Shown here piece after piece: positions 1 through 64,000 of a DNA stretch of 64,000 bases. The stretch comes from Haliotis rubra. Its lineage: Eukaryota. Below the pieces are notes generated by a model. That model did not search any database and was not told the DNA's origin. It saw only the letters and a list, made by a program, of their open reading frames with translations. The position numbers were made by a program, and so were the translations under genes. The first letter of the stretch is position 1, and every line of letters begins with the position of its first letter. The stretch lies in the NCBI RefSeq assembly GCF_003918875.1, contig NW_025767048.1, positions 868,001 through 932,000 on the forward strand. The letters are read 5' to 3'.

Positions 1-257
1 CCTGAACCTCATTATATTCCCTTCCGCCCGGCCATTTATGCGATGATTAAGCGCTAATTGAAGACAGTCAAAATTTTCTCAGGTTCAGAATGTTCCAACT
101 CACTTGGGCTCCTTTTCAATTCAAATGGAATTATTTATTTCTACCAATATATTCAGATACTAAGCGTTAGTCTCCGTGGGAATCTACCAGCTCTCTCTCC
201 CCCCATCCTAGACAGACTACCCCCATCCCACCCACAGTGACTGCGGTGTCTACTTAC

Positions 258-378
258 AGCAGCTCCTGTGTTCAATGTGTCCCCAAGTATGTGCCCTGGG
301 GTGTAAGCTGGAGGACTAGAAGAGTCTGCCTGATTTTTCTTGGGCCAAACAGCGCTGCTGCTTCTCCTCGTCTTGGTG
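258..378 (-). CDS. Cytoplasmic-tail exon of gene A with PPAY motif
   Basis: ggacag|C...GCT|gtaagt; homologous to 34420-34543, differing by a frame-preserving 3-nt indel. Confidence 0.75.
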
Positions 379-3300
379 CTGTCCAAATAAGTTCATATGA
401 TTACGTTTGATGTGGTTCAAGCTGTTTTCATCCCTTATATGGTACAGGGATGCTCATATGTAGCCCCAATGTAATACTAGTATCTGATGCCAACATGTGA
501 TACTAGTATCTGATGCCAACATCTAATACTAGTATCTGATGCCAACATGTAATACAAGTATCTGATGCCAACATCTAATACTAGTATCTGATGCCCACAT
601 GTAATATTAGTATCTGATGCCAACATCTAATACTAGTATCTGATGCATACATGTAATACTTGTATCTGATACCAACATGTAATACTAGTATCTGATGCAT
701 GCATATAATACTAGTATCTGATGCCAACATGTAATACTAGTGTATCTGATGCCAACATCTAATACTAGTATCTGATGCCAACATGTAATACTAGTGTATC
801 TGATGCATACATGTAATACTTGTATCTAATGCCAACATGTAATACTAGTATCTGATGCCAACATCTAATACTAGTATCTGATGCCAACATCTAATACTAG
901 TATCTGATGCCAACATCTAATACTAGTATCTGATGCCAACATGTAATACTAGTATCTGATGCCAACATGTAATACTAGTATCTGATGTCCACATGTAATA
1001 CTAGTATCTTATGCCAACATCTAATACTAGTATCTGATGCCAACATGTAATACTAGTATCTGATGCCAACATGTAATACTAGTATCTGATGCCAACATCT
1101 AATACTAGTATCTGATGCCAACATCTAATACTAGTATCTGATGCCAACATCTAATACTAGTATCTGATGCCAACATGTAATACTAGTATCTGATGCCAAC
1201 ATGTAATACTAGTATCTGATGCCAACATCTAATACTAGTATCTGATGCCAACATGTAATACTAGTATCTGATGCCAACATCTAATACTAGTATCTGATGC
1301 CAACATCTAATACTAGTATCTGATGCCAACATCTAATACTAGTATCTGATGCCAACATCTAATACTAGTATCTGATGCCAACATCTAATACTAGTATCTG
1401 ATGCTAACATCTGATGCTAACATCTATGTAATACTAGTATCTGATGCATACATGCAATACTTGTATCTGATGCCAACATGTAATACTAGTATCTGATGCC
1501 AACATCTAATACTAGTATCTGATGCCAACATCTAATACTAGTATCTGATGCCAACATGTAATACTAGTATCTGATGCCAACATGTAATACTAGTATCTGA
1601 TGCCAACATGTAATACTAGTATCTGATGCCAACATGTAATACTAGTATCTGATGTCAACATCTAATACTAGTATCTGATGCCAACATCTAATACTAGTAT
1701 CTGATGCCAACATCTAATACTAATATCTGATGCCAACATCTAATACTAGTATCTGATGCCAACATGTAATACTAGTATCTGATGCTAACATGTAATACTA
1801 GTATCTGATGCCAACATCTAATACTAGTATCTGATGCCAACATGTAATACTAGTATCTGATGCCAACATCTAATACTAGTATCTGATGCCCACATGTAAT
1901 GCAAGTATCTGAACCCACATGTAAAATTAGTATCTGATGCTAACATCTAATACTAGTATCTGATGCCAACATGTAATGCTAGTATCTGATGTCAACATCT
2001 AATACTAGTATCTGATGCCAACATCTAATACTAGTATCTGATGCCAACATGTAATACTAGTATCTGATGCCAACATGTAATACTAGTATCTGATGCCAAC
2101 ATGTTATACTAGTATCTGATGCCAACATCTAATACTAGTATCTGATGTCAACATGTAATACTAGTATCTGATGCCAACATCTAATACTAGTATCTGATGC
2201 CAACATCTAATAATAGTATCTGATGCCAACATCTAATACTAGTATCTGATGCCATCTAATACTAGTATCTGATGCCAACATCTAATACTAGTATCTGATG
2301 CTAACATGTAATACTGGTATCTGATGCCTAACATCTAATACTAGTATCTGATGTCAACATGTAATACTGGTATCTGATGCCAACATGTAATACTGGTATC
2401 TGATGCCAACATGTTAATACTAGTATCTGATGCCAACATCTAATACTGGTATCTGATGCCAACATGTAATACTAGTATCTGATGTCAACATCTAATAATG
2501 GTATCTGATGCCCACATGTAATACTAAGTATCTGAACCCACATGTAATACTGGTATCTGATGCTAACATCTAATACTAGTATCTGTGCATCTAATGCTAG
2601 TATCTAATGCCAACATCTAATGCTGGTATCATGCCAACATCTAATACTAGTATCTGATGCCAACATCTAATACTGGTATCTGATGCCAACATCTAATACT
2701 GGTATCTGATGCAAACTGGTATATTATGATGGTATCTGATGTCAACATCTAATACTAGTATCTGATGCCAACATCTAATACTAGTATCTGATGCTAACAT
2801 CTAACACTAGTATCTGATGTCAGCATGTAATACTAGTATCTGATGCCAACATGTTATACTAGTATCTGATGCCCACATGTAATGCAAGTATCTGAACCCA
2901 CATGTAAAATTAGTATCTGATGCTAACATCTAATACTAGTATCTGATGCCAACATGTAATGCTAGTATCTGATGTCAACATCTAATACTAGTATCTGATG
3001 CCAACATCTAATACTAGTATCTGATGCCAACATCTAATACTAGTATCTGATGCCAACATGTAATAATAGTATCTGATGCCAACATGTTATACTAGTATCT
3101 GATGCCAACATCTAATACTAGTATCTGATGTCAACATGTAATACTAGTATCTGATGCCAACATCTAATACTAGTATCTGATGCCAACATCTAACAATAGT
3201 ATCTGATGCCAACATCTAATACTAGTATCTAATGCCAACATCTAATACTAGTATCCAACATCTAATACTAGTATCTGATGCCAACATCTAATACTAGTAT

Positions 3301-6300
3301 CTGATGCTAACATGTAATACTCTTATCTGATGCCAACATCTAATACTAGTATCTGATGTCAACATGTAATACTAGTATCTGATGCCAACATGTAATACTA
3401 GTATCTGATGCCAACATGTTATACTAGTATCTGATGCCAACATCTAATACTAGTATCTGATGCCCACATGTAATACTAGTATCTGATGTCAACATCTAAC
3501 AATAGTATCTGATGCCCACATGTAATATAAGTATCTGAACCCACATGTTAAAACTAGTATCTGATGCTAACATCTAATACTAGTATCCAACATCTAATAC
3601 TAGTATCTAATGCCAACATCTAATACTAGTATCCAACATCTAATACTAGTATCTGATGCCAACATCTAATACTAGTATCTGATGCCAACATCTAATACTA
3701 GTATCTGATGCCAACATGTTATGATAGTATCTGATGTCAACATCTAATACTAGTATCTGATGCCAACATCTAATACTAGTATCTGATGCTAACATCTAAT
3801 ACTAGTATCTGATGCCAACATGTAATACTAGTATCTGATGCCAACATGTTATACTAGTATCTGATGCCAACATATAATACTAGTATCTGATGCCCACATG
3901 TAATACTAGTATCTAATGCCAACATCTAATACTAGTTTCTGATGCCAACATGTAATACTAGTATCTGGTGCCCACATGTAATACTAGTATCTAATGCCAA
4001 CATCTAATACTAGTATCTGATGCCAACATCTAATACTAGTATCTGATGTCAACATGTAATACTAGTATCTGATGTCAACATGTAATACTAGTATCTGATG
4101 CCAACATGTAATACTAGTATCTGATGCCCACATGTAATACTAGTATCTAATGCCAACATCTAATACTAGTATCTGATGCCAACATGTAATACTAGTATCT
4201 GCTGCCAACATGTAATACTAGTATCTGATGCCAACATGTAATACTAGTATCTGATGTCAACATCTAATACTTGTATGCAACATCTAATACTAGTATCTGA
4301 TGCCAACATCTAATGCTAGTATCCAACATCTAATACTAGTATCTGATGCCAACATGTAATACTAGTATCTGATGCCAACATCTAATACTAGTATCTGATG
4401 CCAACATGTAATACTCGTATCTGATGCCAACATCTAATACTAGTATCTGATGCCAACATCTAATACTAGTATCTGATGCCCACATGTAATACTAGTATCT
4501 AATGCCAACATCTAATACTAGTATCTGATCCCAACATGTAATACTTGTATCTGATGCCAACATGTAATACTAGTATCTGATGCCAAACTCTAATACTAGT
4601 ATCTGATGCCAACATGTAATACTAGTATCTGATGCCAACATGTAATACTAGTATCTGATGCCAACATCTAATACTAGTATCTGATGCCAACATGTAATAC
4701 TAGTATCTGATGCCCACATGTTATACTAGTATCTGATGCCAACATCTAATACTAGTATCTGATGCCAACATCTAATACTAGTATCTGATGCCAACATGTA
4801 ATACTAGTATCTGATGCCCAACATCTAATACTAGTATCTGATGCCAACATCTAATACTAGTATCTGATGCACATCTAATACTAGTATCTGATGCCAACAT
4901 GTAATACTGGTATCTGATGCCAACATGTAATAATACTAGTATCTGATGCCAACATCTAATACTAGTATCTGATGCCAACATGTAATACTAGTATCTGATG
5001 CCAACATCTAATACTAGTATCTGATGCCAACATGTAATACTAGTATCTGATGCCAACATCTAATACTAGTATCTGATGCCAACATGTAATACTCGTATCT
5101 GATGCCAACATCTAATACTAGTATCTGATGCCAACATCTAATACTAGTATCTGATGCCAACATCTAATACTAGTATCTGATGCCCACATGTAATACTAGT
5201 ATCTAATGCCAACATCTAATACTAGTATCTGATGCCAACATCTAATACTAGTATCTGATGCCAACATGTAATACTAGTGTCTGATGCCAACATCTAATAC
5301 TAGTATCTGGTGCCAACATGTAATACTAGTATCTGGTGTCCACATGTAATACTAGTATCTAATGCCAACATCTAATACTAGTATCTGATGCCAACATCTA
5401 ATACTAGTATCTGATGTCAACATGTAATACTAGTATCTGATGCCAACATCTAATACTAGTATCTGATGCCAACATGTAATACTAGTATCTGATGCCAACA
5501 TGTAATACTAGTGTCTGATGCCCACATGTAATACTAGTGTCTAATGCCAACATCTAATACTAGTATCTGATGCCAACATCTAATACTAGTATCTGATGCC
5601 AACATGTAATACTAGTATCTGGTGCCAACATGTAATACTAGTATCTGATGCCAACATCTAATACTAGTATCCGATGCCAACATCTAATACTAGTATCTGA
5701 TGCCAACATGTAATACTAGTATCTGATGCCAACATCTAATACTAGTATCTGATGCCAACATGTAATACTAGTATCTGATGCCAACATCTAATACTAGTAT
5801 CTGATGCCAACATCTAATACTAGTATCCAACATCTAATACTAGTATCTGATGCCAACATCTAATACTAGTATCTGATGCCAACATCTAATACTAGTATCT
5901 GATGCCAACATCTAATACTAGTATCTGATGCCAACATCTAATACTAGTATCCAACATCTAATACTGGTATCTGATGCCAACATCTAATACTGGTATCTGA
6001 TGCCAACATCTAATACTAGTATCTGATGTCAACATGTAATACTAGTATCTGATGCCAACATGTAATACTAGTATCTGATGCCAACATCTAATACTGGTAT
6101 CTGATGCCAACATGTAATACTAGTATCTGATGTCCACATCTAATACTAGTATCTAATGCCAACATCTAATACTAGTATCTGATGCCAACATCTAATACTA
6201 GTATCTGATGCCAACATCTAGCACTAGTATCTGATGCCGATATGTAATACTAGTATCTGATGCCCACATGTAATAATTTCTGATGGAAAATCAACATGCA

Positions 6301-9300
6301 TATTTCTATTTTACTACCTACGTGAAAACGTTGAGACCTATGAGTGATATCGTTCTCAGAGCTTCAAATGGATGTGGGCGTTGAGTCATGCAACAGATGG
6401 GGTCATTCTTATCTATCATATCGACCTGCTTACAGTGATAACAGCTTTGATCATGACGGTAAGATATTTAGCATGATGCTAATGGAGTTGTTAATTACCG
6501 GACTTGTTTGTTTCCGTTACTGCTTGTCAACATACTACTCACATATCGTAGATTTGTTATCAATTGTTTGTGATTACCCTTTAACCCTGCAAACCACCAC
6601 AATCACCACGGCGATCAGCACCAGAGCAGACACGGTAGAAAGCACAATAACCAGCGTAGTGTTTGGGGAATCTGTAAACCAAGTAAGTAACAATCTTCAC
6701 AAAGTATATTCCGGTATTTCTTACTACGTGCTGGTTACAATTAAGGTATATTAACTGACAGACATTTACAAACAAAAGGACCACTAAATTTTATTCTTTT
6801 GGACTTCAATCAGTATTGGGAGAAAGATAAGATATTTCTCGGGCTTACCCTCTGCAGCAGAATCCCGAGCAGGATGGTCATCATCTTAAAGAAATGAACG
6901 TACAATGAGTGGGTAAATGCTTCATTTAAGTATCGTTAAAGCTAATGTTTATGCAGTCTTTGTGGAATGGCAGTCTGTTTCTTAAACTTGCTTATTCCCT
7001 CAGCTTTACAAACTGCAAACAACACAGAATACAGCTGCTCGCATTGTTCCAGATTATATAACTCCTATTCTCAAATCCCTACACTGGCTTCTAATTGATG
7101 TGAAATTGGGTTTTACGTCGTGCTTGAGAATATTTCATTCATATGACGATGCACATGCATGTGTATGTGTATGTGCGGCTGCTTGTACTAGCTTAAGCTG
7201 GTTTTATAGTGCTAGCCCACTGAGATACCATGCCTCAGTGAAGCATGAATACCCCACTCAGACACATTATACTGACTCCGAGCCGATCAGTCCTTGCTGT
7301 ACCCATTAATGCCGAACGCCAGGCAGGGACCAACAAGTACCATATTTTAACGTCTTTTTTGACGCGGTCGGGGATCGAACCCGTGACCTTCCGATCTCCG
7401 GGCAGACGCTCTAACCACTACACCACGGAGGCGGTTGGCTTTTTATTGAATATCGTATTGATGCTCCTCTGTATTGTCAACAAGTGTCTACACAATCTCG
7501 CGCCAGCTCAACTCAAGGATCTCATCCCAGAATTCACTCCAACCAGAACTCTTCGTTCCCATAACCAGCTCTTGTTAACAGTCCCCAAGATCTTTCCGAC
7601 ATGCAGCTCCACATCTGTCAAATTCCCAACTGTCAACATTAAACTTTCTGACGCTCACACAGCTTTCAAATCTCATTTGAAAAACTTTCTCAAGAGCAGT
7701 TATTACTAACTCTTCAAACCAACCATGTATATGTATTGTATATTATCCTCTGATTATTGTAGCGCCATGAGCATGCACAAGTGCATGAATACAGGCGCAG
7801 GCTACATGTCCATTAATATCATTATTTATTATTACTTACCAACGTGCACATCACAGTTTTTCCCAGTCCAACCGCTTCCACAGATACAGTCGTACCTGTC
7901 CAGACCATCCACACATGTGCCGCCATTCTGACACGGGCCGCTCCTACACGACTCGGCGACTGGAAACAGCACAGGATATATGTGAGAGGTGCATTATATC
8001 AGATATGAAGAGATACGTACACTTAGAAAATGTTGATGTCATCGACTAGATAAAATGTCTGGAATACGGGAGCATTACAATATCATGAATGATAACAACG
8101 CAATGCAAGTCAATGAACTTCAACGGCAGAGATTCCGGATTGAAACAAGACCCAACTAACCCAAGATCTTCTTCAAACACGACAAATATACATGTATGGG
8201 GGTTAATAGGCTTCGTGATTATTTTGAATGTATGTTATCCATCCCTACAAGCTTCGACCCGCGATGAAGAGATACATACACTTAGAAAATGTTGATGTCA
8301 TCGACTAGATAAAATGTCTGGAATACGGGAGCATTACAATATCATGAATGATAACAACGCAATGCAAGTCAATGAACTTCAACGGCAGAGATTCCGGATT
8401 GAAACAAGACCCAACTAACCCAAGATCTTCTTCAAACACGACAAATATACATGTATGGGGGTTAATAGGCTTCGTGATTATTTTGAATGTATGTTATCCA
8501 TCCCTACAAGCTTCGACCCGCGACGATCCGGGTTAAAATTGATCTTCAGCAACCCATGCTTGTCGTTAGAGGCGACTTACAGGATCGTGTGGTCAGGCTC
8601 GCTGACTGGGTTGACACATGTCATCGTATCCCAATTGTGTAGAACGATGTTCATGTTGTTGATCACTGAATTGTCTGGTCCAGACTCGATTATCTACAGA
8701 CCGCCGCCATATAGCTGGAATATTGCTGAGTGCAGCGTTAAACAACAGCCAAACAAAACCAATCATGTTATTTGTGTGGTGGTATGTGGTTGGAGACGGA
8801 CTGTGGAATATTGCCGAGTGCGTCATTAAGCAAGCAAGCAACCAACCAAACTAGAATCTTCATTATAGCTATACTGAAACCCAGTAATCAGAACTATATT
8901 CATATCTAACACAGCTTTATGCTATACATACAGATACATCTTGGTGTGGAAAGACTCCAGCCTCCGTTAACCATACATGTTCTCTCATAGGGACCGGTCA
9001 GGTTAAAGCTGGTGTCACATGTGTAGGTGATGACGTCATTATACTGGAACCTTCCCCCGTGTACTTTTCCGTGTGGAATGGACACTGGCTTGGCGCAGGT
9101 CAATACTGAAAAGAAAACGAGTCAACCTTTACGCAGCACGAATGTAATTTTATTATATGGCAGTATTCGTCCTATTATACTAAACATCTTGTGCGATGAA
9201 CATATGCTTTCATCTTTGTATTTCTTTCATTCATATTAGATTCAGGCTTTGACGCCTGACTGACTGAGTTTAGTTTTAGTGTTATTCCAGTAACATCACG

Positions 9301-9956
9301 GCGGGGGACACCAGAAATGGGCTTCACACATTGTGCCCATGTGGGGATTCGAGCCCGGGTCTTCGGCGTGACGAGCCAACGCTTTAACCATTAGGCTACC
9401 CCACCGCCCCTCAGGCTTTGAGAAGACTAGCAACGAGTAACATACAAAATATCTTCGGCAACCCATGCTCGAAGGATCGCTTGATGCATGTCACTGGATT
9501 GTCTGACTCGATGATTTTTGGTGTTATAAAACTGGAACATTGCCGAGTTAAACAACAAACAAAACTGGACTACCTCGAATACTAGTAAACACCATTGTTC
9601 TTGACGGTATGTGTTACATGTTTAGATGAGGTATAATACTTACTGCTGTCACAGCATTCTCCATATCTTCCCAGAGGACAGGAGCATCCATATCCATTAT
9701 AGTGACCTGTATCACAGTGTTTGTTGCAGTCCCTTCTTTCAGAAGCCCCATTTCCTCCGTCGCAGGATTCAAATGTCCCACATTCTGGCGTGTCGAGAAC
9801 ATTCACCAGCCTCTCGCGTATCTGTCCACCATAACATCTACTCGAGCAATTCGACCAGGCCTGCCAAGTCAACCAGTTGCATCCACAACTGTCCCATGTA
9901 TCGGTTCTCTGGCATGTCGTGATAGGAATGACGGCGACCAAGATCAACCACAGCAT
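258..9956 (-). CDS. Gene A: chimeric small type-I membrane protein (signal-TSP1-EGF-like / CCP / EGF / linker / TM / PPxY tail); last exon probably left of the window
   Basis: Exons 9956-9644 (MLWLILVAVIPITTC.., WxxWxxWxxCS), 9105-8932 (sushi, 174 bp), 7959-7840 (EGF ..CRSGPCQNGGTCVDG..), 6884-6849 (36 bp), 6671-6578 (DSPNTTLVIVLSTVSALVLIAVVIVVVCRVKG), 378-258 (TKTRR..SPPAYTPG..). All introns GT-AG with phases 1,1,1,1,2 joining in one frame: 858 nt, no stop. Confidence 0.8.
470..6274. repeat. 26-bp tandem satellite/minisatellite, about 220 units, consensus TAATACTAGTATCTGATGCCAACAT(C/G)
   Basis: Directly visible continuous array with no spacers; intronic in gene A. Confidence 0.98.
6578..6671 (-). 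CDS. Transmembrane exon of gene A
   Basis: tttacag|ATTCCC...AAAGG|gtaatc; hydrophobic stretch of about 21 residues followed by R/K; same 94-bp size as gene D exon 34972-35065. Confidence 0.85.
6990..7833 (+). mobile_element. 3' remnant of L2/CR1-group LINE, interrupted by a SINE
   Basis: Translated remnants QNTAARIV..ITPILKSLHWL and NKCLHNLAP..PTRTLRS..LLTVPK; (ATT)-type tail ending at about 7833. Confidence 0.65.
7100..7437 (-). mobile_element. tRNA-derived SINE (Meta-domain-like core)
   Basis: Minus strand begins with A box gtggtgtagtggttaga and B box gggttcgatcccc, followed by a conserved-looking core. Confidence 0.65.
8005..8522. repeat. 259-bp near-identical tandem duplication in a gene A intron
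   Basis: ORFs at 8089 and 8348 are near-identical and offset by 259 bp; single copy in B and C introns. Confidence 0.9.
8526..8760 (+). mobile_element. SINE family 2 (about 240 bp); other copies/fragments about 9455-9560, 13270-13400(-), 20913-21158, 26603-26780, 37005-37090(-), 40960-41125, 55245-55450(-)
   Basis: Dispersed ccgggttagaattgatcttcagcaacccatgcttgtcg...cagaccgccgccatatagctggaatattgctgagtgc with short simple-repeat tail. Confidence 0.85.
9259..9410 (-). mobile_element. tRNA-derived SINE family 1 (about 170 bp); other copies about 14279-14440, 14957-15120, 15160-15270(-), 24890-25040, 30711-30860, 36055-36220, 37870-38030(-), 56240-56360, 56870-57000(-)
   Basis: gggcggtggggtagcctagtggttaaagcg...gggttcgattcc (A/B boxes)...gaagcccatttctggtgtcccc...(actc/agtc)n tail. 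Confidence 0.9.
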
Positions 9957-10381
9957 GGTTACACCTGTAAAGAACTGGTAATGGTAAATCGTAATGTCGA
10001 TGCTTCTCTGCGTGCCTTTATATTCAAGCTGATAAGAGTTGGCAAGCTTTCAAAGTTAAACAGGGATATTACTCGCTGTTCCGTTGTTCCTCTGTGTGAA
10101 TTTTACGATCAAGGACCCACAAGTGCGTGAGTCAAAACACTGACTTCAATTTTCCTACAATCAAAATGTAACTTCTGTATGTCACAAGGATTTCAAGCCT
10201 TTGTGTCCAAAGACCATTATTACGTTGCCAAGAGTTGTTTGATCAGGGTTACAGCCTTAAGGCCTTTATACAGCTATCAAGGCCTAAATACATCTTTCAC
10301 ACCGTTTCATTGGGGATATGCAGACAAATTTAACGAAAAAGTCTATCCCGTGTATTTTCACTTCTGCAAAATATGGCAATA

Positions 10382-11426
10382 CACTCGTTAAAAAAATTCT
10401 TTCCATCCGTCATCTTTGTGTGATTGTAAACAGCTTCAGCGCCAAAACGTGTTTTTTCATGTTTTAGAAGCGTTTGAAGAACTATTCGCCAATACGTCAC
10501 CAATACAACATGCGATATTGGTCACTATAAAAAGGCAAACGTTGTGTTTGATTTTGTCATTTGTTTGCGCCTGGGAAAGAGGAAATCATCATGCCACAAC
10601 TGTGTGTCGCCAATTGAAACATCGCCATAGGCCGCCTTGAAGCTGGGGAGTCGCAGATTGCAGTTACCCGACATTTCAAGGTTCGTCAGAGCAGCATATC
10701 TCGCCTTTTGAATCCTTTCCTGCAGACCAATTCCGCCCAAGATCGCCCGAGAAGCGGCCGTCCAAGAGTTACTACCCAAGCCCAGGACCGCTCACTTGCG
10801 TCATCGTCTTGCCACAGCCGTGGAGACTGCACAACCCATCCCTGGTTTGAGAAGAATTTTCGACCAAATTGTCAGGAATCGAAGTGTGAAGTGGGGATTC
10901 GACCAAGAAGGCCAGTTGTCGCCCCTGTTTTGAAAGACTTCCATCGGCGCAATCGCTTGCGGTGGTGTTGTAAAGTCCTGAACTGGAACCTTAGAAACTG
11001 GAGGCGAGTCTGGTTCACGATTCATGAATCACGATGTCTACTTCGCAGGCGAGATGGAAGACAATGTGTTTACTGACGGAGAAATAAACGTTTTGTCCCT
11101 AAATGCATTCGACAGGTTGACAGATTCGATGGAGGCATTGTCATGGTGTGAGGTGATATATCCAGCACACAAAGGTTTGATTTAGTGGTGGTTCAGGGGA
11201 TTTTGACAGCAAATCGGTACATCAGCAAAGTCCTTGCACGTCACATGGTTCCGTTTATGGACCGACAGAGGGAGTTGTTCCACTCGTCATGGTCCGCTGC
11301 CTTGCCAATTCTAACGTCAGTGTCTTACCATGGCCTCTTTACCATTGAAATTACATGAAATAATTGCTCTTAAACTAACGCAATAAATTCTTCTATAAAA
11401 TGGCTTATGCGTTTCTTTTACGAGTG
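10382..11426 (+). mobile_element. Defective Tc1/mariner DNA transposon
   Basis: TA-flanked inverted ends CACTCGT(T)AAAAA; transposase remnants RPRSGRPRVTT, WRRVWF..ES; frameshifted. Confidence 0.85.
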
Positions 11427-12440
11427 TATGTCCCCATGAACTCTTGACTTGTTTGTGCCTGCATGGGTGCCACTATGTGATAATGGTTTATGAACACATC
11501 GTTAGAATCGAACAATATATTCGTGTTATTGTTTAAATTATAGAATTTACACAGCCACGCGAAGGCAGAATATACCGACATTCTGCCTCTGAGCCTTTCT
11601 ATACTAGTATATCATGTAACACTGCAATATCAATTGCATTTATGTTACTTTAGTTATAAATACATATATCATAATAAATATGGTGGGACGTTTACAGGTA
11701 ACGTAGTGTATATGCAGATCGATGTACAATGAAACCCAAATATAATCGTCAGGATTAATATATTCATTTTGTATTCACGTAAGCGTTGCTAGTTGTAATC
11801 CTCCAAATGGTGAGCGTTCGATTGAACAGAATTAGGTATAACCGTTACGAGATTTCACACTTATAACTGTCTTTGAACGTAAGACAGAAACCCTCTTAAA
11901 TCAGATTGGTTGTGAAGTGGTGGAACCTTAACCCTGCTTGCCGTAAATGATTTCATTGTTTTAAATAACAAGGTGGAAAGGTTATCAGCTATTACGCTAA
12001 AGTTTTCATGGGAACATCTTACCATATATTGTACAAGTGAAAATACACCCGACAGACTTTTTCGGTAAATTCGTCTACATATCCCCAATGAAACGGTGTG
12101 AAATATGCATTGAGGCTTTGAAAGTTGTATTAAGGACTTACATTTGTATTAAAGCCTTGAAAGCTGCATTAAGGCCTTAAGGATGTAACTCTGATCAAAC
12201 AACTCTTGGCAACGTAATAATGGTCTTTGGCCACAAAAGGCTTAAAATCCTTGTGACATACAGAAGTTACAGGAAGTAGGAAAATTAAAGTCAGTCTTTT
12301 TGTCTCAAGCACTTGTGCGTCCTTGATGGCAAAATTCACACAGAGGAACAACGGAACAGCGAGTAGTATCCCTGTTTAGTCTTGAAAGCTTGCCAACTCT
12401 TATCAGCTTGAATACAAGGACGTGGGCGACAAGTCTTCTA

Positions 12441-15400
12441 TGCCAGAGAACCGATACATGGGACAGTTGTGGATGCAACTGGTTGACTTGGCAGGCCTGG
12501 TCGAATTGCTCGAGTAGATGTTATGGTGGACAGATACGCGAGAGGCTGGTGAATGTTCTCGACACGCCAGAATGTGGGACATTTGAACCCTGCGACGGAG
12601 GAAATGGGGCTTATGAAAGATGGGACTGCAACAAACACTGTGATGCAGGTCGCTATAATGGATATGGATGCTCCTGTCCTCTGGGAAGATATGGAGAATG
12701 CTGTGACAGCAGTAAGTATCACCTCATCTAAACATGTTACACATACCGTCAAGAACAGTGGCGCCTATACCAGGTAGCGAATTTAAATCAAGTTTTGTTT
12801 GTGGTTTAACTCATGACGTCAATCTGTATATAATCGAGTCAGACAAACCAGTGACATGCAAGTGAGTCAGCGATCCTGCGAGCGTGGGTTGCTGAAGAGT
12901 TTATCAACGTTACTCGTTGCTGCTCTTCTCAAAGGCATATGTTCATCGCACATTTTTAAGAGAAAAGTACTAAAGAACGAAAACTGCAATATAATAGAAT
13001 TACATTCGTGCTGCGTAAAGGTTGACTCGTTTTCTTTTAAGTTGTTACCTGTGCCAGGCCAGTGTCCATTCCACACGGAAACGTTCACGGGGGAAGGTTC
13101 CAGTATAATGACGTCATCACCTACACATGTGACACCAGCTTTAACCTGACAGGTCCCAACTAGAGGACCTGCATGGTTAACGGAGGCTGGAGTCGTTCTA
13201 CACCAAGATCTCTCTGTACGTATATCATTAAGCTGTGTTAGATATGAAAATAGTTGTGATTACTGGGTTGTTTGTTTAACGCCGAACTCAGCAATATTCC
13301 AGCTATATGACGCCAGTCTGTAAATAATCGATTATGGGCCAGGCAATCCAGTGATCAACAGCATGAGCATCGATCTACACAACTTGGTGTCAACCAAGTC
13401 ACCATATGTACACAACTTGGTGTCAACCAAGTCGCGGGTCGAAGCTTGTAGGGATGGATGACATTTAATCTACATGATCACGAAGCCTATTAACCCCCAT
13501 ACACGTATATTTGCCGTGTTTGAAGTAGATCTTGGGTTAGTTGGGACATGTTTGAATCCGGAAGCGTTGAAGTGCATCGACTTGTATTGCGTTGTTATCA
13601 TTCATGATATTGTAATGCCCCCGTAGTCGAGACTTTTTATCTAGTCGATGGTATCAACATTTTCTAAAGTGTACGTATGTCTTCATATCTGATATAATGC
13701 ACCTCTCACATACACCCTGTGCTGTTTCCAGTCGCCGAGTCGTGTAAGAGTGGTCCGTGTCAGAATGGTGGCACATGTGTGGATGGTCTGGACAGGTACG
13801 ACTGTGTCTGTGGAAGCGGCTGGACTGGGAAAAACTGTGATGTGGGTACGTTTAAGAAAACCATAAGCGCGAACATTTATACTGCATGATTCCCGATGTG
13901 GAAATAACCAGTTTATGTTCGTTTCAGATGTGCAAGCTCCAGTGGTTGACCAGTGTCCTCCTAGTGTTCGTTTGACTACTTCATCTCGTGAGATGACCTA
14001 CACATGGACAATTCCAGTCTTCTCTGATCCCCATGGCAACCTTGTGAAAACATTCTCTGATTATGACAGTAACACTTTCACCTTCCCCTGGGGAGACTTC
14101 ACCGTCCTCTATACTGCAGTGAAACCTAGCAACGGCCTTGAGACGAACTGCAGCTTCACAGTCAGCGTTAGACGTAAGGCCGCTTGTCGAATCGTTCGAC
14201 CCCAAGTGGCACTGGTCATAGATGTACATGTCCCAATCACTTACAAACTATCAACGATTGTGATGTTCATCTTGAACAGGGAGCAGTGGGGTAGCCTAGT
14301 GGTTAAAGCGTTCGCTTGTCACGCCGAAGACCCGGCTTGGATTCCCCACATGGGTTCAATGTGTGAAGCCCATTTCTGGTGTCCCCGCCGTGATATTGCT
14401 GCAATATTGCTAAAAGCGGTGTGACCTCACTTACTCATCTTGCACACACGACTTAACAGAAAGTAACAATAGTATGATATTAAGTGATTTGTCCTGTCAG
14501 AAAAGACACAACCTACAGTGATAATTTTATCAATGTGATTATTATTTCATTGTCATCACTCTTTTCTTGTCTGTTCCTTTTCATGGGACATGAAATATAC
14601 AATATATGTATTTATGTTCCGGATACAGCCAAACCGTGTCCACCCACTGTTGCCCCGAGCAACGGTTACGTCCTGTGTAACGGATGGAGAGCAGACTATG
14701 GGCAGTACTGTCTAGTTGGGTGCAACGCGAAGTACTCTCTCCCACGCAGTTTTGACGCGAGACAGTGGCTAGTGTGTGGCGCAAGTGGACACTGGGCTCC
14801 AGATTCTATTCCATTACGATGCAAAGGTGAGTGACACGATTTTCTACATGTGATTTATTCTCTTTTTCTATGTATTATTCCGTCATATTTGAAAGCACTA
14901 AACACACAATAATATTTTAAATGAATACAGTCACTTGCCAAATGATTAACAATGGTAGGCGGTGGGGTAGCCTAGTGGTTAAAGCGTTTGCTCGTCACGC
15001 CGAAGACCCGGGTTCGAATCCCCACATTGGTACAATGTATGAAGCCCATTTCTGGTGTCCCTCGCCGTGATGTTGCTGGAATATTGCTAAACGCGGCGTA
15101 AAAACAAACTCAGTCAGTCAGTTTAGGATCAAAACCACAATACGCCTTCTATTTAATATGGTTTTACGCCCTTTTCAGTAACATTATGCAATATCCTGGA
15201 CACCTGAAATGGGCTTTTCAATGTAACCATCTGGGGAATCGAACCAGGGTCTTCGGCGTGACGAGCGCTACTGGCGCGTTAAAGATATTAGCAGGTTGTG
15301 TTGTATTCGTTCCTGCATTATGATTGCTTCTTTTATACAGTCGGAGATGCAGGTGACCATGCTGTGGTAAAGCCTGGAGACTGTCTCAGCGGGACTCACA

Positions 15401-15513
15401 AACAAAAGGAAGACTACATCCATGCTCTCAAACGGTCGTCTTTCAACTCTGTGTGCACTGACAACCATACTATCTGCTCCCCTGACAATGTCAATGTTGT
15501 ATGCGGGGCATAG
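12441..15513 (+). pseudogene. Gene B: pseudogene copy of secreted TSP1-EGF-CCP-EGF-HYR-CCP protein
   Basis: Exons about 12441-12711, 13042-13215, 13732-13845, 13928-14173, 14629-14826, 15341-15513; AATAAA 15662. Acceptor, ATG and signal peptide are deleted relative to A and C; in-frame TAG at 13161-13163 (GAG in A and C); last sushi Cys changed to Ser. Confidence 0.85.
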
Positions 15514-15840
15514 ATGGTGGGCATATACGAATGTAACAATCAGACAAATCCATTTTCTGACTATCGTCAAAGAATACTGATGAAACAACTGAAAGAACTA
15601 TTTGAAGGAAATATATATTTCTTGACAGTCGTGAACATAAATTGTATGGTATATTGTAGCAAATAAAACATTTATTTTATTGAACAGGAACTATTGGTGT
15701 GCTGTGTTGGTACCTTGATTTTCCAGCTTTGACCCATACCTGGGATTACATGTACCTTGAAAAGCATACTTCACTATGTACGTCACTATACGATACGACG
15801 TAAGTCACAGTTTCAGCTTACCTAAGCCATTAGTCACATA

Positions 15841-16335
15841 TACTATTCCAAAAACGAAACGCATAACCCAGAAATATGTTGCGAAAAAGTTGTATTTTCA
15901 AACATGTATAACTCGTCCACAAATAGACTTTAAGAAATGATTTTTACATCAGTTTAGAAGGTAATGTCTATACAACCAAGAGGTAAATTTTAGATAACGG
16001 TGGCGTAGTGATTTGACCTTGAAACACCTTCAAAACGGATGCCGATTTCCGTAAGTAATATGGATTTTTATAGCCAGACAGTGCATGCTCTTTGCTGCAC
16101 AATTGCAACTGGAAGGTGATTTCGGTTGCGTTGTGGCGATGCCTTTTTAATTCTTGTAAGAACTCCCATCAAAATAAATATTTTCAGGTAAAGCCGACAT
16201 TTCACTTGTGCAGTTGTGTACAGTCATGTTATCAACACTTTTGTTACATATTTTGGCGATTGTTTGAACACAATAGGTAATTAATAGATTTTTCAAAATA
16301 CTAAACGCCTATGCGTTTCCTTTTTGGGGATAGTA
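15841..16335. mobile_element. Non-autonomous Tc1/mariner-type MITE
   Basis: Inverted ends tactattccaaaaacgaaacgcata / tatgcgtttcctttttggggatagta with TA flanks; absent from the paralogous site near 57582. Confidence 0.8.
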
Positions 16336-16504
16336 TATGATGTGCTGGCATTAAGAAAACAAAAAGCCATTACTTATATCTGACGTGGTCGCAAAAACAA
16401 AACAACAAGTCATGACTCACATCTGACGTGCGGACATAAGTTAATAAAGAAGTCATGAGTCACATCTGACGTGCTGGCATAAGCAATAAAGAAGTCATGA
16501 CTCT

Positions 16505-17530
16505 TGAGGCCTTGAATGTTTTAACCTTCGATCAAACAACTTCTGAGCAAGAGTGGCATGACGCTCTTTGAAATCCTGATAAAAATAGCATCCTCGATTG
16601 TACCTCAAAAGTTGCGAAATGAAAACACCAAAGGCTGGAGCTGTTGGAATATTGCTCGACATGAAAGGGAAGATGAGTATTGGAAAGTTGAAATCATCCT
16701 GTTTTTCATACAGCTTTGTAGAGATATTTTGTCACTCTGAATCTTTATGCAAAGATCTAAATGTGAAACAGTTCAGGCGGTCTCACTTGTTTCCTTAATT
16801 GCACGTTCAGGTGGGTAAATCAGTGGAAGGTAATGGGCTATCTGATGGTTATTGAACGATATTGAATCATCGATGTATTGAAAGTTAAACTTCTTTGCCA
16901 AATTATCGTGTTTTGATTTTGCCAACACCAGCAAAAATTCTTATTCATATGCATAAAAGCAGTTCCGCAAGGAGGGGAGCACAATAGGTGCCCATGGGGG
17001 TGCCTATACGTCTTGGCGAAATGTTTTACCCCCACGTCACATTTCACAAAGATGTTATCAATGTGAAAGTCCAGCATTTCACATACTGTTTTCTCGGTAC
17101 ACTTCGAATGACATTTGCTTTCATTCTTGACAAATCGTCATGAACCTCTGAAAATAGACATGTAGGCATATCTTTGTTCACCACGTTTGTTTACAAAAGC
17201 CCCATGAATCAAGGAATGAAGTTTTTCCTAAAGTTTGTTATTTGGGATAGTAGTATACAATGTTGCAAAATGAAATGTTTTGACAGAACGGAACTCGGTC
17301 CGTTTCTGAGATTCTAAAAATGTAAGCAAATCTTTTGAGTTTTTGAGAAACGACATGGCATTAATTCCGCTTGTCTCAAAAATGTTCTGTGAATATCGAG
17401 AAAGTCCTTCCTTGATAGTATTAAAGATTATGGTTAATCTCTGAGACAGGGATCTGGTGGTACATTTGCTGGAACCAGCAATAAATCTCTTCTTGTATGG
17501 ATTGTGATAGAGTTCAAAAGAGGAATGGAC
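16505..17530 (-). mobile_element. Penelope-like retroelement RT remnant
   Basis: MLDFHIDNIFV, GTPMGTYCAPLLA and FQYIDD motifs on the minus strand with frameshifts. Confidence 0.75.
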
Positions 17531-19129
17531 ATGTCTTCAGGATTTAGAGTCTTTTAACCAAGATCTCAAAGAGTCGTGCGACCCTTCTCAGAAGTTACAA
17601 GAGCATAGTTGCAACATCCAAGGCATCAGATAAGCTTTCTAAACGTTTTATGGCATATTAGTCTAGATATGTGCAATTCAAACTTTGATGCATCAGTGAC
17701 GAAAGATGATGTCCGATGCAATTCCCGATTTGGACTTGTACCATACCTTCCCGAAGTGAACAATTGACTAGCGCTTGCATGCGTGCATGTCGTGTGTTCC
17801 ACTGTCCCTATTTGATGGTGATTAATAAACGCATGATCATCGTATCTCATGATGCCAGTCACTGGATTGTTTGGTCCAGATTAGATTTGTTTAGCGAGTC
17901 GGCCGTTAACAAAACACACAGATGCTCATAATATAGCCGGAACTGTATAATCGACTCTGCTTTTAATAAAGAATCCTTATTGATGTGGACAGGCTTTTGT
18001 AGATATAGATTATTAATATGGAGAGAAACCAGAAAAGAAAAGAAATTTAAATATTCAAATTAGATAGGTCCTGGTGAAGATGCATACAATCGTTTTTGGA
18101 AATATAAAAGATTTTTTTATCTTACATGTTTAAGTAAAGCGTATATTTTGTTATCTGGTATATCCTCTATTGCATTCCAACAGTATTGTACTGGGCGGAC
18201 GTCCTGGTTCAAACGATCACTAGCTTATCGGAATAATTAAATACTTTAAACGTCCTAAGTGATTTCATGTTGATATCAACATTGAAAAAAACCATCCTGT
18301 TCATGACAAAGTCACAATCTAATCAAGGTGTAATCTATCACTTTGAGAGCATGTTTGATAAAGTCGCTTGCTATTCTAAGATGTCTACAAGATCCATGCA
18401 GCTGAAAATAAGCACGTAACACCAGGAGAGTCAACATTCGAATCAGACCAACGGATCGAATGGACCAGTTCCAAAATCATTTTCTCCAGCTTACAATATA
18501 TATAATAAAAAGAATTAACAGAAGCTATCAACAAATTATACTTAACAAAATTAGTCATGGAACGTCATGAATGAGTTTTTCCAATAAAATGTTTACGCAA
18601 TCGTCGATTTGATACCCGGATGAAACACATTTATTTTCATTAAGTGTACACACTACTTCCATTGTTCGATTAAATTTAACAAGTGTCAAGTTTATACTTT
18701 GGTTAAGTATATGCAATTGTATTAAAGAAGTTAATTAGTTTTGACTGCGTTTTATAAGATTACAAATAAAGTGATATTGCAGCTTAAAGAAGCTTTGCTC
18801 TTCAAGAAAGAAATGGACAGTGATTACAGTCTTTCTACCTTGGGGATCGTATGTTTTACAATTCAACTTTATTCATCCTCGACTGGTCCTTGTCTACAAA
18901 TGTTACTAAATACAATACACGAACATATTCAGCGTGTAATGGGAAATCACTTCAATCAATCTTTCTCTGCATAAATGGCATTCATTCTGCTAAAAGGAAT
19001 AGGGGGTAGCCCATTTTGGGGGGATATTATTTTGGATCCAAATTGAATGATGGTTTATGGATTTATAAAATGATTATTCCATTCGCAACGTCTTATGAAT
19101 GGGCACACGTTGTTTTGGGATGAATCAAA

Positions 19130-19690
19130 AGTTAATTGGACATCCTTGACAGGCGCAACAGGGTGTTTCGCAGACAGAATGAGCTTTCTCATGCCGTTAA
19201 CGTTTGACAGAACGATCGTTTTAGGGGTGGGATCACTGACTGGTACAGCACTGTCATTCACTGACTGTCACTAGGCAGTACTAGTACAGTGACATTATCC
19301 TGGAGGCACACGGGATGCTATTGGCGTGTCGACCTGGACGCCATTTAATGTCTTAGGATAACAACGCAAGAAGACAAAAGGCTCGTATTGTTACTGAGTA
19401 CCTCAAATATGAAAAACCAGCCAGCCTAATCATGGCCAGGACCCAGTCCAGACTTGTTACCCATCGGAAATGTCTTGGATATCCTGCACGCCACAGTCAA
19501 AAAGCACCGACCACTATCAACGAACTTGGCGCTGCCCTGTATAATGAATGGGATGGAGTGTACTCGAGTTGGCATTGGACGTTTGATTAAGAGTATGCCT
19601 AATCGAATCCACGATTGTCAAGAGAACAGTGGCGGATTCACGCGATATTATCAATTTTGTGTTTTCTGTAAGGTGCTTTGGCCAATCATC
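19130..19690 (+). mobile_element. Highly degenerate Tc1 transposase 3' remnant
   Basis: DRFRGG, WPGPSPDLLPIGNVLD and LIKSMPNRIHDCQENSGGFTRY remnants. Confidence 0.6.
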
Positions 19691-22332
19691 TAACAAGATC
19701 ATCATGGTCATCTGACGTTAAACGACGAATACAATCTCACTCAGGTGTCCCTGTTACACTGTTTAAATATTTATCTCATTGTAGATGTAGTGGTTTTATA
19801 TCCTCCACATATTTAGTATATTGTAGAATTTATCGCAATAAGCGATTGGCTATGACAAGCTTCCGACATAAACTGCCATGATCATCAGCGGCAAGCATGT
19901 TACAACTAACAAGCATAATGTCGACAAGTACAAACCCCCCACCCACACACACACACACACGCGCGCACGCACGCACGCACGCACGCACGCGCGCGCACAA
20001 ACATATACATATTGATGAACGTTTCCAGTCTTTTGCAATTATTTGAATTATAGAGGTATGTTCAGTAAATGACTTTGAAAACAGATTTTATACAGTATAC
20101 ATTGTTGCCATATGGGTAATATACTGTGTGCATTTACTTTACAGTGGGTGTGAAGCCCATTTCTGGTGATCCCCGCCGTGATATGGCTTGAATATTGCTA
20201 AAAGCGGCGTAAAACCATACTCACTCACTCATTCACTCACTGTACAGTGGTCACTTAAGTGAGCCTGGCTTAACCCCGCATTGAACATTGTTTCAGGTGT
20301 AGAGGGAGAAAAGCCCGATGTTATGCAGTTCTTGAACACTTAACACTTACGGTGGAATCCATCACAATTGCACAAAAAATCCATTAGAATTAGAGCTGAG
20401 AAACCTGCAAACATAATCAGGGCGAATTAGTTTCATAGTTTATTTTATCCCAACTGACGGAAGTAGGGGTTATGGATTGGTGAGGGTCATTCGCGAAGTC
20501 AATGCTCATAATAAGTGGTAAGAAAAGACATTTAACCTAGCATGACAATTTGGCAGTGGTGTATGTATTCATGCCTAGATACAGGACGGGTATAACATCG
20601 CTGTAACATTCAAGCAATATCCGCAGTAACACCGGTATTCAATACAGTAATCTTACCATGTAAATATGTGGGTTTCCTTGATTTGAGTTTCCAGTTGAAT
20701 CAAGTCAAGATTTTCTCCCTATACATCAGAACATAATTCTGGATTATGGTACACTGATATATGACTGACTCGTTACAAATATTAGTTGTATCGTATCAAC
20801 ACAATTCATGTGCTCCCAATGGACACACACACACACACACAGCACTATTCAAAGCTGGGGATGAAAACTGGAAAATATTAAAGGAACACTTGAATTTTCC
20901 TGTGTGTCTCTAACCCGTGAAGGTCCGCGTTAGCATGATCTTCAGTAACTCATGCTTGTCGTAAGAGGCGACTAACGGTATCGGGTGGTCAGGCTCGCTG
21001 GCTTTGTTGACGCATGTCATCGGTTCCCAACTGCGCAGATCGATGCTCATGCTGTTGATCACTGGATTGTCTGGTCCAGACTCGATTTTATACAGACCGC
21101 CGCCATATAGCTGGAATATTGCTGAGTGCAGCATAAAACCTAACTCAGTCACTCACTCCTGTGTGTCTCTATTTGTTTCTCTCAGTATATTTCAATTCAC
21201 AATGTAATCGATGTATTTAGAAAGCAACTTTAGGTCAAGTGCGTGACCAGCATTTCAGTGTAGCTTTGAATGTTTGTCCTATCCGTAGGGTGTGGGGGGG
21301 TGGGGTGTGTGTGTGTCGAGTCTGTGTTGAATTTGTTTTGAATTGAATAACCTGATTTAAAGAGAGATAATAACACCAAGCATAATCATTAATTTAGAAC
21401 AGTTCTTTCTTTCATGGCATTAAAAGAATAGTTACGAAATTGACGCCTGATAAACAAGGATTACATAATCCATTAATTATCTCCATTCTCTCCGGCATTG
21501 TCAGGTAGATCTAGCACATACAAAACAGGGCGTGCACACATGTGTCGCACAGACTTATATATATATCTATATATCTATATATATAGCGATTAATGTGTCC
21601 CTCTGTGTGCCAGGAAGTACTTGCGAAGGGACAAGTTTACATGTTATCGATTTTTCCTTTCCTGGAAGGTTTTGATCGCTAACAGTGAAATATATCCCCT
21701 AGCCCCCTCCCCTCTCATCAGTTTCGAAAATATGCCATACTCCGTGGCATTGCACTCATTTACTATTAGAACCTAAATACTAAACTTTGCGCAAAGGCAA
21801 GGCATAATAACAGAAGCTTGGAAAAGCAATGGTTAGGCTTTACTAGCATAGATGAATAACACGCATTCCAAGAAAAGATACCGGGAGGTAGGAAGTGGTT
21901 ATTTTCCGAAATGACAAGCTGATATTGCCCATATGGCAGTACGGATTCCCAGCTGAAGAGACACAAGGGAGATAACTTACAAAACGTATTTAATGCGTCA
22001 CGATAAAGCATCAATATATATGTAATTCATACTGGCGGTAAAGGGGGATAATTCAGAAAGCGTTTTTAAAGTATCTTTGATTTCATTCTATTTCACAATA
22101 AAACCTTCTAGATGTCGCTTCAGCTGTGTAAAATTGTTCTATAAATCGAAATGTAAATGAATCGAATAAATTATCCCGGTAAAATTACATTATCCACGAA
22201 GGAGTAAATTCACACTGTAGATATTTAGATGACAATAAATGCACATTGTAAATTAATCTAGGTAGTTACAAAAATGCATCCTGTAAATATCTTTATAACA
22301 GTAAATAACTAATTAACTATATCAATTGACAT

Positions 22333-22777
22333 TAAGGGGCGCTATTTAAACAAACTTGGAATCGCAGTTTAAACAAAAAGAGGAACAGAGAGCTTATACG
22401 TGGAAGTTATTCAGAATTACTGCAATTTTTAATTGTTCATTTTACACAATAATACAAGGCTTTTGTGGGTTGCTGTTTTACTGTTATTGTACGAATAGTC
22501 AAGTTCTAGCTTCTGAGTGTAGCTACGTAAACATGTGACCATAATGAATCATTTGAAACGCTGCCAACTTTCACCTCTACTGGCTTCTGCACACAAATAC
22601 TGACGGCTTGAGACGGCCAATCAAGTAACACGAGATTATAGGAAATAAGTTTCAACAGCACTTGTGATACACAGATGCGTTTAGAGGCCGATAACATAGA
22701 TGTTTAACAAGGTTTATCCTCTGTTTCTGGTATTTGTGCTCTCAAGAGCCGCGCAGAGAGACATTCTAAACTTCAAG
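22333..22777 (+). promoter_or_regulatory. Putative promoter/5' non-coding exon block of F, duplicated upstream of E (61880-62327)
   Basis: Strong similarity between the two blocks; TATA-like ctatttaaac; ends in donor caag|gt. Confidence 0.5.
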
Positions 22778-22811
22778 GTTAGATAATGTTTGTGTATTGC
22801 TTTGTTTCCAG

Positions 22812-25800
22812 TGGGCTGTGTCCGAGGCAGTTACTACAATGCTGATACGGGTGAATGTACGCAATGTCCAGTAGGTCAATATACAGACAGTTCTGGACAC
22901 ACCAGTTGCACTCATTGTCCAGCCCACACTACCTCAGTTGAAACAGGAGCATCGTCTAGAGTCCAGTGTGAAGGTAGACACATTCTTTCCTTAGAGAAGC
23001 TTAACAACGAGCTAAGACACATAATCACACACTGTGATCTTCAAGACATTGTTCGAATTTGCAAGCAGCCACTGACAGATATACTCATGGGAACGAATAA
23101 CACCTGAAAGTACACCTGGAAAAGAATAAAGGAACACTTGTACTTTCAGGTGTTCCCTTATTCGTTTCCACGAATATATTTACAACTCTCCTCTATTTTC
23201 CTTGCTATTGACCAGCAGAGTTGACAATTCTTTTCATTTTTGAAAGCCATTGACCAGCAGATGTTTACAATTCTCTTCTATGTTGAAACCATTGTCCAGC
23301 AGAGTTTACAATTCTCTTCTATGTTGAAACCATTTTCCTGTAGAGTTTTCAATTGTCTTCTGTGTTGAAACCATTGCCCAGCAGAGTTTATAATTCTCTT
23401 CCATTTCCAGTAGAATTAACAGTTCTCTTCTATGTTGAAACCATTGTCCAGCAGAGTTTATAATTCTCTTCCATGTTGAAACCATTGTCCAGCAGAGTTT
23501 ATAATTCTCTTCCATGTTGAAACCATTGTCCAGCAAAGTTTAAATTCTTTTCTATGTTGAAACCAATGTCCGGCAGAGTTTACAATTCTCTTCTATGTTG
23601 AAACCATTTTCCTGTAGAGTTTTCAATTGTCTTCTGTGTTGAAACCATTGCCCAGCAGAGTTTATAATTCTCTTCCATGTTGAAACCATTGTCCAGCAGA
23701 GTTTATAACTCTCTTCCATGTTGAAACTATTGTCCAATAAAGTTTGCAATTCTCTTCTATGTTGAAACCATTGTCCAGTAGAGTCTACAGTTCTCTTCTA
23801 TGTTGAAACCATTGCCCAGCAGAGTTTACCATTCTCTTCTATGTTGCCAGCTATTTCCCAACAGATTTTTCAGTTCCCTTCCATGTTGCTAACCACTGAA
23901 ATGCTGATGTTTACAATCCCCTTCCATGTTGCCAGCCATGTGTAAGCCAGGCATGTTCTCTGCGACTGGCGTGGTGCCATGCAGCCCGTGTGATATCGGC
24001 CAGTACCAGGACAGCTGGGGAAGCAGGTCTTGTCTGGAATGTCCAGGGGGAAAGACTACACTAACCCAAGAAGCAAAGTCAGTTGACAAATGCCAGGGTA
24101 AAAAACAAATTTAGCTTTAGTTTTCTTCATCAATTCTTCTGCCGTTACTCATACATAAACGCTTTTTTGAGTTTTTAATGATGATACATGACATTTATGA
24201 GTAGTTTGCCCATAAGATGAAACATTTGAAATGATCGCGTTGCAATGATGAACCGATACATTCGTATAACTCGGTTTTCTGTTTAGAATTTGATGTTGAG
24301 TTAATTCCGAGCGACAACACGACTGCTACTGCACAGACAGCTGTTGGAGGTCAACTGGACCTGCCTAATGTCACACTGGGGCTGTGGTTGAAGACACAAA
24401 GTCATCACAGTCACATCAGATGGCAAAGAGTTGATGTCATTACACATGGAAATCAACCGTCTCAGAACTAGGATTCAAGGGTACATAATCGTCCTGTTAA
24501 TTAAGAGATACAATTTATATTAAAAGACATTTTGTATTTAATGTTCCTCAATATGAAAATGTTTTACTCACATTCAACTTTAATTCGTTTGCATATTGAA
24601 GTGTTACCATTAAGTCCGCTGTCTTCCTGAATGATACGATGTGGCACAAGCACATTGTCACCGTCACACATGGCGATGTTGAAACGTACACAGACGGTGT
24701 ATCTGGAGAGACAACTGGGCATACAGGCAAGCTGACAATCAACGGATCTCTGGTGGTTACTGCTGGAGGTATGTACGAGCAAGTGAGCATGAGCATCTGA
24801 AATATTCGGAGCGGTGGGGTAGACTATGGGTACAATGCGTAAATCCCAATTACATTTTTGTTGTATCATCTCCTTCTGATTACAGTGGGTGCTGGGGTAG
24901 CCTAATGGTAAAAGTGTTCGCGCCGCAGACCCGGGTTCGATTGGGTTCTACCCTTGGGTACAATGTATGAAGCCCATTTCTAATGTCCCCCGTCGTGATA
25001 TTGCTGAAACATTAAAGCGGCGTAAAACCAAACTCTCTCAGTTACTATGAAATATTCTATAAAACATAATCATAGAACTAAAACTTTGTTTGAAACGTTT
25101 GTCACTTGTTGTAGTGAGTCACAGTTCCCATACACACGAAGTCATGGCGTTGCTCGGTAAAATGACTCCGGAAATATACGTTCATTCACAGGGGAAGGGT
25201 TCGCCGGAATCATCTCCCAGGTGAACATATGGTCCGGTATTCACGCCTCTATGTCTCGAAGATGCTTCAGCGATGATCACGGAGACTTGTTTTCGTGGCA
25301 GACCTTTGCCAAAGCTGATTTAGTAGACAGTTTCGTACAGATACCCAGCGAGTGTGATGGTAAGCGTTTTGTTTGTCAGAAATGAAGATTTACATTAAAA
25401 ATATTTCAGGCTATTCCCTACACTAAATTCTCCATCCCAAACCGATGGATCACACTGTTCTGATATTTTGAGGGTCAAGGATGTGCCCATATGTAATTGT
25501 TCTGAAAAGAATGTAGTGGTACAGCATTTCGTTTACGTGTTACATCACATCCGCCAGCGTTTGTGTAGCGATTGATGGCTTCCTATAAGAACTAAGAGAT
25601 ACAAACGCTTACATGTAAAGGAAAACATACGACCTAATGTCCAAATGCTGATTGTAAAAATTATCCCCTTCAGACACTGACGTCTGCAGCTCCAGTCCCT
25701 GTTTCCATGGCGACTGCACTGATGAGCTGGGTGGGTATAGGTGTACGTGTAGTGGTGGCTTCACCGGAGTGAACTGCGACGTCAACATCGACGATTGTGG

Positions 25801-27780
25801 CGGTAATGTGTGCGCAAACAACGGTACATGCGTGGACGGCGTCGAGAGCTACACGTGTTTGTGTACGTCGGAATATACGGGCCAGTACTGTGACGATGTT
25901 CTTGGTTAGAATTATTGCCTCGATAGATGGCTGTTTTCTACCATCCTGTCTGACAATATCTGGAAGCCCTTGCAGTTGCATTAACTGGCGTGTCAAACAA
26001 AATATACATTAAGTATAGAACGTGAGTGCAAAATAATACCCAGGCTTGTCTATCCTCAGAATTCCGTTTCATGTAGAGGGAAAAAGTGAAAATTGTATGA
26101 ATGGTTCACTGAAAATCAGCGAGGACACCAAGTGTTCGTATAAAGAGTAAGCAAGTCCTGCCCTGTCGGTAGGTTTAAAACAACATTAACAAGTAAGTTA
26201 CGATTGTCGAAAACCGTGTACCATAGTGCAAGGAAGATGGTCGAAGCATCTTCTTGCTGTTGTACACGAAAGGTAATGGAGACGCATTCACCTGTATAAG
26301 GACATGTTGTTTTTCTGCAGTGCACGGGGAATGGGGAAGCTGGGGCAACTGGAGCAGATGCAGTGAAGAATGTGATGGAGGGGTCAGAAATCGTACACGG
26401 CGCTGTGACAATCCACAACTTCAGAATGGGGGGAGGGACTGTGACGGGGGCGACGACGATGTAGGAGACAGTAACACACAGGCGTGTCCAGGTAGGCGCA
26501 ACATCATTGCTACGTTAGCAATGCAATCACTCAAAGCTAAACGGAAATTCATGAAGAAATATATTATATTAGTTGTTGTATCATCTCTTTCCTATGAAGA
26601 AAGATCCGGGTTAGAATTGGTCTTCAGCAACCCATGCTTGTCGTTAGAAGCCACTAACGGAATGGTCATGTTCGGTTGTCACATGACATCCTGTCCCATG
26701 TACATTGATCGATACTCATGATGGCCCAGACTCGACATACAGCTGGAATATTGCTGAGTGCGGCGTTAAACAACATCAAATAAAATCTTTCCGATGACGT
26801 AATTATATAAGCCATTGTATACGTCAATATTTTGCATTTAAGACATCAGGAACAAATATTTCATAAAATCCAATTTCACATCAATTTGGTTCGTCTTAAC
26901 CAGGAAGCAGATGATATAATCTTTCCGCGAGAATCGTGTCATATAGCCTAATGTTGAAATAAATTTAAAAAATGATTAAGTTATCTTTAGTTTGCTCCGA
27001 TGTTGTTAAGCCGATGAATGGCACTTTTGACTGCGACACGAAAGGGAGGATGATGTTCTGCAACGTGAGTTGCGACGAAGGCTACAGCTTCGACATCCCC
27101 CCGCTGGACATTTACGAGTGCGGTGATGAAACCGGATATGTCTGGAACTTTAAAACTGAAGATAACCCATACCACAGACTACCAAACTGCATGGGCAAGT
27201 TACATCTTAATTTAACCATGCGATACAAACAGTATTATCGCTGTTGGTACACACTTATGAAAATGTTTTCTTTGTCAATGTTTTTGTAGACCTACCGTTT
27301 AAAATTTGAAAACGTACCTTTTTTACGCTCTTTGCGTAGTGTATTTTCGATGCCACTCACGCTCACCCCAAACCCTAAAAAGGACTTTAAATGGTATGAA
27401 CATGTAAATATTAGAGTATACAAAAATCCACATAGAAGAAATGTATATCCACAAATACTGTAAAATTGGTCTCCATTTAAAACGCAGAATCTTTAATCAT
27501 ACACCTCCAACGTTTGTAGAAATCCACCCAGCAGATGCACTAGACGTTCACTACACAGCCGAGTATACGGATCTGATTTGTGACGCCGCCAATGTGGACG
27601 AGGCAAAAAACAAAGTTCAAGAGGTCGTCCAAGCAGAAATATCCTCCATCCCCTGTATAATAGAAATACGTTGCCAGGTGACCAGTGTTGTTATTGACAA
27701 CTGTGAGGGGCAACAACGTAAAAAGCGTTCGGCGTCCCCCGCCGGGTTTACGGTGACGTTCGGAAACAGCCCTGCAACTG
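22812..27780 (+). pseudogene. Gene F: 5'-deleted and 3'-truncated SVEP1-like paralog (GCC2/3 x2, pentraxin/LamG, EGF x2, TSP1, CCP, SEA-like half)
   Basis: Exons 22812-22973, 23936-24097, 24287-24480 (194 bp, frameshift after WLKTQ), 24602-24768, 25192-25359, 25674-25904, 26321-26491, 26991-27194 (GC donor), 27520-27780. Same order as D and several identical sizes (162,162,231,171,204). No ATG/signal exon and no TM exon found. Confidence 0.8.
23180..23935. repeat. 41-bp minisatellite (ACAATTCTCTTCTATGTTGAAACCATTGTCCAGCAGAGTTT), about 17 units
   Basis: gttgaaacc recurs at 41-bp spacing (23282, 23323...). Confidence 0.92.
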
Positions 27781-28639
27781 GTGTGTACGGATAACGGATA
27801 TAGTGTCATGTTGTTGGTCACCTCCAGATGGCGCCATCTATACAAGGCAAGGGAGGTAACTGAGGGTAAAAATGCAGTTTCCACGCATGCTGAACTAGGC
27901 TCGAATAATGGAGCTAGGTATTGACTGGACTAACGGGTCATACATATACCAATCCAAATATCGTAACAAAATCGGCATCCGGTTCATAAATAACATAGCG
28001 ACTGTCGTGAAGATATTAGTGTAGTCAGTCAACTTCCTTGCCTCGGGAATATGGATGGTTCTTGTTTCTGATTCTTTATATTAAAAGGCCACTGATCCAG
28101 AGCGATTAATGTTTCCAGTCAACAGTCATATTAGGAAACCGGGCGTTTGGTAGTCAGGCTTTGTAACGATTTATGGCGTGGCATCTTACCCCGGCGGAAT
28201 GGGCCACCGCTCATAACATCAATCACCGGATTGTTTGTTCTGACCTGAGTATTAACAGGATGTCCTCATATAGAAGGAACATTGAGTTTGGCGTCAAGCA
28301 CATAGTGATAATTGATGACGTTGTCGTATCATTCGTGACCCATTCGTGTTATTCCGGGACAAGCCGAATACCGTTCTTGGAGTTTACGGAAAGGGCAAGT
28401 GTTGTGACGAATGGTTGTCGTATACGAGGAGATGTGAAGATTGTAAGAGTAGCCTCCCTTGAAACGCGATTCCCTTGCTCTGATGATTTTACGTTGCTCA
28501 TCTTTTTGGAAGACCTGGCTTAACCGACTTAAGAGTTGTTAATTTATCAGCAATGTAGCGGAAATTCAGAATGAGAACTTCACCTTATCACATATAGTCA
28601 TGTCGCTGCTAACAGATTTAACCCACGCCACTTATCGCG

Positions 28640-28930
28640 TATTCAAAACTGAACTTGTGCTTGTAAAATATTTGACATACACACTGTATTCCATTTTCAT
28701 TGGCTCTTAAATTTCTCTTGTTTAAAACTTCCTGCCATCGTTTACCTATAGCAGTAGGTAGGTGTCACAAAATTCAACCCGAAGAAAGAATGTGTAACCT
28801 CTGCGACACTTTTGATGTTGGCGATGATTTTCATAACATTTTTCTCTGCCCTTTCTTCAAACATCATCGGAAACCTTATCCCCAACCATTATGTTAAAAA
28901 ACCCACAGCGTTAAAATTTAATGAACTGTT
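28640..28930 (+). mobile_element. 3' remnant of a non-LTR retrotransposon (C-terminal CCHC region)
   Basis: HRLPIAVGR..ERMCNLC..GDDFHNIFLCPFF; resumes after 30596. Confidence 0.65.
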
Positions 28931-30595
28931 ATCCCCCGCCGCGCGTTTAGCGCGAAGAGGGGTATATAGTATTAGGCTCCGTACGTACGAATTGGAATAT
29001 CTTAAGAACCGTTGACTAGATTCTTTTCATATTTGGTACCTAGGTTCATCACAGTATAAGAAAGGTACCAGTCTGGTTTGGTAACCTTGACCTTCATTTC
29101 AAGGTCACAAGGGGACTTTAACGTTTACCCTTGTCAGCGAGATATCTCAAGAACAATTCACTTGATTTTCTTCATATTCAACACCAAGCTTTGTCTAGGG
29201 AAGGTGCAGGGCACATTTGCTTTTGGTGACCTTCACATAATTTTCAAGGTCATGGCGACACTTTGAAGATTTCAGCATGTTAAGCTAAATGTTAAGCTTG
29301 TCAGCGAGATATCTCAAGAACCGTTCACTGGATTTTCTTCATATTCAACACCAAGCTTTATCTAGGGAAGGCGCAGGGCCAGTCTAAGTAAACTTAGTCT
29401 CAGTACTATTCGTTACACTCCTCTACTGAGTCTAACAAACCCTAGTAGGAGGTCGCGTCAGGTAACCTTTGAGATTGACCAATCAGAACACAGCTTACCA
29501 AATCGCGAAAGTGGACATTCGCACATACCTTTTGAACTTTTACCTCGAAAAGGTTTGTACCCGAACGATTCCGAATGCTATTTTCCGTACGATCGCTTCC
29601 GGGTGATGCACATGGAGCACGCTACAACACTGTCAATAGTGAGTAAACAGTCGCTGAAAATATCCTTTTTGTCAATATTCAAGGATGTCAGCTTGCGGAA
29701 ATATTAGCTAATGGTAACCATGTCATCAGAAAGCCCTAAGCTTATATACTGCAGGTCAAATATCTGTGTTTTATGCGGATTTTCGTTTGTTGAGAGATCA
29801 GTGTCAGTGACTGGGGAATTTTGTAAGTCCCGCCGAACCCTAAACAGTAGCCGTTGTCTGATTGGTTAAATCCGTTCGGCCGTCTCGCGTTTGATTGGAC
29901 GGTCATAGGTCGCTCAAAGGTTACCTGACGCGACCTTCCACAAGGTTTTGTTAGACTCAGTATAGTAGTGTAACGAATAATACTGAGACTAAGTTTACTT
30001 AGACTGGGCGCAGGGCACATTTGCTTTTGGTGACCTTCACATAATTTTCAAGGTCACGGCGACACTTTGAAGATTTCGGCCTGTTAAGCTGCATGTTAAG
30101 CTTGTCTGCGAGATATCTCAAGAACCGTTCACTGGATTTTCTTCATATTCAACACCAAGCTTTATCTAGGGAAGGCGCAGGGCCAAGTAGATTTTGGTGA
30201 CCTTCACATAATTTTCAAGGTCACGGTGACACTTTGCAGATTTCAGCATATTAAGCTGCATGGTAAGATTGTCAGCAAGATATCTCAAGAACGGTTCACT
30301 GGATTTTCTTCATAGACTTTCAAGACTTCCCTTGAATGTTTTTCAATAAACAATTTCTTTGTTACTATTTTTACATATTTAATACACTAAGACATTCATG
30401 TCAAGGTCAAAGTGTGTGTTGAAAATATTTGTGTGTTTGAACAAATACAGAGCAAGATATCAAGAGAGGTTGACTGGTCATGTTTTGGTTGACATTTAAC
30501 TTCATCTTAAATTACGACCTTCACTTTCATTACTTCTTAGGTTTGATTTGATAATTTGCGGAGGGGGATTATGTCACCTTAGTGACAATGCTTGT
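28931..30595 (+). mobile_element. Non-autonomous Helentron-like (HINE/DINE-type) element with 168-bp internal tandem repeats
   Basis: Subterminal inverted repeats atcccccgccgc / gcggagggggat, 3' hairpin gtcaccttagtgac, T-rich target; repeat marker gagatatctcaagaac-like at about 29139/29307 and 30110/30278. Confidence 0.7.
29380..30006. mobile_element. MITE with about 94-bp TIRs and 8-10 bp TSD, nested in the Helentron-like element
   Basis: TIRs 29380-29473 and 29913-30006; flanking direct repeat (g)gcgcaggg(c). Confidence 0.9.
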
Positions 30596-31369
30596 TTAAT
30601 TGTAAACGATGTATATTTTGTAATAACATCATGAAAACTGTACAATCTTCCATGTCGACCATCCCGCCATCCTATGTACAGTTAACTGTATATTTGTATA
30701 CATGCCGAGTGGGGCGGTGGGGTAGCTTAATTGTTAAAGTGTCCGCTCGTCAAGTTGAAGACCAGGGTTCGATTCCTCACATGGGCACAATGTGTGAAGC
30801 CCATTTCTAGTGTCCCCCTTCGTGATTTTGCTGGAATATTGCTAAATGCGGCGTAAAATCATAGGCCGAGTATCCTGTCTGAACGTAATGAAAGTTCTGT
30901 TCTGTTCTGCTGTCCGATCGTACTTTCTTCTCCCAGTCAATTTGACACTAACAGCTAATTATTAAAAACCGACACACAACAAAACAATGAAACAAGTTAT
31001 GATCACAGTTTATCTAACACCCTTAATCGACTGATGTGCAATAACGGACTAAAACTAGCATTTTATATAAACACTCACTCACCCAAACCTACACATCTAT
31101 ATGTGCTACCTCACTTGGATCATCATAATAACTTACAACAATATTATACACTGCATTACACGTCCATGAAAACAAAATAGTATATATAGAGAGAAACACA
31201 CAGAGACAAAAGAACACATTGTAACTTAAACAGATTCGTGATATGTCACTAACCAGATTAACTGCACCCAAATAATTTGTTTACATCTATATCTACAGAC
31301 ATACACACTTCTGTACATTATGACGGTTACAACACTAGTTAATTGTGAAATCACCTCTCTGTGTGGGAC

Positions 31370-34300
31370 CTACTCAGTTGTCACATCCGACTGTGGGGGA
31401 ATCTTCACAGGAGACATGCTTGAGTCCGGCGGTGACTGGGCCGTTTGAAGGGGATACCACTGAAGCCATTTGAATTCGACATCATTTACATAATTTCATT
31501 ATGTACATAGGTTTCAGAAGGTTAGGTTATATATTCATCACCAAAAAGTATCAACGGGGTAATGTTATATAATCTGACCCACTATCTGTAGTTACATTCA
31601 TACTTTCCCTACCATGGTGGGCGAGCTGTCCCAGGGGTGTCGGCCCGGGAAAGCGAAATTTCAATATTCCATATTCCCGGTAAAGCGAAAACAAAGTTGT
31701 GCTAGAAGTGCCGCGAATTGCTATGAAAACATCGGATAACCGTACATCAGATTAGCGCGCGACCCCAATACTCGATCTGTTAGCCGCTTAACTGAGATGA
31801 AGTTTCAGTTGTTTCAAGTTTCAGCACGTACGTGGCCCTACTTAACTCTAGTTTTATTAATTCATGTAATGAATTATGATCCTGGCCGAATTTGTCAAAG
31901 TTACGTCAACTTTTTTCAAGGAACATACCTACCCTTATCTATCTACAGCAAGCTTGAGGTGCCGGGATCGAGTCCACCTGTTACCGGGTGTGAAAACCTT
32001 GGAGTCAACTTTGTGTGCAGACTCTCTCAGTGTTGTCACAAGCCCTAGTGTACAGTTCACAACCCCGTTCACTTAATAGAACCCACGAATCTGTTGGTAT
32101 ATGACCAGATGGTGGCCACATGAATACGTGCAAACACATCATTGCTGGTACAACAACGTGCAGTAAACTTGGACAAAGTACTGTGACTATGTGTCCCAGT
32201 CCACCCAGATGTGAATGGGTACCACGTTGGGATGGGAAAGCCACAATAACTCGGTGCACCTAATGGCTGCAAGAGTTGTATAATACCCAGGCGGTTGAGA
32301 CTGATAATACGATGTGCCGTTGAGATTGACATCCAATGATCGAAGGAAAAAAACAAGCGCCTTGAGCATGCACTAGTGGCGTGGATATGTGCGTTATATA
32401 AATATCCTATAATAATAATCATGAAATTGGCTGAACGAATACGCCGCAAAGAATGCCTACATAATTCTATTCCATGTGCGTAATGTTCACAACCCGAAGG
32501 ATAAATTATTGAACAAAAATTATACAAATCGACACAAACAATCCAATGAAGTTAATAGTCGCGATATAGTTGGCGTTTGGCATATTTGCGGTTTCTCAAT
32601 ACACTGAAATAATGGAATTGCTGCTTATTAAGTATTAATCGGTCTCACAGTCACTCAACCACATCATTTTCTCTTGAACCCGGGCTTTTCTGCAATGCTT
32701 AAACCCAAAATGAAGCAAGTCTGGTTTCAGAATCATCTCAATATTGACTGGGGCGCCTTTTCCATATAAAATGTTTTTTTTGTTTCTACCAAAGTAATAT
32801 AAACTAGCCACATTAAGAAACTGTGCATTGTCAAAATATTATCCCAGTTGATAGGTACGATAACAATGTCAAAGGTACATATAAACTTTAATGGAGGAAT
32901 CATGGGACCATAACAAGTCGGGAGAATTTCAATTGAAAAGTCAATCACAATGACGTCACGAGTCCACAAGCGGGACAGGGGTCAAACGACCATGTCACAA
33001 GCTAAATAACGGGTATGTCCACCATCGGCATTGAGAACAGCAGTGCATCGACGACGCATAGAGCCTATCAAACGTGCAAGAAAGGCTTGTGGGATGTCAC
33101 GCCAGATTCTCTCAAGTTCTGTTGCAAGGTCAAGGACGTTATCTGGCGGATGAGGAAGACGGCGTAGACGTCGATCCATCTCGTCCCAAACATGCTCTAT
33201 CAGGGAGAGATCCGGTGAATGTGCAGGCCAAGGCAGTAAGTCAACGTTGTGGTGTTGCAAGAAATCCATAGCAACCCTTGCCGTATGAGGGCGGGCATTG
33301 TCCTGTTGGAATGTTAACCCAGGGCCATGACGTTGCAGAAAAGGAATTGCCACAGGTCGAAGAATCTGATCCCTGTAGCCCACACCAGTTAAGTTGCCCT
33401 GAACAATCACCAAAGGAGTTCTTTGGCGTGCTGTTATTCCACCCCAAATCATCACGGAACCACCACCAAAGCGATTCCTCTCCAAGACACAGGCCTGTGC
33501 ATAACGTTCTCCCACGCGTCTACAGGCACGTTGACGTCCATCACTATGGGAAATGTTAAACCTGGACTCATCTGTTAAAACAACATTTCTCCACCAAAAC
33601 AAGGGTCTGCGGACATGATTTCTGGGCACCACATTCGGCGAGCTTGTCGATGACGTTGTGTCAGGATAGGCCGTATGGCGGGACGTCGTGGTCTGATCCC
33701 ATGATGACGTAAACGTTGTCGAACTGTGTTGGGGTGGATACGGCGAAGTCCTGGGATGGTTCGAGCAGTCATCACTGCAGTCTGAAACCTGTGGCGAAGA
33801 TGGGTCACCCTTATCCATCTGTCCTGTCTTGGCGCTGTTACACGTGGACGTCCAGAACGTGGCCGATGGATGACGTCATTTGTGTTCTGGTAGGGTCTCA
33901 CCAGTGCAGAAATGGTGTTCCGGTGGCAGTGGAAATGTGCAGCCACTTGTCGTTGAGACATCCCCCCACGGACCATCCCGATGGCCTCATGACGTTGTGC
34001 AGACGTGAGCCTTGGCATGCTATGCGTTTCAATAGCCGTTTAATTTTTTGAACGATCGCAAGGGCAGGGGTTGAGCTTTCCAAAGTGACAATATTGTGTG
34101 GCATTCATTTGCTCTGTTTATCTTTCCCGGAATGCACGTGCAACAACGTATTGCACGTCTCAAGGACGAACCCACTGACGTCACGGAACGTGGACATGTT
34201 GGATACATGTCACTAATCTCTGAGTTTAAATCCTTATGTGTCTACACAGGTTTGATAAATTTAGATTTTAAATTTTTGCATGCACAGTTTCTTTATGTGC

Positions 34301-37300
34301 CTAGTATATATACTGTATTTCAAAGACTAAGCGTTAGTCTACGTGAGAATCTACCTCCTCACCCCCTACCTCACTCACCAACTACCCCAACCCAGCCCCA
34401 CACTGGGGTGTCTACTTACAGGAGCACCTATGTTGCATGTGTCGTCAAGTATGTTCCCGGGAGTGTATGGTGGAGGACTAGGAGAACAGTCTGCCTTGTA
34501 TTTCTTGGGCCAAAGAGCGCTGCCGCTTCTCTTCACCTTGGTGCTGTCCGAATAAGATCATATGATCACATGAGATGTGGTTCAAGCTATTTCAATCCCT
34601 TATACAATACAAGCATACTCACGTGTAGTCCGCTTGTATAGTACTAGCATCTAATGCCAACATGTCATACTAGTATCTGATGCCCATATGTTATACTCTG
34701 TTGCAACCAAACGTAACATCAACATCCAGATTTTCCTACCCAAGCGAAAACGTTTAGACCTTTCGGTGATATCGTTCTCAGAGCTTCAAATGGCTGTGGG
34801 CGTGGATTCATGCCACAGATGTCTTTCTTACCTTATCAGCCTGCTAAAGGATGATAACAGCTTTGGTCATGACGGCAAGACATTTAGCCTGATGCTAATG
34901 AAGTTCTTAATTACCCGACTTGTTTGTCAACATAGTACACACATATCGAAGATTTGCTAGTAATTGATTACCCTTTAACTTTGAAAGGCACCACAATCAC
35001 CACGATGATCAACACCAGAGCAGACAGTGTAGGAAGCACTATAACCAGTGCAGTGTTTGGGGAATCTGTAAACCAAGTAAAGTATATTCCGGTATTTCTT
35101 ACTACATGCTGGTTACACTTAAATTATATCAACTGACAGATAGACCACTGAATGAGATTTTATTCTCTCGGACTTTCATCAGTACTTGGAGAAAGATGAG
35201 CTATTTCTCGGGCTTACCATCTGCAGCAGAATCAGGAGGAGAATGGCCACCATCTTAAAGAAATAAACGTACAGTGAACTAAATTGGGTATATGTTTCTT
35301 TTTAGTAGCGTTAACATTAATATTATCTGAGAGGAAAGTCGTCAACCCTCTTGCTGCCTAAATTCATGTACTGCATATTCCATCAGTATGGCAGATTTTT
35401 ACAACTGTCTGCTCCATAACTCCCTTAAGTGGCTTTTAGAAGCTAGTATGATGAAGTGGAACTGACTGACTGACTGAGTTTAGTTTTACGCCGCTTTTAG
35501 CAATATTCCAGCAATATCACGGCGGGGGACACCAGAAATGGGCTTAACACATTGTGCCCATGTGTGGAATCGAACCCTGGTCTTCGGCGTGACGAGCCAA
35601 CGCTTTAACCACTAGGCTACCCCACCGCCCCGATGAAGTGGAACACTTTTTGTGGATAGACAACTTCTTTGTTTCAGTAGTAGCAACTACTACTGCAACA
35701 AAGAAGTTGTCTATCCATAAAAAGTGTTCCACTTTGTCTGCTCCATGTCTGTCGAATCCATGAATCCTTTGTAATTTCCTTTGAAATCTTGTCTTGTAAT
35801 GTTCATCAACCATCTGATATAATGAAAAGCCTGTCTCACAGAACTTACGTTTCTTGCCTGGAGTTAGTAAGTGAGAGTTGAACAGTCTTTAAGTTATATG
35901 ATATTGACGTAGGTCATAGATGTCACGAACACAGATACAAGTACATACACAGAACGCAAATACATGTAAGTACACAGAATACAGCTACATACTCACTGTC
36001 TGACCAAATACGGGATTCCAACCGAAGGATCCTACAAAGGAGCCTTGAACATACGGGACGGTGGGGTAGCCTACTGGTTAAAGCGTTCGCTCGTCACGCC
36101 GAAGACCCGGGTTCGATTCCCCACGTGGGTACAATGTGTTAAGCCAATTTCTGGTGTCCCCCGCCGTGATATTGCTGGAGTATTGCTAAAAGCGGCGTAA
36201 AACTAAACTCACTCACTAACTCGACCAATACCCCTTTCATAAACATATGTTTTTTACACATACCTGTACTGCAATCACTTGCAGATGTTGCTCCTAAACC
36301 TGGAGTTGTCGTTCCTGACGGACATAGGGTACATGCGACGCTGGCAGGACGGTCTTGGTAGGAACCTTTCCCGCACAGGACACACACGCTGTTGTCCTCT
36401 CTCGTCCCAGCAGGACATTCACCTATACAGTACAATATGTATACAACTACTCATTACTAGAATACTGCAGCATAAATCAGAGCATTCTACTTGATTTGCC
36501 CTCAGGTCGTAAGTATATGTTAGCTCAAGTAACAACATAATATAGAGAAATAACTGTTGTTGCTATTGTGCTAATTAACTTCTGAAGAGTGTCAGACTAC
36601 TTTTTGTTATGTACTCTGTCTATGCGTTGTAATAATTTTCCCCTGTGCCAATGGACAATATGTCAGTGATGACTGATTCTGACTGAGAATTATATGAGTA
36701 TACATGCAAAGGCCGTGTGGTAGATTTCGACTAAAAGACACCGGAAGTGTACATCGACGCCTACTCTTCAATCAAGTCTCGTCCTACCACAAAGCCCAGC
36801 AGCTTCTGTAGGCACAGTTCCAGGTGGGCAGTTGATGTGCACATCCGTGGTTCCACTGTTGGGATCCACCGTGTACGTCCTGCCTCCCAGGGTCACTGTG
36901 AATATCGTATTGCTGTTGTTGACCAGCTGCTGGGCGGATATCTCGAACGTGGACACATCAGTGAAGTATGTCTTCAGCTGCCCGGAACCTATAGCGTTAA
37001 AGAGTGAGTGAGTTTAGTTTTACGCCACACTCAGCAATGTTCCAGCTACATGGCGGCGGTCTGTAAATAATCGAGTGCACCAGACAATCCACTGATGAGT
37101 TGAAGAGACTTGGACAAGATGGACACATCAACATGTCAGGAGGGGAAAGGTTAATGCAGGTTTTGGATGGAACCACAATAGATCGGGCTAATATGGGGTT
37201 TGATCGACAATGATATGATACTGGCATGCCTGGGAGTCGATTGTCCATACCGATGCCATTACATAGACACTGGCATCTGGATTATATCAAGAAATATTAC

Positions 37301-40300
37301 ACAGCACGTGACGTTATTTCAGGGATTCTTCGTGTGGATTATATTAACTTGCTGATCTTAAACAGTTTGCATACTACTTACCTTTCTGCTGATTGTTTGC
37401 ACAAAGGATTCTATGATTCATTCTTTTTCTTTCGGACATATGAAGAGTTAGATGAAATAAGATGCAAATATTTGATAAAGGGAAAACATCCTTGAAGGCC
37501 ACTAATTTCCTATTATACATATTACATTTGCAACTGAAAGTGACAAAAGTCGGATTATTTACTTACGCGATTTATCTCTGAATACGAGCGATATGTTCAT
37601 GGGATTAAGACTGTCGGTGTTTGACGTCATCACAATGGCCACAGGGGCACCAGTGGAACGCTTTCTTCTGGTGGTGCCGGGACAGAATTCCACCCGAATC
37701 TGGCATGAGTTGTCCTTCGTGCAATTCAGAGTGTTTGTCTTGGCAAGGAGCTGTGTTGTCAGAGAGGACTTGGTTTGTTCACTGCTGTCACAGGCTAGAG
37801 ATGGGTACTCCATCTGGTGTTGGATGGTGAAGCCACGGGCACTTGATACAGCTAAACCGAACATAACAGTGAGTGAGTGAGTTTTGTTTTATGCGACTTT
37901 TAGCAATGTTCCAGCACTATCACGGCGGGGGACACCAGAGATGGGCTTCACACATTGTACTCATATGGGGAATCGAACCCGGGTCCCAACAAGCGAACGA
38001 TTTGACCACTAAGCTACCCCACCGTCCCCCGAACATTACAAGATGTCACGTAGGTATGTGATTCACGTTATTTAGATCCCTGATATTTAACACTACATTA
38101 TATTTGATATTTAACACAACATGCACATAGATTGAGGTATCTTTCGTAATTTCAACTATAATATTCCAGTATTACGTTTGCTTCGACAAATAATCGGATA
38201 CAGTAAAAATATATTATATTTTTTTCCAGTTTTAGAATCATGTAAGTCGTGTGATTAAGCATAAAAATGAAACAAATACTTTTAAAAGTAATTTTTAAAG
38301 TAATAGGTTAAAGTAAATGTTAAGGATGACTACTAATAGAATATTAAGGTAAATGTCGATGACTTGTTTACTATCTTTATGAATCCACGTGAATTTATAT
38401 GAACTTTAGTCTCCAACGACGGCTCCTCGACAACAATTTCGTTGAAGACTTGACAACCGACACAGACACCTTCACCGACACAGATAACTATCGATTAAGT
38501 CCTTATGAGCTACACACCAGAGCAGGCTGGCAGCCTTGCATGGGGGTTGTCCTCTGTTTGGTGGGTCCACATATAGTTGGTCTCCCTTCCACACTCGTAC
38601 AGCGGCAGCACCGGCTTGATGAACATCAGATCATCCCGACACGAGATGGAACACTGGATCAGGTCGGCAGTCGTGTTGCAGTGAGTCTGGACACCGTATG
38701 ACCTCGGCAGGTGACTACAAGCTGAAACGGCATTGCAACCTGTACCAGGGTATCAGTGATAAGGATCTTGTTTGCTATTTGCAATTTGATGTTTGAATTG
38801 TGTTAATGGCGCAGACCTAGAGCAAGAATGTGTAGAATATTATCCGTGGTCAGTGTAAGAAGCCCGGCCATTTTAGTCTCGTTATGTCGGTCAAAGTTTG
38901 AACTATTAAATGGTTATTAAAAAATATAAATATCCTGACCAAGAGTGTTTGGATAAACATGTTTACAATTCTAAACTGCTTCAGATGATATTTTAAGAAC
39001 ACTTTTATAAACAGTATGCAGTATTGAATTCTGAACTATGTTGAATGGGTTGTAGGATGGTTCCTTGAATGGGCGAGAGTTCAGAGAAGCAAGTTTAAAC
39101 TCTGTATGGAAGTATTTTGAAAATACCTGTGGCCGATTGAACGTTTATAGTCACTTTTTACCTGGACACTCATGTGCATTACAATTTTCGGACAAGGTGT
39201 CACTTCCTGCACACGGTCTTCCATCTGGGTCAGGTGAGGGACTGTTACACTTCCGGTTCCGGGTCATCACTCCTCCCCCACAGGTCACGCTACATTCACC
39301 CCAGTCGGACCATAAACTCCACCCACCGTTAACTTAAAACAGAAACAGACTGCAGGTTTATACATTATATAACTCATAAACTGGTTTCAGTGAAAATTGA
39401 CTTCACGTCACACATATTATATCACATATTAACACCTATTTACTAAGCAACTATTAATTTGGTGGATTGTTATATTTGAAATTACATGAAAACGTAGAAC
39501 GTGTCCAAGAAAGGTTCTAAGAAAGATTGCATTGCAAAAAGTACTGAAGAGTAATAATTATCCGGAAAGAACATATGAATAGGCTATTAAAATGTTGTGA
39601 AAAACATTTATGAAAATAATAATAGTAACTCTTTTCAGTTTTTGTGGTGAGAACATATCTCCCCACCTATAACCTCTTCACATAGTTGTCCCCGGTACCC
39701 CTGTCCGCAGACGCATGTGTATTTGGAGTAGTTGTTGACACACCTGGCCCCGTGTTGACAGCTGTGATGTCGACAGTGGTCAGGAGCTACCTCACACTGT
39801 CGTCCAGAGTACCCATGTGCACAGTCACACCTGTACCTGCCCACCTCGTTCACACAGGTGTGGTTGCCACAAGGACTCGACAGACATTCATTAATAGCTG
39901 CAAAAAGAAAGATTACTCATCACAATCTTCACTTTGATTGATATTAGGATTTTGTGTCATACTCTTGTGTATCAGACTGATGTATTTCCCAGGCGAACGA
40001 GCACGGAATAGTTGGAATATTTTTTGCAAGGCGTTTGGAAGGACTCAAAATCAAAATCATTTTAAACTGCCATTGCAACTGTGTGTTTTTTCAATCAGTT
40101 GGGAGTTGAGGGTATCAAAAATGGGACATCATATGCAATAATTTGCAATTGTTCTCTTACAATCACAAGTGCTGGGTACAATTAATCCCTCGGCGTTGGC
40201 CTCCATGGAAGAGTCGCGTACATGAACGCCACACCCGGAACTGACCTCCCCCACCTCACCTCCGGTCAAAATCCGTCCAACAATGTTGAGGCTACTGATG

Positions 40301-43300
40301 GTAACTAAATGTAAACAAATGTGCAAAAGAATATTAGTAAGATGTGAGCGTCATTGCACTATAGAAATAATAATTATATCGGTTATATGTTGTTTAAGAG
40401 GCAAATGTCTGGAAGAGGCAAATGATGACGATAAGGTTCAAACAAGCGACCAGTATGTTCAGAAATTTAATTTGCCCTCAATAAACGTGTGTAGCATAAC
40501 AACCTTAAAATGAATATGTATGCTAAGTAAGCAATTTTGTCGTTTTTCGCGACTTCGGAATAATGTCTTTAAAAGAAAAACGAAAGTAAACATGTAGTGC
40601 AGAATAGTATAAACACTGTTGCAATCTGACCTTTTGTGTCGGAGGTCAATGAGACAGTACTTCCGTTTAAGACCATTGGTGAAGCAATGCTGGAAAGAAC
40701 TTTCGAGAACGCCTGTTTGCCGTCAGTAAAAACAGTGACCGTTTTCGTGCTTGTGTCAGCTGTTGTTATAATGTGCATCCAGTCATTTTTCCTCACAGAC
40801 AGACCTGAATCGACTGAGTCACTGAAACATGCCAATATTGGGTTATTTGAACAGAATTTCTGTGCCGTGGAACTGAACGCCACGTCCATGTAATGCACAG
40901 TTTGGTAGATTTGCTTGACCTTTGAGCTTGTGTCTCAAGAACATATGGACAGTAGAGATCCAGGTTTAGATCTTTAGCAACCCGTGATTGTCGTAAGAGG
41001 CAACCAAAGGGGATAGAGTGGTCATCGTATCTATCCCACCAACAGATATTGATGCTCGTGTATCAAATCAGACACGACTCTTTACAGACAGAGTGGAATA
41101 TTACTGATTGCAGCGTTGAACAACAAATCATCATCATATTATAATGAACGAAAGTGAGAGACTACGCTGACTGCATATTCGAAAAACGCCAGCCTCTCCT
41201 AACCCTCTTTTTTATAAAGGGCCATGCAATGACAACTAAACTTGTTTTCTAAGCGATACCACAATATTCAAGTTTACTGAACTGTTGTCATGAGATTAAA
41301 TCTCACCTGTTGACATCTTACCTTCCTATTCCAACCGTAATTGTATCCGCAATGTTGACATTGAAGCTTTCACCACCATGCCCGTCGGAAATCTTCACCT
41401 TCGAGCTACCATTTCCATGTATCTTTATCCAGAAATACACCGATAGGGACGTGAAATCACCCTTAATTGTTCCAAAATCGCCTAACGTAGATTTGTTGAC
41501 AGAGATATCGAAATCTGTAAAAGAAATAGGATGTAGTCATAACAGCACGTGTACCCTAATATTCAAAAGGTCATGGTAGCCATTACATCACAGGCGCTGC
41601 AATTCGCTGTTCTGTTTCAATCCGTTTATTGTAAATTTGAAACACAGATTCTTCTGGTTGTTTACTCATGGTTTGTCAGTAAACACCCAAGACATGCATC
41701 AGTTCTGGTTACCTTCCTGAATACGTTATGTCATGTAACTGAAATGTTTTTGTTTAACGGTTCGTTAAGTCTCATCATCTCACATTTTTTCTATGGGAAA
41801 TGTTTCTCCATCTTACCAACCGTTAGTTGTCTCTTCAAAGAGAAGATCAACCCAACCAACTCATATGATTGTATGTCTAGAAATGTACTTGCCTACACAA
41901 TTTGTGATGCTGTTTGTACCCTGATTCAGTGTTGACTGGCCCACTGGACACGATTTACATAATGTCATACCACGAATGTCTTGATAGGTCCCAACAGGAC
42001 AGGGGTTGCATGGTAAAAGACCGGACCGAGAAGACTGCCCTGCTTGACACATAGCTGCAGAACAAATACACACTTCAAAGACATGCCAAGTCTCAGTTCC
42101 TGTAAACACTGACGTATTCAATTCAGAACAAACAGAATCTCAGAAACGTTCATACAATATATATATTCCATATTATTCCTTCTCAATTACCTGTTCCTAT
42201 AATTACTGATATGAGTGATCTATGAAAAACACCTTGCAACAGGAGCAAAATCTTTCATTAGTAATCATGTAGTTAATATGATAATTTGTTCGGACTGCAT
42301 TGGTGTGATGACACAAGGTGTTAGCGCAATCTGCAATGTTGCATTTATCTGCCATGTAATTGTTACAGCGAAATGCGTGAAGCAAATGTTAGCACCAACA
42401 TGTGTAATATGAAGAAAGTCAGTTGTCAGCCTATTGGATTACATATACATTAACATGTCAACCAACCTAAACAGTCTTCCTTCTTTCTGCTTCCTGTGGA
42501 CCTCGTGGAAAAGCCATCTGGGCACCTCAAACATGTTGAAGCAAACCCACTATCTTGGTATGATCCTAAGGGACAATCAGTGCAATCGTTGGAAGTTTCG
42601 TTGAACATCGTTCCAGATGGACAACCGGCTGTTTGAAATTGTAATCACATTCAGATTCGAGGAAATGAAAATGTAATGACGATAAACAGCTGTAATATGT
42701 ATTTAAGGCTTTAATATCACTATCTGGTGTGTTTACCATGTTGGGCAAAACATGCGCATCACGTTCATGCCGTATTGTTGATTAACATGCGTATGGTTCC
42801 GCTTGATATTCCTCTCCATTCCGGCTAAAGAACTCTTTCAAGAAGGGACACGTTGGAGGCTGCAGGCTCTCTGACTTATTGTCTCCGCCTAAAAAACGTC
42901 TGCAGATGATCTAATGCGGGCATGTCAGTGGACCAATCAGGACAGACAGCCTACTGTCCATAGTGCCTCACCGGTGACGACCTGTCGTCTTGCATTTCAG
43001 ACTATGCCGCCTGTGGTAAGCTGGTTAGTGTCACACCTTTCTTTGAGATACTGTCTCGGAGGGCTTTTGAAGCGTGTGCTTTGCTAAAGTGCATCGGTGA
43101 TTTTGAACTTACCACTTTGGTATCTGTGTGCACGTGCATCATGTACTGTTCACGCATCACGTGAAATTATATTGTTAGTTGATGTTGTGTTCACAGTATT
43201 GTAATTGTATACCTCAACGATAGCCTCAATCACTTCCCTTAGTTTTGTTCCTAAGTATATATTTTATGGTTACAAAATTCATCATTCTTTGATCATTATT

Positions 43301-46300
43301 TCTATGCATAATGTTTTAGGAGTACATGTGTTGATGAAATGTGAAAAAATATAATTTAACTGTTCTGCACTTGAGTAGCATGTTCTTATCAAAACGTTTT
43401 TTCAAACATCAGTGGACTGACTACAAGACGGAAAATTGCCTTCATGAAAGCCTATTCTGCAAATCTAGAAACTAGTTGGAACTGGAATTTCAATCAGTAT
43501 TCCAATATTGCACAATAAAACACTAAACACTTACCACACGAAGCAGTGCGATAATTTGCTATCATGCCCTTCCCACAGAGAAAATTTGGAATGCCAGGAG
43601 CAAAGGAATCATCCTGCAGTTCTAGCCCTGGAACTCCAACATCGAGGCTTTTAGACTGAACAGCATTATCTATTGCAGCCTTGATTCTGTCGAATGAAGC
43701 TTCGCATGACTTGACGGTAACGCTGGAGTTTTGCCCGTTCTCTCTGTATGGCAATATGACGTTAAATTCAACTCTGACGTTGACTTTGGCGGCACGTTTA
43801 CGGCGAGATGTTTTACCGCATTTCACGCTGACGAACTCGGCCCTGCAGTCTGGGACAGTTCCACCACATTCTTCCTTGAACAAAGGATTGGCCTTGAGCA
43901 TCTTGATGAAGTTCTCCCTAATCTGTTGGTTTGCTGTGGCATCAGGACAGTTACCACTGTAGTAATACAGCTCGGATGGCATCATCATGGATCCAGGGCG
44001 TCGCTTCACTAATGAAATCATACATGGTCTTATCAGGTATTTATCCATGAATTACTTAATATATCGGAACAATTAAATTGTTTTATTTCACTCTGCTGTC
44101 GACACTTCATACCGGATCTAATGCCCCAAGACCATGATAGTTTTTGGAGTTTTTCTGTAATCTCACGTCACTCATTCCTACGTCAATCATGAATTCAATG
44201 ATTAATTGAAGAATTAAAAAGTTGGAAAAATCCCTTTGAACCAGATGCAGAAATTCCCTTTGAACCAGATGCAAAGGATATTAGTTATATATATTCTAAT
44301 CTTTACTCTCAGCAAGATAACACGATGAAGCACATGTTAACATACCAGTACAGTCCTGAATGTCGTCACTGGGGCGCCAAGTTCCGTCTGATTCTCCACA
44401 AACATACTGGGCGGGCACTTTTCTCGGCACATCGAACTTCTCATTACACTGCATCTGGCACATCTTCCCATGATTCCATCGATCACATGCTAGGGCGCCA
44501 TTCAAAGGTTGCCTGAGGTCCGGGCAGTTGTTGACTGACGGAAAACAAGCAGTGAAGGGACTAATTCAACAAACAATTGAAAACCAGATGCAGGTCTAAC
44601 AATTTCAAGATACTGAAGCAGCTGGGAACTTATTTCCATAATTAACTGGTTGACCTCAACAATATCTACCTATTTTCAGCTTTGATCCCAATTTTTGTCT
44701 AGCGTGGCATGACTTCCAGATTTAGAGAGTCAATTTCGTACAACATAAAACAGAAATTTCCAAGTCATATTTCCATGTGTTGTAAAGTCATTTAAACCAC
44801 CGCTTTTTTCTACTCTTTGTCTGACAGTGGTGAACCCAAGAATCATTACAAATGGTTACTAATACTTCAACTAAATCAACTATGTCTGCTTCAGAGCAGC
44901 ACCCATTCTTATTAGAGATGATGAACTTGGATCGTTTCTGTTCAGGAGTCAGAAGACTTGGAACATGGCGATTTAAAGCCTTGATCAACATCAGTTTATC
45001 CCTGTCCCATGAGACAGGACTGCTGTATTGGATACGTGGTATATGGTGAGTTCTCGATCATCTTTAGTCAAAAATTGTATTTTATCAAAATGACATTTGA
45101 AGGAATTCGTAATGTTAGATTATTTTAAAGCCCCGCTATAATAACTCCATTGTCTTGAAGATGAAATGTCATCACCATCAGTCTGATTAGATTGTATTCA
45201 CATATACCCATTTCATCGGGTACCCAAAATGTTTGGACCTAGTAAACAACAAAATACCTCGACCTTCATTTCCAAACCATTGTATATCAGACAATCGCCA
45301 TGGACAATCATTGTGAGGTATAACACAAGGGTTTACCGGCTAACAGTATAATTACAACAAATACCTCTATTACTCACTTTTACAGTAGGGTTCAATAGTA
45401 TCAGCTGGCCATGTCCAGTGAACTCTTGGGGGCGTTCAGAACCAGGTCTTTCATCGCACAAAATCCTGCTTGAACCCTCCAATGGGTAGCCAGACTTGCA
45501 GGACATTGTGCAGGTGTCTCCATAGGTCATGCCATCAGAACATGAGTACAACAGAAGATCTCTTCCAGACTTGTCTAATTTGGGGTCGTCACAAACAAGA
45601 CCTGAAGTATAATGAAAAATTCACAATAATTTCTTTGGGTATTTCAAATTACATTGTGTTGTTGATTGGCAGTTAAGCATTTACATGCTCTGTGATAATC
45701 TATGATTTTACACCGTTTCCTACATTTGTTATTGGCGTATAATATTTCACGTCATGATACGGCAAAGATAGTGATGATGTGACATTTTTTATTCACTCAC
45801 TCACTCAAACTACTAGAATAAACTAGTAGGGGTAAATGATAAATGACTTTATGATAAATGTAAAAAAACATTTTCAAAAAAATTTCACATTTCCAAACAC
45901 ATGCTGAAACATCAACACGTTAGATCGAAATATGACCAAGAATGAAACCCCTCTTTGAATAATCAAATTAGATCCTTGTGGGAAAAGCAATTATGTCTTA
46001 ATCCATGTTCCTAAGAATGAACTATCATTTCGTTTATCAGGTATGCACTCACTTTGGATTTTAACTGTGAAGCTGCAAGATGCTGTGTTTCCGTCTTGAT
46101 CAGTAGCAACAACACGGACAGGAGTTCGACCAGGAGAGAAGACAGACCCGGAAGACGGAGTGCTCTTCACTGTTGGGGCTACTCCAGAGTTGTCCTTGGT
46201 TGCTGGGTCTGCCCAATGAACCATCCTTGCACCACCTTTTTTCTCAGCATACTTTTCAACGTCAAGGGGACAACCATCAACAAACTCTGGTGGTTTTGTA

Positions 46301-49300
46301 TCTAAACACATCAGATAGTAACTTAATTTGTTGCACTAATGTACACACATTGGTGGGAGTTTGATGAAGTACAGTAAACGATACATACGCTTAAAAGGAA
46401 ATCTAAGAAACCACTAATTTCAGTTAGTTATAGCCGTAGTTCTTTATATGCATGTTGATTAAACCATACAACACGTGGTCAGTTCATTATATGCGTAGTA
46501 TTATAATACTTTGTAATATTGTTCATTTAATGAGGGCTAACGAATATTTATCGAGTTATACATTCCTTGAGCTGAGTACCAATGCAGTTTCATGGAAACG
46601 ATACGATGTTACTAATATAATATAAGCGTCTGAATCGACCTAACCTGTGGGTATTGTGCATACCTATGCATTTTCCAGGTAGTGAGAACTCTCCCTTCTT
46701 GTTGCAAATGACCATTGATGGTCCTTCAATTGAGAAACCCCTTTTGCAAGATAGTGTACACAAAGTCTTGAATGTTGGCGGATTCCCCATGCAATAGACA
46801 TTTCCGTTCGTCACATTTGGTATTGTCGGACACTCCTTTTCTGTAAAATACTAGTACATTTTACTTACATATACGTATCCTGCTTTGTACAATTTGCCTC
46901 TAACCTTTCATATCCATAAACCTCAAAGTGAAAACAGCTGAAAATAGCCACCAATTTGGGGTACAATTCCTTCGATCTTTCTCTTACTTCAGTTGAACAC
47001 GAAAGACATAGCCATAATATGGCCCAATCAGCTTGAACCAGCACAAAGAACTAGAGAACCTAACTTAATAAAGCTTTCCGGTCGTGTTTAATTCTACCTC
47101 GTCATAGGTATGAAATCACTATGGAGTCACGTGAGAAGAGACCGCGTGCTTAATCTTTTTCATTCTTTTTCGAGGTGAGCAGACGCTGTTCACCTTTCTT
47201 CATATAAAGCGGTAGATGAACTCAGAACCTGGTTCATCTAGTTCGTTATTTTCTTAGTTTGTTGAAACTATCGCGTGCTTAATCTTCATTTTTTAAAGCT
47301 GTGAATGGACACATATCCACCACAACATACTCAATCCAAAATGGGAGGGTACATAATACCGGGTGGGCAGATGACTCCTCCGTTCCTGAACTATAACTCG
47401 GTAGAACTACAATCAAAGTTCACCTTACAGGTAAGTCTCGTTTGATTTATCAATTAATCGTGCATGTGAGAAACTGCCGAATCGTTATGTTAGATAGCTT
47501 TCACATGTTTGGGGTTTACAGCTAACCTGTACACTCGAAAGTAGCACTCCATTTCTCCTTGTCACAGACTGACTCAGTCACATTATCTGCCTCGTATCCC
47601 TCATCGCAGTACAGCTTACAGGTTGACCCAGAGATCTCTCTCTTGTCGCACTCCACTCGCCCTGTGCTCGGCCAGTGGATCGGGGAGCATCGTTGCACTG
47701 GATTTATAATATATTACAATCACTTTATTAAAGATGGTTTTTTTGTGTGAGCCATGACACGTCAAGGAGAAAGAACTGGGAATTATTAAAAATCAAAATC
47801 TGTATAGCGGAAGAAGACCAAATCCTTGTCCTAAAAATTATTTATTTCGTTTAGAAATGATTTGTGTACACATTCTACGTTTAATCATGCAAACAGTTAG
47901 AATTACTTTAACCAAGACATAATATCTACAGTAAATTAGACCTTAGTTTGAGCAAACCTTTTACTGTGAATTGTATGCTACAAGATGCAGAAAGCCCTCC
48001 TTTGTCCACGGTCTTGTATTGTATGAAATGGGTACCTTCGTCAAACACACTTCCAGGATCTTTTCCCATTATCTGTTGCACTCTTTGAGTTATGAAATGT
48101 TAAGAGGGTTTAAGTTATATATTACAGATTCAAATACAAATTTAGCAGATGAGGTACGGGCGGTCCTGTTATAGTCAAGCTGCACAGGCTCACCCTGATA
48201 CTTTAACAGCCAGACTGGCCATTCCCATAATCAGCTTCAATCCCTTACCCCTCTATCCAGAGAGTGAATGACATGAACGCCCTATCTATTTGGTCCAACA
48301 AAGAACGTTTCGGGGAATATAAAGACTCCACAGCACTGCAGCCTTCTGCATTAAACCGTGTCAAAAGGGATGTGACAGCATATTCACAACCGTCTGCAGG
48401 AAATAATTTCTAAACTTGAGACATCCAAACAGTAGCAATGTGATATAGATGAGGCCTTTAACTATTTTGATATGTTTTTAAAAGAAATGCACGACTATGA
48501 CGGCACTATGGAATGCTATGTGCAAGGCAGAGTGCTGTTGGTGTCGGAGTCGTGGTCGGACACGTCTGGAGTTGAAGGCTGAGTGTGTGCACACCCGGAC
48601 AGTGTTTGACAAAGCCGTTTAGCAAGCCAAGCGGATGTATAGGGAAAAGACCCTGCAAGACGTTGAAGAAATATGTCAATCAAGATCAAGTGAGTTTTGG
48701 AAGAAGATCGGCAAGGCTGGTGTTGGAAGTGCAAGAAGAAAACAGATTCCTATGGAGGTGGTTACTGAAGATGGATCGATATCCAGAAATAAGCCTGTTG
48801 TTTAGACACATGGACTGCAGCATACTCCACCCTTCTTAACAATAAAGTCGATGGAGAGGAAGGCAGTCGTTACAAACGTCAGCCCCCGCCTTAATAACGC
48901 AATAACACTTCAGGAGATACGCCATGTTCTACTCCAAGCCCAAAAAGGTAAAGCACGATGGCATACAAGTGGAAATGCTAAAGAATGAAGAAGCTCTCAC
49001 GTTTCTACACAATTCCTTTAATCTGTGGTTTAGAAATAGGAAAGTTCCAACTGGATGATCGAAAGGAATTCTCAACCCCATACTAAAGTCATATACAGAT
49101 GATCCTCGCGACCCTTTGTCATACAGAGGAATAACACTAGCACGTTCGCCTTACAAGCAATACTGTGGAATTTTAAACAATGGGCTTTCTGGGCATGTTG
49201 AAAACCGTGATATACTAGATGATGAGCAGAACGGCTTCAGAAGAGGAAGATCAACCATAAAACATGTATCAGCTATAGAGACCAGGAAAAGTATTGGCCA

Positions 49301-52300
49301 ACAGACATTCGCAGCTTTCGTGGACTTTAGGAAAACTTACGACTGTATAGATAGAAGTATTCTATGGAAAACGTTGCAGAATATTGGAATTGAAGGGAAA
49401 ATGTCTAATGCCACCGTTTCGCTTTACCATAATGTAAAGTCATACGTGCGGATAAGCGGGTCAAGTACGCCCTGGTTTCGGGTCAACAGTGATCTACGTC
49501 AAAGATGTCTGCTTTTTCACTCCTACTATTCAACCTGTACATCAACAACCTGATATCAACCCTAACGCCTCTGACATCGGCATACCTGTTGACGACAAGA
49601 GCATAAGCGTCCTAGCCTACGCCGATGATATCATTCTACTGGCCTTGATCGAAGTTGACGTGAATACACTTCTAGAGGGACTCAGTCAGTGGTGCCAGGT
49701 AAACAAGATGTCTGTCAACCCAGAGAACACAAAGGTCATACATTTTAGAAGCCAAGCAGTAGAAAGAACAGATGTGATATTTCAGTGTTGAGACAAGATC
49801 TTAGAGATAGTATAAAGCTACAATTACCTCGGCCTGCTCTTGACAGAGCATATGAACTACACCCGGATGGGAAATGCAGTGGTAGGTGCAGCAAGCAGGG
49901 CATTAGGACTCCTCATATCAAAGTGTAAAATCCTAGGAGGCATGCAGCACAAGACTTTCACCATGCTTTACGACTCCATGGTATGGGCTACTATCGACTA
50001 CGGTGCTGCAATATGGGGAACTTATCATATCCCAGCCATAAACGTTGTTCACAACCGAACTATGACGTACTAATGGGCGTGAGGAAGTTTACGCCGAAGA
50101 GTGCTGTATCAGGTGATATGGGATGGGTGCCACCGGTTGTCCGGCGATGGAAGAGTGTTGCTCGATTTTACAAGCGATCATGCGATCAGAACCCGAACAG
50201 ATTATCTTCTAATGTGTTCAAATGGGCCCATTCTAAGTCTGTGCCTAGTAAGCGGAACTGGCATCAACGTGTACACAGGAAATTTAGAAGTTTAGATCTT
50301 GAACATTTTATCCCAATTGGAAATACGTTTAACATACGCTTTTTAATATCAGAGTTTGAACAGAAAGTGATGCAAAACTTTTTACAGGAGTGGAGTGTTG
50401 CAGTCAATCAGGAGAACAGTAACCGGTCAGGACGGGAAGAAAAGTTGCGACTGTATGGTAACAGTCCTATGGAGTTGAGCCGCATCTACAGAGTGACCTC
50501 CCTTGGTCGTATCGCCGAGCACTGGCAATGATCCGCTTTGGAGTCGCCCCGCTACGTGTTGAGACAGAACGATACACCAACATGACCCTGAACCAACGTG
50601 TGTGTTTTAATTGTAATGAGTGCGTTGAGGGTGAATGTCATGTTTTGTTCCAATGCCTACTTTATTTTGAGGTTACAAACAGTCTTTTAGTCAAATATGA
50701 AGAAATATGTTATAATTTTAAATGTTTGAGTATCATGTCCGAGGTTGAGATGTTTTATTTAGCAGCCAAAACCTGAAATATTTTATTGGAAAAACGGCAA
50801 GGTATTTTATGTCATTGTGGGTAGTCCTTTTTCTAAGAGTTTTTATATATAAAGTTGGATTTGGAAGCATATTTTAATACTGCAGATGTGAATTGTGAAC
50901 ATTGTCCCTCAAGGAATCAAAAGGATTTTTGACTCAATATCCTTATCTACACCAATGTCATCTATTGTATAAACTTTGCACTTTATTATGCACTTTGAAT
51001 ACGACTATCGTTTATCACGTCTTCTGCCTACCCTTTGCTGCCATCTTCTGGATCTGTAGCAGTAGGTGGAGACCAAGTCACATGTGCTGTCGTCGCACCT
51101 GTCTCTGCTGTCACATCACTCACTCGTGGACACGTGATCGTTGGAGGTGTGTTTGGCGGGGAGCTCTCTGTCGTGAAACATCGTAACTGATAATATGGAC
51201 ATGTTTGTTGTTTTCTTTAAGTTGGGGGCTTGTGATTTCGTTAAAAACCCTGTATGTCAGAATACTGACATAGAGAAAGACCGCATGTGGACAGTGGTAC
51301 ATTCTGTTCATATAATGTTAACTAAATGACACAAAACATGCAATTCTTTTACAGAGATCTAGAAACAGTGTATATACGTTTACAAATCGGCACAATATCT
51401 AAATATTGAGATTAAAACGAACAAAACCTTCAGAATATAATTATCAGGATCTTACTTTCGCAAACAAACATGCAGACGGCTTGTGCTATTCCTGTAATTA
51501 GTCCAGTTACTGCCCCCATTATTGGCGCTACATACTGGATTTGACGTTTGTGTCTGGTTATAGCATTGTGTTTCAGGTCGTCGTGTGCTGAAATAATGTA
51601 TCACACGGTCATTATTACCATGCAAACTCAACAATATGGCAACCAGGCATATTATTTGTGTGTGATAATACATGTATAATTACTCTTTTTGTCTCAACAT
51701 TCTATTTAGTCAGTTTGTATTTCTTATTAACGTTCAGTTACGAAAATGAATCACCGTGTGTCCACGTGGTATCTTCGTTACATAGCATGACTCGCATGGT
51801 TCCTGGAAATCTACATTTGGTTCCTGGAAGAACACTCTTGGTAACGGAGTCGGTTTTAGGAAACACATCCTTGTCACAAGACCCATCAAACGACTCTGGC
51901 AAACTGCATCCAATATATGTAGCCTGTGTAATCAAAAGAAAACAAAAACGTCAAATTTAGCTTACCAAATTCTTTAGTGAAATCCTGGGACCATTTTCGC
52001 ATAAAGGCGGGACCGGTTAGACTATAAATAGATGAACGTTTGTATTTAAAAGTTTCATTAAGGTTAATCTACATTCATCGACTATCATAACTGCTCTGTT
52101 TAGGTGCTTAAGAGATTATGAATCGTAATCTGAATAACAGGTTCAGAATATACAGCATATAAAACAATATTTTTATATACGTGCCAATTTCAGTTTAATG
52201 TTACACATCTGTGTTATTATGTAATGATTTCAAATATTCCCTTCGTGAGGTCAAATGGTAAGATGGAATGTATCATACCTGAGTGATATTTGTATGAATC

Positions 52301-52347
52301 AAGATGATCGCTATAGAGGCAGACAGGGAGGGCGATGTACCTATCAT
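31370..52347 (-). CDS. Gene D: SVEP1/uninflatable-like multidomain type-I membrane protein, about 1,520 aa, 27 exons, one apparent 1-bp frameshift
   Basis: Exons 52347-52279 (signal-like), 51923-51755 (CCP-like), 51587-51456 (RHKR peptide), 51167-51032 + 48082-47958 (HYR), 47697-47527, 46840-46664 (CCP), 46301-46053 (HYR), 45601-45378 (CCP, frameshift), 44534-44346 (CCP), 44008-43535 (SEA-like, RRKR), 42628-42467, 42054-41893 (GCC2/3), 41514-41322, 40821-40631, 40304-40161 (pentraxin/LamG), 39897-39667 (EGF x2), 39332-39162 (TSP1), 38721-38518 (CCP), 37851-37567, 36988-36788 (SEA-like, RRKR), 36422-36264 (GCC), 35253-35218, 35065-34972 (TM), 34840-34832 (9 bp), 34543-34420 (PPPY), 31459-31370 (terminal, tentative). 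Splice phases are all compatible once 1 nt is restored at 45428-45432. Confidence 0.85.
31940..32420 (+). mobile_element. Probable SINE with conserved core and (ATA)n tail
   Basis: B-box-like gggatcgagtcc, core cagtccacccagatgtgaatgggtacc, 3' aagcgccttgagcatg...ataataataat. Confidence 0.5.
32802..34306 (-). mobile_element. Tc1-family (DD34E) transposon, near-intact transposase split by one frameshift
   Basis: ORFs 34018-33575 (HTH, GRPR) and 33818-32982 (TDESRF, QQDNARPH, SPDLSLIEHVW); imperfect TIRs with TA flanks; in the last intron of D. Confidence 0.93.
35463..35631 (-). mobile_element. Full-length SINE family 1 with 13-bp TSD
   Basis: GATGAAGTGGAAC at 35450-35462 and 35632-35644. Confidence 0.92.
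35636..35734. repeat. Near-perfect 99-bp palindrome (48-bp arms, 3-nt loop, 2 mismatches)
   Basis: AAGTGGAACAC...CAGTAGTAG-CAA-CTACTACTG...GTGTTCCACTT. Confidence 0.92.
48800..50790 (+). mobile_element. Degenerate non-LTR retrotransposon (RT ORF2), antisense in a D intron
   Basis: SYRGITL, EQNGFRRGRST, FVDFRKTYD, LAYADD, and C-terminal LRVETERY..RVCFNC..ECHVLFQC; multiple stops and frameshifts. Confidence 0.9.
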
Positions 52348-53765
52348 GACAGCCCTGCAAACAGCAAGATCATGTAAGCAGAAAAAATCAGATAGTGAGT
52401 GAGTGAGTATGTGATTGAGTGATCGAGTGAGTGAGCGAGTGAGTAGGATTTTACTATAACGTCGGTTTACACTATAACAGTAACATATATTTATTATCGT
52501 ACATATAATACATCAAAATATCAATCGACATACGTACGAACCCTAAAATCATTCAAAAACACATAAACTTCTAAAACTTAGCTACCAATTACATTGCCTC
52601 GTGCCCTGCCCGCATATATATGTAAATGAACATGAAATTCATCCAAATTAGATCACATATTTTATGAAATATCATTGCTTTGAAAATATTAGCAGCAACA
52701 TGTACTAACCGTGTTCTTCGGTGACCATATGTGGTACGTGCGAGAACAGCGCAAATGTATACCTGTAAGATTTGACTGCTTGCCAGCTTTTAACAGGTAA
52801 CCTCCCACTGATTTGCATAACCGGTTTAGGAAACACCTGTGATAAGGTACAAGCAAAATCTGGCAGTCACTGAAGTTTTAACATGAAAGATTTTAGTCAC
52901 GGGCGTAATTAAACACATTCCTCCCACCGTGTGTATTTTAAGCAATGAAATAATGTAACGCCAATAAGGGTTAAGGCTCAACCACTTATGTTCCTACGTT
53001 CAAAGACAGTTATAAGTGTGAAACCTTGTTATACCGAATCCTGTTCATTCGAAACGGCCACCATTCGGAAGATTAGAGCTTGCAACACACACATGAATAT
53101 GTTAATTTAATTTGGGTTTGACTGTAAATGTACAGTTTATATATATTCATAACTAAAGTAACACAAATTCAATGGTTATTCCACAAATGCAAATTCTGCC
53201 TTCGCATGGCTGTGTAGAATTACACCTCTTCTATAATTCAAACAATAGCACGAAATCATTGTTTGATTCCAACGATATCAAAGAATGTATTCATGAACTA
53301 CTATCAAATAGTGGCACCCCTGCAGGGACAACCAAATCAAGTGTTCACGGGAACATATTACTATATATTGAACAAGTGAGTGAGTGTGAAACGGTGTAAA
53401 ACGTGAAAAGCTGTATTAAGGCCTTATATCAGTATTAAGGCCTTATAGCTGTATTGGGACCTTAAGACTGTAACCCTCATCAAACATCTCATGACAACGT
53501 ATGACGGTCTTTGGCCGCAAAAAGATTTGAGATCCGAGTGACATACAGATGTTTCATTGTGACTTTTGTAAAGGTGAAGTCAGTCTTTTGGTCTTACGTA
53601 CTTATGGGTCCTTGATCGTAACATACACATAGAGGGACAATGGACCAGCCTGTAATATCCCAGTGTAGCTTTGAAAGCTTGCCAACTCTTATCAGCTTGG
53701 TGTTTTGATTTTACGAGTTAGCACTACCAGTCTGCACAAACCAAGAGTTCATTGCAGGTGTAACC

Positions 53766-56700
53766 ATGCTGTGGTTGATCTTGATCGCCGTCATTCCTAT
53801 CACTACATGCCAGAGAGCCGACACATGGGACAGTTGTGGATGCTACTGGGAGACATGGCAGGCCTGGTCGAAGTGCTCCAGTAGATGTTATGGCAGACAG
53901 ATACGTGAGAGGAGGGGTGTTTGTTGACACCAGACCAGAATGTGGGACATTTGAATCCTGCGACAGAGGAAATGGGGGTTGGGACAGAAGAGACTGCAAC
54001 AAACACTGTGATGCAGGTCGCTACAATGGGCAAGGATGCTCCTGTCCTCTGGGAAGATATGGAGAATGCTGTGACAGCAGTAAGTATCACCTCATCTAAA
54101 CATGTAACACATACCCTCAAGAACAATGGCGCCTATACCAGGTAGCGAGCTTATGTTTTGTTTTGTTTTGCTTGTTGTTTAATTCCGCAATATTCCAGTT
54201 TTATGACGACAGTCTGTAACTAATCGAGTCAGACAATCCATAGGAATGCATCAAGTCAGCGATCCTGTTTACGTATGTTTCTAGTTGCTGCTCTTCTCAA
54301 AGCCTATCTATCTATCTGTCAAAAGTACAAAGGTACGAAAACTGCAATATAACAGAATTACATTCGTGCTGCGTAATGTTTGACTCGTTTTCTCTTTAGT
54401 AACGACCTGCGCCAGACCAGTGTCTATTCCATACGGAAACGTTCACGGGGGGAAGGTTCCAGTATAATGACGTCATCACCTACACGTGTGACACCAACTA
54501 TAACCTGACCGGTTCCTACGAGAGGACCTGCATGGTTAACGGAGGCTGGAGTCGTTCTACACCAAGATGTCTCTGTATGTATAGCATTAAGCTGTGTTAT
54601 ATTTAGAGAATAACCCAAGAGGTACCAGTGATGACAGGAAATATGTCCCTCGTGAAATTAATAAATGAATAAAAAATCATCTTGCAGTATCGTTCGATAT
54701 CATTTCCGGCTACACTTTTAGTGTACACCTTGCAAGTTCTATTTCACCATGTTTAGTCTCTTTCACATGTACACGCGAAAGGAATTTAGTGGATGTATTA
54801 TTCTCGTTCCACGTCCAGCAATGAATACGTCCACCTTGACCAGGTCATTGACGTTGATTGCAGTTAACTGGGTAGCCTTGTTTGTTTACAAAATACGGTT
54901 AGACATTTTTTTACTATAAAACACGTTGTTAAGTAAACGACGTCATATTGTTAATGACGTATGAAATGAAGCATTAAATAAGCATCAAAATCGAAAACCT
55001 GTATGTTTCTTGTTGATATTTTAAAATCTCGAATCACTGTGATTACATTATTATTATTATTATTAAATTAGTTCCGGCATCCAATAAAAATGTACAAATA
55101 TACGATCGACCAAACAACGTCGAGAATCAATAAATTGCACATTGTGCAACTATCAAAAAGATATTACACGGGGTCTCCTCGCCCGTTTGGGTAATAAATG
55201 AAAATAATCATGATTGCTGCATTTAATTATAGCTGTGATGAAGGTTTGTTGTTTAACGCCACATTCAGCAATATTCAAGCTATATGACGGCGGTGTGTAA
55301 ATAATCTGGACCAGACAACCCAGTGATCAATAGCATGAGCATCATTATACACAATTGGGATACAATGACATGTTTCAACCACCCGATCTCGTTAGTCGCC
55401 TTTTACGACAAACATGGCCCGGGTTGCTGAAGACCAGTTCTAATCTAATCTTAACGAGTCGAAGCTTTTACATGTAGGTATGGATGACATGCACTCAACA
55501 AAACTACGATTCCTGAAACCCGGATACATACAAGATCTTGGTTTAGCTGGGACTTGTTGGAATCCGGAATCTCTGCCGTTGAAGTGCATTGACTTGCATT
55601 GTGTTGTTATCCTTCATGATATTGTAATGTTCCTGTAGTCGAGACATTTTATCAGCATTTTCTGAAGTGTATGCATTTCTTCATATCTGATATAATGCAC
55701 CTCTCACATATGCCCTGTTCTGTTTCCAGTCGCCGAGTCGTGTAGGAGCGGCCCGTGTCAGAATGGCGGCACATGTGTGGATGGTCTGGCCAGGTACGAC
55801 TGTGTCTGTGGAAGCGGCTGGACTGGGAAAAACTGTGATGTGGGTAAGTAGGTTTAAGAAACAGACTGCTATTCCACAAAAACTGCATAAGCATTAGCAT
55901 TGAAACCATACTCGTTAACACAGGTAAACTGCCTTTAGCATAATTGCTAATGTTCGTTTCAGATGTGCAAGCTCCAGTGGTTGACCAGTGTCCTTCTAGT
56001 GTCCGTTTGACTACTTCATCTCGTGAGATGACCTACACATGGACAGTTCCTGTCTTCTCTGATCCCCATGGCAACCCCGTGAAAACGTCCTCTGATTATG
56101 ATAGCAACAATTTTACTTTCCCCTGGGGAGACTTCACCGTCCTCTACACTGCAGTGAAACCCAGCAACGGCCTTGAGACGAACTGCAGCTTTACAATCAG
56201 TGTCAGACGTAAGGCCGCTTGTTGAATTGGTCATAGATGTATCACGCCGAAGACCTGGGTTCGATTCCCAACATGGGTAAAATATGTGAAGCCCATTTCT
56301 GGTGTCCCCCGCCGTGATATTACTGGACTATTGCTTAAAGCGGCGTAAAACTAATTCACTGATCTTGCAACAGAAAGTAACAATAGTCTGATATTAAGTG
56401 ATCTGTCCTGACAGCCAACAGTGATAATTGTATCAATGTAATTATTATTTCAATGTCTTCGATCTTTCTTATCTTTTCTTTTCATGGGATACATATACAA
56501 CGTATGTATTTATGTTCCGGGTACAGCCAAACCGTGTCCACCCATCGTTGCCCCGAGCGACGGTTACGTCCTGTGTAACGGATGGAGAGCAGACTATGGG
56601 CAGTACTGTCTCGTTGGATGCAACGCGAACTACTCTCTCCCACGCAGTTTTGACGCGAGACAGTGGCTAGTGTGTGGCGCAAGTGGACACTGGGCTCCAG

Positions 56701-57242
56701 ATTTGTTTCCACTACGATGCAAAGGTGAGTGACACGAATTGTATATTCTCGTCAGTCACATTTTATTAAACACACAAGAATATTTTAAATTACCACAGTG
56801 ACTTACCATATAGTTTACAATGTTATATGTCCAGGATTAGAATCACAATACGCCTTATATGTAGTATGATTTTACGCCGTTTTAACCATATTCCATCAGA
56901 ATCATGGCGGGGGTCACCAGAAATGGGCTTCACACATTGCACCCATATGGGGATTCGAACCCGGGTCTTCGAGCGAACACTTTAATCGCTGGGCTGCTGC
57001 CACGTTAATGATATTAGCAGATTGTGTTCTATTCATACATGCATTATGATTGCTTCTTATTTTTCACAGTCGGAGATGCAGGTGGCCATGTGGTGTTGAC
57101 GCCTGGAGACTGTCTCAGCGGGACTCACAAGCAAAAGGAAGACTTCATCCATGCTCTCAAACGGTCGCCTTTCAACTCTGTGTGCATTGACAACCCTACT
57201 ATCTGCTCCCCTGACAATGTCAATGTTGTATGCGGGGCATAG
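53766..57242 (+). CDS. Gene C: secreted signal-TSP1-EGF-like / CCP / EGF / HYR / CCP / half SEA-like protein (about 405 aa if two +1 G frameshifts are errors, otherwise a pseudogene)
   Basis: Exons 53766-54079, 54400-54574, 55730-55843, 55963-56208, 56527-56724, 57070-57242. Exons 1 and 2 are each 1 nt longer than in A, from an extra G at 53914-53917 and 54447-54452. Confidence 0.75.
54600..55197. mobile_element. About 600-bp insertion unique to a C intron, probable non-autonomous transposon
   Basis: Absent from homologous A and B introns; weak inverted ends (atttag..aataaccc / gggtaataaat). Confidence 0.5.
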
Positions 57243-58869
57243 ATGGTGGGCAGATACGAATGTTATAATCAGATAAATTTCATATCTGACTATCGTCTGA
57301 ATGCTGATGAAATAATTGATAGAACTATTAAGAAAATATATTTTATTTGACAGTCGTAAACATAAAATGTATGGTATATTTTAGCAAATATAGCATTTAT
57401 TTTGATTGAACAGGAATTATTGGTGTGCTGCGTTGTTACCTTGATTTTCTATCTTCGGCTCATACCTTTTGGATGACATGTGCCTTGAAAAACATACTTT
57501 TTATAAGTAGTTATGCTTGACATGCACGTCACTATACGACACGACTTTAGTCCCAGGTTCGCCTCCCCAATCCATTAATCACATCTGACGTGCTGGCGTT
57601 AACAAAAAGAAGTAGCCATTACTCACATTTGATGAGTTGTCCTAAACAAAATAAGAAGCCATTACTCACATTTGACGTGCTGCCGTAAACTAAATAAGAA
57701 GCCATTACTCACATTTGATGTGCTGGCCTAGACAAATCAAGAAGCAATGACTCAGAGGTTGTTTCATAAAGGTTATAATAGTCAAGACCCCCAGTCAACA
57801 CTTCATATACAACATGGAAAAACGGCATCGCAAGACATATTACTTATACCCTCCATATAGTCATATATATCCATATCTAAATCATCGTTGTTTGTATAAT
57901 TATGTTTTCCCTTACGGCGCACCATACATTGGTTTCAGATATGCACGTGATAGATATATTTGCTTAATGACGAGCATCACGTGCAATACGCGTATCTGTC
58001 ATTATGCAAATATAAACGTTCAGTAAACTGTCCTTACAGATTAATAACATGGCAAATCAACAGTCTCTTTTGAGGATGGACGATCCTTTCCTGACAAGCT
58101 GTATGTAAAAACATCTATACCTTTAGAACATTAGCGAAGCATATATGTGCATCTTCAGCGGCTTAGGTGGCATGAGTGAAACATACTGACAACTTTTGTA
58201 TGAATTAACTAAAGGCATACTTGATTTTACCCAGAATCAAAGTGAAATGTGTGTCCAAAGTTAAGTGTGTCCAAAGTTCATGCAGTTAACATTTCGCCTA
58301 ATTACTTGTTTACAATGTTGAAAAAAGAATTGGCAAAATAGAACAGAACACATAAGGAAAAAAAAAGACTTGAAGAATACTTCATCCTTTATCATCCTGA
58401 ATTATTTCACAAACTGTGATTGGTTACAGACTCTTTGGACTACGTTTACCTTGGTAAATAATATATACTACTCAAAGTTCGCAAATGATCACCAGTTTCA
58501 ATGATATTACATCAACTGTATGCTTCCGGCGAAATAGCTAAATGAATGTTGAATGAATAAAAGTCTGCCGTCATGTACAAGTCAATGCCACATATAACTT
58601 GTGATCAATAGTAAGCCTGATCGTCCGTCAAAATGAGAGGATCTGAGAAAATGGAAACGTAAAAAAATTCAGAAAATAATAAAACACCTCTCATTTGTGT
58701 TTATGTGACCCACTTGATGTGTGGTCTCAAAGGTCAGTTCGAATATCTCTACATTTGATCGTGTCTGGGTTGAAGAAATCTGTACATTCTTTATAATCAA
58801 AGTCAGCACTCAACTTATTTCTCATATTTATTTTCTCAGAGAAAAGAAACGTAATTCTTTTATTCAGAG

Positions 58870-59200
58870 GTACAAACCTTCCACAAGGCTGTTTGGCAAA
58901 ATGGATGATTTCCAGTTTCCAATAATCAACTTGCCGTTCATGTCGAGCAAAATTCCAATGGCTTCAGTGTTTGGTGTTTATATTTTCCAACATTCGAGAT
59001 AAAATCGAGCATGCTCGCTTAACCAAGGTCTCAAAGAGCGTCCTTCTTAGAACTTGTTCGATCAAGGTTACAACATTCAAGGCCTCAGTTATGCTTTCTA
59101 AACGTTTTAAGGCAGATGCTTGGAGGGCAATTCAAACTTTGATGCATCAGTGGCGAAACATAATGTCCATTGCAAATCCCTATTTTGACTTCTTTGAGCG
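58870..59200 (+). mobile_element. Penelope-like C-terminal RT remnant
   Basis: LFGKMDDFQFPIINLPFMSSKIP..FGVYIFQ; partly shared with 17530-17700. Confidence 0.65.
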
Positions 59201-62200
59201 ATTTTTCAAGTGAACAATTGCTTTTGCATACGTTAATGGCGGCGGTCACCAGTGTGCCACGATCGTAATTGATACTGATTGACAGACACATGACCTACCA
59301 TCGTACCTCATAATGCCAGTCACACCAATGTCTGGCCCAGATTAGATTGTTTACTGCGTCTGGTGTTAACCAATCACACAGATACTCATAAAATAGCCGA
59401 ACCTGTATAATGGACTCTGATTTTAACAAAGAATACTTGTGGAAGTGAAGAGGCTTTTGTGGATTTTATATATCTATGGTTTAGTATAGTTTAGTAAAAC
59501 GTATAGTTTGTTGTATTGTATTTTTTTTATTACATGTCAATGGTTTTGTACTGGGCGGACGTCCTGGTTCAAACGATTACTAACTTATCAGAATGATTAA
59601 ATACATTAAACCTCATAAATGATTTCTAGTTGCTATCAACTTTGAAAAAAACATCCTGTTCGTGACTAAGTTACAATCTAATCAAGGTGTAACCTATCAC
59701 TTTGAAAACGGTTTTGATAAAGTCGCTTGCTATTCCAAGATCGTCTACAAGATCCATGCGGCTGAGAATAAGCACGTAACATCAGGAGAGGCAACATTCG
59801 AATTAAACCATGATTTAAGATATGCCACCACAGATTAGAATCAGACCAACGGATCGAATCAACCAGTTCCAAAATCATGGTCTCCAGCTTACGAAAAAAA
59901 ATATACAACATACACAATTAACAGTAGCCATCCGCATGTACATGTGAACAAATTATACCCAAGAAAATTATAAACTTGACACACGTATTATTGGTAATAA
60001 TTATTGTGAATTGGTGATTTCTTGTCATGTTCTTGTCGTGCCATACACACGGGAATGGCATGTAGGCTGAGTCACGTGAATACCATAGCGATTTCATGCA
60101 AGCATGCAGACATTGCTCAAGAGGAAAACGCATCAAAAATGCAAATTAAATGAAAACGCGAGTATGAAGCAAGATCATGGTGCTGATCTAGTCTACCAAG
60201 GGCGACAACTAGCGCACAGGACCTTTTCATCAGAAAGACTGCGTTAGGAAACAGTGGTCAGCTTCATAAACCTAAAGGTGTTAGAACAAGTGGACAGACG
60301 ATATCTCAAGACTGGAACTTGACAACGCTGCAAGAGGTCGTCGGTATCAAGAGCGGCTGCGCTTTACCTGCGGTCGTTGTGCAAATGTTGTGTTCGGATG
60401 AATCAAAGATACATTTCGATTCATACAACAATGTTCCACAGCTAAAGCGACATCTAGAAGGAATTATCATGAAACAGAATGAAAACAAAGATACTCTCCA
60501 AAACGCTTTCTAAATCATCCCCCTTTACAACCAGTATGAAGTACATATATCTTGATGCTATATCGTGATACGGTTAAATACGTTTTGTGAGATATCTCCT
60601 TTGCGCCTCTTTAGTTGGTAATCAGTTGGGTGCGGTCGCGCACGCACGCACGCACACTTCTCTAAAATCCTGGATCCGCCCCTGGTTTATGTGCAACTTC
60701 CGTGGCCATATGGGTAATATCAGCTTGCCATTTCGGAATATAACCACTTCCTACTTCCTAGTAGCTTTACTTATTCATCTGTGCGTTGCTTTTCCATACT
60801 TCTGTTATTATGCCTTGCTATTGCGCAAAGTTTATTATTTAGGTTCTAATAGTAAATAAGTGCAATGCCATGGAGTATGGCTTATTTTCGAAACTGATGA
60901 GTGAGAGGAGGGGGGGAATATATTTTACTGTTAGAGATCAAAACCTTCCCGAGAGAGAAAATCGATAACCAGTCAACTTGTCCCTTCGCAAGTACTTCCT
61001 GGTACACGGAGTGACACATTAATCATCAGATACATAGGTCTGTGCGACCCATTGTGCATTTGTTTGGTAAGTGCTATATCTACCTATCAATGCCGGAGAG
61101 AATTAATAGATTATCTAATCCTTGTTTATCAGGCGTAAGTCTCGAAAACTGTCTGCGGTTCTTTAAATGTCATGAAAGAATGAACTATTCTAAATTAATT
61201 ACAACATGTATTATGTTTGACGTTATTATCTCTCCTTAAATCAAGTTTTTTTCAATTCAAAAACAAATTCAACACAAGCCGCTGTGTTCTTTGTTGTTTG
61301 TAAGTCTGGACATGCGCATTTGCAAAGCCTTCTTTTATGTTTGGAAAGCACGTGAATTGTGTTGAGACGTCAGTCATGTATCAGTGTACCATAATCAAGA
61401 ATTATGTTTTGATTTATAGGGCGAAAATCTGTGATTCAACTGTACATTCAAATGAAGGAAACACGTATTTACATGGTAATACTACTCCTTTGATTGCCAG
61501 TGTTATAACGGATATTGCTTGAATGTTATGCAAAGTAATGTCACAGGTCCTATATCTGGCCAAGGATGCTTATATCGCTGCCAATGCGTCACGATAGGTA
61601 AAATGTCCTCTCTTTTCTTACCACCTTTATAAGCACTGACGTGAGTCAATGAATTCATGAATGACCCACACCAAGCCTATACTTTCGTCCCTTGGAATTA
61701 AAAAAAATATGATTTTCTGGTTCGAATTCCTGATTATATGTCCAGGTTGGCCAGCTGTAGGGCATTCCGCTTAAAGTGATAAGAGTAGACCTAAGCAAGC
61801 TTCGAGCTTTTCTCCCACAGCAAACACCTTGTGTTAGAAATGAGACAATGTCCAAAGCGGTGTTTAACCAGACTCACTTAAGGGACGCTATTTAAACAAA
61901 TTTAAAATCGCAGTTTGCGATAGAACAAAAAGAGGAGCAGGGACATGATATTTGGAAGTTATTCCGCATTACTGCAAATTTTAACTGTTCGTATTGCACG
62001 ATAATACAAGGTTTCTATGAGTGAGTGTTTGATTGTTTATGCTAAGAACAGTCAGGTTCCGTCTCTGAGAATAGCTTGGTAAACATGTGACCATAACGAA
62101 TCATTTGAAACGCTGCCAACTCACCTCTACTGGCTTCTGTGCACAATGACTGACGGCTTGAGACATCCAATCAAGTAACACTACAAGATAGGAAATAAGA

Positions 62201-62927
62201 TTCAACAGCACTTGTGTCACACAGTAACGTTTCGAGGCCGATAACAGAGATGTTTAACAAAGTTTATCCTCTGTTGATGGTATTTGTGCTCTCAAGAGCC
62301 GCGCAGAGAGACATTCTAAACTTCAAGGTAAGATAAAAATAAATAAACGTCTGCTCTTTATGTACAATCATGAATACGTACATTTTAACTACAGCTAATG
62401 CTCGTAAATTTGTAAATAGTCATACTACAGGTAGATGTATTTGATCAAAGTTAAGATTAAGAGAGTTAATACTGTTAAAATTGACACAGCATTTAAGACA
62501 TTTTAAGCTTGAATATCTGCTAGATGGTCCATTTCCAGTTGTCATGGCGGCATTTTAAGTCATACATAGGATGATGATATTATGGTATTCTACAGTGACG
62601 TGTCACATCTGTAATAATGACGTAGAAAGAGAGAGCGGAGGACTTTTGAATTTTACAATGTCGATAAAGATTATGTGTTAGTATTCCTTTAATTATCGGG
62701 CATCCCATACTACAGAATACAGCAAAATCTGGAAACAGGTAATATTGTTCCTCCTTATTGTCATCAGCGTTCAGTTTGAGAAACACTCTTGAGTGCGATT
62801 ACACATCATTTATAACTGAACACCGTGCCTGATGTTTGCTTCGTGTATAACACAAGCTTCCATACATCTTGTGAGATATCTGATTGTCGAAGGAGATGGG
62901 GTGATTTGGTAGCCGACTTTGTTTCAG

Positions 62928-63735
62928 TCATGCCCGTGGCACCCTGACGTGAATCCTCCCTTGGAGTCTTGCAACTTAAACAACGGTACTGTCGTGTTAT
63001 CTCACAACAAGACACAGATACTGGAGCCAGGCACTCAGTGTGATGTAGTTTGCCAGACTTCCGGAGAACCAGGAACTGCGACCTGTGTGGATGGAAAATG
63101 GGACATAGCATGTCAGAGAGGTAAGAACCAAAGGGTTAAGATTAAATATCCGTTAACGAAATAGTCAGATATATAGAAGCCAACACATGATTACATAGCT
63201 TACAATTCATAGACCATACAACGTTAACTTTGTTTTATTTGAGTAAGGGGAACTGATTAGTTGAGCATATACATTGTTTATATGTGCGAGATTGTTAGCA
63301 AAGTGTTTTTAATCAGGAACACAATGCACGGTAGACATCAGTACCTGCATGATCATGAGCCTCCAGACTTGTTCGTTACAAAGGAACTTATTGGTTCAAA
63401 TACCGCTAAGAAGTCAAAGGTATAGGTTTCTAATATCGGTAATACACCTGAGTATATTTGAAACTTGACTGTTTGTTTAGTGGAACAATCACTGGTTTAG
63501 ATCATGATGTGAGTATAACTGAAAAATTATCTTTACGCCAGTTTGGCAGTTCCTGATTTTTCTCCCGGTGTAGATGCCTCACCATACTGTACATTTTCTA
63601 AAGTCTTTTATCGTTGTGTAGGTGTGACAAGCACATTTTTGCAGAAGGAAAACGCGCAGAGAGAGAAACGCTTTCTTGGAATATTCGTAGCGGTAGCAAT
63701 TGGATGCATGATATTTTGCCACCATCGACCAAGAG
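62928..63735 (+). CDS. Gene E: 5' exons of another large SVEP1-like paralog, continuing beyond the window
   Basis: Exon 62928-63120 (CCP-like, phase 0-1) and exon 63622-63735 (REKR-FLGIFVAVAIGCMIFC, phase 1-1) match D exons 2-3 in order and phase; start/signal exon not identified. Confidence 0.7.
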
Positions 63736-64000
63736 GTAACATGTGCCCACTAAATTATAATACATTGTGGATTAGATTCATCACTCCAAATAGAGTTCCC
63801 TTGGAGTAATCTCCAGTAATGTGAACAGGACTGATTCATCCGTAACCTTAAACACAACGACATATATTTTCTTATTGTCTTTCAATTTGTAATACCGACA
63901 GGTCGATTTATGATGATCTTTAGCTGACATATTATCGTGAAGAGTTTGTGAATGTAAGTCGTGTATAGAAGAAGCAGTACTATCATGAGCCACAGGTAAT

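Follow-up and report, generated by a model that had tools for sequence, protein, structure and literature searches.

At the left end of a 64,000-nucleotide window of the Haliotis rubra genome (contig QXJH01000371.1; "the window" denotes this whole stretch) lies a minus-strand gene, here called A, whose 5′ half resembles the neighbouring secreted-type genes B and C and whose 3′ half resembles the neighbouring gene D. The locus raises the question of whether A is a true chimeric gene, and if so how it arose and whether it is kept. Taking all evidence together, we consider it reasonably probable that A is a real, lineage-specific H. rubra chimera in which the inverted 5′ part of a secreted-type gene was joined to the 3′ part of a D-type gene. 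The chimera is already annotated in RefSeq and its mechanism falls within known classes; a literature search returned no paper on exon shuffling or chimeric genes in Haliotis.

Gene model and predicted product of A

Gene A is read from the minus strand in seven exons. Exon 1 (9644..9956) starts with the ATG at 9956 and encodes a hydrophobic signal peptide and a Cys-rich TSP1-like module, ending in phase 1; its Pfam TSP1_spondin match is weak (E 0.006, below the cut-off), and the exon corresponds to residues 1-104 of XP_046578193.1 with 100% identity. A Sushi/CCP domain is encoded by exon 2 (8932..9105; Pfam Sushi, E 7e-13) and an EGF domain by exon 3 (7840..7959; Pfam EGF, E 8e-10), both exons being of phase 1-1. 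Exon 4 (6849..6884, phase 1-1) is a 12-codon linker, exon 5 (6578..6671) encodes a TM helix and, after it, a basic stop-transfer stretch, and exon 6 (258..378) encodes the cytoplasmic tail with a PPAY motif at 314-303. Position 258, which the original prediction had taken as the end of the gene, turned out to be a splice donor border (donor GT at 257-256). The seventh and last exon (31 codons plus TAG) lies off the window, at ~423-518 nt to the left of window position 1 (L001 20380-20475). All borders of the in-window exons are AG/GT, the phases run 1,1,1,1,2 and the exons encode 286 aa without a stop. The full seven-exon model equals RefSeq XP_046578193.1 (317 aa), for which Gnomon uses identical splice junctions.

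The predicted product has 317 aa: behind a signal peptide come an ectodomain of TSP1-like, Sushi and EGF modules, one TM helix and a cytoplasmic tail of 80 aa. Residues 1-15 have a mean hydropathy of 2.37, consistent with an N-terminal signal peptide, and the Kyte-Doolittle 19-residue maximum of 3.15 falls in the TM helix (residues 221-241), which is followed by RVKGTKTRR. Judged by computed hydropathy, the product is predicted to be a type I single-pass membrane protein. The cytoplasmic part carries PPAY in A and PPPY in its paralogue D, and PPxY is a motif class that binds WW domains; we use the word receptor for A as a predicted role. The RefSeq name Notch reflects EGF similarity only: of the tandem EGF array, LNR repeats and ankyrin repeats that mark Notch, A has one EGF domain and no Pfam match to LNR or ANK.

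A closer relationship is seen with the secreted Sushi-EGF-HYR family (P0092, P0093 and P0118), whose members are named "sushi, nidogen and EGF-like domain-containing protein 1" and "SRPX-like". The signal peptide, TSP1-like, Sushi and EGF parts of A are 73-78% identical to those of the Haliotis secreted members, and the intron positions and phases are the same. Instead of the HYR (present in P0093), second sushi-like and C-terminal modules, A has the linker, TM helix and cytoplasmic tail; its Pfam matches are Sushi and EGF only, followed by the TM helix, which places A outside the secreted family. With vertebrate single-pass Sushi-domain proteins that have PPxY tails, for instance SUSD4, A shares the type I topology, a small CCP-containing ectodomain and a cytoplasmic PPxY of the kind by which NEDD4-family ligases and other WW-domain proteins are recruited, a likeness that is architectural only.

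Two parental sources joined within an intron

The first three exons of A had been predicted to be inverted copies of B and C, and its linker, TM and tail exons, with flanking introns, to match the 3′ end of D. Both parts were borne out, the first at 73-91% identity and the second in blocks of 77% and 79%. In inverted orientation, A 7847-10379 aligns with B 13844-12019 at 87-91% and with C 55842-53432 at 73-89%; exon 2 of A shows 90% nucleotide identity to B 13041-13214 and to C. The 3′ block matches D in the same orientation at 77-83% overall, intron sequence included (A 6219-6939 to D 34639-35314, 77%; A 152-530 to D 34319-34697, 79%). The D 3′ end (31370..36422, minus strand) is a paralogue of the 3′ half of A. 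It comprises an Ephrin_rec_like exon (36422-36264) that ends in phase 1 and the homologues of the linker (35253-35218), TM (35065-34972), tail (34543-34420) and last exons (31459-31370). Between A and D the linker exon differs at 7 of 36 nt, which changes 6 of its 12 residues.

A four-way alignment positions the switch from C-like to D-like intron sequence (J1) at the TTT at 6938-6940; the linker exon follows 53 nt further on. The GC at 6942-6941 is still C-like and the AACG at 6937-6934 is already D-like, with a microhomology of 2-3 nt (TT/TTT) between them. The original prediction had placed the switch between about 6950 and 7846, an interval that misses the breakpoint by a small margin. It had rightly described the join as phase 1, in frame and without a stop, with a donor further on than in B and C: the exon model has no stop, and alignment with B and C puts the exon 3 donor of A (GTAAGT, 7839-7834) 6 nt downstream of theirs. 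Intron 3 of B and C, which in those genes continues into the HYR exon, and the D intron ahead of its linker exon are both of phase 1. The chimeric ORF reads through because J1 lies inside an intron of the same phase in both parents.

Relative to C, intron 3 of A contains an insertion of ~840 nt (6995..7834) within its C-like part. Past the insert the C-like intron resumes (A 6994-6941, 87% to C 55845-55912, in an alignment running to 6929). The insert is a later insertion into C-like sequence, and this repeat did not mediate the switch. The original prediction had read the interval as occupied by an L2 remnant; a Pfam search of the 6995-7846 insert gave no match and ARAGORN found no tRNA-like gene over 6900-10500. 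Nested in the insert is a 351-nt element (7092-7442) with a read depth of ~10^6, indicating very high copy number.

Inverted duplications are a recognised type of long-read artefact. The H. rubra assembly is a Nanopore/Illumina hybrid in which several assemblies were merged and scaffolded with RNA-seq (PMC6774278), and the join might in principle stem from a mis-merge or from a read that was chimeric or folded back. We consider this very unlikely. A short-read contig from run X1 (6300-7125) bridges J1 with 0 differences. In a different study and under a second organism label (label B), a contig from run X4 also bridges it (6728-7091, 7443-7609 and 7648-7783), joining 7091 directly to 7443 and likewise lacking 7610-7647. 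Since short-read contigs from two organisms bridge J1, the junction is real DNA, and A is also present under the second organism label, ~2% diverged.

Lesions in genes B and C

Gene A had also been described as the only gene here free of lesions, a claim that we compared against B and C. Gene B with its short upstream arm (12000..15510, plus strand) is the direct copy; as a secreted-type gene it has decayed. In place of about 90 nt around its ATG there are 22 nt, so that the ATG and signal peptide are lost, and the copy carries E145stop and C161S. Its exons 4-6 (HYR, sushi-like and C-terminal module) are still present and its RefSeq model (XP_046578194.1, 262 aa) is truncated; B is clearly dead. 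Gene C (53766..57242, plus strand) is the syntenic secreted-type gene with six exons. Its two frameshifts are each a +1 G, in GGGG/GGGGGG runs of exons 1 and 2, near 53912 and 54450. As each consists of one surplus G in a G-run and the assembly is a Nanopore hybrid, A is possibly not the sole intact gene: the lesions of B were confirmed and those of C are doubtful.

The secreted architecture precedes the chimera

At all four syntenic loci from three other Haliotis species (annotated genomes of H. cracherodii, H. rufescens and H. asinina, the last with two loci; the stretches compared end inside the D genes), the gene order is D(-), secreted(+), E(+) without an A-type gene. The secreted six-exon architecture (405-429 aa) is widespread in molluscs, including other Haliotis. 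As only the D, secreted, E arrangement is found at the four loci, A is derived, and the secreted architecture is old. The predicted chimeric origin, in which a D-type anchor received the 5′ end of a secreted-type gene, is supported by both the mollusc proteins and the syntenic loci, and the outgroups do not show the A architecture as ancestral. A search of 5.8 billion proteins, with returns of 0.55-1.75 times the query length, yielded no other protein covering the A tail together with the A N-terminus.

The reverse polarity, with the membrane-anchored architecture of A ancestral and the secreted B and C derived, would agree with A having the cleanest reading frame in the H. rubra assembly. It is already contradicted by the secreted six-exon proteins in other Haliotis and in distant molluscs and by the syntenic loci without an A-type gene. 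The 3′ half of A is moreover, introns included, a paralogue of the D 3′ end, and C-like intron sequence extends up to 6941, in the same intron that in B and C runs on into the HYR exon. We regard this polarity as extremely improbable and treat A as the derived form below.

Inverted arms and proposed origin

The 5′ flank of A (9957..10379, minus strand) is an inverted copy of the proximal promoter region of the secreted gene and forms the outer A arm (86% to B 12417-12019; 79% to C 53821-53432; 77% over ~220 nt to H. asinina L004). Inserted in this arm is a Tc1/mariner-like element (10380..11427) with 18-nt terminal inverted repeats, a TA target duplication and a decayed transposase ORF (HTH_Tnp_Tc3_2 weak, E 0.002). 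A break made by a Tc1-like transposase was rejected as the cause of the rearrangement, as the terminal inverted repeats and TA duplication are intact and the arm homology extends 18 nt past the element, which is best read as a later simple insertion. The A arm ends at 11445 and is followed by a single-copy loop of 552 nt (11446..11997), collinear with the A arm and with C-equivalents from 53338 down to 52903. The B arm starts at 12000, at a junction (J2, 11998-11999) known only from the assembly. The arms are ~2.5-3 kb long and 12% diverged, in addition to indels and private transposon insertions. This divergence excludes a read or assembly fold-back artefact, which would yield near-identical arms.

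Exon 1 of A and B shows only 5 differences in 272 nt, a near-identity that suggests gene conversion and blurs selection tests. Copy relationships are mosaic across exons and introns: exon 1 groups A with B, and intron 1 and exons 2-3 pair B with C to the exclusion of A. A simple two-step dating was dropped on this account. Only a rough order is suggested, with the unit duplication first and the inverted duplication later.

We propose that the D, secreted, E triad was once present in a second, tandem copy, as in H. asinina, and that fold-back (or template-switch) synthesis mended a break ~860 nt upstream of the secreted gene in that copy. Such synthesis would have copied ~3 kb in reverse and left the 552-nt single-copy loop. 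The 2-3 nt microhomology would then have served to join the inverted arm to the D-type paralogue within its last large intron, and the join would have deleted at least 17 kb of the body of that paralogue. Comparison with unit 2 and with other Haliotis species shows this body to be missing from the interval between J1 and the loop, and we infer that a complete D′ paralogue was formerly present. The A product would most likely be made under the promoter of the secreted gene, would present the three N-terminal modules at the cell surface and would keep the PPxY motif of D in its tail.

Fold-back inverted duplications leave a spacer-plus-deletion signature (PMC3907307), and the palindrome of the A locus, whose single-copy loop is contiguous with one arm, fits such an origin. 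The human cases share with the A locus a short single-copy spacer contiguous with one arm, and show an adjacent deletion and junctions with 2-8 nt microhomology or small insertions (PMC3907307). The counterparts at the A locus are arms of ~2.5-3 kb, a spacer of 552 nt, an inferred deletion of at least 17 kb and 2-3 nt of microhomology at J1. The human duplications are megabase-scale, terminal and pathogenic, whereas that at the A locus is kilobase-scale, interstitial, old, and fixed or common. The fold-back geometry is also obtainable by two replicative template switches.

Comparison with other chimeric genes

To our knowledge, few clean cases of exon shuffling are known outside Drosophila, plants and primates. 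At the A locus both parents, the nucleotide-level breakpoint and the intron phases can still be read, as can a plausible mechanism of repair. The change from secreted to membrane-anchored is also of a type that accounts of modular evolution in animal extracellular proteins invoke. The closest kind of case is formed by the Drosophila DNA-level chimeras (an X-linked testis gene, PMC1463047; D. yakuba tandem duplications, PMC5460883). Like A, they are reported to be young and lineage-restricted genes, assembled from portions of two parental genes that are neighbours or duplicates, with a non-coding breakpoint showing little or no homology, one parent supplying the promoter with the 5′ exons and the second the 3′ exons. 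Unlike in these cases, the 5′ part of A is an inverted duplicate, the body of a paralogue has apparently been deleted as well, and the predicted topology changes from secreted to type I membrane. Transcript data are reported for the Drosophila chimeras, whereas A is known here from DNA alone.

Maintenance of A

A genuine DNA rearrangement with an ORF may still be a functionless by-product, untranscribed or drifting neutrally, with its annotation arising from a gene predictor that chains homologous exons. We consider this rather unlikely, though by no means negligible, and the evidence falls on both sides. The four 3′ exons give a dN/dS of 0.89 between A and D and have diverged as much as the introns, so the tail has been barely constrained on at least one lineage, as expected of a by-product. 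However, the exons shared by A and D carry only two indels, both multiples of 3, where intron rates (which probably exceed the neutral rate in exons) predict ~7, most of them frameshifting. No frameshifting indel occurs in 954 nt, whereas the introns have 0.017-0.02 indel events per nt. On the A branch, exons 1-3 have gathered 4 nonsynonymous and 5 synonymous derived changes, for which a binomial test against 3:1 gives p 0.049, and all Cys are kept. About 0.06 substitutions per site have accumulated since the A/B split, and the ORF, the ATG and 12/12 splice sites are intact; in a simulation of neutrality since that split, the chance of keeping all of these was 0.02 from substitutions alone, before indels are counted. 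Also conserved are the PPxY, the C-terminal motif, the stop codon, the start of the 3′UTR and the proximal promoter. Together, these observations speak against a by-product; as evidence of maintenance by selection they are suggestive only.

On the side of a by-product, a search for read runs at the locus found no run on record as RNA, and runs X1, X4, X7 and X15 gave DNA-like contigs with only repeat-driven joints and no splice joint. The introns carry a heavy repeat load, the sister copy B is decaying, and the linker-exon donor is degraded under organism label B (GTTATC versus GTAAGC). The protein cluster of A (P0001) has a single member, whose source is genome annotation only. Letter differences of X4 and X1 in exons were dropped as orthologous substitutions; most show the B or C state (H85R, T83A, D183A), which points to paralogue cross-mapping.

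Our preferred reading, that A is a real lineage-specific chimera, extends only doubtfully to a functional neo-receptor, in which the recognition modules of a secreted partner would be fused to a D-type stalk, anchor and PPxY tail. In that event a soluble partner would have been turned into a cell-autonomous, membrane-tethered form, and A in unit 1 would have replaced both parents, B being dead and D′ deleted. If expressed, A would represent a dated, testable receptor birth in a rapidly duplicating and decaying mollusc gene cluster.

Repeats in the introns of A

Most of intron 5 of A is filled by a 5.8-kb minisatellite of ~224 units of 26 nt (472..6275), and its counterpart in D has ~2 units (34639-34697). 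The introns of A have also acquired a composite repeat, a 259-nt tandem duplication and a SINE.

Gene A joins secreted-type exons to a receptor-type 3′ end

A HMMER search with the first exon of gene A, at the left end of the window, returned one protein identical across all 104 residues (XP_046578193.1, 317 aa, 'neurogenic locus notch homolog protein 1-like', Haliotis rubra), coded on contig QXJH01000371.1 of GCA_003918875.1. This hybrid meta-assembly combines Nanopore and Illumina data, and the genome is 1.3-1.4% heterozygous (PMC6774278). Read on the minus strand, six exons with AG/GT borders are positioned in the window at 9956..9644, 9105..8932, 7959..7840, 6884..6849 (a symmetric 36-nt linker, phase 1-1), 6671..6578 and 378..258. 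The gene had been thought to end at 258, which is instead a splice donor: the annotated protein runs 31 residues further, in a last minus-strand exon about 423-518 nt left of the window (20380-20475 of L001, the locus holding gene A and its flanks; subtracting an L001 position from 19957 gives the window position). The six exons have phases 1,1,1,1,2 and translate without a stop into 286 aa, bearing out the proposed in-frame phase-1 join.

Pfam recognizes Sushi and EGF in the protein, with TSP1 in exon 1 below threshold; only one EGF domain is present and the defining Notch modules are absent, and the RefSeq Notch-like name under which the gene is already annotated is misleading. The N-terminus is hydrophobic, and one strong hydrophobic segment (residues 221-241, 19-residue Kyte-Doolittle maximum 3.15) is directly followed by basic residues.

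Self-BLAST confirmed that exons 1-3 are inverted copies of the secreted-type genes B and C, and that the 3′ exons match the large receptor gene D. Positions 7847-10379 align inverted to B 13844-12019 (87-91%) and to C 55842-53432 (73-89%), while 6219-6939 and 152-530 align in the same orientation to D 34639-35314 (77%) and D 34319-34697 (79%). The last exon is homologous to that of D (31459-31370): the two share their stop, and their 3′UTRs begin almost identically. D-like homology goes on past the window edge for about 690 nt to the left, as far as D 31196. The donor of exon 3 is shifted as originally noted, aligning 6 nt downstream of the B/C donor.

The switch from C-like to D-like sequence (J1) had been placed inside a repeat at 6950-7846. 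A four-way alignment locates it instead outside the insert: gene A is C-like through GC at 6942-6941 and D-like from AACG at 6937-6934, which puts J1 at TTT (6938-6940); the two sequences have 2-3 nt in common there, and the linker exon begins 53 nt further downstream. In C, the intron sequence just after the EGF exon, 55845-55912, matches A 6994-6929; the stretch from 6995 to about 7834 was therefore inserted into a C-like intron. The D exon upstream of the intron breakpoint, an Ephrin_rec_like exon, ends in phase 1 and intron 3 of B and C is also phase 1, which explains why the fusion reads through. D also carries RRKR, a furin site, in its exon at 37888-37562.

Reads and arm divergence support the junction

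An 880-nt short-read contig from run X1, probably the source animal, spans 6300-7125 with 0 differences. A 672-nt contig from run X4 (another study and organism label, about 2% diverged) covers 6728-7091, continues directly at 7443-7609 and then at 7648-7783. J1 and most of the insert are thus present in two organisms. Of the two segments missing from the X4 contig, the first (7092-7442) is a very-high-copy element of 351 nt within the intron 3 insert, covered by reads to a depth of about 10^6; it is younger or polymorphic. A further copy (89%) is found outside the window, about 1.2-1.6 kb beyond its left edge (L001 21170-21519). Divergence between the inverted arms is 12%, on top of indels and private transposon insertions; a fold-back artefact of sequencing is thereby excluded. 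The position of J2, the joint between loop and B arm at 11998-11999, is taken from the assembly.

The chimeric architecture is derived

Secreted proteins of 405-429 aa (signal peptide, Cys-rich module, Sushi, EGF, HYR, second sushi-like domain, C-terminal Cys module) are found in H. asinina, H. cracherodii, H. rufescens and distant molluscs, and B and C possess exons 4-6 matching the HYR, sushi-like and C-terminal modules. Synteny was compared at four loci: L002 in H. cracherodii, L003 in H. rufescens and the two H. asinina tandem copies, L004 and L005. Gene order is identical at 4/4 loci: a D-type gene on the minus strand (~1,400-1,530 aa), head to head with a secreted gene, then an E-type gene (~1,490 aa). 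No A-type gene was found at these four loci in three species, and a search with the whole annotated protein returned no further protein spanning N-terminus and tail. Together with the wide occurrence of the secreted form, these results indicate that the A architecture is derived among annotated genomes, as the original prediction had held.

A fold-back inverted duplication may have produced gene A

Read left to right in C-equivalent coordinates, the rearrangement comprises a D-like 3′ end, J1, a stretch falling from 55912 to 52903 (exons 3-1, promoter, a Tc1-like element at 10380-11427 and a loop at 11446-11997), J2, and a stretch rising from ~53339 through B up to 62336. There are thus two inverted arms, a 552-nt single-copy loop continuous with one arm and a missing segment alongside, which by comparison with the triad containing D and C (unit 2) would be an entire D-type gene body of at least 17 kb. 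Reported fold-back inverted duplications have a single-copy spacer, a deletion alongside and microhomology of 2-8 nt (PMC3907307), and the A/B palindrome has the same geometry. We propose that the 5′ part of a secreted gene underwent such a duplication and was joined to a D-type 3′ end, with loss of the D-type body; two template switches during replication would lead to the same arrangement.

The Tc1/mariner-like element interrupts the A arm 18 nt short of its inner end. Terminal inverted repeats of 18 nt (CACTCGT...) bound the element, and it shows a TA duplication, a decayed transposase ORF and a weak HTH_Tnp_Tc3_2 match; its inverted ends and TA duplication mark it as a later simple insertion. 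A related motif occurs at 33821-33898.

In H. asinina the full [D][secreted][E] triad occurs twice in tandem on CM074533.1 (21.69 and 21.76 Mb), at a spacing of 72 kb and with secreted proteins at least 90% identical to each other, which makes a former [D′][B][E′] unit (unit 1) plausible in H. rubra. Between B and the D 3′ end, the plus strand also codes for two EGF-like segments (25679-25894) that no obvious gene encloses; they may be what is left of an E-type paralogue of unit 1. The intron distance between the A 3′ half and D (JC 0.18), the difference of A-C and B-C flanks (~25%) and the distance between the A and B arms (0.12) fit a unit duplication followed by the inverted duplication. 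The copies are mosaic, with distances varying along the arms: exon 1 differs at only 5/272 sites (A 9644-9915, B 12440-12710), against 13-20% in adjacent introns and about 10% in exons 2-3, which looks like recent gene conversion between the arms.

The mechanism class, duplication and illegitimate joining in compatible introns to yield a chimeric gene, is known. Our literature search found no paper that treats gene A; what is new is its reconstructed origin, together with the shift in topology from secreted to membrane-anchored.

Gene A may be maintained

Gene A had been called the only lesion-free gene here, which holds against B but perhaps not against C. B has 22 unrelated nt (12418-12439) in place of about 90 nt that held the ATG and signal peptide; its Sushi exon (13041-13214) carries E145stop and C161S, and the RefSeq model is a truncated protein of 262 aa. 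These lesions mark B as clearly dead. Both frameshifts in C are an extra G in G-runs (GGGG at 53905-53920, GGGGGG at 54445-54460) relative to A, B and H. cracherodii. They may be errors of the Nanopore-hybrid assembly, and C would then be an intact secreted gene.

H. cracherodii and H. rufescens served as outgroups to polarize changes on the A branch. Exons 1-3 show 4 nonsynonymous and 5 synonymous A-specific changes (p 0.049 versus a 3:1 expectation), with all Cys retained. The A-D exon alignment contains 2 indels, each a multiple of three; the intron rate (0.0195 indel events per nt, 9/11 not multiples of three) predicts about 7. In simulations run to the intron distance accumulated per lineage after the A/B split, with substitutions as the only changes, 2% of replicates kept the ORF, ATG and 12 splice sites. 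These three results count against gene A being a coding-competent yet idle by-product, a reading we consider possible but rather unlikely. In its favor are a dN/dS of 0.89 against D over the 3′ exons (dS 0.20, dN 0.18), a heavy load of young repeats in the introns, the lack of any run recorded as RNA among sequencing runs containing the locus, and, in the X4 organism, GTTATC rather than GTAAGC at the linker-exon donor (6843-6848). Skipping the symmetric linker exon would preserve the frame. On the side of function, gene A also keeps the proximal promoter, conserved out to H. asinina, and has its PPxY, C-terminal motif and stop codon in common with D. On balance, gene A is fairly likely to be an expressed, maintained membrane protein.

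Other repeats

A 26-nt minisatellite of about 224 units (472-6275) separates the two D-like blocks; D has about 2 units. In intron 2, a 259-nt segment is tandemly duplicated (8005-8523, 99% identity) and single copy in B and C. A very abundant SINE-like repeat of ~160 nt with a tRNA-like head, in which ARAGORN called no tRNA gene, occurs at 9256-9410, 14958-15122, 35465-35631, 36054-36221 and many other positions, with depth up to 10^7 in all runs.

What the first reader, a model, noticed from the sequence alone, without database searches (positions are those of the whole stretch)
31370..57242. Head-to-head membrane/secreted gene pairs in a duplicated three-gene unit
Seen: D(-)/C(+)/E(+) is mirrored by A(-)/B(+)/F(+). 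D and C start codons are about 1.4 kb apart (52347, 53766); A and B are likewise divergent. Blocks 12.0-22.8 kb and 53.4-62.3 kb are homologous. Inference: a co-regulated receptor plus soluble partner system evolving by birth-and-death, as expected for immune or self/non-self recognition loci. D differs from canonical SVEP1 in lacking a visible vWA domain and having a TM and tail.
Basis: partly seen in the sequence, partly recalled or inferred. Interest (0 to 1): 0.72.

Follow-up and report, generated by a model that had tools for sequence, protein, structure and literature searches.

The report
Conserved mollusc receptor/secreted gene pair, decayed duplicate
In the blacklip abalone, a large membrane protein gene and a small secreted relative sit head-to-head as they also do in four bivalves, so the pairing is ancient; the second "unit" in the window is a young, mostly broken tandem copy, not a working mirror image.

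Summary
The window is Haliotis rubra contig C2158:868001-932000.

**What holds up**
- D(-) and C(+) are head-to-head, with ATGs at 52347 and 53766.
- Blocks 12.0-22.8 kb and 53.4-62.3 kb are paralogous at 74-84% identity, far too diverged to be haplotypes.

**What does not**
- A/B/F is not an intact mirror of D/C/E. It is the decayed left copy of a ~49-kb tandem duplication.
- B lost its acceptor, ATG and signal peptide, and carries a TAG.
- F is E with an 8.46-kb internal deletion, a phase clash and no 3' exons.
- A keeps only D-like TM and tail exons, fused to an inverted copy of B's first three exons. The A/B divergence is therefore a palindrome, not a copied promoter.

**C is intact**
- Its two apparent frameshifts are assembly errors.
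- H. asinina and H. cracherodii have 405-408-aa orthologs.

**New evidence**
- The D-like(-)/C-like(+) pair, with ATGs 2.2-3.5 kb apart, recurs in Coelomactra, Crassostrea, Solemya and Pecten.
- The D/C/E order recurs at two more H. rubra loci.
- C-type proteins end at the point where D has its RRKR site.

**Not established**
- Co-expression could not be tested, because no RNA run holds the stretch.
- No tool result here bears on an immune role.

An earlier scan note described A. The cross-species pair was not noted before.

The parts
31370..52347 (-). Gene D, a type I membrane mosaic protein. Exons from 5' to 3': signal exon 52279-52347; sushi-like 51741-51950; 51455-51679; HYR 51031-51216; Sushi 47525-47713 and 46593-46850; HYR 45994-46335; Sushi 45336-45620; sushi-like 44299-44565 (no Pfam hit); cleavage module 43527-44003 (RRKR at 43794-43805); Ephrin_rec_like 42453-42644 and 41864-42139; LamG_3 40572-40934; EGF x2 39638-39916; TSP1 39154-39333; sushi-like 38513-38752; second module 37562-37888 (RRKR at 37658-37669); Ephrin_rec_like 36232-36450; TM 34971-35075; tail 34408-34548 (PPPY at 34465-34476); last exon 31373-31477.
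   Evidence: Pfam hits come, with no VWA and no Pentaxin.
52348..53765 (.). The D-C divergent intergenic region, 1.4 kb between ATGs. C's ATG exon follows a CAG acceptor, so C probably has an upstream 5'UTR exon. A simple repeat lies at about 52385-52581.
   Evidence: (depth spike). About 330 bp upstream of C's ATG exon is conserved in A, B and C.
53766..57242 (+). Gene C, a secreted protein of about 405 aa. Exon 1 (signal plus TSP1-like) runs from 53766 to about 54088. Sushi is at about 54425-54570, EGF at 55696-55845, HYR at 55944-56222, Sushi at 56511-56729, and the C-terminal half-module at 57048-57239. The assembly carries one extra base at 53914 and one at 54447.
   Evidence: Pfam. Reads drop one base at each of the two places (table 4; records 12 and 13 match exactly apart from that gap). 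Orthologs P0137 and P0138 of 405 and 408 aa end with the same residues.
62250..64000 (+). The 5' part of gene E. Signal exon 62250-62327, sushi-like 62913-63161, then 63519-63806. The gene continues beyond the window: Sushi x4 at 66.0-68.5 kb, module at 68.8-70.3 kb, exons shared with F at 70797-80063, Ephrin_rec_like at 81551-81742, TM at about 82.56 kb.
1..9956 (-). Gene A, a chimera annotated as a 317-aa product. ATG at 9956; exons 1-3 (signal/TSP1-like, Sushi, EGF) are copied in reverse from B. A short stalk exon follows, then a D-like TM exon at 6577-6681 and a D-like tail exon at 246-383 (PPAY). The last exon lies just left of the window. The intron holds a 26-bp satellite at 472-6275.
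   Evidence: P0001 is 100% identical over exon 1. The new EGF-to-TM junction is phase 1 to phase 1. Homology to D is 77-83%. TRF.
7847..13844 (.). Palindrome with left arm 7847-10379 and right arm 12019-13844. The spacer holds a Tc1-like remnant (10618-11355) and a stretch (11427-11976) that is inverted relative to C's upstream region 52924-53357.
12441..15513 (+). Pseudogene B, the copy of C. About 80 bp holding the acceptor, ATG and signal peptide are missing at 12417/12440. There is a TAG at 13161-13163 where A and C have GAG, and the last Sushi cysteine is Ser at 13209-13211. The other exons are open.
   Evidence: Against C: dS 0.155, dN/dS 0.37.
22700..28084 (+). Remnant F, the copy of E. 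It keeps the signal exon 22700-22777, then only 34 nt (22778-22811) before the Ephrin_rec_like exon at 22812. The 8.46 kb matching E's 62337-70796 are deleted. Phase 0 meets phase 1. Nine further exons are open. Homology to E ends at 28084, before E's last Ephrin_rec_like, TM and tail exons.
12019..28084 (.). Left copy of the tandem duplication. With A's 3' part it spans window -691 to 28084. The right (parent) copy spans 31196 to about 80063.

Best explanation
**Shown: the unit and its genes**
- The window holds one ancient three-gene unit plus its recent, decaying tandem copy.
- D(-) and E(+) are large type I membrane proteins. They are built of HYR, Sushi, Ephrin_rec_like, LamG, EGF and TSP1 exons, with two dibasic-site modules.
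- C(+), lying between them, is a secreted protein of about 405 aa: signal, TSP1-like, Sushi, EGF, HYR, Sushi, then a C-terminal half-module.

**Shown: the duplication and its decay**
- A stretch of about 49 kb, from just 3' of D to inside E, was duplicated in tandem in the H. rubra lineage.
- In the left copy, D' lost every ectodomain exon, C' became pseudogene B, and E' became the deleted, out-of-phase, 3'-truncated F.
- B's first three exons were later copied in reverse next to the D' TM and tail exons, giving the intact chimera A.

**Shown: conservation**
- The D-like(-)/C-like(+) head-to-head pair also exists in four bivalves.
- The D/C/E order also exists at two other H. rubra loci, in a clam and (C then E) in H. 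asinina.

**Inferred**
- The pair predates the gastropod-bivalve split.
- It is held together by a shared divergent regulatory region, so that D and C are made in the same cells.
- C carries only the first half of D's cleavage module and stops where D is cut. It therefore most likely acts with or against the cleaved receptor, as a soluble partner or competitor of D's N-terminal fragment.
For: **Duplication structure:**

**Lesions in B:**

**Deletion junction and phase clash in F:**

**A:**
- Annotated 317-aa product.
- In-phase new junction.

**Order of events, from dS:**
- B-C 0.155 and A-C 0.185, against A-B 0.107.
- F-E 0.088.
- B-C protein identity is 88.9%, against about 86% for C versus the H. 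asinina ortholog. The duplication therefore follows that split.

**C is intact:**
- Reads remove one base at 53914 and at 54447.
- Orthologs P0137 and P0138 exist.

**Not haplotypes:**
- Identity is 74-89%, against a reported heterozygosity of 1.3-1.4% (PMC6774278).

**Paralogous units in the same genome:**
- C2476: D at 540-556 kb (-), C at 565-574 kb (+), E at 590-609 kb (+). C507 is its mirror image.
- C657: 126.5 kb (-), 161.9 and 207.6 kb (+), 247.0 kb (+).

**Other species:**
- A D-like gene lies on the opposite strand, with 3.5, 3.15, 2.2 and 2.5 kb between coding starts, in Coelomactra antiquata, Crassostrea virginica, Solemya velum and Pecten maximus. Species were assigned and from names.
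- The oyster D-like gene has the same exon order as D.
- An E-like gene lies downstream on the same strand in the clam and in H. asinina.

**C ends at D's cleavage loop:**
- tblastn.
- Ten C-type proteins end 0-7 residues after the aligned Cys.
- hhalign gives 94.7% probability, E 5.8e-8, for C-termini against residues 15-66 of the D module.
- RRKR/RRRKR is kept at the same place in a 31%-identical D paralog.
Against: - No RNA evidence: no RNA run holds the stretch. TSSs, co-expression and even transcription of D, C and A in H. rubra are untested.
- In five gastropod look-ups, no D-like gene lay within 10 kb of a C-like gene: H. asinina, H. cracherodii, H. rufescens, Gigantopelta (an LRR gene instead) and Patella. 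These may be solitary paralogs, or the partner may lie beyond the 10-kb flank.
- In H. rubra's other units, the distance from D's first HYR exon (51031-51216 in the window) to C's ATG is 9-20 kb, against 2.5 kb here.
- In the oyster the downstream E-like gene is on the opposite strand.
- Block duplication by itself keeps order and orientation, so the within-genome repeats are weak evidence of constraint.
- The module fold is a low-confidence model (pLDDT 57.8) with no significant PDB match.
- The lesions in B and the deletion in F were not checked against reads.
Confidence: 0.67

Rival explanations
1. Linkage is by descent only. The D/C/E order and orientation persist because nothing has broken them, and because local block duplications copy them. 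There is no shared promoter and no functional link between the proteins.
For: - Within H. rubra the repeated units are what block duplication would give.
- Spacing varies 2.5-20 kb between units.
- Solitary C-like genes exist at C2476:472.6 kb and 354.2 kb, in Gigantopelta, H. rufescens and Dreissena.
- E's orientation differs in the oyster.
Against: - The same divergent pair, with only 2.2-3.5 kb between coding starts, is found in four bivalve lineages: protobranch, two pteriomorphs and a heterodont. It is also found in a vetigastropod.
- Such retention of orientation and short spacing over that evolutionary distance is unusual without constraint (my own knowledge of microsynteny decay).
- The truncation of C exactly at D's cleavage loop links the two proteins by structure.
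Confidence: 0.22
2. The left unit (A/B/F) is a second working system. B and F would be expressed from other starts or as fused transcripts, and the lesions seen would be assembly errors like those in C.
For: - The assembly does have 1-bp errors at 53914 and 54447.
- All nine F exons and five of six B exons are open, with dN/dS of 0.36-0.37.
- B is not significantly faster than C against outgroups: 21 versus 12 unique changes, p=0.16.
Against: - B's defects are an ~80-bp deletion and two substitutions, not homopolymer slips.
- F's junction leaves a 34-nt intron and a phase 0 to phase 1 clash. A stop follows after 2 codons if unspliced, or 20 codons if spliced.
- F has no TM or tail exons. Homology ends at 28084.
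- A dN/dS near 0.4 is what one constrained branch plus one young neutral branch would give.
Confidence: 0.07
3. The left block is an uncollapsed haplotype or a misassembly of the right block.
For: - The assembly needed haplotig purging (PMC6774278).
- Elsewhere, C507 and C2476:535-598 kb are 91-97% identical and may be leftover haplotigs.
Against: - Identity between the blocks is only 70-89%.
- There are large structural differences: an 8.46-kb deletion, an inverted duplication, an inversion and a 5.8-kb satellite.
- Both blocks lie on one contig.
- Contigs of the source sample match C's copy exactly and bridge its exons (table 8).
Confidence: 0.01
4. C and E (and likewise B and F) are one gene, with C's exons serving as alternative 5' exons of E.
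For: - They lie on the same strand and are adjacent.
- C's exons are phase 1-1, like E's domain exons.
Against: - C's stop follows the same residues in H. asinina and H. cracherodii orthologs, and C-types in eight other molluscs end within 0-7 residues of the same cysteine.
- C-like and E-like are called as separate genes in the clam and in H. asinina.
- E has its own ATG and signal exon at 62250.
- Intron-free contigs of about 1.4-2 kb carry complete C-type ORFs.
Confidence: 0.03

Closest known systems
SVEP1 / Polydom (the label that automatic annotation gives to many of these mollusc genes)
   Same: Both are extracellular mosaics that use Sushi, HYR, EGF, Ephrin_rec_like and a LamG/pentraxin-class domain.
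   Different: D has no vWA and no Pfam Pentaxin hit. It has at most 7 Sushi or sushi-like exons, only 3 of which reach Pfam's Sushi model. It has TSP1 repeats, two dibasic-site modules, a TM helix and a PPxY tail. The bivalve D-likes show no VWA either. It is therefore not an SVEP1 ortholog.
Conserved bidirectional (head-to-head) gene pairs sharing a divergent promoter
   Same: The genes are on opposite strands with 5' ends facing. Coding starts are 1.4-3.5 kb apart. The arrangement is kept across distant species.
   Different: TSS spacing and co-expression are unknown here. Classical pairs are defined by TSSs under about 1 kb apart (my own knowledge). In this case the two products are also paralog-like in domain make-up.
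Birth-and-death evolution of tandem receptor gene clusters
   Same: There was a tandem segmental duplication, followed by pseudogenes (B, F) and one chimeric survivor (A).
   Different: No sign of diversifying selection was found: dN/dS is 0.2-0.8 overall. Only one young duplicate is seen in this cluster.
SEA-type juxtamembrane cleavage modules of mucins and other cleaved heterodimeric receptors, and separately encoded soluble decoy receptors
   Same: The model of D's module shows a beta-alpha-beta | beta-alpha-beta order, with the cleavage site in the central hairpin. There is a weak SEA lead. C equals the part of the module before the cut.
   Different: There is no Pfam SEA hit and no significant PDB fold match. 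The site is a furin-type RRKR, not an autocatalytic G|SVVV. Association of the two halves is untested.

Membership tests
SVEP1 / Polydom | N-terminal von Willebrand factor A domain | tested here: not met
   None of 82 minus-strand ORF pieces of 45 aa or more across 31.3-52.4 kb hits a VWA family. None is listed for the bivalve D-likes.
SVEP1 / Polydom | Pentraxin domain | tested here: not met
   There is only a sub-threshold Laminin_G_3 hit (23.4 bits against a cutoff of 27.6) and no PF00354.
SVEP1 / Polydom | Long array of about 30 Sushi/CCP repeats; secreted matrix protein without a TM | tested here: not met
   There are about 7 Sushi or sushi-like exons, only 3 with a Pfam Sushi hit. A TM helix at 34971-35075 and a cytoplasmic tail are present.
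SVEP1 / Polydom | HYR, EGF and Ephrin_rec_like domains present | tested here: met
Bidirectional head-to-head gene pair | Divergent orientation with adjacent 5' ends | tested here: met
   ATGs are at 52347 (-) and 53766 (+).
Bidirectional head-to-head gene pair | Transcription start sites within about 1 kb, and correlated expression | not testable with these tools
   No RNA run holds the stretch. All runs laid were DNA contigs.
Bidirectional head-to-head gene pair | Arrangement conserved between distant species | tested here: met
   It is present in four bivalves, with 2.2-3.5 kb between coding starts. It was not seen within 10 kb in five gastropod look-ups.
Tandem segmental duplication with birth-and-death | Collinear paralogous blocks on one contig, diverged beyond allelic level | tested here: met
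   Identity is 70-89% over -691..28084 against 31196..80063. Reported heterozygosity is 1.3-1.4%.
Tandem segmental duplication with birth-and-death | Disabled or remodelled copies | tested here: met
   B, F and A.
SEA domain | Sequence match to the SEA family | tested here: not met
   There is no Pfam hit for 43497-44051. The atlas feature score is only 0.78.
SEA domain | Alpha/beta sandwich with cleavage in the beta2-beta3 hairpin | tested here: inconclusive
   The order of secondary structure fits, but mean pLDDT is 57.8. Foldseek against the PDB finds only generic ferredoxin-like folds at E>0.02.

The most novel reading that the evidence does not exclude
The secreted C-type protein is a separately encoded 'first half' of the receptor's cleavage module. 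After furin cuts D (or E), C's C-terminal beta-alpha-beta half-domain docks onto the membrane-bound second half and replaces the receptor's own N-terminal fragment. One membrane stub could then carry exchangeable ectodomains. The head-to-head arrangement, kept since before gastropods and bivalves split, would exist to make both components in the same cell.
Probability: 0.12. Interest if true: 0.8.

Novelty: new variant of a known kind. Interest (0 to 1): 0.6.

Why it matters
- Automatic annotation names these genes inconsistently (SVEP1-like, SNED1, P-selectin-like, Notch-like, CSMD3-like) and treats them as unrelated.
- The evidence here shows a defined, mollusc-wide pair: a cleaved mosaic membrane protein and a small secreted relative that stops at the cleavage point. 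They are kept head-to-head in lineages as far apart as abalone, protobranch clam, scallop and oyster.
- That gives a concrete, testable case of a shared divergent promoter and of a receptor-plus-soluble-partner relationship in a phylum with few characterised cell-surface systems.
- The window also gives a dated series of events: tandem duplication, then inverted duplication, then decay. This shows how a new membrane-anchored chimera (A) can arise while its sister copies die.
- Two apparent frameshifts in a real gene turned out to be assembly errors, which is a practical warning for annotation of this genome.
- SVEP1-like genes have been reported as copy-number-variable and as sweep targets in other abalones (PMC9936805, PMC13229213). 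Whether those are the same genes is not known.

Tried and rejected
1. **RNA evidence.** The run search found only DNA holders. Expression and TSS questions stay open.
2. **C as a pseudogene.** I first read C's two frameshifts as real. Reads from the source sample remove one base at each place, so I rejected that reading.
3. **F as an intact paralog of E.** Rejected after flanks were fetched and the junction aligned.
4. **N-terminal exons of D and E.** The signal, sushi-like and peptide exons are too diverged to locate in the C2476 and C507 paralogs. Exact D-C spacing there is therefore unknown.
5. **More flank from C657.** That unit is known only from exon hits.
6. **Fold of the D module.** The AF2 model with a 4-row alignment has low confidence, and Foldseek against the PDB gave nothing significant. 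The atlas lead to SEA is weak.
7. **Relative-rate test of B against C with two outgroups.** Not significant.
8. **Per-exon dN/dS above 1 in two F/E exons.** This rests on 6-12 changes, so I did not take it as selection.
9. **Variants in the read table over C's EGF exon.** These are likely contigs of the A copy, which is 92-94% identical, so I did not use them as polymorphism.
10. **Spliced models.** Joined models were not built or searched. All searches were exon by exon or used database proteins.
Full report
**Identity of the DNA**

The window is G000:C2158:868001-932000. The product of gene A in the window is an NCBI protein of Haliotis rubra on a contig of 1,072,991 bases. The genome's size and contig count match the published Nanopore-based assembly: 1.378 Gb in 2,854 scaffolds, one round of Pilon polishing, heterozygosity 1.27-1.44% (PMC6774278). 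The window has no N runs. I fetched 30 kb on each side and use window coordinates throughout, so values below 1 or above 64000 lie in the flanks.

**Checking the observation**

- A self-comparison confirms that 12.1-22.8 kb and 53.4-62.3 kb are collinear paralogs at 74-84% identity. One internal inversion is present: 20391-21937 against 61759-60705.
- D lies on the minus strand.
  - Its last codon is followed by a stop at 31370-31372.
  - Its ATG is at 52345-52347 and opens a 23-codon hydrophobic exon that ends in CAG|GTATGA.
  - That exon is phase-compatible with the next one.
- C lies on the plus strand, with ATG at 53766 and stop at 57240-57242. The stated coordinates and the 1.4-kb spacing therefore hold.
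- D's exons hit HYR, Sushi, Ephrin_rec_like, Laminin_G_3 (weak), EGF and TSP_1.
- Among 82 minus-strand ORF pieces across D there is no VWA and no Pentaxin hit.
- A TM helix, a PPPY tail exon and a terminal exon are present.

**What the "mirror" unit really is**

- **The duplication extends beyond the window.** With the flanks, F's exons (22787-28084) match 70797-80063 at 81-89% nucleotide and 94% protein identity. They do not match the part of E visible in the window.
- **Extent of the two copies.** The right copy runs from 31196, just 3' of D, to about 80063, inside E. The left copy runs from -691 to 28084. This is a tandem segmental duplication with one breakpoint inside E.
- **E has its own signal exon.** It begins with the ATG at 62250, spans 26 codons and ends in a GTAAGA donor.
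- **F is broken.**
  - F keeps the signal exon (22700-22777).
  - Only 34 nt then separate its donor from the acceptor of the first Ephrin_rec_like exon at 22812.
  - The 8.46 kb that hold E's sushi-like, Sushi and first-module exons (62337-70796) are gone.
  - The signal exon ends in phase 0 and the next exon starts in phase 1. Splicing gives a stop after 20 codons, and read-through gives a stop after 2.
  - F also lacks E's last Ephrin_rec_like exon (81551-81742) and TM exon (about 82.56 kb).
- **B is a pseudogene.**
  - It lacks about 80 bp that hold the acceptor, ATG and signal peptide present in both A and C.
  - It has TAG where A and C have GAG (13161), and Ser in place of the last Sushi cysteine.
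- **A is a chimera.**
  - Its first three exons are the reverse complement of B's (arms 7847-10379 and 12019-13844).
  - Its TM and tail exons are D-like at 77-83%.
  - The novel EGF-to-TM junction is phase 1 to phase 1.
  - The annotated 317-aa product reads signal, TSP1-like, Sushi, EGF, stalk, TM, PPAY tail.
  - This agrees with an earlier scan note on A (s1-339690).
- **Consequence.** The A/B divergence is the centre of a palindrome, not a duplicate of the D/C intergenic arrangement.

**Order and age of events**

Nei-Gojobori counts were summed exon by exon.

| Pair | dS | dN/dS |
|---|---|---|
| B vs C | 0.155 | 0.37 |
| A vs C | 0.185 | 0.40 |
| A vs B | 0.107 | 0.22 |
| F vs E | 0.088 | 0.36 |
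| A vs D (TM, tail) | 0.19 | 0.76 |

- The tandem duplication came first and the inverted B-to-A copy later.
- B's lesions came after that, because A lacks them.
- Introns are 70-82% identical.
- B-C protein identity is 88.9%, slightly above the roughly 86% between C and its H. asinina ortholog. Many sites are shared by B and C against the outgroups. The duplication therefore postdates the split from H. asinina and H. cracherodii.
- B has more unique changes than C (21 against 12), but the difference is not significant.
- The divergence is far above allelic level, so the haplotype explanation is excluded.

**C is intact**

- In the assembly C has two frameshifts relative to A and B, both in G runs.
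- Contigs from the source sample omit one base at 53914 and one at 54447. They otherwise match exactly (table 4 and records 12 and 13).
- Both frameshifts are therefore assembly errors.
- H. asinina and H. cracherodii have 405- and 408-aa orthologs with the same six modules and the same last residues.

**The unit elsewhere in the genome**

- Exon searches of the whole assembly and fetched loci show the same D(-)/C(+)/E(+) order on C2476: 540-556 kb, 565-574 kb and 590-609 kb.
- C507 carries its mirror image. The two are collinear at 91-97% identity, so C507 is a leftover haplotig or a very recent copy.
- On C657 the pieces lie at 126.5 kb (-), 161.9 and 207.6 kb (+), and 247.0 kb (+).
- Protein identity of these units to the window's genes is about 30-65%, so they are old.
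- Two further C-like genes, at C2476:472.6 kb and 354.2 kb, have no D-like or E-like hit nearby.

**The pair in other molluscs**

- A full-library search with A's exon 1 and a word search with a clam C-type protein show a family of 405-434-aa proteins in bivalves and gastropods only. They appear under many unrelated automatic names.
- Genomic look-ups gave these contexts:

| Species | Upstream gene on opposite strand | Distance between coding starts | Downstream |
|---|---|---|---|
| Coelomactra antiquata (GCA_047288015.1) | D-like, 1364 aa | 3.5 kb | E-like, 1561 aa, same strand, 6.2 kb after C |
| Crassostrea virginica | D-like, 1505 aa | 3.15 kb | E-like on the opposite strand |
| Solemya velum | D-like, 1588 aa | 2.2 kb | none called |
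| Pecten maximus | D-like, 1502 aa | 2.5 kb | none called |

- The oyster D-like gene has the exon order HYR, HYR, Sushi, Sushi, HYR, Sushi, Sushi, the same as D.
- H. asinina shows a C-like gene followed 7.2 kb later by an E-like gene on the same strand.
- No D-like gene lay within 10 kb in H. cracherodii, H. rufescens, Gigantopelta (an LRR gene instead), Patella (two tandem C-likes) or Dreissena.
- These look-ups hit paralogs other than the ortholog of the window's C. All 12 look-ups were then spent, so the neighbours of P0137 and P0138 remain unseen.
- I infer that the divergent D/C pair predates the gastropod-bivalve split. The alternative of repeated independent origin is not formally excluded.

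**How C relates to D**

- C's last exon aligns with residues about 33-79 of D's 185-aa exon, and C stops one residue after the 'CG' that in D is followed by KTSRRKR.
- Ten C-type proteins from nine species end 0-7 residues after that cysteine.
- A profile of their C-termini matches residues 15-66 of the D-module alignment with 94.7% probability, E 5.8e-8.
- A D paralog only 31% identical keeps RRRKR at the same place. E has a weaker VKRS there.
- The module has no Pfam hit.
- A low-confidence model (pLDDT 57.8) gives the order strand, helix, strand, loop with RRKR, strand, helix, strand. The atlas gives a weak SEA lead. Foldseek finds only generic ferredoxin-like sandwiches at E above 0.02.
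- The SEA likeness is therefore a lead, not a result.

**Most likely mechanism**

- Shown: the gene structures, the duplication history, the lesions, the conserved arrangement, and the end of C at D's cleavage loop.
- Inferred, at roughly even odds: a shared divergent regulatory region keeps D and C together and co-expressed.
- Inferred, at low odds: C acts on the cleaved receptor as a partner or competitor of D's N-terminal fragment.
- No tool result here bears on an immune or self/non-self role. Papers report an 'SVEP1-like' gene as the top copy-number difference between two abalone species (PMC9936805) and a sweep at an SVEP1 homolog in black abalone (PMC13229213). That label covers many genes, and identity with this locus was not tested.

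**Limits**

- There is no RNA evidence.
- B's and F's lesions were not checked against reads.
- Flanks of other species were limited to 10 kb.
- Spliced models were not joined or searched.

Noticed in passing
window 53914 and 54447: The assembly has one extra base in a G run at each place. This creates false frameshifts in exons 1 and 2 of gene C. Contigs from the source sample lack the extra base.
   Followed up: yes
window 472-6275: A 26-bp satellite of about 224 copies at 89% match sits inside the intron of chimera A, between its D-like tail and TM exons. D has only a trace of it at 34.6 kb.
   Followed up: partly
window 9256-9410, 14280-14422, 14958-15122, 20148-20235, 24887-25042, 30711-30858, 35467-35631, 36055-36221, 37870-38028, 56242-56354, 56863-56995: A SINE-like element of about 150 bp is present in both orientations in many introns. 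Read contigs pile up there to depths of 1e5-1e6, so it is a very high-copy repeat in this genome.
   Followed up: no
window 32985-34039 (-), 10618-11355 (+), 48.5-50.8 kb (+): Transposon remnants lie inside the genes. There is a Tc1/mariner-type DDE_3 ORF in D's 3' intron and a related piece in the A-B palindrome spacer. A reverse-transcriptase (LINE-like) ORF run sits in D's 5' intron.
   Followed up: partly
window 11427-11976 vs 52924-53357; 20391-21937 vs 60705-61759: Two stretches are inverted between the left and right copies. The first lies in the palindrome spacer just upstream of B and could reflect a flip of the spacer by recombination between the arms.
   Followed up: no
G000:C507:46-136 kb vs G000:C2476:535-598 kb (L008-L025): These two contigs are collinear in opposite orientation at 91-97% identity but differ by large insertions. 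They are probably a leftover haplotig pair, or else a very recent segmental duplication.
   Followed up: partly
window 8005-8523: A 259-bp unit is repeated twice at 99% identity inside A's intron between the Sushi and EGF exons. It is a very recent local duplication.
   Followed up: no
window 43527-44003 (-) and 37562-37888 (-); F 27486-27791; flank 79474-79779: D carries two modules that each follow a sushi-like exon and contain RRKR. The E and F copies have QRKKR in the second module. The second module is only about 24% identical between D and E/F, and it has no Pfam hit.
   Followed up: partly
L032 (Patella, GCA_932274485.2) 1112-14787: Two C-type genes of 415 aa each lie in tandem on the same strand. 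The C-type gene has therefore also duplicated on its own in a limpet.
   Followed up: no
window 23207-23846 and flank 71187-71687; flank 90934-92436: A 41-bp tandem repeat lies in the intron after the first Ephrin_rec_like exon in both F and E. A separate satellite with a period of about 54 bp lies 27 kb to the right of the window.
   Followed up: no

What the first reader, a model, noticed from the sequence alone, without database searches (positions are those of the whole stretch)
51456..51587. Furin site followed by a hydrophobic Gly/Ala-rich peptide and CxxxC near the N-terminus of D
Seen in a frame the ORF track misses: RHKR|QIQYVAPIMGAVTGLITGIAQAVCMFVC, on its own symmetric phase-1 exon. 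Established: RxKR is the furin consensus, and cleavage exposing a hydrophobic N-terminus is how class I viral fusion peptides and the big-defensin N-terminal domain are unmasked. Inference: a proteolytically exposed membrane-inserting tip on a long tethered stalk, with a possible role in fusion, adhesion or microbial membrane attack.
Basis: partly seen in the sequence, partly recalled or inferred. Interest (0 to 1): 0.75.

Follow-up and report, generated by a model that had tools for sequence, protein, structure and literature searches.

The report
Furin site before hydrophobic glycine-zipper tip
A real exon of a large abalone cell-surface protein encodes a conserved protease-cutting site followed directly by a greasy glycine-rich helix, a layout like the membrane-piercing tips of viral fusion proteins, found here across a mollusc gene family whose function has not been tested.

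Summary
Window 51456-51587 (minus strand) is exon 3 of Haliotis rubra LOC124285952 (XP_046578196.1, 1524 aa). The exon is phase 1-1 with AG/GT borders. No RNA run could be listed.

The motif is a family trait, not chance. RHKR is followed by a 28-residue Gly/Ala/Thr-rich hydrophobic stretch ending in CMFVC, then a Pro linker and the first HYR domain. The same module, [RK]x[KR]R + hydrophobic tip + CxxxC, precedes the first HYR in three Haliotis paralogue groups, other gastropods and bivalves. This includes paralogue E in this window and two uninterrupted transcript-like contigs.

A true signal peptide lies upstream, so the stretch is not a signal peptide. It is too weakly hydrophobic for a membrane anchor. 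Its glycines recur at i,i+4 (28 pairs against 10 expected). AlphaFold does not pack it against a domain.

Best reading (about 45%): furin-type cleavage frees a glycine-zipper helix as the new N-terminus of a membrane-tethered stalk, which then inserts into membranes or self-associates. It is not a class I fusion protein, since no heptad repeats were seen, and not a big defensin. Cleavage and membrane activity are untested.

The scan noted related modules elsewhere in this genome (s1-339797, s1-323649).

The parts
52279..52347 (-). Exon 1 coding part of gene D (LOC124285952): ATG and signal peptide MIGTSPSLSASIAIILIHTNITQ. Phase 0 end, donor GTatga.
   Evidence: The spliced translation equals the XP_046578196.1 N-terminus. 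It aligns with the signal peptide of the H. rufescens orthologue.
51755..51923 (-). Exon 2: a four-cysteine, beta-rich cap domain (residues 24-79). It is sushi-like in Cys/Trp spacing but has no Pfam hit. Phase 0 to 1, donor ACG|GTgatt.
   Evidence: AlphaFold pLDDT is 57-76 with short strands. Pfam gives no hit.
51456..51587 (-). Exon 3, the finding: 132 nt, phase 1-1, residues 80-124. It holds a linker, RHKR, the hydrophobic tip and CMFVC.
   Evidence: Conserved in H. rufescens DNA with splice sites kept.
51544..51555 (-). RHKR (residues 91-94), a furin-type R-x-K-R motif; the predicted cut is after R94.
   Evidence: The motif is kept at this place across the family.
51460..51543 (-). Hydrophobic tip Q95-C122 (QIQYVAPIMGAVTGLITGIAQAVCMFVC) with a GxxxGxxxG stripe, ending in CxxxC (51460-51474).
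   Evidence: The summed Hessa scale value is +2.3 kcal/mol, against -3.3 for the C-terminal anchor. Glycine i,i+4 pairs are enriched. It is 80-93% identical among three Haliotis orthologues.
51032..51167 (-). Exon 4: the Pro-rich linker SSPPNTPP and the first half of the first HYR domain. It starts in phase 1, which fixes the frame of exon 3.
   Evidence: Pfam HYR hit; splice and phase check.
43794..43805 (-). Second conserved RRKR (residues 620-623). It sits in the beta2-beta3 hairpin of a predicted SEA-like domain (residues 552-694).
37658..37669 (-). Third conserved RRKR (residues 1257-1260), in the membrane-proximal region.
34980..35048 (-). C-terminal transmembrane anchor of gene D (LVIVLPTLSALVLIIVVIVVPFK). 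The cytoplasmic tail exons follow at 34420-34542 and 31373-31459.
63622..63735 (+). The matching exon of paralogue E on the other strand: 114 nt, phase 1-1, with REKR (63660-63671) followed by FLGIFVAVAIGCMIFC.
   Evidence: It aligns with orthologues P0115 and P0136.

Best explanation
Window 51456-51587 (minus strand) is exon 3 of Haliotis rubra LOC124285952. This gene encodes a 1524-residue type I membrane mosaic protein. Its order of parts is: signal peptide, four-Cys cap, RHKR, hydrophobic tip, CxxxC, HYR and sushi modules, a SEA-like domain, ephrin-receptor-like repeats, a laminin-G-like domain, EGF, TSP1, a membrane anchor, and a tail with a PPxY motif.

Shown here: Inferred, step by step:
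1. The signal peptide is removed in the ER.
2. A furin-type convertase cuts after R94 in the late secretory pathway.
3. The 71-residue cap (residues 24-94) is released or stays loosely bound.
4. The 28-residue helix Q95-C122 becomes the free N-terminus of a roughly 1430-residue stalk that is still anchored by its C-terminal helix.

The tip is too weakly hydrophobic to have stopped translocation, and it has a glycine/small-residue face (GxxxGxxxG). I propose that it buries itself by helix-helix association in a lipid bilayer, either the cell's own or that of a neighbouring cell or microbe. The adjacent CxxxC may lock neighbouring chains together.

It works like the tip of a primed viral fusion protein or the N-terminal glycine-zipper segment of VacA. 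It lacks the refolding machinery that would drive membrane fusion.
For: Exon and frame:
- The spliced window sequence is identical to XP_046578196.1 residues 1-168.
- Exon-versus-intron conservation and a 9-nt indel against H. rufescens support a coding exon.

Family-wide module:
- It is seen in three Haliotis paralogue groups, in Littorina, Babylonia, Gigantopelta and Crepidula, and in the bivalves Dreissena, Mizuhopecten, Solemya, Mya and Sinanodonta.
- [RK]x[KR]R is present in 27 of 38 N-termini examined.
- P0128 has only three such motifs, all at positions conserved in the family.
- Homologues on uninterrupted Logan contigs (L002, 4931 nt; L003) carry the module. These look like spliced transcripts.
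- In P0051, one of these, the part before the cut is only a short acidic propeptide. This fits a pro-region that masks the tip.

Properties of the tip:
- It is 80-93% identical among orthologues, while the linker before RHKR is 33-50%.
- Summed Hessa values are 0 to +4 for the tips against -1.4 to -3.4 for the C-terminal anchors.
- Glycine i,i+4 pairs number 28 against 10.1 expected (z 6.6). Small residues are also enriched at i+3 and i+7, which is a helical small-residue face.
- AlphaFold gives HYR a pLDDT of about 90. Residues 84-112 fall below 50 and are not packed on a domain.
- Other family tips are Trp-rich or cationic amphipathic (P0113, P0086, P0124). Both are also compositions that favour membrane interfaces.

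Published precedents:
- VacA's N-terminal hydrophobic GXXXG segment is required for channel formation (PMC4926140).
Against: - No RNA, proteomic or N-terminal data exist for this protein; no run could be listed, and no transcript-fragment proteins were found.
- Cleavage is inferred from the motif alone.
- Two hydrophobic-tip members lack RxKR (Mya P0068, Solemya P0075). Some members with RxKR have non-hydrophobic tips, such as P0120.
- For what is probably the same Dreissena gene (both proteins are recorded on contigs of identical length), the RefSeq model omits exactly this module and the GenBank model keeps it. The exon may therefore be optional.
- Tip length ranges from 15 to 42 residues, which argues against one fixed membrane geometry.
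- A Crepidula homologue was found in shell matrix (PMC9365450 supplement). That points to an extracellular-matrix setting rather than membrane attack.
- The AlphaFold alignment had only 15 sequences, so the low confidence is weak evidence.
- The 19 tips in the periodicity test are related sequences, not independent samples.
Confidence: 0.45

Rival explanations
1. The module is an N-terminal multimerisation or matrix-anchoring device with no membrane involved. After cleavage, the glycine-zipper helices of several chains bundle, or form beta-aggregates with hydrophobic matrix components. The CxxxC cysteines then form interchain disulfides, giving a bouquet of stalks in the pericellular or shell matrix.
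For: - CxxxC directly follows the helix and is nearly invariant (C122 invariant, C118 at least 90%). The cap (4 Cys) and the HYR domain (2 Cys) look internally paired, which leaves these two cysteines free for interchain bonds. This is my reading of the sequences.
- One E orthologue keeps only one of the two cysteines (P0136), so an obligatory intrachain pair is unlikely.
- The small-residue face implies helix-helix contact.
- The Crepidula homologue is a shell matrix protein.
- Big-defensin N-domains drive assembly (PMC6805989).
Against: - The helix has no polar face or heptad pattern that would keep a bundle soluble in water. The tips are nearly uncharged, with GRAVY 1.3-2.5.
- Members without any cysteine exist (P0113).
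- The cationic and Trp-rich variants do not look like oligomerisation domains.
Confidence: 0.22
2. The site is not cleaved, or cleavage is irrelevant. The hydrophobic stretch is a second, cis membrane attachment: an interfacial helix or re-entrant hairpin in the cell's own membrane. It holds the N-terminal end of the long ectodomain down on the surface.
For: - Scallop and Dreissena tips are 37-42 residues long with a central Gly-Pro. That length would be enough for a helical hairpin that returns to the same side; this is my inference, not a tested result.
- Scallop tips give sub-threshold Pfam hits to Gly-zipper_YMGG and C19orf12, both membrane glycine-zipper families.
- A hairpin keeps the topology consistent with extracellular HYR and sushi domains.
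Against: - D's tip (28 residues), E's (16) and P0051's (15) are too short for a hairpin.
- R-x-K-R is the best-conserved feature of the module, more so than hydrophobicity. A pure anchor would not need it.
- The Pfam hits are below the curated cut-offs (20.7 against 28.9 bits).
Confidence: 0.1
3. The stretch is a buried structural element of a folded cap-linker-HYR unit, and RHKR is an ordinary propeptide or surface loop with no link to the hydrophobic stretch.
For: - Hydrophobic segments can be core elements of a fold.
- The AlphaFold alignment was shallow (15 sequences), so failure to pack it is weak evidence.
Against: - The cap before the site is dispensable in some members. P0051 has only a roughly 30-residue acidic propeptide, and P0026 lacks the cap entirely.
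- Tip length varies from 15 to 42 residues.
- The tip is on its own symmetric exon, which one Dreissena model omits.
- AlphaFold predicts HYR confidently without it.
Confidence: 0.08
4. It is a gene-model artefact: the exon is not used in H. rubra transcripts, or it is read in the other open frame.
For: - No RNA run was listed.
- A second frame is open across the exon.
- One RefSeq model in Dreissena lacks the module.
Against:
- The exon is conserved above intron level with an in-frame indel.
- The peptide is conserved in three Haliotis species and in many paralogues.
- Transcript-like contigs of homologues include it.
Confidence: 0.03

Closest known systems
Class I viral fusion glycoproteins (HIV Env, paramyxovirus/pneumovirus F, influenza HA)
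   Same: They are type I membrane precursors with an N-terminal signal peptide and an N-terminal subunit. An R-x-K/R-R priming site is followed directly by a Gly/Ala-rich hydrophobic peptide, often starting with F, G or A. A C-terminal anchor completes the layout. Several family tips, such as REKR|FLGIF in E and KEKR|FLGFLLAAV in H. rufescens, recall viral fusion peptides; I make that comparison from memory and did not test it.
   Different: No heptad repeats or long helices follow the tip. HYR, sushi, SEA-like, EGF and TSP1 modules follow instead. A profile of the module finds no viral protein among solved structures. Trimerisation is unknown. So it resembles the tip only, not the fusion machine.
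Big defensins of molluscs, horseshoe crabs and amphioxus
   Same: They occur in marine invertebrates. The mature part begins with a hydrophobic domain that drives assembly on bacteria (PMC6805989).
   Different: Big defensins are small secreted peptides. Their N-domain has a beta-alpha-alpha-beta fold and is followed by a six-Cys beta-defensin domain. Here a single helix-like tip is followed by CxxxC and a 1400-residue tethered stalk. There is no sequence match.
N-terminal glycine-zipper segment of Helicobacter pylori VacA, and glycine-zipper membrane peptides in general
   Same: An uncharged hydrophobic segment sits at the mature N-terminus of a large protein. It has tandem GXXXG motifs that mediate helix association and channel formation (PMC4926140). 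The family tips show the same i,i+4 glycine spacing.
   Different: VacA is a bacterial secreted toxin and is unrelated in sequence and fold. No channel activity is known here. Pfam glycine-zipper models match only the scallop members, and below threshold.
SVEP1/Polydom, the name NCBI gives the relatives
   Same: It shares the module types HYR, Sushi, Ephrin_rec_like, EGF and a laminin-G/pentraxin-like domain.
   Different: D has no VWA domain and no long sushi array. It has a transmembrane anchor, SEA-like domains and TSP1. The furin-tip module is not, to my knowledge, a described SVEP1 feature. D is a mollusc-specific mosaic, not an SVEP1 orthologue.
SEA-domain and Notch-type cleaved surface proteins (for furin sites 2 and 3)
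   Same: A ferredoxin-like extracellular domain is cut in a strand-connecting loop, so that the halves can stay associated. The best structural matches are SEA domains: MUC16 SEA5 at Z 7.8, rmsd 3.5 over 110 residues, plus the TMPRSS and Gpr126 SEA domains.
   Different: The cut would be made by a convertase at RRKR rather than by autoproteolysis at G|SVVV. A Z below 8 lies in the range of common folds, so this is a resemblance, not proven membership.

Membership tests
Class I viral fusion protein | Type I membrane precursor with a priming cleavage site next to a hydrophobic fusion peptide | tested here: met
   Signal peptide, RHKR followed by a hydrophobic tip, and a C-terminal anchor are present. 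This is at motif level only; cleavage is not shown.
Class I viral fusion protein | Heptad repeats HR1 and HR2 that form a trimeric coiled coil and six-helix bundle after the fusion peptide | tested here: not met
   AlphaFold of residues 1-215 shows the beta-sandwich HYR right after the tip. Pfam finds only modular domains in residues 125-1420: HYR, Sushi, Ephrin_rec_like, Laminin_G_3, EGF and TSP_1. The gaps between them hold a predicted SEA-like domain and stretches that are sushi-like by my reading. No coiled-coil predictor was run.
Class I viral fusion protein | Detectable sequence or profile similarity to known fusion glycoproteins | tested here: not met
   The profile of the module searched against all PDB sequences gave a best E of 0.097, to a serine protease, and no viral protein.
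Big defensin | Hydrophobic N-terminal domain followed by a six-cysteine beta-defensin domain in a small secreted peptide | tested here: not met
   CxxxC and HYR follow the tip. There are no Pfam or PDB sequence hits.
Pfam glycine-zipper families (Gly-zipper_YMGG, Gly-zipper_Omp, C19orf12) | Score above the curated Pfam threshold | tested here: not met
   D and the Haliotis members give no hit. Scallop P0026 scores 20.7 bits against a cut-off of 28.9, and P0029 scores 15.7 bits.
Glycine-zipper helix (motif class, not a homologous family) | Gly or small residues repeated at i,i+4 along a hydrophobic helix | tested here: met
   D has G104, G108 and G112. Across 19 tips there are 28 Gly i,i+4 pairs against 10.1 in shuffles, z 6.6. 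The sequences are related, so the z-score overstates independence.
Furin/proprotein-convertase substrate | R-x-K/R-R motif in a luminal, accessible, conserved position | tested here: met
   RHKR lies downstream of a signal peptide, in a segment of low AlphaFold confidence, and is conserved across the family.
Furin/proprotein-convertase substrate | Actual cleavage in vivo | not testable with these tools
   No proteomic or N-terminal data are available here. The Crepidula shell proteome lists a homologue, but peptide positions were not available.
SVEP1/Polydom orthologue | VWA domain, pentraxin domain and a long sushi array | tested here: not met
   There is no VWA or Pentraxin Pfam hit. Laminin_G_3, six or so sushi or sushi-like units, TSP_1 and a membrane anchor are found instead.
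SEA domain (for the domain holding furin site 2) | Ferredoxin-like beta-alpha-beta-beta-alpha-beta fold with the cleavage site in the beta2-beta3 turn | tested here: inconclusive
   AlphaFold pLDDT is 82 and pTM 0.78 with that strand order, and RRKR sits at the beta2-beta3 turn. The top VIA matches are SEA domains, but Z is 7.8. Foldseek gives E of about 0.01, and Pfam SEA does not hit.

The most novel reading that the evidence does not exclude
Molluscs possess a previously undescribed family of cell-surface mosaic proteins that are made with a masked tip, which a convertase releases to become membrane-active. The tip has diversified between paralogues into glycine-zipper, Trp-rich and cationic antimicrobial-peptide-like forms. 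The proteins would act as tethered harpoons that insert into the membranes of microbes or neighbouring cells, for immune killing or agglutination or for cell-cell and cell-matrix anchoring. This would be a cellular, non-viral counterpart of the primed fusion-peptide principle.
Probability: 0.2. Interest if true: 0.8.

Novelty: new variant of a known kind. Interest (0 to 1): 0.6.

Why it matters
Convertase cleavage that exposes a hydrophobic N-terminus is the hallmark of viral class I fusion proteins and of a few host-defence peptides. It has not, as far as my literature searches show, been described as a conserved module of a large cellular surface protein family.

If the tip is cleaved and membrane-active, abalone and other molluscs would have a family of tethered membrane-inserting receptors or effectors. 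Their tips differ between paralogues but are conserved between species. That is relevant to innate immunity in aquaculture species, to cell-matrix anchoring during shell formation (a Crepidula homologue is in the shell matrix), and to how fusion-peptide-like elements arise outside viruses.

Even if the tip only serves multimerisation, the family shows a regular three-site convertase processing plan that can be tested. One of the sites lies in a SEA-like domain.

Tried and rejected
- My first guess was that the stretch is the signal peptide, starting at the in-exon ATG (51519, good Kozak context, AQA motif). I rejected it once the RefSeq protein and its orthologues showed a real signal peptide on an upstream exon, with the cap domain in between.
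- The other open frame of the exon (TRRPETQCYNQ...) was rejected because of exon phases and orthologue proteins.
- Search for RNA runs: none was listed, so read laying could not be used.
- A paralogous copy of the exon within the window was sought by blastn and tblastn; none was found. Paralogue E's exon is too diverged and was recognised only by pattern and through its orthologues.
- Word-based protein search with residues 60-200 of D, to find transcript fragments: nothing.
- Exact look-up of the third Haliotis orthologue's locus: not on record.
- Pfam on the exon and on nine family N-termini gave only sub-threshold hits.
- The PDB sequence profile search gave nothing significant.
- The ESM Atlas feature search of the module gave no usable hit.
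- Foldseek of the N-terminal model matched only Ig-like folds, through the HYR domain.
- Literature searches for a described family or module found nothing specific.
- I considered that the module was captured from a retroelement envelope gene. No homology supports this and it cannot be tested here, so I left it as unlikely.
Full report
**What is in the sequence.** The peptide is on the minus strand. The 132 nt from 51587 down to 51456 are bordered by a polypyrimidine tract plus CAG and by GTAAGA. Two frames are open. The next exon downstream, the first half of a Pfam HYR domain, starts in phase 1.

**Which gene.** I ran a profile-free search with a large downstream exon of the same gene (window 43497-44051). 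It returned a 1517-residue protein of Haliotis rufescens that maps collinearly on the minus strand from 52347 to 34423. A word search with its N-terminus then returned XP_046578196.1, "uncharacterized protein LOC124285952" of Haliotis rubra (P0128, 1524 aa). The window is therefore blacklip abalone DNA.

Splicing 52347-52279, 51923-51755, 51587-51456 and 51167-51032 gives a translation identical to residues 1-168 of that protein. The finding is exon 3, phase 1-1, covering residues 80-124. The coordinates are:
- RHKR: 51544-51555
- tip Q95-C122: 51460-51543
- CMFVC: 51460-51474

The coding region runs on to 31373.

**Is the exon real?** No RNA run could be listed for this DNA, and no transcript-fragment proteins were found. 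Support is therefore comparative.
- I aligned the region with the H. rufescens locus (L001). Exons 2, 3 and 4 are 81-84% identical, while the introns are 62-66% identical. The single indel in exon 3 is 9 nt, and both splice sites are kept.
- Among three Haliotis orthologues, the tip is 80-93% identical, as high as the HYR domain (80-86%). The linker before RHKR is only 33-50% identical.
- More distant homologues sit on Logan contigs of 4.9 and 7.2 kb with uninterrupted ORFs of 1445 and 1460 residues. These look like spliced transcripts, and they include the module.

I put the chance of a gene-model artefact at about 3%.

**My first idea was wrong.** An in-exon ATG with a good context would give MGAVTGLITGIAQAVCMFVC. 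That looks like a signal peptide, with AQA as a cleavage motif. However, the protein and all its orthologues have a separate signal peptide on exon 1 and a four-cysteine domain on exon 2, both ahead of this stretch. The stretch is therefore internal and lies on the luminal side.

**A family-wide module.** I built a small HMM of the first HYR domain and looked upstream of it in all proteins fetched.
- Of 38 N-termini examined, 27 have [RK]x[KR]R within 85 residues upstream of the first HYR domain. In most of these a hydrophobic segment ending in CxxxC follows it directly, then a Pro-rich linker.
- Members come from three Haliotis paralogue groups, including paralogue E of this window.
- E's exon is on the plus strand at 63622-63735. 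It is again phase 1-1 and reads REKR|FLGIFVAVAIGCMIFC.
- Other members come from Littorina, Babylonia, Gigantopelta and Crepidula, and from the bivalves Dreissena, Mizuhopecten, Solemya, Mya and Sinanodonta.
- Exceptions exist. Mya P0068 and Solemya P0075 have the hydrophobic tip without RxKR. P0120 has RSKR with a non-hydrophobic tip. P0113 has a Trp-rich tip without cysteines. Sinanodonta P0086 and Crepidula P0124 have Arg/Trp-rich cationic tips.
- An amphioxus relative has a hydrophobic stretch before HYR but neither RxKR nor CxxxC.
- In Dreissena, the GenBank model carries the module. A RefSeq model on a contig of the same recorded length, so probably the same chromosome, lacks exactly these residues. 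The module is therefore on its own symmetric exon there too, and it may be optional.

**Not chance.** P0128 contains only three R-x-[KR]-R motifs in 1524 residues, at positions 91, 620 and 1257. Each of the three positions carries such a motif in most of the gastropod and bivalve homologues listed; a few lack one of them, for example H. rufescens P0002 at the middle site. The amphioxus protein has none of them.

**Physical character of the tip.**
- On the Hessa biological scale, the best 19-residue window sums to +2.3 kcal/mol in D and 0 to +4 in relatives. The C-terminal anchors give -1.4 to -3.4. The tip should therefore pass the translocon rather than stop transfer. That is also the only topology consistent with disulfide-rich HYR, sushi, EGF and TSP1 domains downstream.
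- In 19 family tips, glycines recur at i,i+4 far more often than in shuffles: 28 pairs against 10.1, z 6.6. Small residues are also enriched at i+3 and i+7 but not at i+1, i+2 or i+5. This is the signature of a helix with a small-residue face, a glycine zipper. D has G104, G108 and G112. The sequences are related, so the z-score overstates independence.
- AlphaFold with the 15-sequence alignment A1 gives HYR a pLDDT of about 90 and the cap 57-76. Residues 84-112 fall below 50, as unpacked helices. This is weak evidence that the tip is not buried against a domain.
- Pfam gives only sub-threshold glycine-zipper hits, and only in scallop members.
- A profile of the module finds nothing among PDB sequences.

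**The rest of the protein.** Pfam finds HYR, Sushi, Ephrin_rec_like, Laminin_G_3, EGF and TSP_1. The region with no Pfam hit that holds the second RRKR (residues 552-694) was folded with a 49-sequence alignment and gave pLDDT 82 and pTM 0.78. The fold is beta-alpha-beta-beta-alpha-beta, with RRKR in the beta2-beta3 turn. The best structural matches are SEA domains: MUC16 SEA5 at Z 7.8, rmsd 3.5 over 110 residues, plus TMPRSS and Gpr126 SEA. These scores are in the range of common folds, so I call the domain SEA-like only.

A Crepidula fornicata homologue (UTK45904.1) is listed among shell matrix proteins with complete ORFs in the supplement of PMC9365450. At least one family member therefore reaches the extracellular matrix.

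**Mechanism.**
- Shown: a real, conserved exon encodes a furin-type motif followed directly by a conserved, weakly hydrophobic, glycine-zipper helix and CxxxC. It sits between a signal-peptide-led cap and a long membrane-anchored ectodomain.
- Inferred: a convertase cuts after R94, and the helix becomes the new N-terminus. It then buries itself by helix-helix association in a bilayer (best reading, about 45%) or in a disulfide-locked oligomer or matrix (about 22%).
- Lesser rivals: an uncleaved cis membrane hairpin (about 10%), a buried structural element (about 8%), and an artefact (about 3%).

The membrane reading is favoured because it also accounts for the Trp-rich and cationic amphipathic tips of other members, and because the helices lack a polar face. 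The shell-matrix finding and the conserved cysteines favour the assembly reading. The two readings are not exclusive.

**Comparison with known systems.** The layout resembles the primed tip of class I viral fusion proteins. The defining coiled-coil machinery was not seen and no sequence similarity was found, so D is not a member and is unlikely to be a fusogen on its own.

It resembles big defensins in that a hydrophobic N-terminal part drives assembly on bacteria (PMC6805989). That their precursors carry a dibasic site before it is from memory. It lacks their fold and their defensin domain.

The closest physical analogue is the N-terminal GXXXG segment of VacA, which is needed for channel formation (PMC4926140).

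The NCBI label "SVEP1-like" reflects shared module types only. There is no VWA domain, and D has a membrane anchor.

**Novelty and score.** The gene is annotated, but the module appears undescribed in the searchable literature. I rate it a new variant of a known kind: a convertase-primed hydrophobic tip in a cellular mosaic surface protein family. Interest is 0.6.

Noticed in passing
window 43794-43805 and 37658-37669 (minus): Gene D has exactly three R-x-[KR]-R motifs. The other two (RRKR at residues 620 and 1257) sit at positions where most of the gastropod and bivalve homologues listed also carry such a motif. This suggests a regular three-site convertase processing plan.
   Followed up: partly
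window 43527-44009 (minus), residues 552-694 of D: This region has no Pfam hit. With a 49-sequence alignment it folds (pLDDT 82) as a ferredoxin/SEA-like beta-alpha-beta-beta-alpha-beta domain, with RRKR in the beta2-beta3 turn where SEA domains autocleave. The best structural matches are MUC16, TMPRSS and Gpr126 SEA domains, with Z about 7-8.
   Followed up: partly
window 53700-57239 (plus): A separate plus-strand paralogue has a signal peptide, a TSP1-like part, sushi, EGF, HYR, sushi and half of the SEA-like domain. It ends with a stop right after ...NVNVVCGA, which is exactly where D has its second RRKR. A near-duplicate of this whole segment lies at about 12000-18500 on the minus strand.
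   Followed up: no
window 49983-50531 (plus) and 32985-34039 (minus): Transposon remains lie inside D's introns. There is a fragment resembling the tail of a retrotransposon reverse transcriptase between the two HYR half-exons, and a Tc1/mariner-like transposase ORF in the last intron. I identified both by eye from the translations only.
   Followed up: no
P0008 and P0009 (Dreissena polymorpha): The GenBank model KAH3713155.1 contains the furin-tip module. The RefSeq model XP_052249805.1, recorded on a contig of the same length, lacks exactly those residues. This is consistent with skipping of a symmetric exon or with an annotation difference.
   Followed up: partly
P0124 (Crepidula), P0086 (Sinanodonta), P0113 and P0153 (Haliotis): In some family members the segment after the furin site is not a glycine zipper. 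It is Arg/Trp-rich and cationic (GWFRVRIRVRLPRICIWSC) or Trp-rich (WLWIPILIIGWWG), both reminiscent of antimicrobial peptides. This matches the title of another note of this scan on a different piece of this genome (s1-323649).
   Followed up: partly
window 34420-34542 (minus) and 156-392 (minus): The cytoplasmic tails of D and of the gene at the start of the window share a conserved exon with a PPPY motif (SPSPPPYTPG in D).
   Followed up: no

What the first reader, a model, noticed from the sequence alone, without database searches (positions are those of the whole stretch)
57070..57242. Secreted paralogs stop where the large protein has its furin site
Seen: the last exon of C and B (GDC..KQKEDFIHALK..VC..ICSPDNVNVVCGA*) aligns by eye with the first half of D exon 44008-43535 (GNC..QQIRENFIKMLK..EC..DCRAEFVSVKCGKTSRRKR). 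Both follow a similar W-x-x-x-G-x-x-C type CCP exon. Inference: the small genes encode a ready-made equivalent of a furin-released N-terminal fragment. Their half SEA-like domain might pair in trans with the complementary half left on cleaved D/E, giving swappable ectodomain heads or decoys.
Basis: inference. Interest (0 to 1): 0.78.

Follow-up and report, generated by a model that had tools for sequence, protein, structure and literature searches.

The report
Secreted proteins ending in half-SEA module
A mollusc gene for a secreted protein stops inside a SEA-like module, three residues before the protease-cutting site that a neighbouring large receptor carries there; this short form is an old, conserved family, but nothing yet shows that it plugs onto the cut receptor.

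Summary
The last exon of C (57070-57242) and of B (15341-15513) matches the first ~65 residues of D's exon 44008-43535. It ends at ..VVCGA*, three residues before D's RRKR. The pairwise signal is marginal. A family profile built without D, B or C scores them 25-26 bits, against 9 for the best of 10,000 shuffles.

D's exon folds (AlphaFold2, pLDDT 82) as a beta-alpha-beta-beta-alpha-beta module with RRKR at the tip of the beta2-beta3 hairpin. Solved SEA and SEA-like domains are among its best structural matches. Pfam has no match.

The short form is not a recent truncation of D:
- At least six loci in this genome, plus oyster transcripts and other contigs, all stop 0-8 residues after the fourth cysteine.
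- A tree separates short from long forms with 97/99 support.

C is intact: two apparent frameshifts are surplus G's in the assembly. Its splice joints appear in read contigs that behave like RNA. B is a decaying copy.

So "a ready-made equivalent of the furin-released head" is supported as architecture. Pairing in trans with the D/E stump remains untested. The central beta1 strand is degenerate in short forms, which argues mildly against it. The scan has noted this stretch before only as the same finding.

The parts
57070..57242 (+). Gene C, last exon: the four-cysteine N-half of the module (beta1-alpha1-beta2), stop at 57240-57242
   Evidence: Translation. Family HMM 25-28 bits. Splice joint 56724>57070 in run X3.
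56527..56724 (+). Gene C, CNGW-type CCP (sushi) exon directly before the half-module
   Evidence: Pfam Sushi 22.4 bits. Joint 56208>56527. BLASTP E = 8e-10 to D's CCP. The same CCP precedes the half-module in L023, L059 and L060.
55963..56208 (+). Gene C, HYR exon
   Evidence: Pfam HYR 29.2 bits. Joints 55843>55963 and 56208>56527.
55730..55843 (+).
   Evidence: Pfam EGF 36.4 bits. Joint to the HYR exon in X3. Boundaries.
54400..54574 (+). Gene C, first CCP exon; the assembly has one surplus G in the G run near 54447
   Evidence: Translation. 'Left out 1' at 54447 in X1, X2 and X3.
53766..54079 (+). Gene C, exon 1: ATG, hydrophobic leader MLWLILIAVIPITTC, weak TSP1-like and Cys-rich stretch; the assembly has one surplus G near 53914
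   Evidence: Alignment with A and B. 'Left out 1' at 53914 in all contigs of X1 and X2, which come from the assembly's own sample. TSP1_spondin 17 bits on A's copy, below cut-off.
15341..15513 (+). Gene B, last exon (N-half), 86% identical to C's in protein
12402..14826 (+). Gene B, upstream exons (12402-12711, 13042-13215, 13732-13845, 13928-14173, 14629-14826). No ATG or leader, in-frame TAG at 13161-13163, last CCP cysteine replaced by Ser. A decaying copy.
43535..44008 (-). Gene D, complete ~140-aa SEA-like module in one phase 1-1 exon, running into the start of the next Cys-rich domain
   Evidence: Translation. AlphaFold2 pLDDT 81.8, beta-alpha-beta-beta-alpha-beta. Structural matches.
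43794..43805 (-). D's RRKR (residues 68-71 of the exon), between strands 55-68 and 71-86 of the model
44299..44565 (-). Gene D, CCP exon (within this open frame) directly before the module, homologous to C's CNGW-type CCP
45994..46335 (-). Gene D, HYR exon (within this open frame) upstream of the CCPs
   Evidence: Pfam HYR 63.8 bits.

Best explanation
C belongs to an old molluscan family of secreted CCP-EGF-HYR-CCP proteins; B is a decaying duplicate of it. The C-terminus of these proteins is a ~45-residue unit with four cysteines. That unit is homologous to the part of a ~140-residue SEA-like module that lies before the protease loop in large receptors such as D.

In D-type proteins a furin-type convertase would cut the beta2-beta3 hairpin. 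No conserved cysteine links the two halves, so the head (..HYR-CCP-CCP-N-half) would stay on the membrane stump only non-covalently and could be shed, as in Notch, mucins and GPR126.

The short family is that head made without its tether. It stops 0-2 residues (once 8) after Cys4, and in C three residues before the position of D's RRKR. Most likely it works as a constitutively soluble head: a ligand, decoy or opsonin acting through its HYR and CCP domains. Its terminal half-module, stapled by two internal disulfides, would serve as a structural cap.

Shown: the homology, the fold class, the conserved stop position, the age of the split, C's intact frame and its splicing. Inferred: secretion, furin cleavage, non-covalent association, the disulfide pairing and the soluble-head function.
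For: Homology: a profile built without D, B or C scores C 25 bits and B 26.5, against 9 for the best of 10,000 shuffles. Only D, C and B hit the family HMM in the window.

Fold: AlphaFold2 pLDDT 81.8, pTM 0.76, strands 6-17, 55-68, 71-86 and 135-137, helices 23-49 and 94-117, with RRKR at 68-71. VIA-align Z 7.0-7.6 to SorCS2's membrane-proximal domain, TROP2's C-terminal domain, and the SEA domains of TMPRSS11D, MUC16, Gpr126 and TMPRSS6. The ESM Atlas gives TM 0.64 to mucin-3A.

Basic sites follow the 'CG' in most of the 14 paralogous modules. The C-half alignment has no invariant column, so no conserved cysteine there.

Conserved stop: L023/24/25 end ..NVNIRC*, L027 ..VRCR*, L050 ..AMC*, L049 C+8. 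P0001-P0008, P0014-P0018 and the M. gigas entries K1PMT3 and K1QF75 all end at Cys4 +0-2, except P0003, which has lost Cys4. The oyster-like transcripts L029 and L032 carry the stop followed by a 3' UTR.

Age: short and long forms are separated by one branch with 97/99 support.

C is real: the surplus bases at 53914 and 54447 are absent from read contigs, and GT..AG joints 55843>55963, 56208>56527 and 56724>57070 appear in X3 with no intron depth. dN/dS between B and C is 0.26. No C-half exon lies downstream of B or C.
Against: - Z of 7-7.6 is what many models reach without a true relative, and bacterial ferredoxin-like folds score equally.
- There is no sequence match to Pfam SEA or to any solved chain.
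- Nothing here shows cleavage, secretion or a binding partner.
- The half alone folds at pLDDT 79 but loses its strands, so it may need a partner strand.
- The beta2 motif NVxVxC is the best conserved part of short forms although beta3 is missing in cis. That fits a partner as well as a cap.
- dN/dS of the last exon between B and C is 0.78 on few sites.
- X3 is only guessed to be RNA, and its contig over the last exon carries six differences from C.
Confidence: 0.6

Rival explanations
1. Trans-complementation. The secreted N-half docks onto the beta3-alpha2-beta4 stump left on D/E-type receptors after furin cleavage and loss of their own head. This rebuilds the SEA-like fold and gives swappable heads or caps.
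For: - The stop lies within about two residues of where a trimmed furin product of D would end.
- Helix alpha1 and the beta2 motif NVxVxC are conserved equally in short and long forms.
- The isolated half loses its strands in the model.
- All six short loci lie 13-94 kb from long-form genes D, L002 and L004/5, and these three form one clade.
- Precedent, from my own knowledge: secreted MUC1/SEC is reported to bind MUC1/Y (Baruch et al. 1999, listed in the references of PMC5074479).
- Released SEA fragments have been proposed as diffusible ligands (PMC6954182).
Against: - The beta1 motif YYxGxC, which in a beta-alpha-beta-beta-alpha-beta fold is the central strand that needs beta3 and beta4 (order from general knowledge of the fold), is conserved in long forms but degenerate in short forms. 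Abalone forms read HVVLTPGDC and GGILGSPDSC.
- Short and long N-halves are only 21-28% identical and sit across a long branch.
- No orphan C-half gene exists.
- Linkage can be explained by tandem duplication alone.
Confidence: 0.2
2. Self-pairing. Two half-modules (beta-alpha-beta each) associate into a symmetric ferredoxin-like sandwich, so the tail acts as a dimerisation device for the secreted protein.
For: - The ferredoxin-like fold is built from two beta-alpha-beta halves (general knowledge).
- The conserved beta2 edge and the hydrophobic face of alpha1 lack a cis partner.
Against:
- Nothing in the sequences points specifically to dimers.
Confidence: 0.15
3. Nothing functional. C and B are truncated, dying duplicates, or the gene model misses a downstream exon that completes the module.
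For: - B lacks a start codon, has an in-frame TAG and has lost a CCP cysteine.
- The assembly shows two frameshifts in C.
- No canonical AATAAA or ATTAAA lies within 900 bases after C's stop.
- X3 has no depth beyond 57255.
Against: - Both frameshifts in C are absent from read contigs of the same sample.
- The same stop position is kept in at least six loci here and in oyster-like transcripts with 3' UTRs.
- dN/dS is 0.26.
- No C-half exon lies downstream in the window, and none in the genome lacks its own N-half.
Confidence: 0.05

Closest known systems
Furin-cleaved SEA and SEA-like domains: human GPR126/ADGRG6 SEA and the Notch heterodimerisation domain (S1 site)
   Same: Extracellular beta-alpha-beta-beta-alpha-beta module with a basic R-x-K/R-R site in the beta2-beta3 loop; the halves are expected to stay together non-covalently until pulled apart (PMC6954182). 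Zebrafish Gpr126 SEA (6v55) matches the D model at Z 7.1 over 108 residues.
   Different: - No sequence similarity detectable.
- The N-half here carries four invariant cysteines.
- Many paralogues have two basic sites flanking an excisable linker.
- To my knowledge no natural family that ends at the cleavage point is described for GPR126 or Notch.
Autoproteolytic SEA domains of mucins and type II serine proteases (MUC1, MUC16, TMPRSS11D, TMPRSS6; Pfam PF01390)
   Same: Same fold class and same cleaved loop. MUC16 and TMPRSS SEA domains are among the top structural matches at Z 6.3-7.2. Mucin-3A gives TM 0.64 in the Atlas. MUC1/SEC binding MUC1/Y is a precedent for a secreted partner of a SEA-bearing receptor (own knowledge; reference seen).
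   Different: No G|SVVV self-cleavage motif and no Pfam SEA hit. Cleavage here would need a convertase.
Region before the Ephrin_rec_like repeats of vertebrate SCUBE1 and of ZPBP1/ZPBP2 (Pfam Sp38)
   Same: These are the best predicted-structure matches to the D module: TM 0.66, 0.64 and 0.58 over 134-145 residues. As in D, the module there is followed by Ephrin_rec_like-type Cys-rich repeats.
   Different: This is a structure-only lead between two predicted models. There is no Pfam Sp38 hit at E <= 1. No profile-profile test was possible.
SVEP1/polydom-like mosaic proteins (CCP, HYR, EGF, Ephrin_rec_like, LamG/pentraxin-like, TSP1)
   Same: D's exons carry Sushi, HYR, Ephrin_rec_like, EGF and Laminin_G_3. 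A neighbouring plus-strand gene carries Ephrin_rec_like and TSP_1.
   Different: To my knowledge SVEP1 is not described with this cleavable module or with short partners that end inside it.

Membership tests
SEA domain (Pfam PF01390) | Sequence match to the SEA profile | tested here: not met
   No Pfam family at E <= 1 for D's module or for C's last exon. The other six related modules scanned gave only unrelated matches far below cut-off. A profile search of PDB sequences found nothing relevant.
SEA domain (Pfam PF01390) | Ferredoxin-like beta-alpha-beta-beta-alpha-beta sandwich | tested here: met
   AlphaFold2 model with pLDDT 81.8 has this order of elements. SEA domains of TMPRSS11D, MUC16, Gpr126 and TMPRSS6 match at Z 7.0-7.2. 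Z in this range is also reached by unrelated ferredoxin-like folds.
SEA domain (Pfam PF01390) | G|SVVV-type autoproteolysis motif in the beta2-beta3 turn | tested here: not met
   The turn reads CGKTSRRKRAAK in D and carries basic sites in most paralogues.
Convertase-cleaved SEA-like modules (Notch HD, human GPR126 SEA) | R-x-K/R-R site placed in the beta2-beta3 loop | tested here: met
   RRKR at residues 68-71 lies between strands 55-68 and 71-86. RTKR, RRRR, RRRKR, RKKR, RKRR and similar sites are in paralogues. GRKR is in an 85%-identical relative, P0021.
Convertase-cleaved SEA-like modules (Notch HD, human GPR126 SEA) | Actual cleavage, with the halves staying associated | not testable with these tools
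   Needs protein work. The only indirect support is the absence of a conserved cysteine in the C-half.
Short-form family (HYR - CNGW-type CCP - N-half - stop), defined here | Four-cysteine N-half as the last exon, with the stop 0-8 residues after Cys4, preceded by a CNGW-type CCP | tested here: met
   C and B; L023/25; L059 and L060; P0014 and P0016. For L027, L049 and L050 only the half-module and its stop were seen. The short clade has 97/99 support.
Sp38 / ZPBP and the SCUBE spacer region | Sequence or profile match to Sp38 (PF07354) | tested here: not met
   No hit at E <= 1. Only predicted-structure similarity, TM 0.58-0.66.
Sushi/CCP and HYR (flanking domains of C) | Pfam match above the gathering score | tested here: met
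   Sushi 22.4 bits (cut-off 20.7), HYR 29.2 (21.7), EGF 36.4 (21.5).

The most novel reading that the evidence does not exclude
A natural split-domain system. Molluscs keep, side by side in the genome, receptors whose SEA-like module is cut by furin and a separate gene family that makes only the N-terminal half. Free heads could then dock onto vacated membrane stumps, or compete with the resident head. That would give combinatorial, exchangeable ectodomains without recombination.
Probability: 0.17. Interest if true: 0.85.

Novelty: new variant of a known kind. Interest (0 to 1): 0.6.

Why it matters
Cleaved SEA-type modules are known as breakable joints in Notch, mucins, dystroglycan and adhesion GPCRs. 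Here a divergent, cysteine-stapled version with no Pfam model is spread over at least ten genes of one mollusc genome. An ancient sister family consists of the head plus only the first half of the joint.

This gives a natural experiment on two questions. Can half of such a fold stand alone? Can released heads re-attach? It also defines an unannotated domain, and a conserved CCP + half-module ending, that would improve annotation of molluscan SVEP1/SCUBE-like genes.

If docking in trans were shown, it would be a new way to diversify cell-surface receptors. If not, the result is a tidy case of domain-boundary evolution.

Tried and rejected
- **Complex prediction**, C N-half with D's post-RRKR half: no verdict. 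Score 0.01, controls not run, my alignments not used. It counts neither for nor against binding.
- **Default BLASTP** of C's last exon against D's exon: nothing. The homology rests on profiles.
- **Foldseek against PDB**: only low-TM ferredoxin-like or RAMP matches, TM 0.3-0.44. Uninformative.
- **Profile search of PDB sequences**: nothing relevant.
- **ESM Atlas by features**: weak. A SEA cluster appears at rank 3 with score 0.80, a lead only.
- **RNA runs**: none was listed. I relied on X3, labelled 'DNA?', whose contigs skip introns. The 3' end and poly(A) site of C could not be seen.
- **The search for homologous proteins** with region 270-337 of P0014 and with D's exon: almost nothing new, because of the word index and length window.
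- **P0020**, which reads past the stop, is a gene call that takes TGA as Trp. Rejected as evidence.
- **Recent truncated copy of D**: rejected by the tree.
- **C as a frameshifted pseudogene**: rejected by the read contigs.
- **Membrane-proximal furin modules** at 37562-37864 (-) and 27441-27791 (+): they score only 7.5 and 3.8 bits with the family HMM, so I did not count them as members.
- **Prokaryote-type promoter/terminator scan**: irrelevant here.
- **Literature search** on HYR, sushi and oyster: nothing on this family.

Full report
**What is there**

The window is a piece of a 1.38-Gb, intron-rich invertebrate genome.

The flagged exon, 57070-57242 on the plus strand, follows an AG acceptor in phase 1. 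It reads VGDAGGHVVLTPGDC..KQKEDFIHALK..VC..ICSPDNVNVVCGA and then a stop at 57240-57242. A second copy lies at 15341-15513, 86% identical in protein.

The exon it was compared with, 44008-43535 on the minus strand, is a single phase 1-1 exon of 158 codons. It contains ..SELYYYSGNC..QQIRENFIKMLK..EC..DCRAEFVSVKCGKTSRRKR|AAKVNVRVEF...

**Is the resemblance real?**

Pair against pair it is marginal. Default BLASTP sees nothing. A sensitive tblastn gives 36% identity over 47 residues at E = 0.001 within the window, the best non-self hit in both directions.

The genome holds about fourteen further copies of the D-type module. A profile built from thirteen of them, leaving out D, B and C, scores C's exon 25.1 bits and B's 26.5. 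The best of 10,000 shuffled versions scores 9.0. Among all 1,156 open frames of the window, only D, C and B match the family profile. The four cysteines are invariant across sixteen aligned members.

The exon in front is related too. C's CCP exon (56527-56724) and D's CCP exon (inside 44299-44565) align at E = 8e-10.

**What the module is**

Pfam has no model for it, and no solved chain is similar in sequence.

AlphaFold2 on the paralogue alignment gives pLDDT 81.8 and pTM 0.76. The order of elements is strand 6-17, helices 23-49, strand 55-68, strand 71-86, helix 94-117 and a short strand 135-137. RRKR (residues 68-71) therefore sits at the tip of the beta2-beta3 hairpin.

An exhaustive structural comparison puts these among the ten best, at Z 7.0-7.6:
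- the membrane-proximal domain of SorCS2;
- the C-terminal domain of TROP2;
- the SEA domains of TMPRSS11D, MUC16, zebrafish Gpr126 and TMPRSS6.

In the ESM Atlas the best matches are a region of SCUBE1, ZPBP2 and ZPBP1 (Sp38) and mucin-3A, at TM 0.58-0.66. Z values of this size are also reached by unrelated ferredoxin-like proteins. So I call the fold SEA-like and leave homology to SEA open.

The position of the basic site is the loop that is cut in MUC1 (self-cleavage) and in Notch and human GPR126 (furin) (PMC6954182).

Most paralogues carry a basic site there. Several carry two sites flanking a linker, and two have long acidic, tyrosine-rich inserts. The C-terminal half has no conserved cysteine. 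A cut module would therefore be held together non-covalently; this is an inference.

**The short genes**

Read contigs from four public runs were laid on 53700-57500. Run X3 has depth on exons only and shows GT..AG joints 55843>55963, 56208>56527 and 56724>57070, so it behaves like RNA.

The two apparent frameshifts in C are surplus G's in G runs at 53914 and 54447. The one at 53914 is missing from the contigs of X1 and X2, both from the sample that best matches the assembly. The one at 54447 is missing from all contigs of X2 and X3 and from some of X1. They are assembly errors.

C thus encodes about 405 residues: a hydrophobic leader, a weak TSP1-like and Cys-rich stretch, then CCP, EGF, HYR, CCP and the N-half.

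B has lost its start and leader. It also has an in-frame TAG at 13161-13163 and a Cys-to-Ser change in its first CCP, so it is decaying.

Between B and C, dN/dS is 0.26 overall and 0.78 in the last exon, on few sites.

No exon for the second half of the module lies downstream of B or C. Every second half in the genome has its own first half directly upstream.

**The stop is old and conserved**

Four more loci in this genome end the same way, with 0-8 residues after Cys4:

| Locus | Ending |
|---|---|
| L023/24/25 | ..NVNIRC, then a double stop |
| L027 | ..VRCR |
| L050 | ..AMC |
| L049 | Cys4 plus 8 residues |

A CNGW-type CCP exon was seen upstream of L023/25.

A profile of the short forms, searched against 1.84 billion representatives, returned eight proteins. 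All but P0003, which has lost Cys4, end within two residues of that cysteine.

Relatives of one of them include:
- 337-residue products (CCP-EGF-HYR-CCP-half) of transcript-like contigs from three runs, with the stop followed by up to 667 bases of 3' UTR;
- two Magallana gigas UniRef entries, K1PMT3 and K1QF75.

Two contigs from other assemblies show the same CNGW-CCP exon followed by the half-module exon.

In a tree of 31 N-halves, the 17 short and 14 long forms are separated by one branch with 97/99 support, and oyster short forms sit with the abalone ones. B and C are therefore not truncated copies of D. They belong to a sister family that presumably predates the gastropod-bivalve split. 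This is an inference, because no long forms from other species were in the tree and the root is unknown.

**How it probably works**

For D-type proteins I infer convertase cleavage at the hairpin, a non-covalently held head and possible shedding.

The short family is the same kind of head without the tether. C ends at the residue aligned with D's residue 65, three residues before R68. 'Ready-made equivalent of the released fragment' is a fair description of the architecture.

Whether the free half docks on a vacated stump is open.

For docking:
- helix alpha1 and the beta2 motif NVxVxC are as conserved in short forms as in long forms;
- the half alone keeps its helix but loses its strands in a model with pLDDT 79;
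- all short loci lie 13-94 kb from long-form genes D, L002 and L004/5, which form one clade.

Against docking:
- the beta1 motif YYxGxC, in this fold the central strand that needs beta3 and beta4 on either side, is conserved in long forms but degenerate in short ones;
- the two kinds of N-half are only 21-28% identical;
- genomic linkage is what tandem duplication gives anyway.

The one complex job returned no verdict.

My weights are: soluble head with a disulfide-stapled cap about 0.6, docking in trans about 0.2, self-pairing about 0.15, no function about 0.05.

**Novelty**

Cleaved SEA-type joints are well known. Three things are new here: an unannotated, cysteine-stapled version expanded in a mollusc; its possible structural kinship with the region before the Ephrin_rec_like repeats of SCUBE and ZPBP; and above all a conserved gene family that ends at the cleavage point. 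I rate it a new variant of a known kind.

Noticed in passing
window 53914 and 54447: Two one-base surpluses in G runs of the assembly break C's reading frame. Read contigs lack them: at 53914 all contigs of X1 and X2, at 54447 all of X2 and X3 and some of X1.
   Followed up: yes
window 12402-15513 (+): B has no ATG or leader (the segment homologous to 53699-53807 is replaced), an in-frame TAG at 13161-13163 and a lost CCP cysteine. Yet its last three exons are open and under dN/dS 0.26 against C. This looks like recent decay or gene conversion.
   Followed up: partly
window 57145-57187: A third version of the last exon differs from C at six positions (F>Y, P>S, I>T in protein) and is intermediate between C and B. 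It appears in DNA contigs of the assembly's own sample (X2), in another sample (X4) and in the RNA-like run X3. It is an allele or an unassembled copy.
   Followed up: partly
L002, L003, L004, L015, L016 (G000 contigs C657, C2554, C507, C2822, C2282): Many paralogous modules carry two basic sites 7-25 residues apart in the beta2-beta3 loop (for example RTKR..VNKR, RRRR..RRRR, RRRKR..KVKR). Cleavage at both would excise a small linker peptide.
   Followed up: no
L011 and L013 (G000:C1:863840-864016 and C1:987728-987907): Two modules have ~100-residue inserts after the fourth cysteine, rich in Asp, Glu and runs of Tyr (YYYY) and bounded by RRRR- or RKRR-type sites. They look like an excisable acidic, possibly sulfated, peptide.
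   Followed up: no
window 37562-37864 (-) and 27441-27791 (+): A second kind of four-cysteine unit ends in a basic site (..EFCPGTTRRKR, ..DNCEGQQRKKR). It lies nearer the membrane end of D and in a plus-strand neighbour. The two match each other (E about 1e-5) but hardly match the family profile (7.5 and 3.8 bits). It may be a more distant version of the same cleavable joint.
   Followed up: partly
G000 contigs C2158, C657, C507/C2476: Short-form and long-form genes are linked in three separate genomic clusters (distances 13-94 kb). The three long forms involved (D, L002, L004/5) form one clade in the tree, which suggests that a short+long block was duplicated. C507 and C2476 look like haplotype duplicates.
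   Followed up: partly
D model against the ESM Atlas: The best predicted-structure matches of the module are a region of vertebrate SCUBE1 and the Sp38 domain of ZPBP1/2, both next to Ephrin_rec_like-type repeats as in D. This may be an unrecognised SEA-like + Cys-rich supradomain shared with vertebrates.
   Followed up: no
window 56242-56360 and 56863-56983, also 14322-14419, 14995-15110 and many others: A tRNA-derived SINE-like repeat sits in inverted copies in the introns on either side of C's CCP exon, and likewise in B. Read depth there is in the millions.
   Followed up: no
window 32982-34018 (-) and 49116-50776 (+): An ORF of Tc1/mariner transposase type (judged by eye) lies just beyond D's 3' end, and ORFs of reverse-transcriptase type (by eye) lie inside D's 5' introns.
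   Followed up: no
window 8904-10291 (-) against 53432-54602 (+): Gene A shares its first exons (leader/TSP1-like exon and first CCP) with B and C at 81-88% DNA identity and then diverges. An X3 contig joins exon 1 to the first CCP exon with letters (TTGT) that fit B and differ from C; A's junction was not checked.
   Followed up: partly
P0020 (Logan contig): A database protein seems to read past the conserved stop of an oyster short form. It is a gene call that translated TGA as Trp, so it is an annotation artefact.
   Followed up: yes

What the first reader, a model, noticed from the sequence alone, without database searches (positions are those of the whole stretch)
63622..63735. Paralog E keeps the same logic with a different peptide: REKR|FLGIFVAVAIGCMIFC
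Seen: same exon position and phase as in D, with conserved RxKR and C-M-x-x-C but a different, shorter hydrophobic segment. Established: basic site followed by FLG resembles the start of the RSV F fusion peptide (FLGFLLGVG). Inference: conserved mechanism with a variable tip, suggesting a diversified effector or recognition module. Resemblance to viruses is probably convergent.
Basis: partly seen in the sequence, partly recalled or inferred. Interest (0 to 1): 0.72.

Follow-up and report, generated by a model that had tools for sequence, protein, structure and literature searches.

The report
Protease site plus greasy tip exon
This is a real, conserved exon of a large abalone cell-surface protein: it encodes a protease-cutting site followed directly by a very greasy peptide, a layout old within molluscs that looks like the tip of viral fusion proteins, though nothing yet shows what it does.

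Summary
Window 63622-63735 (+) is a phase 1-1 exon encoding VTSTFLQKENAQ-REKR-FLGIFVAVAIGCMIFC-HHRPR. It is exon 3 (aa 92-128) of an intact 26-exon gene, RefSeq XP_046578198.1 (Haliotis rubra LOC124285953, 1473 aa). That protein maps exactly onto window 62250 to about 20 kb past the window end.

The protein runs: signal peptide, small CCP-like cap, this exon, then HYR/Sushi/Ephrin_rec_like/LamG/EGF/TSP1 domains, a C-terminal membrane anchor and a tail. Four abalone orthologue loci hold the same separate exon. A whelk, a clam and an uninterrupted transcript contig carry the same layout.

Across ten relatives in three clades, only the Lys-Arg of the cutting site and one Pro are invariant between cap and HYR. 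The peptide after the site varies in length and sequence and is not hydrophobic in one clade. A true membrane span does not fit, because conserved cysteines and glycosylation sites lie on both sides.

Most likely a convertase cut makes a membrane-seeking peptide the new N-terminus of the large subunit. No heptad repeats, no sequence match to viral fusion proteins and no significant positive selection were found. No RNA run was listed for this species. The scan noted the same motif earlier on paralogue D.

The parts
62250..62327 (+). E exon 1: start codon and 26-aa signal peptide; ends in phase 0 at a GTAAGA donor
   Evidence: Exact mapping of XP_046578198.1 (P0015) aa 1-26; DNA shown; orthologous exon 1 in four loci
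62928..63120 (+). E exon 2: six-Cys CCP(sushi)-like 'cap' domain (aa 27-91) with two conserved N-glycosylation sequons
   Evidence: No Pfam hit. Weak library-wide match (E 2.4e-5) to a Sushi-repeat protein. Sequons N45 and N53 conserved. AF2 gives beta strands at pLDDT 55-65
63622..63735 (+). E exon 3, the finding: 114 nt, phase 1-1, aa 92-128
   Evidence: A separate phase 1-1 exon of 114-126 nt in four orthologue loci
63624..63659 (+). Linker VTSTFLQKENAQ (aa 92-103)
   Evidence: AF2 pLDDT below 50 and no secondary structure
63660..63671 (+). REKR, a proprotein-convertase (furin-type) consensus site (aa 104-107); the predicted cut is after R107
   Evidence: K106 and R107 are invariant in all 10 aligned family members. 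P4 is Arg in most and Lys in two
63672..63719 (+). Hydrophobic tip FLGIFVAVAIGCMIFC (aa 108-123), with small residues at tip positions 3, 7 and 11 and C-x3-C at its end
   Evidence: It is the second most hydrophobic segment of the protein after the C-terminal anchor
63720..63734 (+). Basic/Pro hinge HHRPR (aa 124-128) leading into the HYR domain; exon 4 starts just past the window end
   Evidence: P127 invariant; exon 4 maps from 64022 in extended window coordinates
51456..51587 (-). Comparator: exon 3 of paralogue D, with RHKR, a 28-aa Gly/Ala-rich hydrophobic run and CMFVC; phase 1-1
   Evidence: D is collinear with E over the whole gene
22700..22777 (+). Signal-peptide exon of a recent partial duplicate of E that goes straight to the Ephrin_rec_like exon, so it lacks the cap, cutting site, tip and first HYR/Sushi block

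Best explanation
Exon 3 of an intact, selectively maintained gene for a 1473-aa type I membrane glycoprotein, named SVEP1-like by RefSeq. It encodes a flexible segment between an N-terminal CCP-like cap and the first HYR domain. The segment holds a proprotein-convertase site (REKR) followed directly by a 16-residue very hydrophobic peptide and a basic/Pro hinge.

Shown: the gene model, the exon's conservation and phase, the invariance of the Lys-Arg, the variability of the tip, and the extracellular character of the sequence on both sides.

Inferred: the whole chain, including the tip, is translocated into the ER lumen. A furin-type convertase cuts after R107 in the late secretory pathway. The roughly 80-aa cap is then detached, or stays attached by disulfide or non-covalent contacts. 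The hydrophobic peptide becomes the free N-terminus of the large membrane-anchored subunit. It then acts as a membrane- or hydrophobic-surface-seeking helix with a small-residue face. It could dip into the cell's own membrane or a partner's membrane, or drive self-association. Which of these it does is unknown.
For: Gene model. P0015 = XP_046578198.1 lies on a contig of the window's length. It contains the exon in frame and maps exactly to 62250-83995 at 1469 of 1473 residues.

Conservation. Four orthologue loci hold a separate phase 1-1 exon. An uninterrupted 4.4-kb ORF on the Logan contig from SRR14803116 carries RQKR plus a 15-aa tip inside the large mRNA. Babylonia and Solemya proteins have the same layout.

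Cutting site. K106, R107 and P127 are the only invariant residues between the cap and HYR across three clades. The family carries further R-x-K/R-R sites elsewhere. AF2 puts aa 90-127 in a disordered, exposed stretch.

Not a membrane span. There are 6 conserved Cys and 2 conserved sequons before the tip, and 80 conserved Cys and 13 conserved sequons after it. All downstream Pfam domains are extracellular types. Tips of the Trp-rich clade are 11-14 aa and contain Pro. The Solemya tip holds two Lys. One clade has an acidic peptide instead.

Membrane affinity. All hydrophobic tips score -3.5 to -9.3 kcal/mol on the Wimley-White interfacial scale (scale values from memory). Small residues at tip positions 3, 7 and 11 are kept in 8 of 8 E-type tips.

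Selection. Omega is about 0.2 over the rest of the gene.
Against: No cleavage data exist. No RNA run was listed for H. rubra, so inclusion of the exon in this species rests on the RefSeq model and on a relative's transcript.

By a rough Hessa-scale sum, E's tip is membrane-span grade (about -1.5). It ends in Cys residues and a basic cluster, as a stop-transfer anchor would, so translocation of the tip is an assumption.

Two orthologues have Lys rather than Arg at P4, which is weaker for furin itself. Phe at P1' is unusual for cellular furin substrates (my knowledge). AF2 gives no helix for the tip, though its confidence there is very low.
Confidence: 0.55

Rival explanations
1. The cutting site regulates assembly rather than membrane contact. 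The hydrophobic peptide is a masked interaction strand or helix that packs against the cap or the HYR domain. Cleavage would free it for oligomerisation or ligand binding. This resembles the furin site plus external hydrophobic patch of ZP-module proteins, or a tethered hydrophobic ligand.
For: The Lys-Arg is invariant even in the clade whose following peptide is acidic and amphipathic. So cleavage, not hydrophobicity, is the universal feature. The small-residue stripe fits helix-helix packing. The tip's sequence and length vary freely.
Against: AF2 shows no packing of aa 90-127 against either neighbouring domain, though confidence is low and the alignment has only ten rows. The tips are aromatic/aliphatic with very favourable interfacial energies, more than a buried strand needs.
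Confidence: 0.2
2. The segment is a real transmembrane stop-transfer anchor. This would apply either in a short isoform (signal peptide, cap, anchor and a short tail by retention of intron 3) or in a fraction of full-length chains with an alternative topology.
For: E's 16-mer is the second most hydrophobic segment of the protein. A rough Hessa sum with length correction is negative for E, the GCA_022045235.1 orthologue, the transcript P0010 and Babylonia. It is flanked by basic residues and ends in Cys, like palmitoylated anchors. The only weak hit in the Protein Data Bank is a photosystem membrane helix. Read-through of the donor gives a stop after 7-24 codons in every species.
Against: Conserved Cys, sequons and extracellular domain types lie on both sides of the tip, and there is only one further hydrophobic segment, at the C-terminus. 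The homologous position in the Trp-rich, Solemya and acidic clades cannot span a membrane. Read-through tails are not conserved. The transcript contig splices the exon into the large ORF. RefSeq lists no isoform tag on these models.
Confidence: 0.12
3. The family is a true membrane fusogen, or the exon was captured from an F-type viral or retroelement envelope gene. The tip would then be a homologue, not a look-alike, of paramyxovirus-type fusion peptides.
For: R-x-K-R is followed by F-L/F-G and a small-residue stripe at tip positions 3, 7 and 11. As I recall them, paramyxo- and pneumovirus F1 N-termini look the same. Mollusc genomes carry Ty3/gypsy elements with F-type envelope genes that have a furin site and a hydrophobic fusion peptide (bioRxiv 10.1101/2023.10.26.564294).
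Against: There is no heptad repeat or Fusion_gly/Baculo_F signal. The tip is followed by a Pro-rich hinge and a HYR domain. No viral protein matches in the PDB sequence search at E up to 10. The tip is the least conserved part of the N-terminal region and carries indels, whereas viral fusion peptides are usually the most conserved part. Thirty-eight codons are too few to establish homology.
Confidence: 0.06
4. The exon is an annotation artefact or a decaying exon of no function.
For: The RefSeq models are computational. No RNA run was listed for this species. The exon can be skipped without changing the frame, because it is phase 1-1.
Against: The ORF, splice sites and phase are kept in five abalone loci, with only in-frame length changes. 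The exon is present in an uninterrupted transcript contig of a distant mollusc. The Lys-Arg is invariant across clades.
Confidence: 0.03

Closest known systems
Class I viral fusion glycoproteins (paramyxo-/pneumovirus F, HIV Env) and F-type envelopes of Ty3/gypsy errantiviruses
   Same: A signal peptide, an N-terminal fragment, an R-x-K/R-R convertase site followed directly by a hydrophobic peptide starting F-x-G with a small-residue stripe, a large subunit and a C-terminal anchor. By my recollection (Paterson and Lamb 1987), such anchor-competent peptides are nevertheless translocated in the viral proteins.
   Different: There are no heptad repeats after the tip, no Fusion_gly fold, and no significant sequence match. 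The N-terminal fragment is a small CCP-like cap rather than a receptor-binding head. The tip is fast-evolving with indels. The remainder is a mosaic of adhesion-type domains.
SVEP1/polydom-like mosaic adhesion proteins (the RefSeq name of the family)
   Same: Sushi/CCP, HYR, EGF, Ephrin_rec_like and LamG/pentraxin-like modules.
   Different: No von Willebrand A domain. This protein is membrane-anchored with a cytoplasmic tail, is much shorter, and has several convertase sites. The cap, cutting site and tip have no counterpart that I know of in vertebrate SVEP1.
ZP-module proteins: consensus furin cleavage site followed by the external hydrophobic patch
   Same: A convertase site followed closely by a short hydrophobic element. 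In ZP proteins its release controls assembly (my knowledge).
   Different: In ZP proteins the patch lies near the C-terminus, is a beta strand of ZP-C, and leaves with the membrane stub. Here the element is N-terminal and stays on the large subunit. There is no ZP module.
Propeptide-capped receptors (Vps10p/sortilin family) and tethered-ligand receptors (PARs, adhesion GPCR Stachel)
   Same: A short N-terminal piece is removed by a protease, which exposes a new N-terminus that changes the receptor's activity (my knowledge).
   Different: Those new N-termini are not 12-28-residue membrane-grade hydrophobic peptides. The domain contexts are unrelated.

Membership tests
Class I viral fusion protein (paramyxovirus F type) | Convertase site immediately N-terminal to a hydrophobic fusion peptide | tested here: met
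   REKR is followed directly by a 16-aa hydrophobic run. The same layout is present in orthologues. This is sequence pattern only; cleavage was not shown.
Class I viral fusion protein (paramyxovirus F type) | Heptad repeat A directly after the fusion peptide and heptad repeat B before the anchor (six-helix bundle core) | tested here: not met
   The tip is followed by a basic/Pro hinge and a HYR domain. AF2 shows only beta structure downstream. Pfam finds HYR, Sushi, Ephrin_rec_like, LamG, EGF and TSP1 and no fusion glycoprotein family.
Class I viral fusion protein (paramyxovirus F type) | Detectable sequence relationship to viral F or Env proteins | tested here: not met
   phmmer of the exon peptide of E and of the H. 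rufescens orthologue against all PDB chains at E up to 10 gives no viral protein. The only hit is a photosystem membrane helix at E 1.3.
Class I viral fusion protein (paramyxovirus F type) | Fusion peptide is the most conserved segment of the protein | tested here: not met
   dN in exon 3 is 2-4 times that of the rest of the gene. The tip measures 16, 18, 19 and 20 aa in four abalone species.
Class I viral fusion protein (paramyxovirus F type) | Trimer that mediates membrane merger | not testable with these tools
   Needs expression, lipid-mixing and cell-fusion assays.
Proprotein-convertase (furin-type) substrate | R-x-K/R-R motif in an exposed lumenal segment | tested here: met
   REKR. K106 and R107 are invariant in 10 of 10 aligned relatives. 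aa 90-127 have pLDDT below 50 and are unstructured. The site lies downstream of a signal peptide.
Proprotein-convertase (furin-type) substrate | Actual cleavage after P1 Arg | not testable with these tools
   Needs protein chemistry.
SVEP1/polydom family | Sushi, HYR, EGF, Ephrin_rec_like and pentraxin/LamG modules | tested here: met
   Pfam scan of P0015. Laminin_G_3 is found rather than Pentraxin.
SVEP1/polydom family | von Willebrand factor A domain and a long Sushi array | tested here: not met
   No VWA hit and only three Sushi stretches in P0015. The RefSeq name is a similarity label.
Single-pass transmembrane anchor (stop-transfer) | Hydrophobic run long and hydrophobic enough to span a membrane | tested here: inconclusive
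   The rough Hessa sum is negative for E (-1.5). It is about 0 to +1 in three orthologues and +3.4 to +6 in the Trp-rich and Solemya tips.
Single-pass transmembrane anchor (stop-transfer) | Sequence on the two sides lies in different compartments | tested here: not met
   Conserved Cys (6 before, 80 after) and conserved N-x-S/T sequons (2 before, 13 after) lie on both sides. Extracellular domain types follow the tip.

The most novel reading that the evidence does not exclude
Molluscs keep an old family of endogenous cell-surface proteins that use the trigger logic of class I viral fusion proteins. A convertase cut removes a small cap and unmasks an N-terminal membrane-inserting peptide on a large anchored subunit. 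The peptide would engage another membrane, for example in cell-cell adhesion or fusion, in gamete or haemocyte contacts, or in attack on microbial membranes. The tip would be tuned clade by clade: aliphatic Gly/Ala stripe, Trp-rich, or Lys-amphipathic.
Probability: 0.12. Interest if true: 0.85.

Novelty: new variant of a known kind. Interest (0 to 1): 0.5.

Why it matters
If the cut and the membrane activity are real, this would be a host-encoded family, not derived from a virus, that pairs a convertase site with a fusion-peptide-like N-terminus. It would have been conserved since before gastropods and bivalves split. That would give a tractable case of convergence on the viral 'cleave to arm' design.

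It also poses a concrete cell-biology puzzle. E's tip is hydrophobic enough to stop translocation, yet the domains after it must be extracellular. How does the translocon let it through?

For annotation, it shows that these 'SVEP1-like' abalone proteins are multi-cleaved type I receptors with a distinct N-terminal module. A natural paralogue in the same window lacks the whole module. One Haliotis clade has swapped the greasy tip for an acidic peptide. Both offer built-in comparisons.

Tried and rejected
- **RNA evidence.** The look-up of sequencing runs on a 6-kb stretch covering exons 2-10 listed no RNA run.
- **Own-genome search.** Searching with the exon peptide and with the cap exon found only E itself plus chance matches. 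L006 is a low-complexity region. D is too diverged to be found this way.
- **Pfam.** The cap and exon 3 give nothing.
- **ESM Atlas.** A feature search of aa 27-135 gave no usable hit.
- **AF2.** The model of aa 1-215 from a 10-row alignment is poor (mean pLDDT 58). It only says that exon 3 is modelled as disordered. I did not run fold searches on it.
- **tblastn mapping.** It missed short exons, so I replaced it with exact k-mer mapping.
- I redid it from stored files. The viral controls were left out, so the comparison with RSV, HIV and paramyxovirus tips rests on my memory only.
- **Joined models.** The full protein came from the database as P0015.
- **A second basic site releasing the tip as a free peptide.** Rejected, because only P127 is conserved after the tip.
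- **An internal start codon making the tip a signal peptide.** Rejected. E has no in-frame Met before the run, and the upstream exons are conserved coding sequence.
- **Black abalone sweep.** The SVEP1 homologue under a sweep in black abalone (PMC13229213) could not be tied to this locus.
- **Tree.** The family tree is a quick search with long branches. I use it only loosely.

Full report
**What is at the coordinates.** The window is eukaryotic, about 40% GC, and has no N. It is G000:C2158:868001-932000 of a 1.38-Gb assembly in 2855 contigs.

Bases 63622-63735 (+) read, in the frame set by the flanking splice sites, as VTSTFLQKENAQ-REKR-FLGIFVAVAIGCMIFC-HHRPR. The acceptor is tgtgtag|GT and the donor is AGAG|gtaaca. 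Both introns are phase 1 and the exon is 114 nt.

A loose pattern for R-x-[KR]-R followed by C-x(2-4)-C, run over all six frames of the window, gives five hits. Only two join the site to a hydrophobic run: this exon and 51460-51555 (-), which is paralogue D.

**The gene.** The exon upstream (62928-63120) encodes a six-Cys domain with the C...C...W...C spacing of a CCP/sushi module. It ends with the first base of a codon that exon 3 completes.

A 64-aa query of that exon against 1.84 billion representatives gave one strong hit, P0001. This is a 1491-aa Haliotis protein, matched at residues 30-92. In P0001 the match is followed by KEKR, an 18-aa hydrophobic run and RSRPR.

The cluster of the next relative, P0005, holds P0015 = XP_046578198.1, 'uncharacterized protein LOC124285953 [Haliotis rubra]'. 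It is 1473 aa and lies on a contig of 1,072,991 bases, which is the length of C2158.

P0015 contains the finding's peptide at aa 92-128. It maps letter for letter, at 1469 of 1473 residues, onto the window plus the 30 kb I fetched downstream. There are 26 coding segments from 62250 (ATG) to 83995 in extended window coordinates.

The protein came from the database.

**Architecture.** The order is:
- a signal peptide (exon 1, 62250-62327);
- the CCP-like cap (aa 27-91);
- exon 3;
- a HYR domain split over two exons;
- Sushi and HYR repeats, three Ephrin_rec_like repeats, a Laminin_G_3 domain, EGF and TSP1;
- a 22-aa C-terminal anchor at aa 1404-1425 and a 44-aa tail.

I did not test that label.

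E is collinear with D, exon by exon, over the whole length. D's exon 3 (51456-51587, -) is also phase 1-1. It lies between a homologous Cys-rich exon and a split HYR domain.

**Is the exon real and conserved?** I fetched four orthologue loci: GCA_037392515.2 (two tandem copies), GCA_022045235.1 and GCA_023055435.1. The tool names the last as H. rufescens. From memory, the first two assemblies are H. asinina and H. cracherodii.

All four loci have a separate exon with the same acceptor and donor and the same phase. Their lengths are 126, 126, 120 and 123 nt against 114 nt here, so all length changes are in frame.

P0010 is a 1454-aa relative encoded by an uninterrupted 4.4-kb ORF on a 4.5-kb Logan contig of run SRR14803116. 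The abalone genes have 25 introns, so this contig is a transcript. It carries RQKR, a 15-aa tip and RPRDN inside the large reading frame. That is transcript-level evidence, in a relative, that the module belongs to the large protein.

For H. rubra itself no RNA run was listed, so the exon's inclusion in this species rests on the RefSeq model.

**Family survey**.
- **E type.** R/K-x-K-R, then F-L/F-G, then 12-17 more hydrophobic residues usually ending in C-x3-C, then R-P-R or P-P-R. Found in five abalone proteins, P0010, and the whelk Babylonia areolata (REKR plus a 15-aa tip).
- **The clam Solemya velum.** RSKR, then a Trp/Phe-rich 19-mer with two Lys spaced i and i+4, ending C-x4-C.
- **A second Haliotis clade** (P0007, P0017, P0018, and P0020 from H. 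rubra). R-x-K-R, then an 11-14-aa Trp-rich run that contains Pro and has no Cys.
- **A third Haliotis clade** (P0019, P0008, P0009). RSKR or RPKR, then an acidic, Met/Leu-containing peptide with no hydrophobic run.
- **D.** RHKR plus a 28-aa Gly/Ala/Thr-rich run.

In the alignment of ten N-terminal regions, which does not include D, the only invariant residues between the cap's Trp and the HYR domain are K106, R107 and P127.

A quick tree puts the non-abalone proteins with the E clade, with weak support and long branches.

The universally conserved element is therefore the dibasic cutting site. A hydrophobic or aromatic peptide after it is common and old, shared by gastropods and a bivalve, but it is not universal.

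**Evolutionary rate.** I built codon alignments from exact protein-to-genome maps.
- The rest of the gene has omega of about 0.2 in every abalone pair.
- Exon 3 has dN 2-4 times higher. For H. rubra against one GCA_037392515.2 copy, dN is 0.145 against 0.064. For GCA_022045235.1 against H. rufescens, it is 0.070 against 0.016.
- Omega for exon 3 is 0.2-0.7 in the deeper pairs.
- The two youngest pairs show 6 non-synonymous to 1 synonymous change and 5 to 0, but these counts are tiny.
- Fisher tests of exon 3 or the tip against the rest of the gene give p of 0.08 to 0.47.

Most replacements keep hydrophobicity. The exceptions are Glu, Asp and Asn in three orthologues. I read this as constraint on the character of the tip, not on its sequence. 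Positive selection is not demonstrated.

**Why not simply a membrane anchor?** This was my first reading. E's tip does look like one. On a rough Hessa-scale sum with length correction (values from memory) it scores about -1.5. That is second only to the C-terminal anchor at -3.6. It also ends in Cys residues and a basic cluster.

Four observations argue against a span:
- The five abalone orthologues conserve 6 Cys and 2 N-x-S/T sequons before the tip, and 80 Cys and 13 sequons after it.
- Every domain after the tip is an extracellular type.
- There is only one more hydrophobic segment, at the C-terminus. A spanning tip would therefore leave 1300 residues of disulfide-rich modules in the cytosol.
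- At the homologous position, other clades have peptides that cannot span a membrane.

Read-through of the exon 3 donor gives unconserved tails of 7-24 aa. A short anchored isoform is possible but has no support.

The property shared by all the hydrophobic tips is a strongly favourable Wimley-White interfacial energy of -3.5 to -9.3 kcal/mol (scale from memory). The eight E-type tips, the group that includes Babylonia, Solemya and P0010, also keep small residues at tip positions 3, 7 and 11. This would form one helix face.

AF2 on aa 1-215 is poor (mean pLDDT 58). It models aa 90-127 as unstructured at pLDDT below 50, lying between a beta-rich cap and the HYR domain. That fits an exposed cutting site, and it gives no support for a buried strand.

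**Most likely mechanism.** The chain is fully translocated. A furin-type convertase cuts after R107. The cap leaves or stays attached. The hydrophobic peptide becomes the N-terminus of the anchored subunit and seeks a membrane or hydrophobic partner.

The gene model, the conservation and the extracellular context are shown. The cleavage, the translocation of the tip and its activity are inferred.

As I recall from Paterson and Lamb (1987), paramyxovirus fusion peptides can anchor a protein in a membrane, yet they are translocated in their native context. That gives a precedent for the translocation step.

**Comparison with what is known.** The layout matches class I viral fusion proteins in the cutting site, the F-x-G start and the small-residue stripe. 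It fails three defining features tested here:
- there is no heptad repeat or fusion-glycoprotein fold;
- there is no sequence match to any viral protein among solved structures at E up to 10, and the only hit is a photosystem helix at E 1.3;
- the tip is the fastest-changing part rather than the most conserved one.

Mollusc genomes do hold retroelements with F-type envelopes that carry a furin site plus a fusion peptide (bioRxiv 10.1101/2023.10.26.564294). Thirty-eight codons cannot establish descent, so convergence is the safer reading.

The RefSeq name 'SVEP1-like' reflects shared modules only. There is no VWA domain.

Literature searches found no description of this N-terminal module. A SVEP1 homologue reported under a recent sweep in black abalone (PMC13229213) could not be linked to this locus.

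**Verdict.** The scan had already noted the same motif on paralogue D in this window (s1-339773).

The follow-up on E adds five things:
- the full gene model;
- transcript evidence from a relative;
- the family-wide picture of an invariant cutting site with a variable tip, including one clade without a greasy tip;
- the topology argument;
- a negative test for positive selection.

I rate the interest as moderate. The pattern is unusual and old, but no function has been tested.

Noticed in passing
window 22336-28021 (+), signal-peptide exon at 22700-22777: This is a recent duplicate of E, 85-97% identical at protein level, with the introns alike as well. It keeps E's upstream region and signal-peptide exon (ATG and a GT donor intact), then continues directly with the Ephrin_rec_like exon that matches E aa 702 onward. 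About 8.2 kb holding exons 2-11 is missing: the cap, cutting site, tip, first HYR/Sushi block and first basic-site module. It is a natural tip-less paralogue if it is expressed.
   Followed up: partly
window 49059-50773 (+), inside D's intron; also 72451-75226 in extended coordinates (L002/L003), inside an E intron: Long reverse-transcriptase/LINE-like ORFs sit in introns of both D and E. In D the element splits the two exons of the first HYR domain.
   Followed up: no
L010 and L014 (GCA_037392515.2, CM074533.1, roughly 55-80 kb apart): That species has two tandem copies of the E orthologue (P0005, P0016). Exon 3 differs by 5 non-synonymous and 0 synonymous changes. One copy has F-L-D instead of F-L-G right after the cutting site.
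   Followed up: partly
L002 about 5998-6050 (extended window about 69998-70050; P0015 aa 603-615): At the first internal basic site, other clades have R-R-K-R or R-S-K-R (P0007, P0010, P0019, D). The E clade reads I-T-V-K-R, so the P4 arginine is lost. That cut may be weakened or lost in E.
   Followed up: no
window 32985-33875 (-) and 10618-11073 (+): Tc1/mariner-like transposase ORFs lie between the family's genes. One is an open frame of 297 aa.
   Followed up: no
L013 (Logan contig SRR14803116_9722): A full-length transcript of a family member from an unidentified mollusc. In a quick tree it groups with the Solemya protein, on long branches. The source organism could not be determined with the tools.
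   Followed up: partly
E's tail instead reads Q-Q-P-Y-V-L-P and has no PPxY in the last exon.
   Followed up: no
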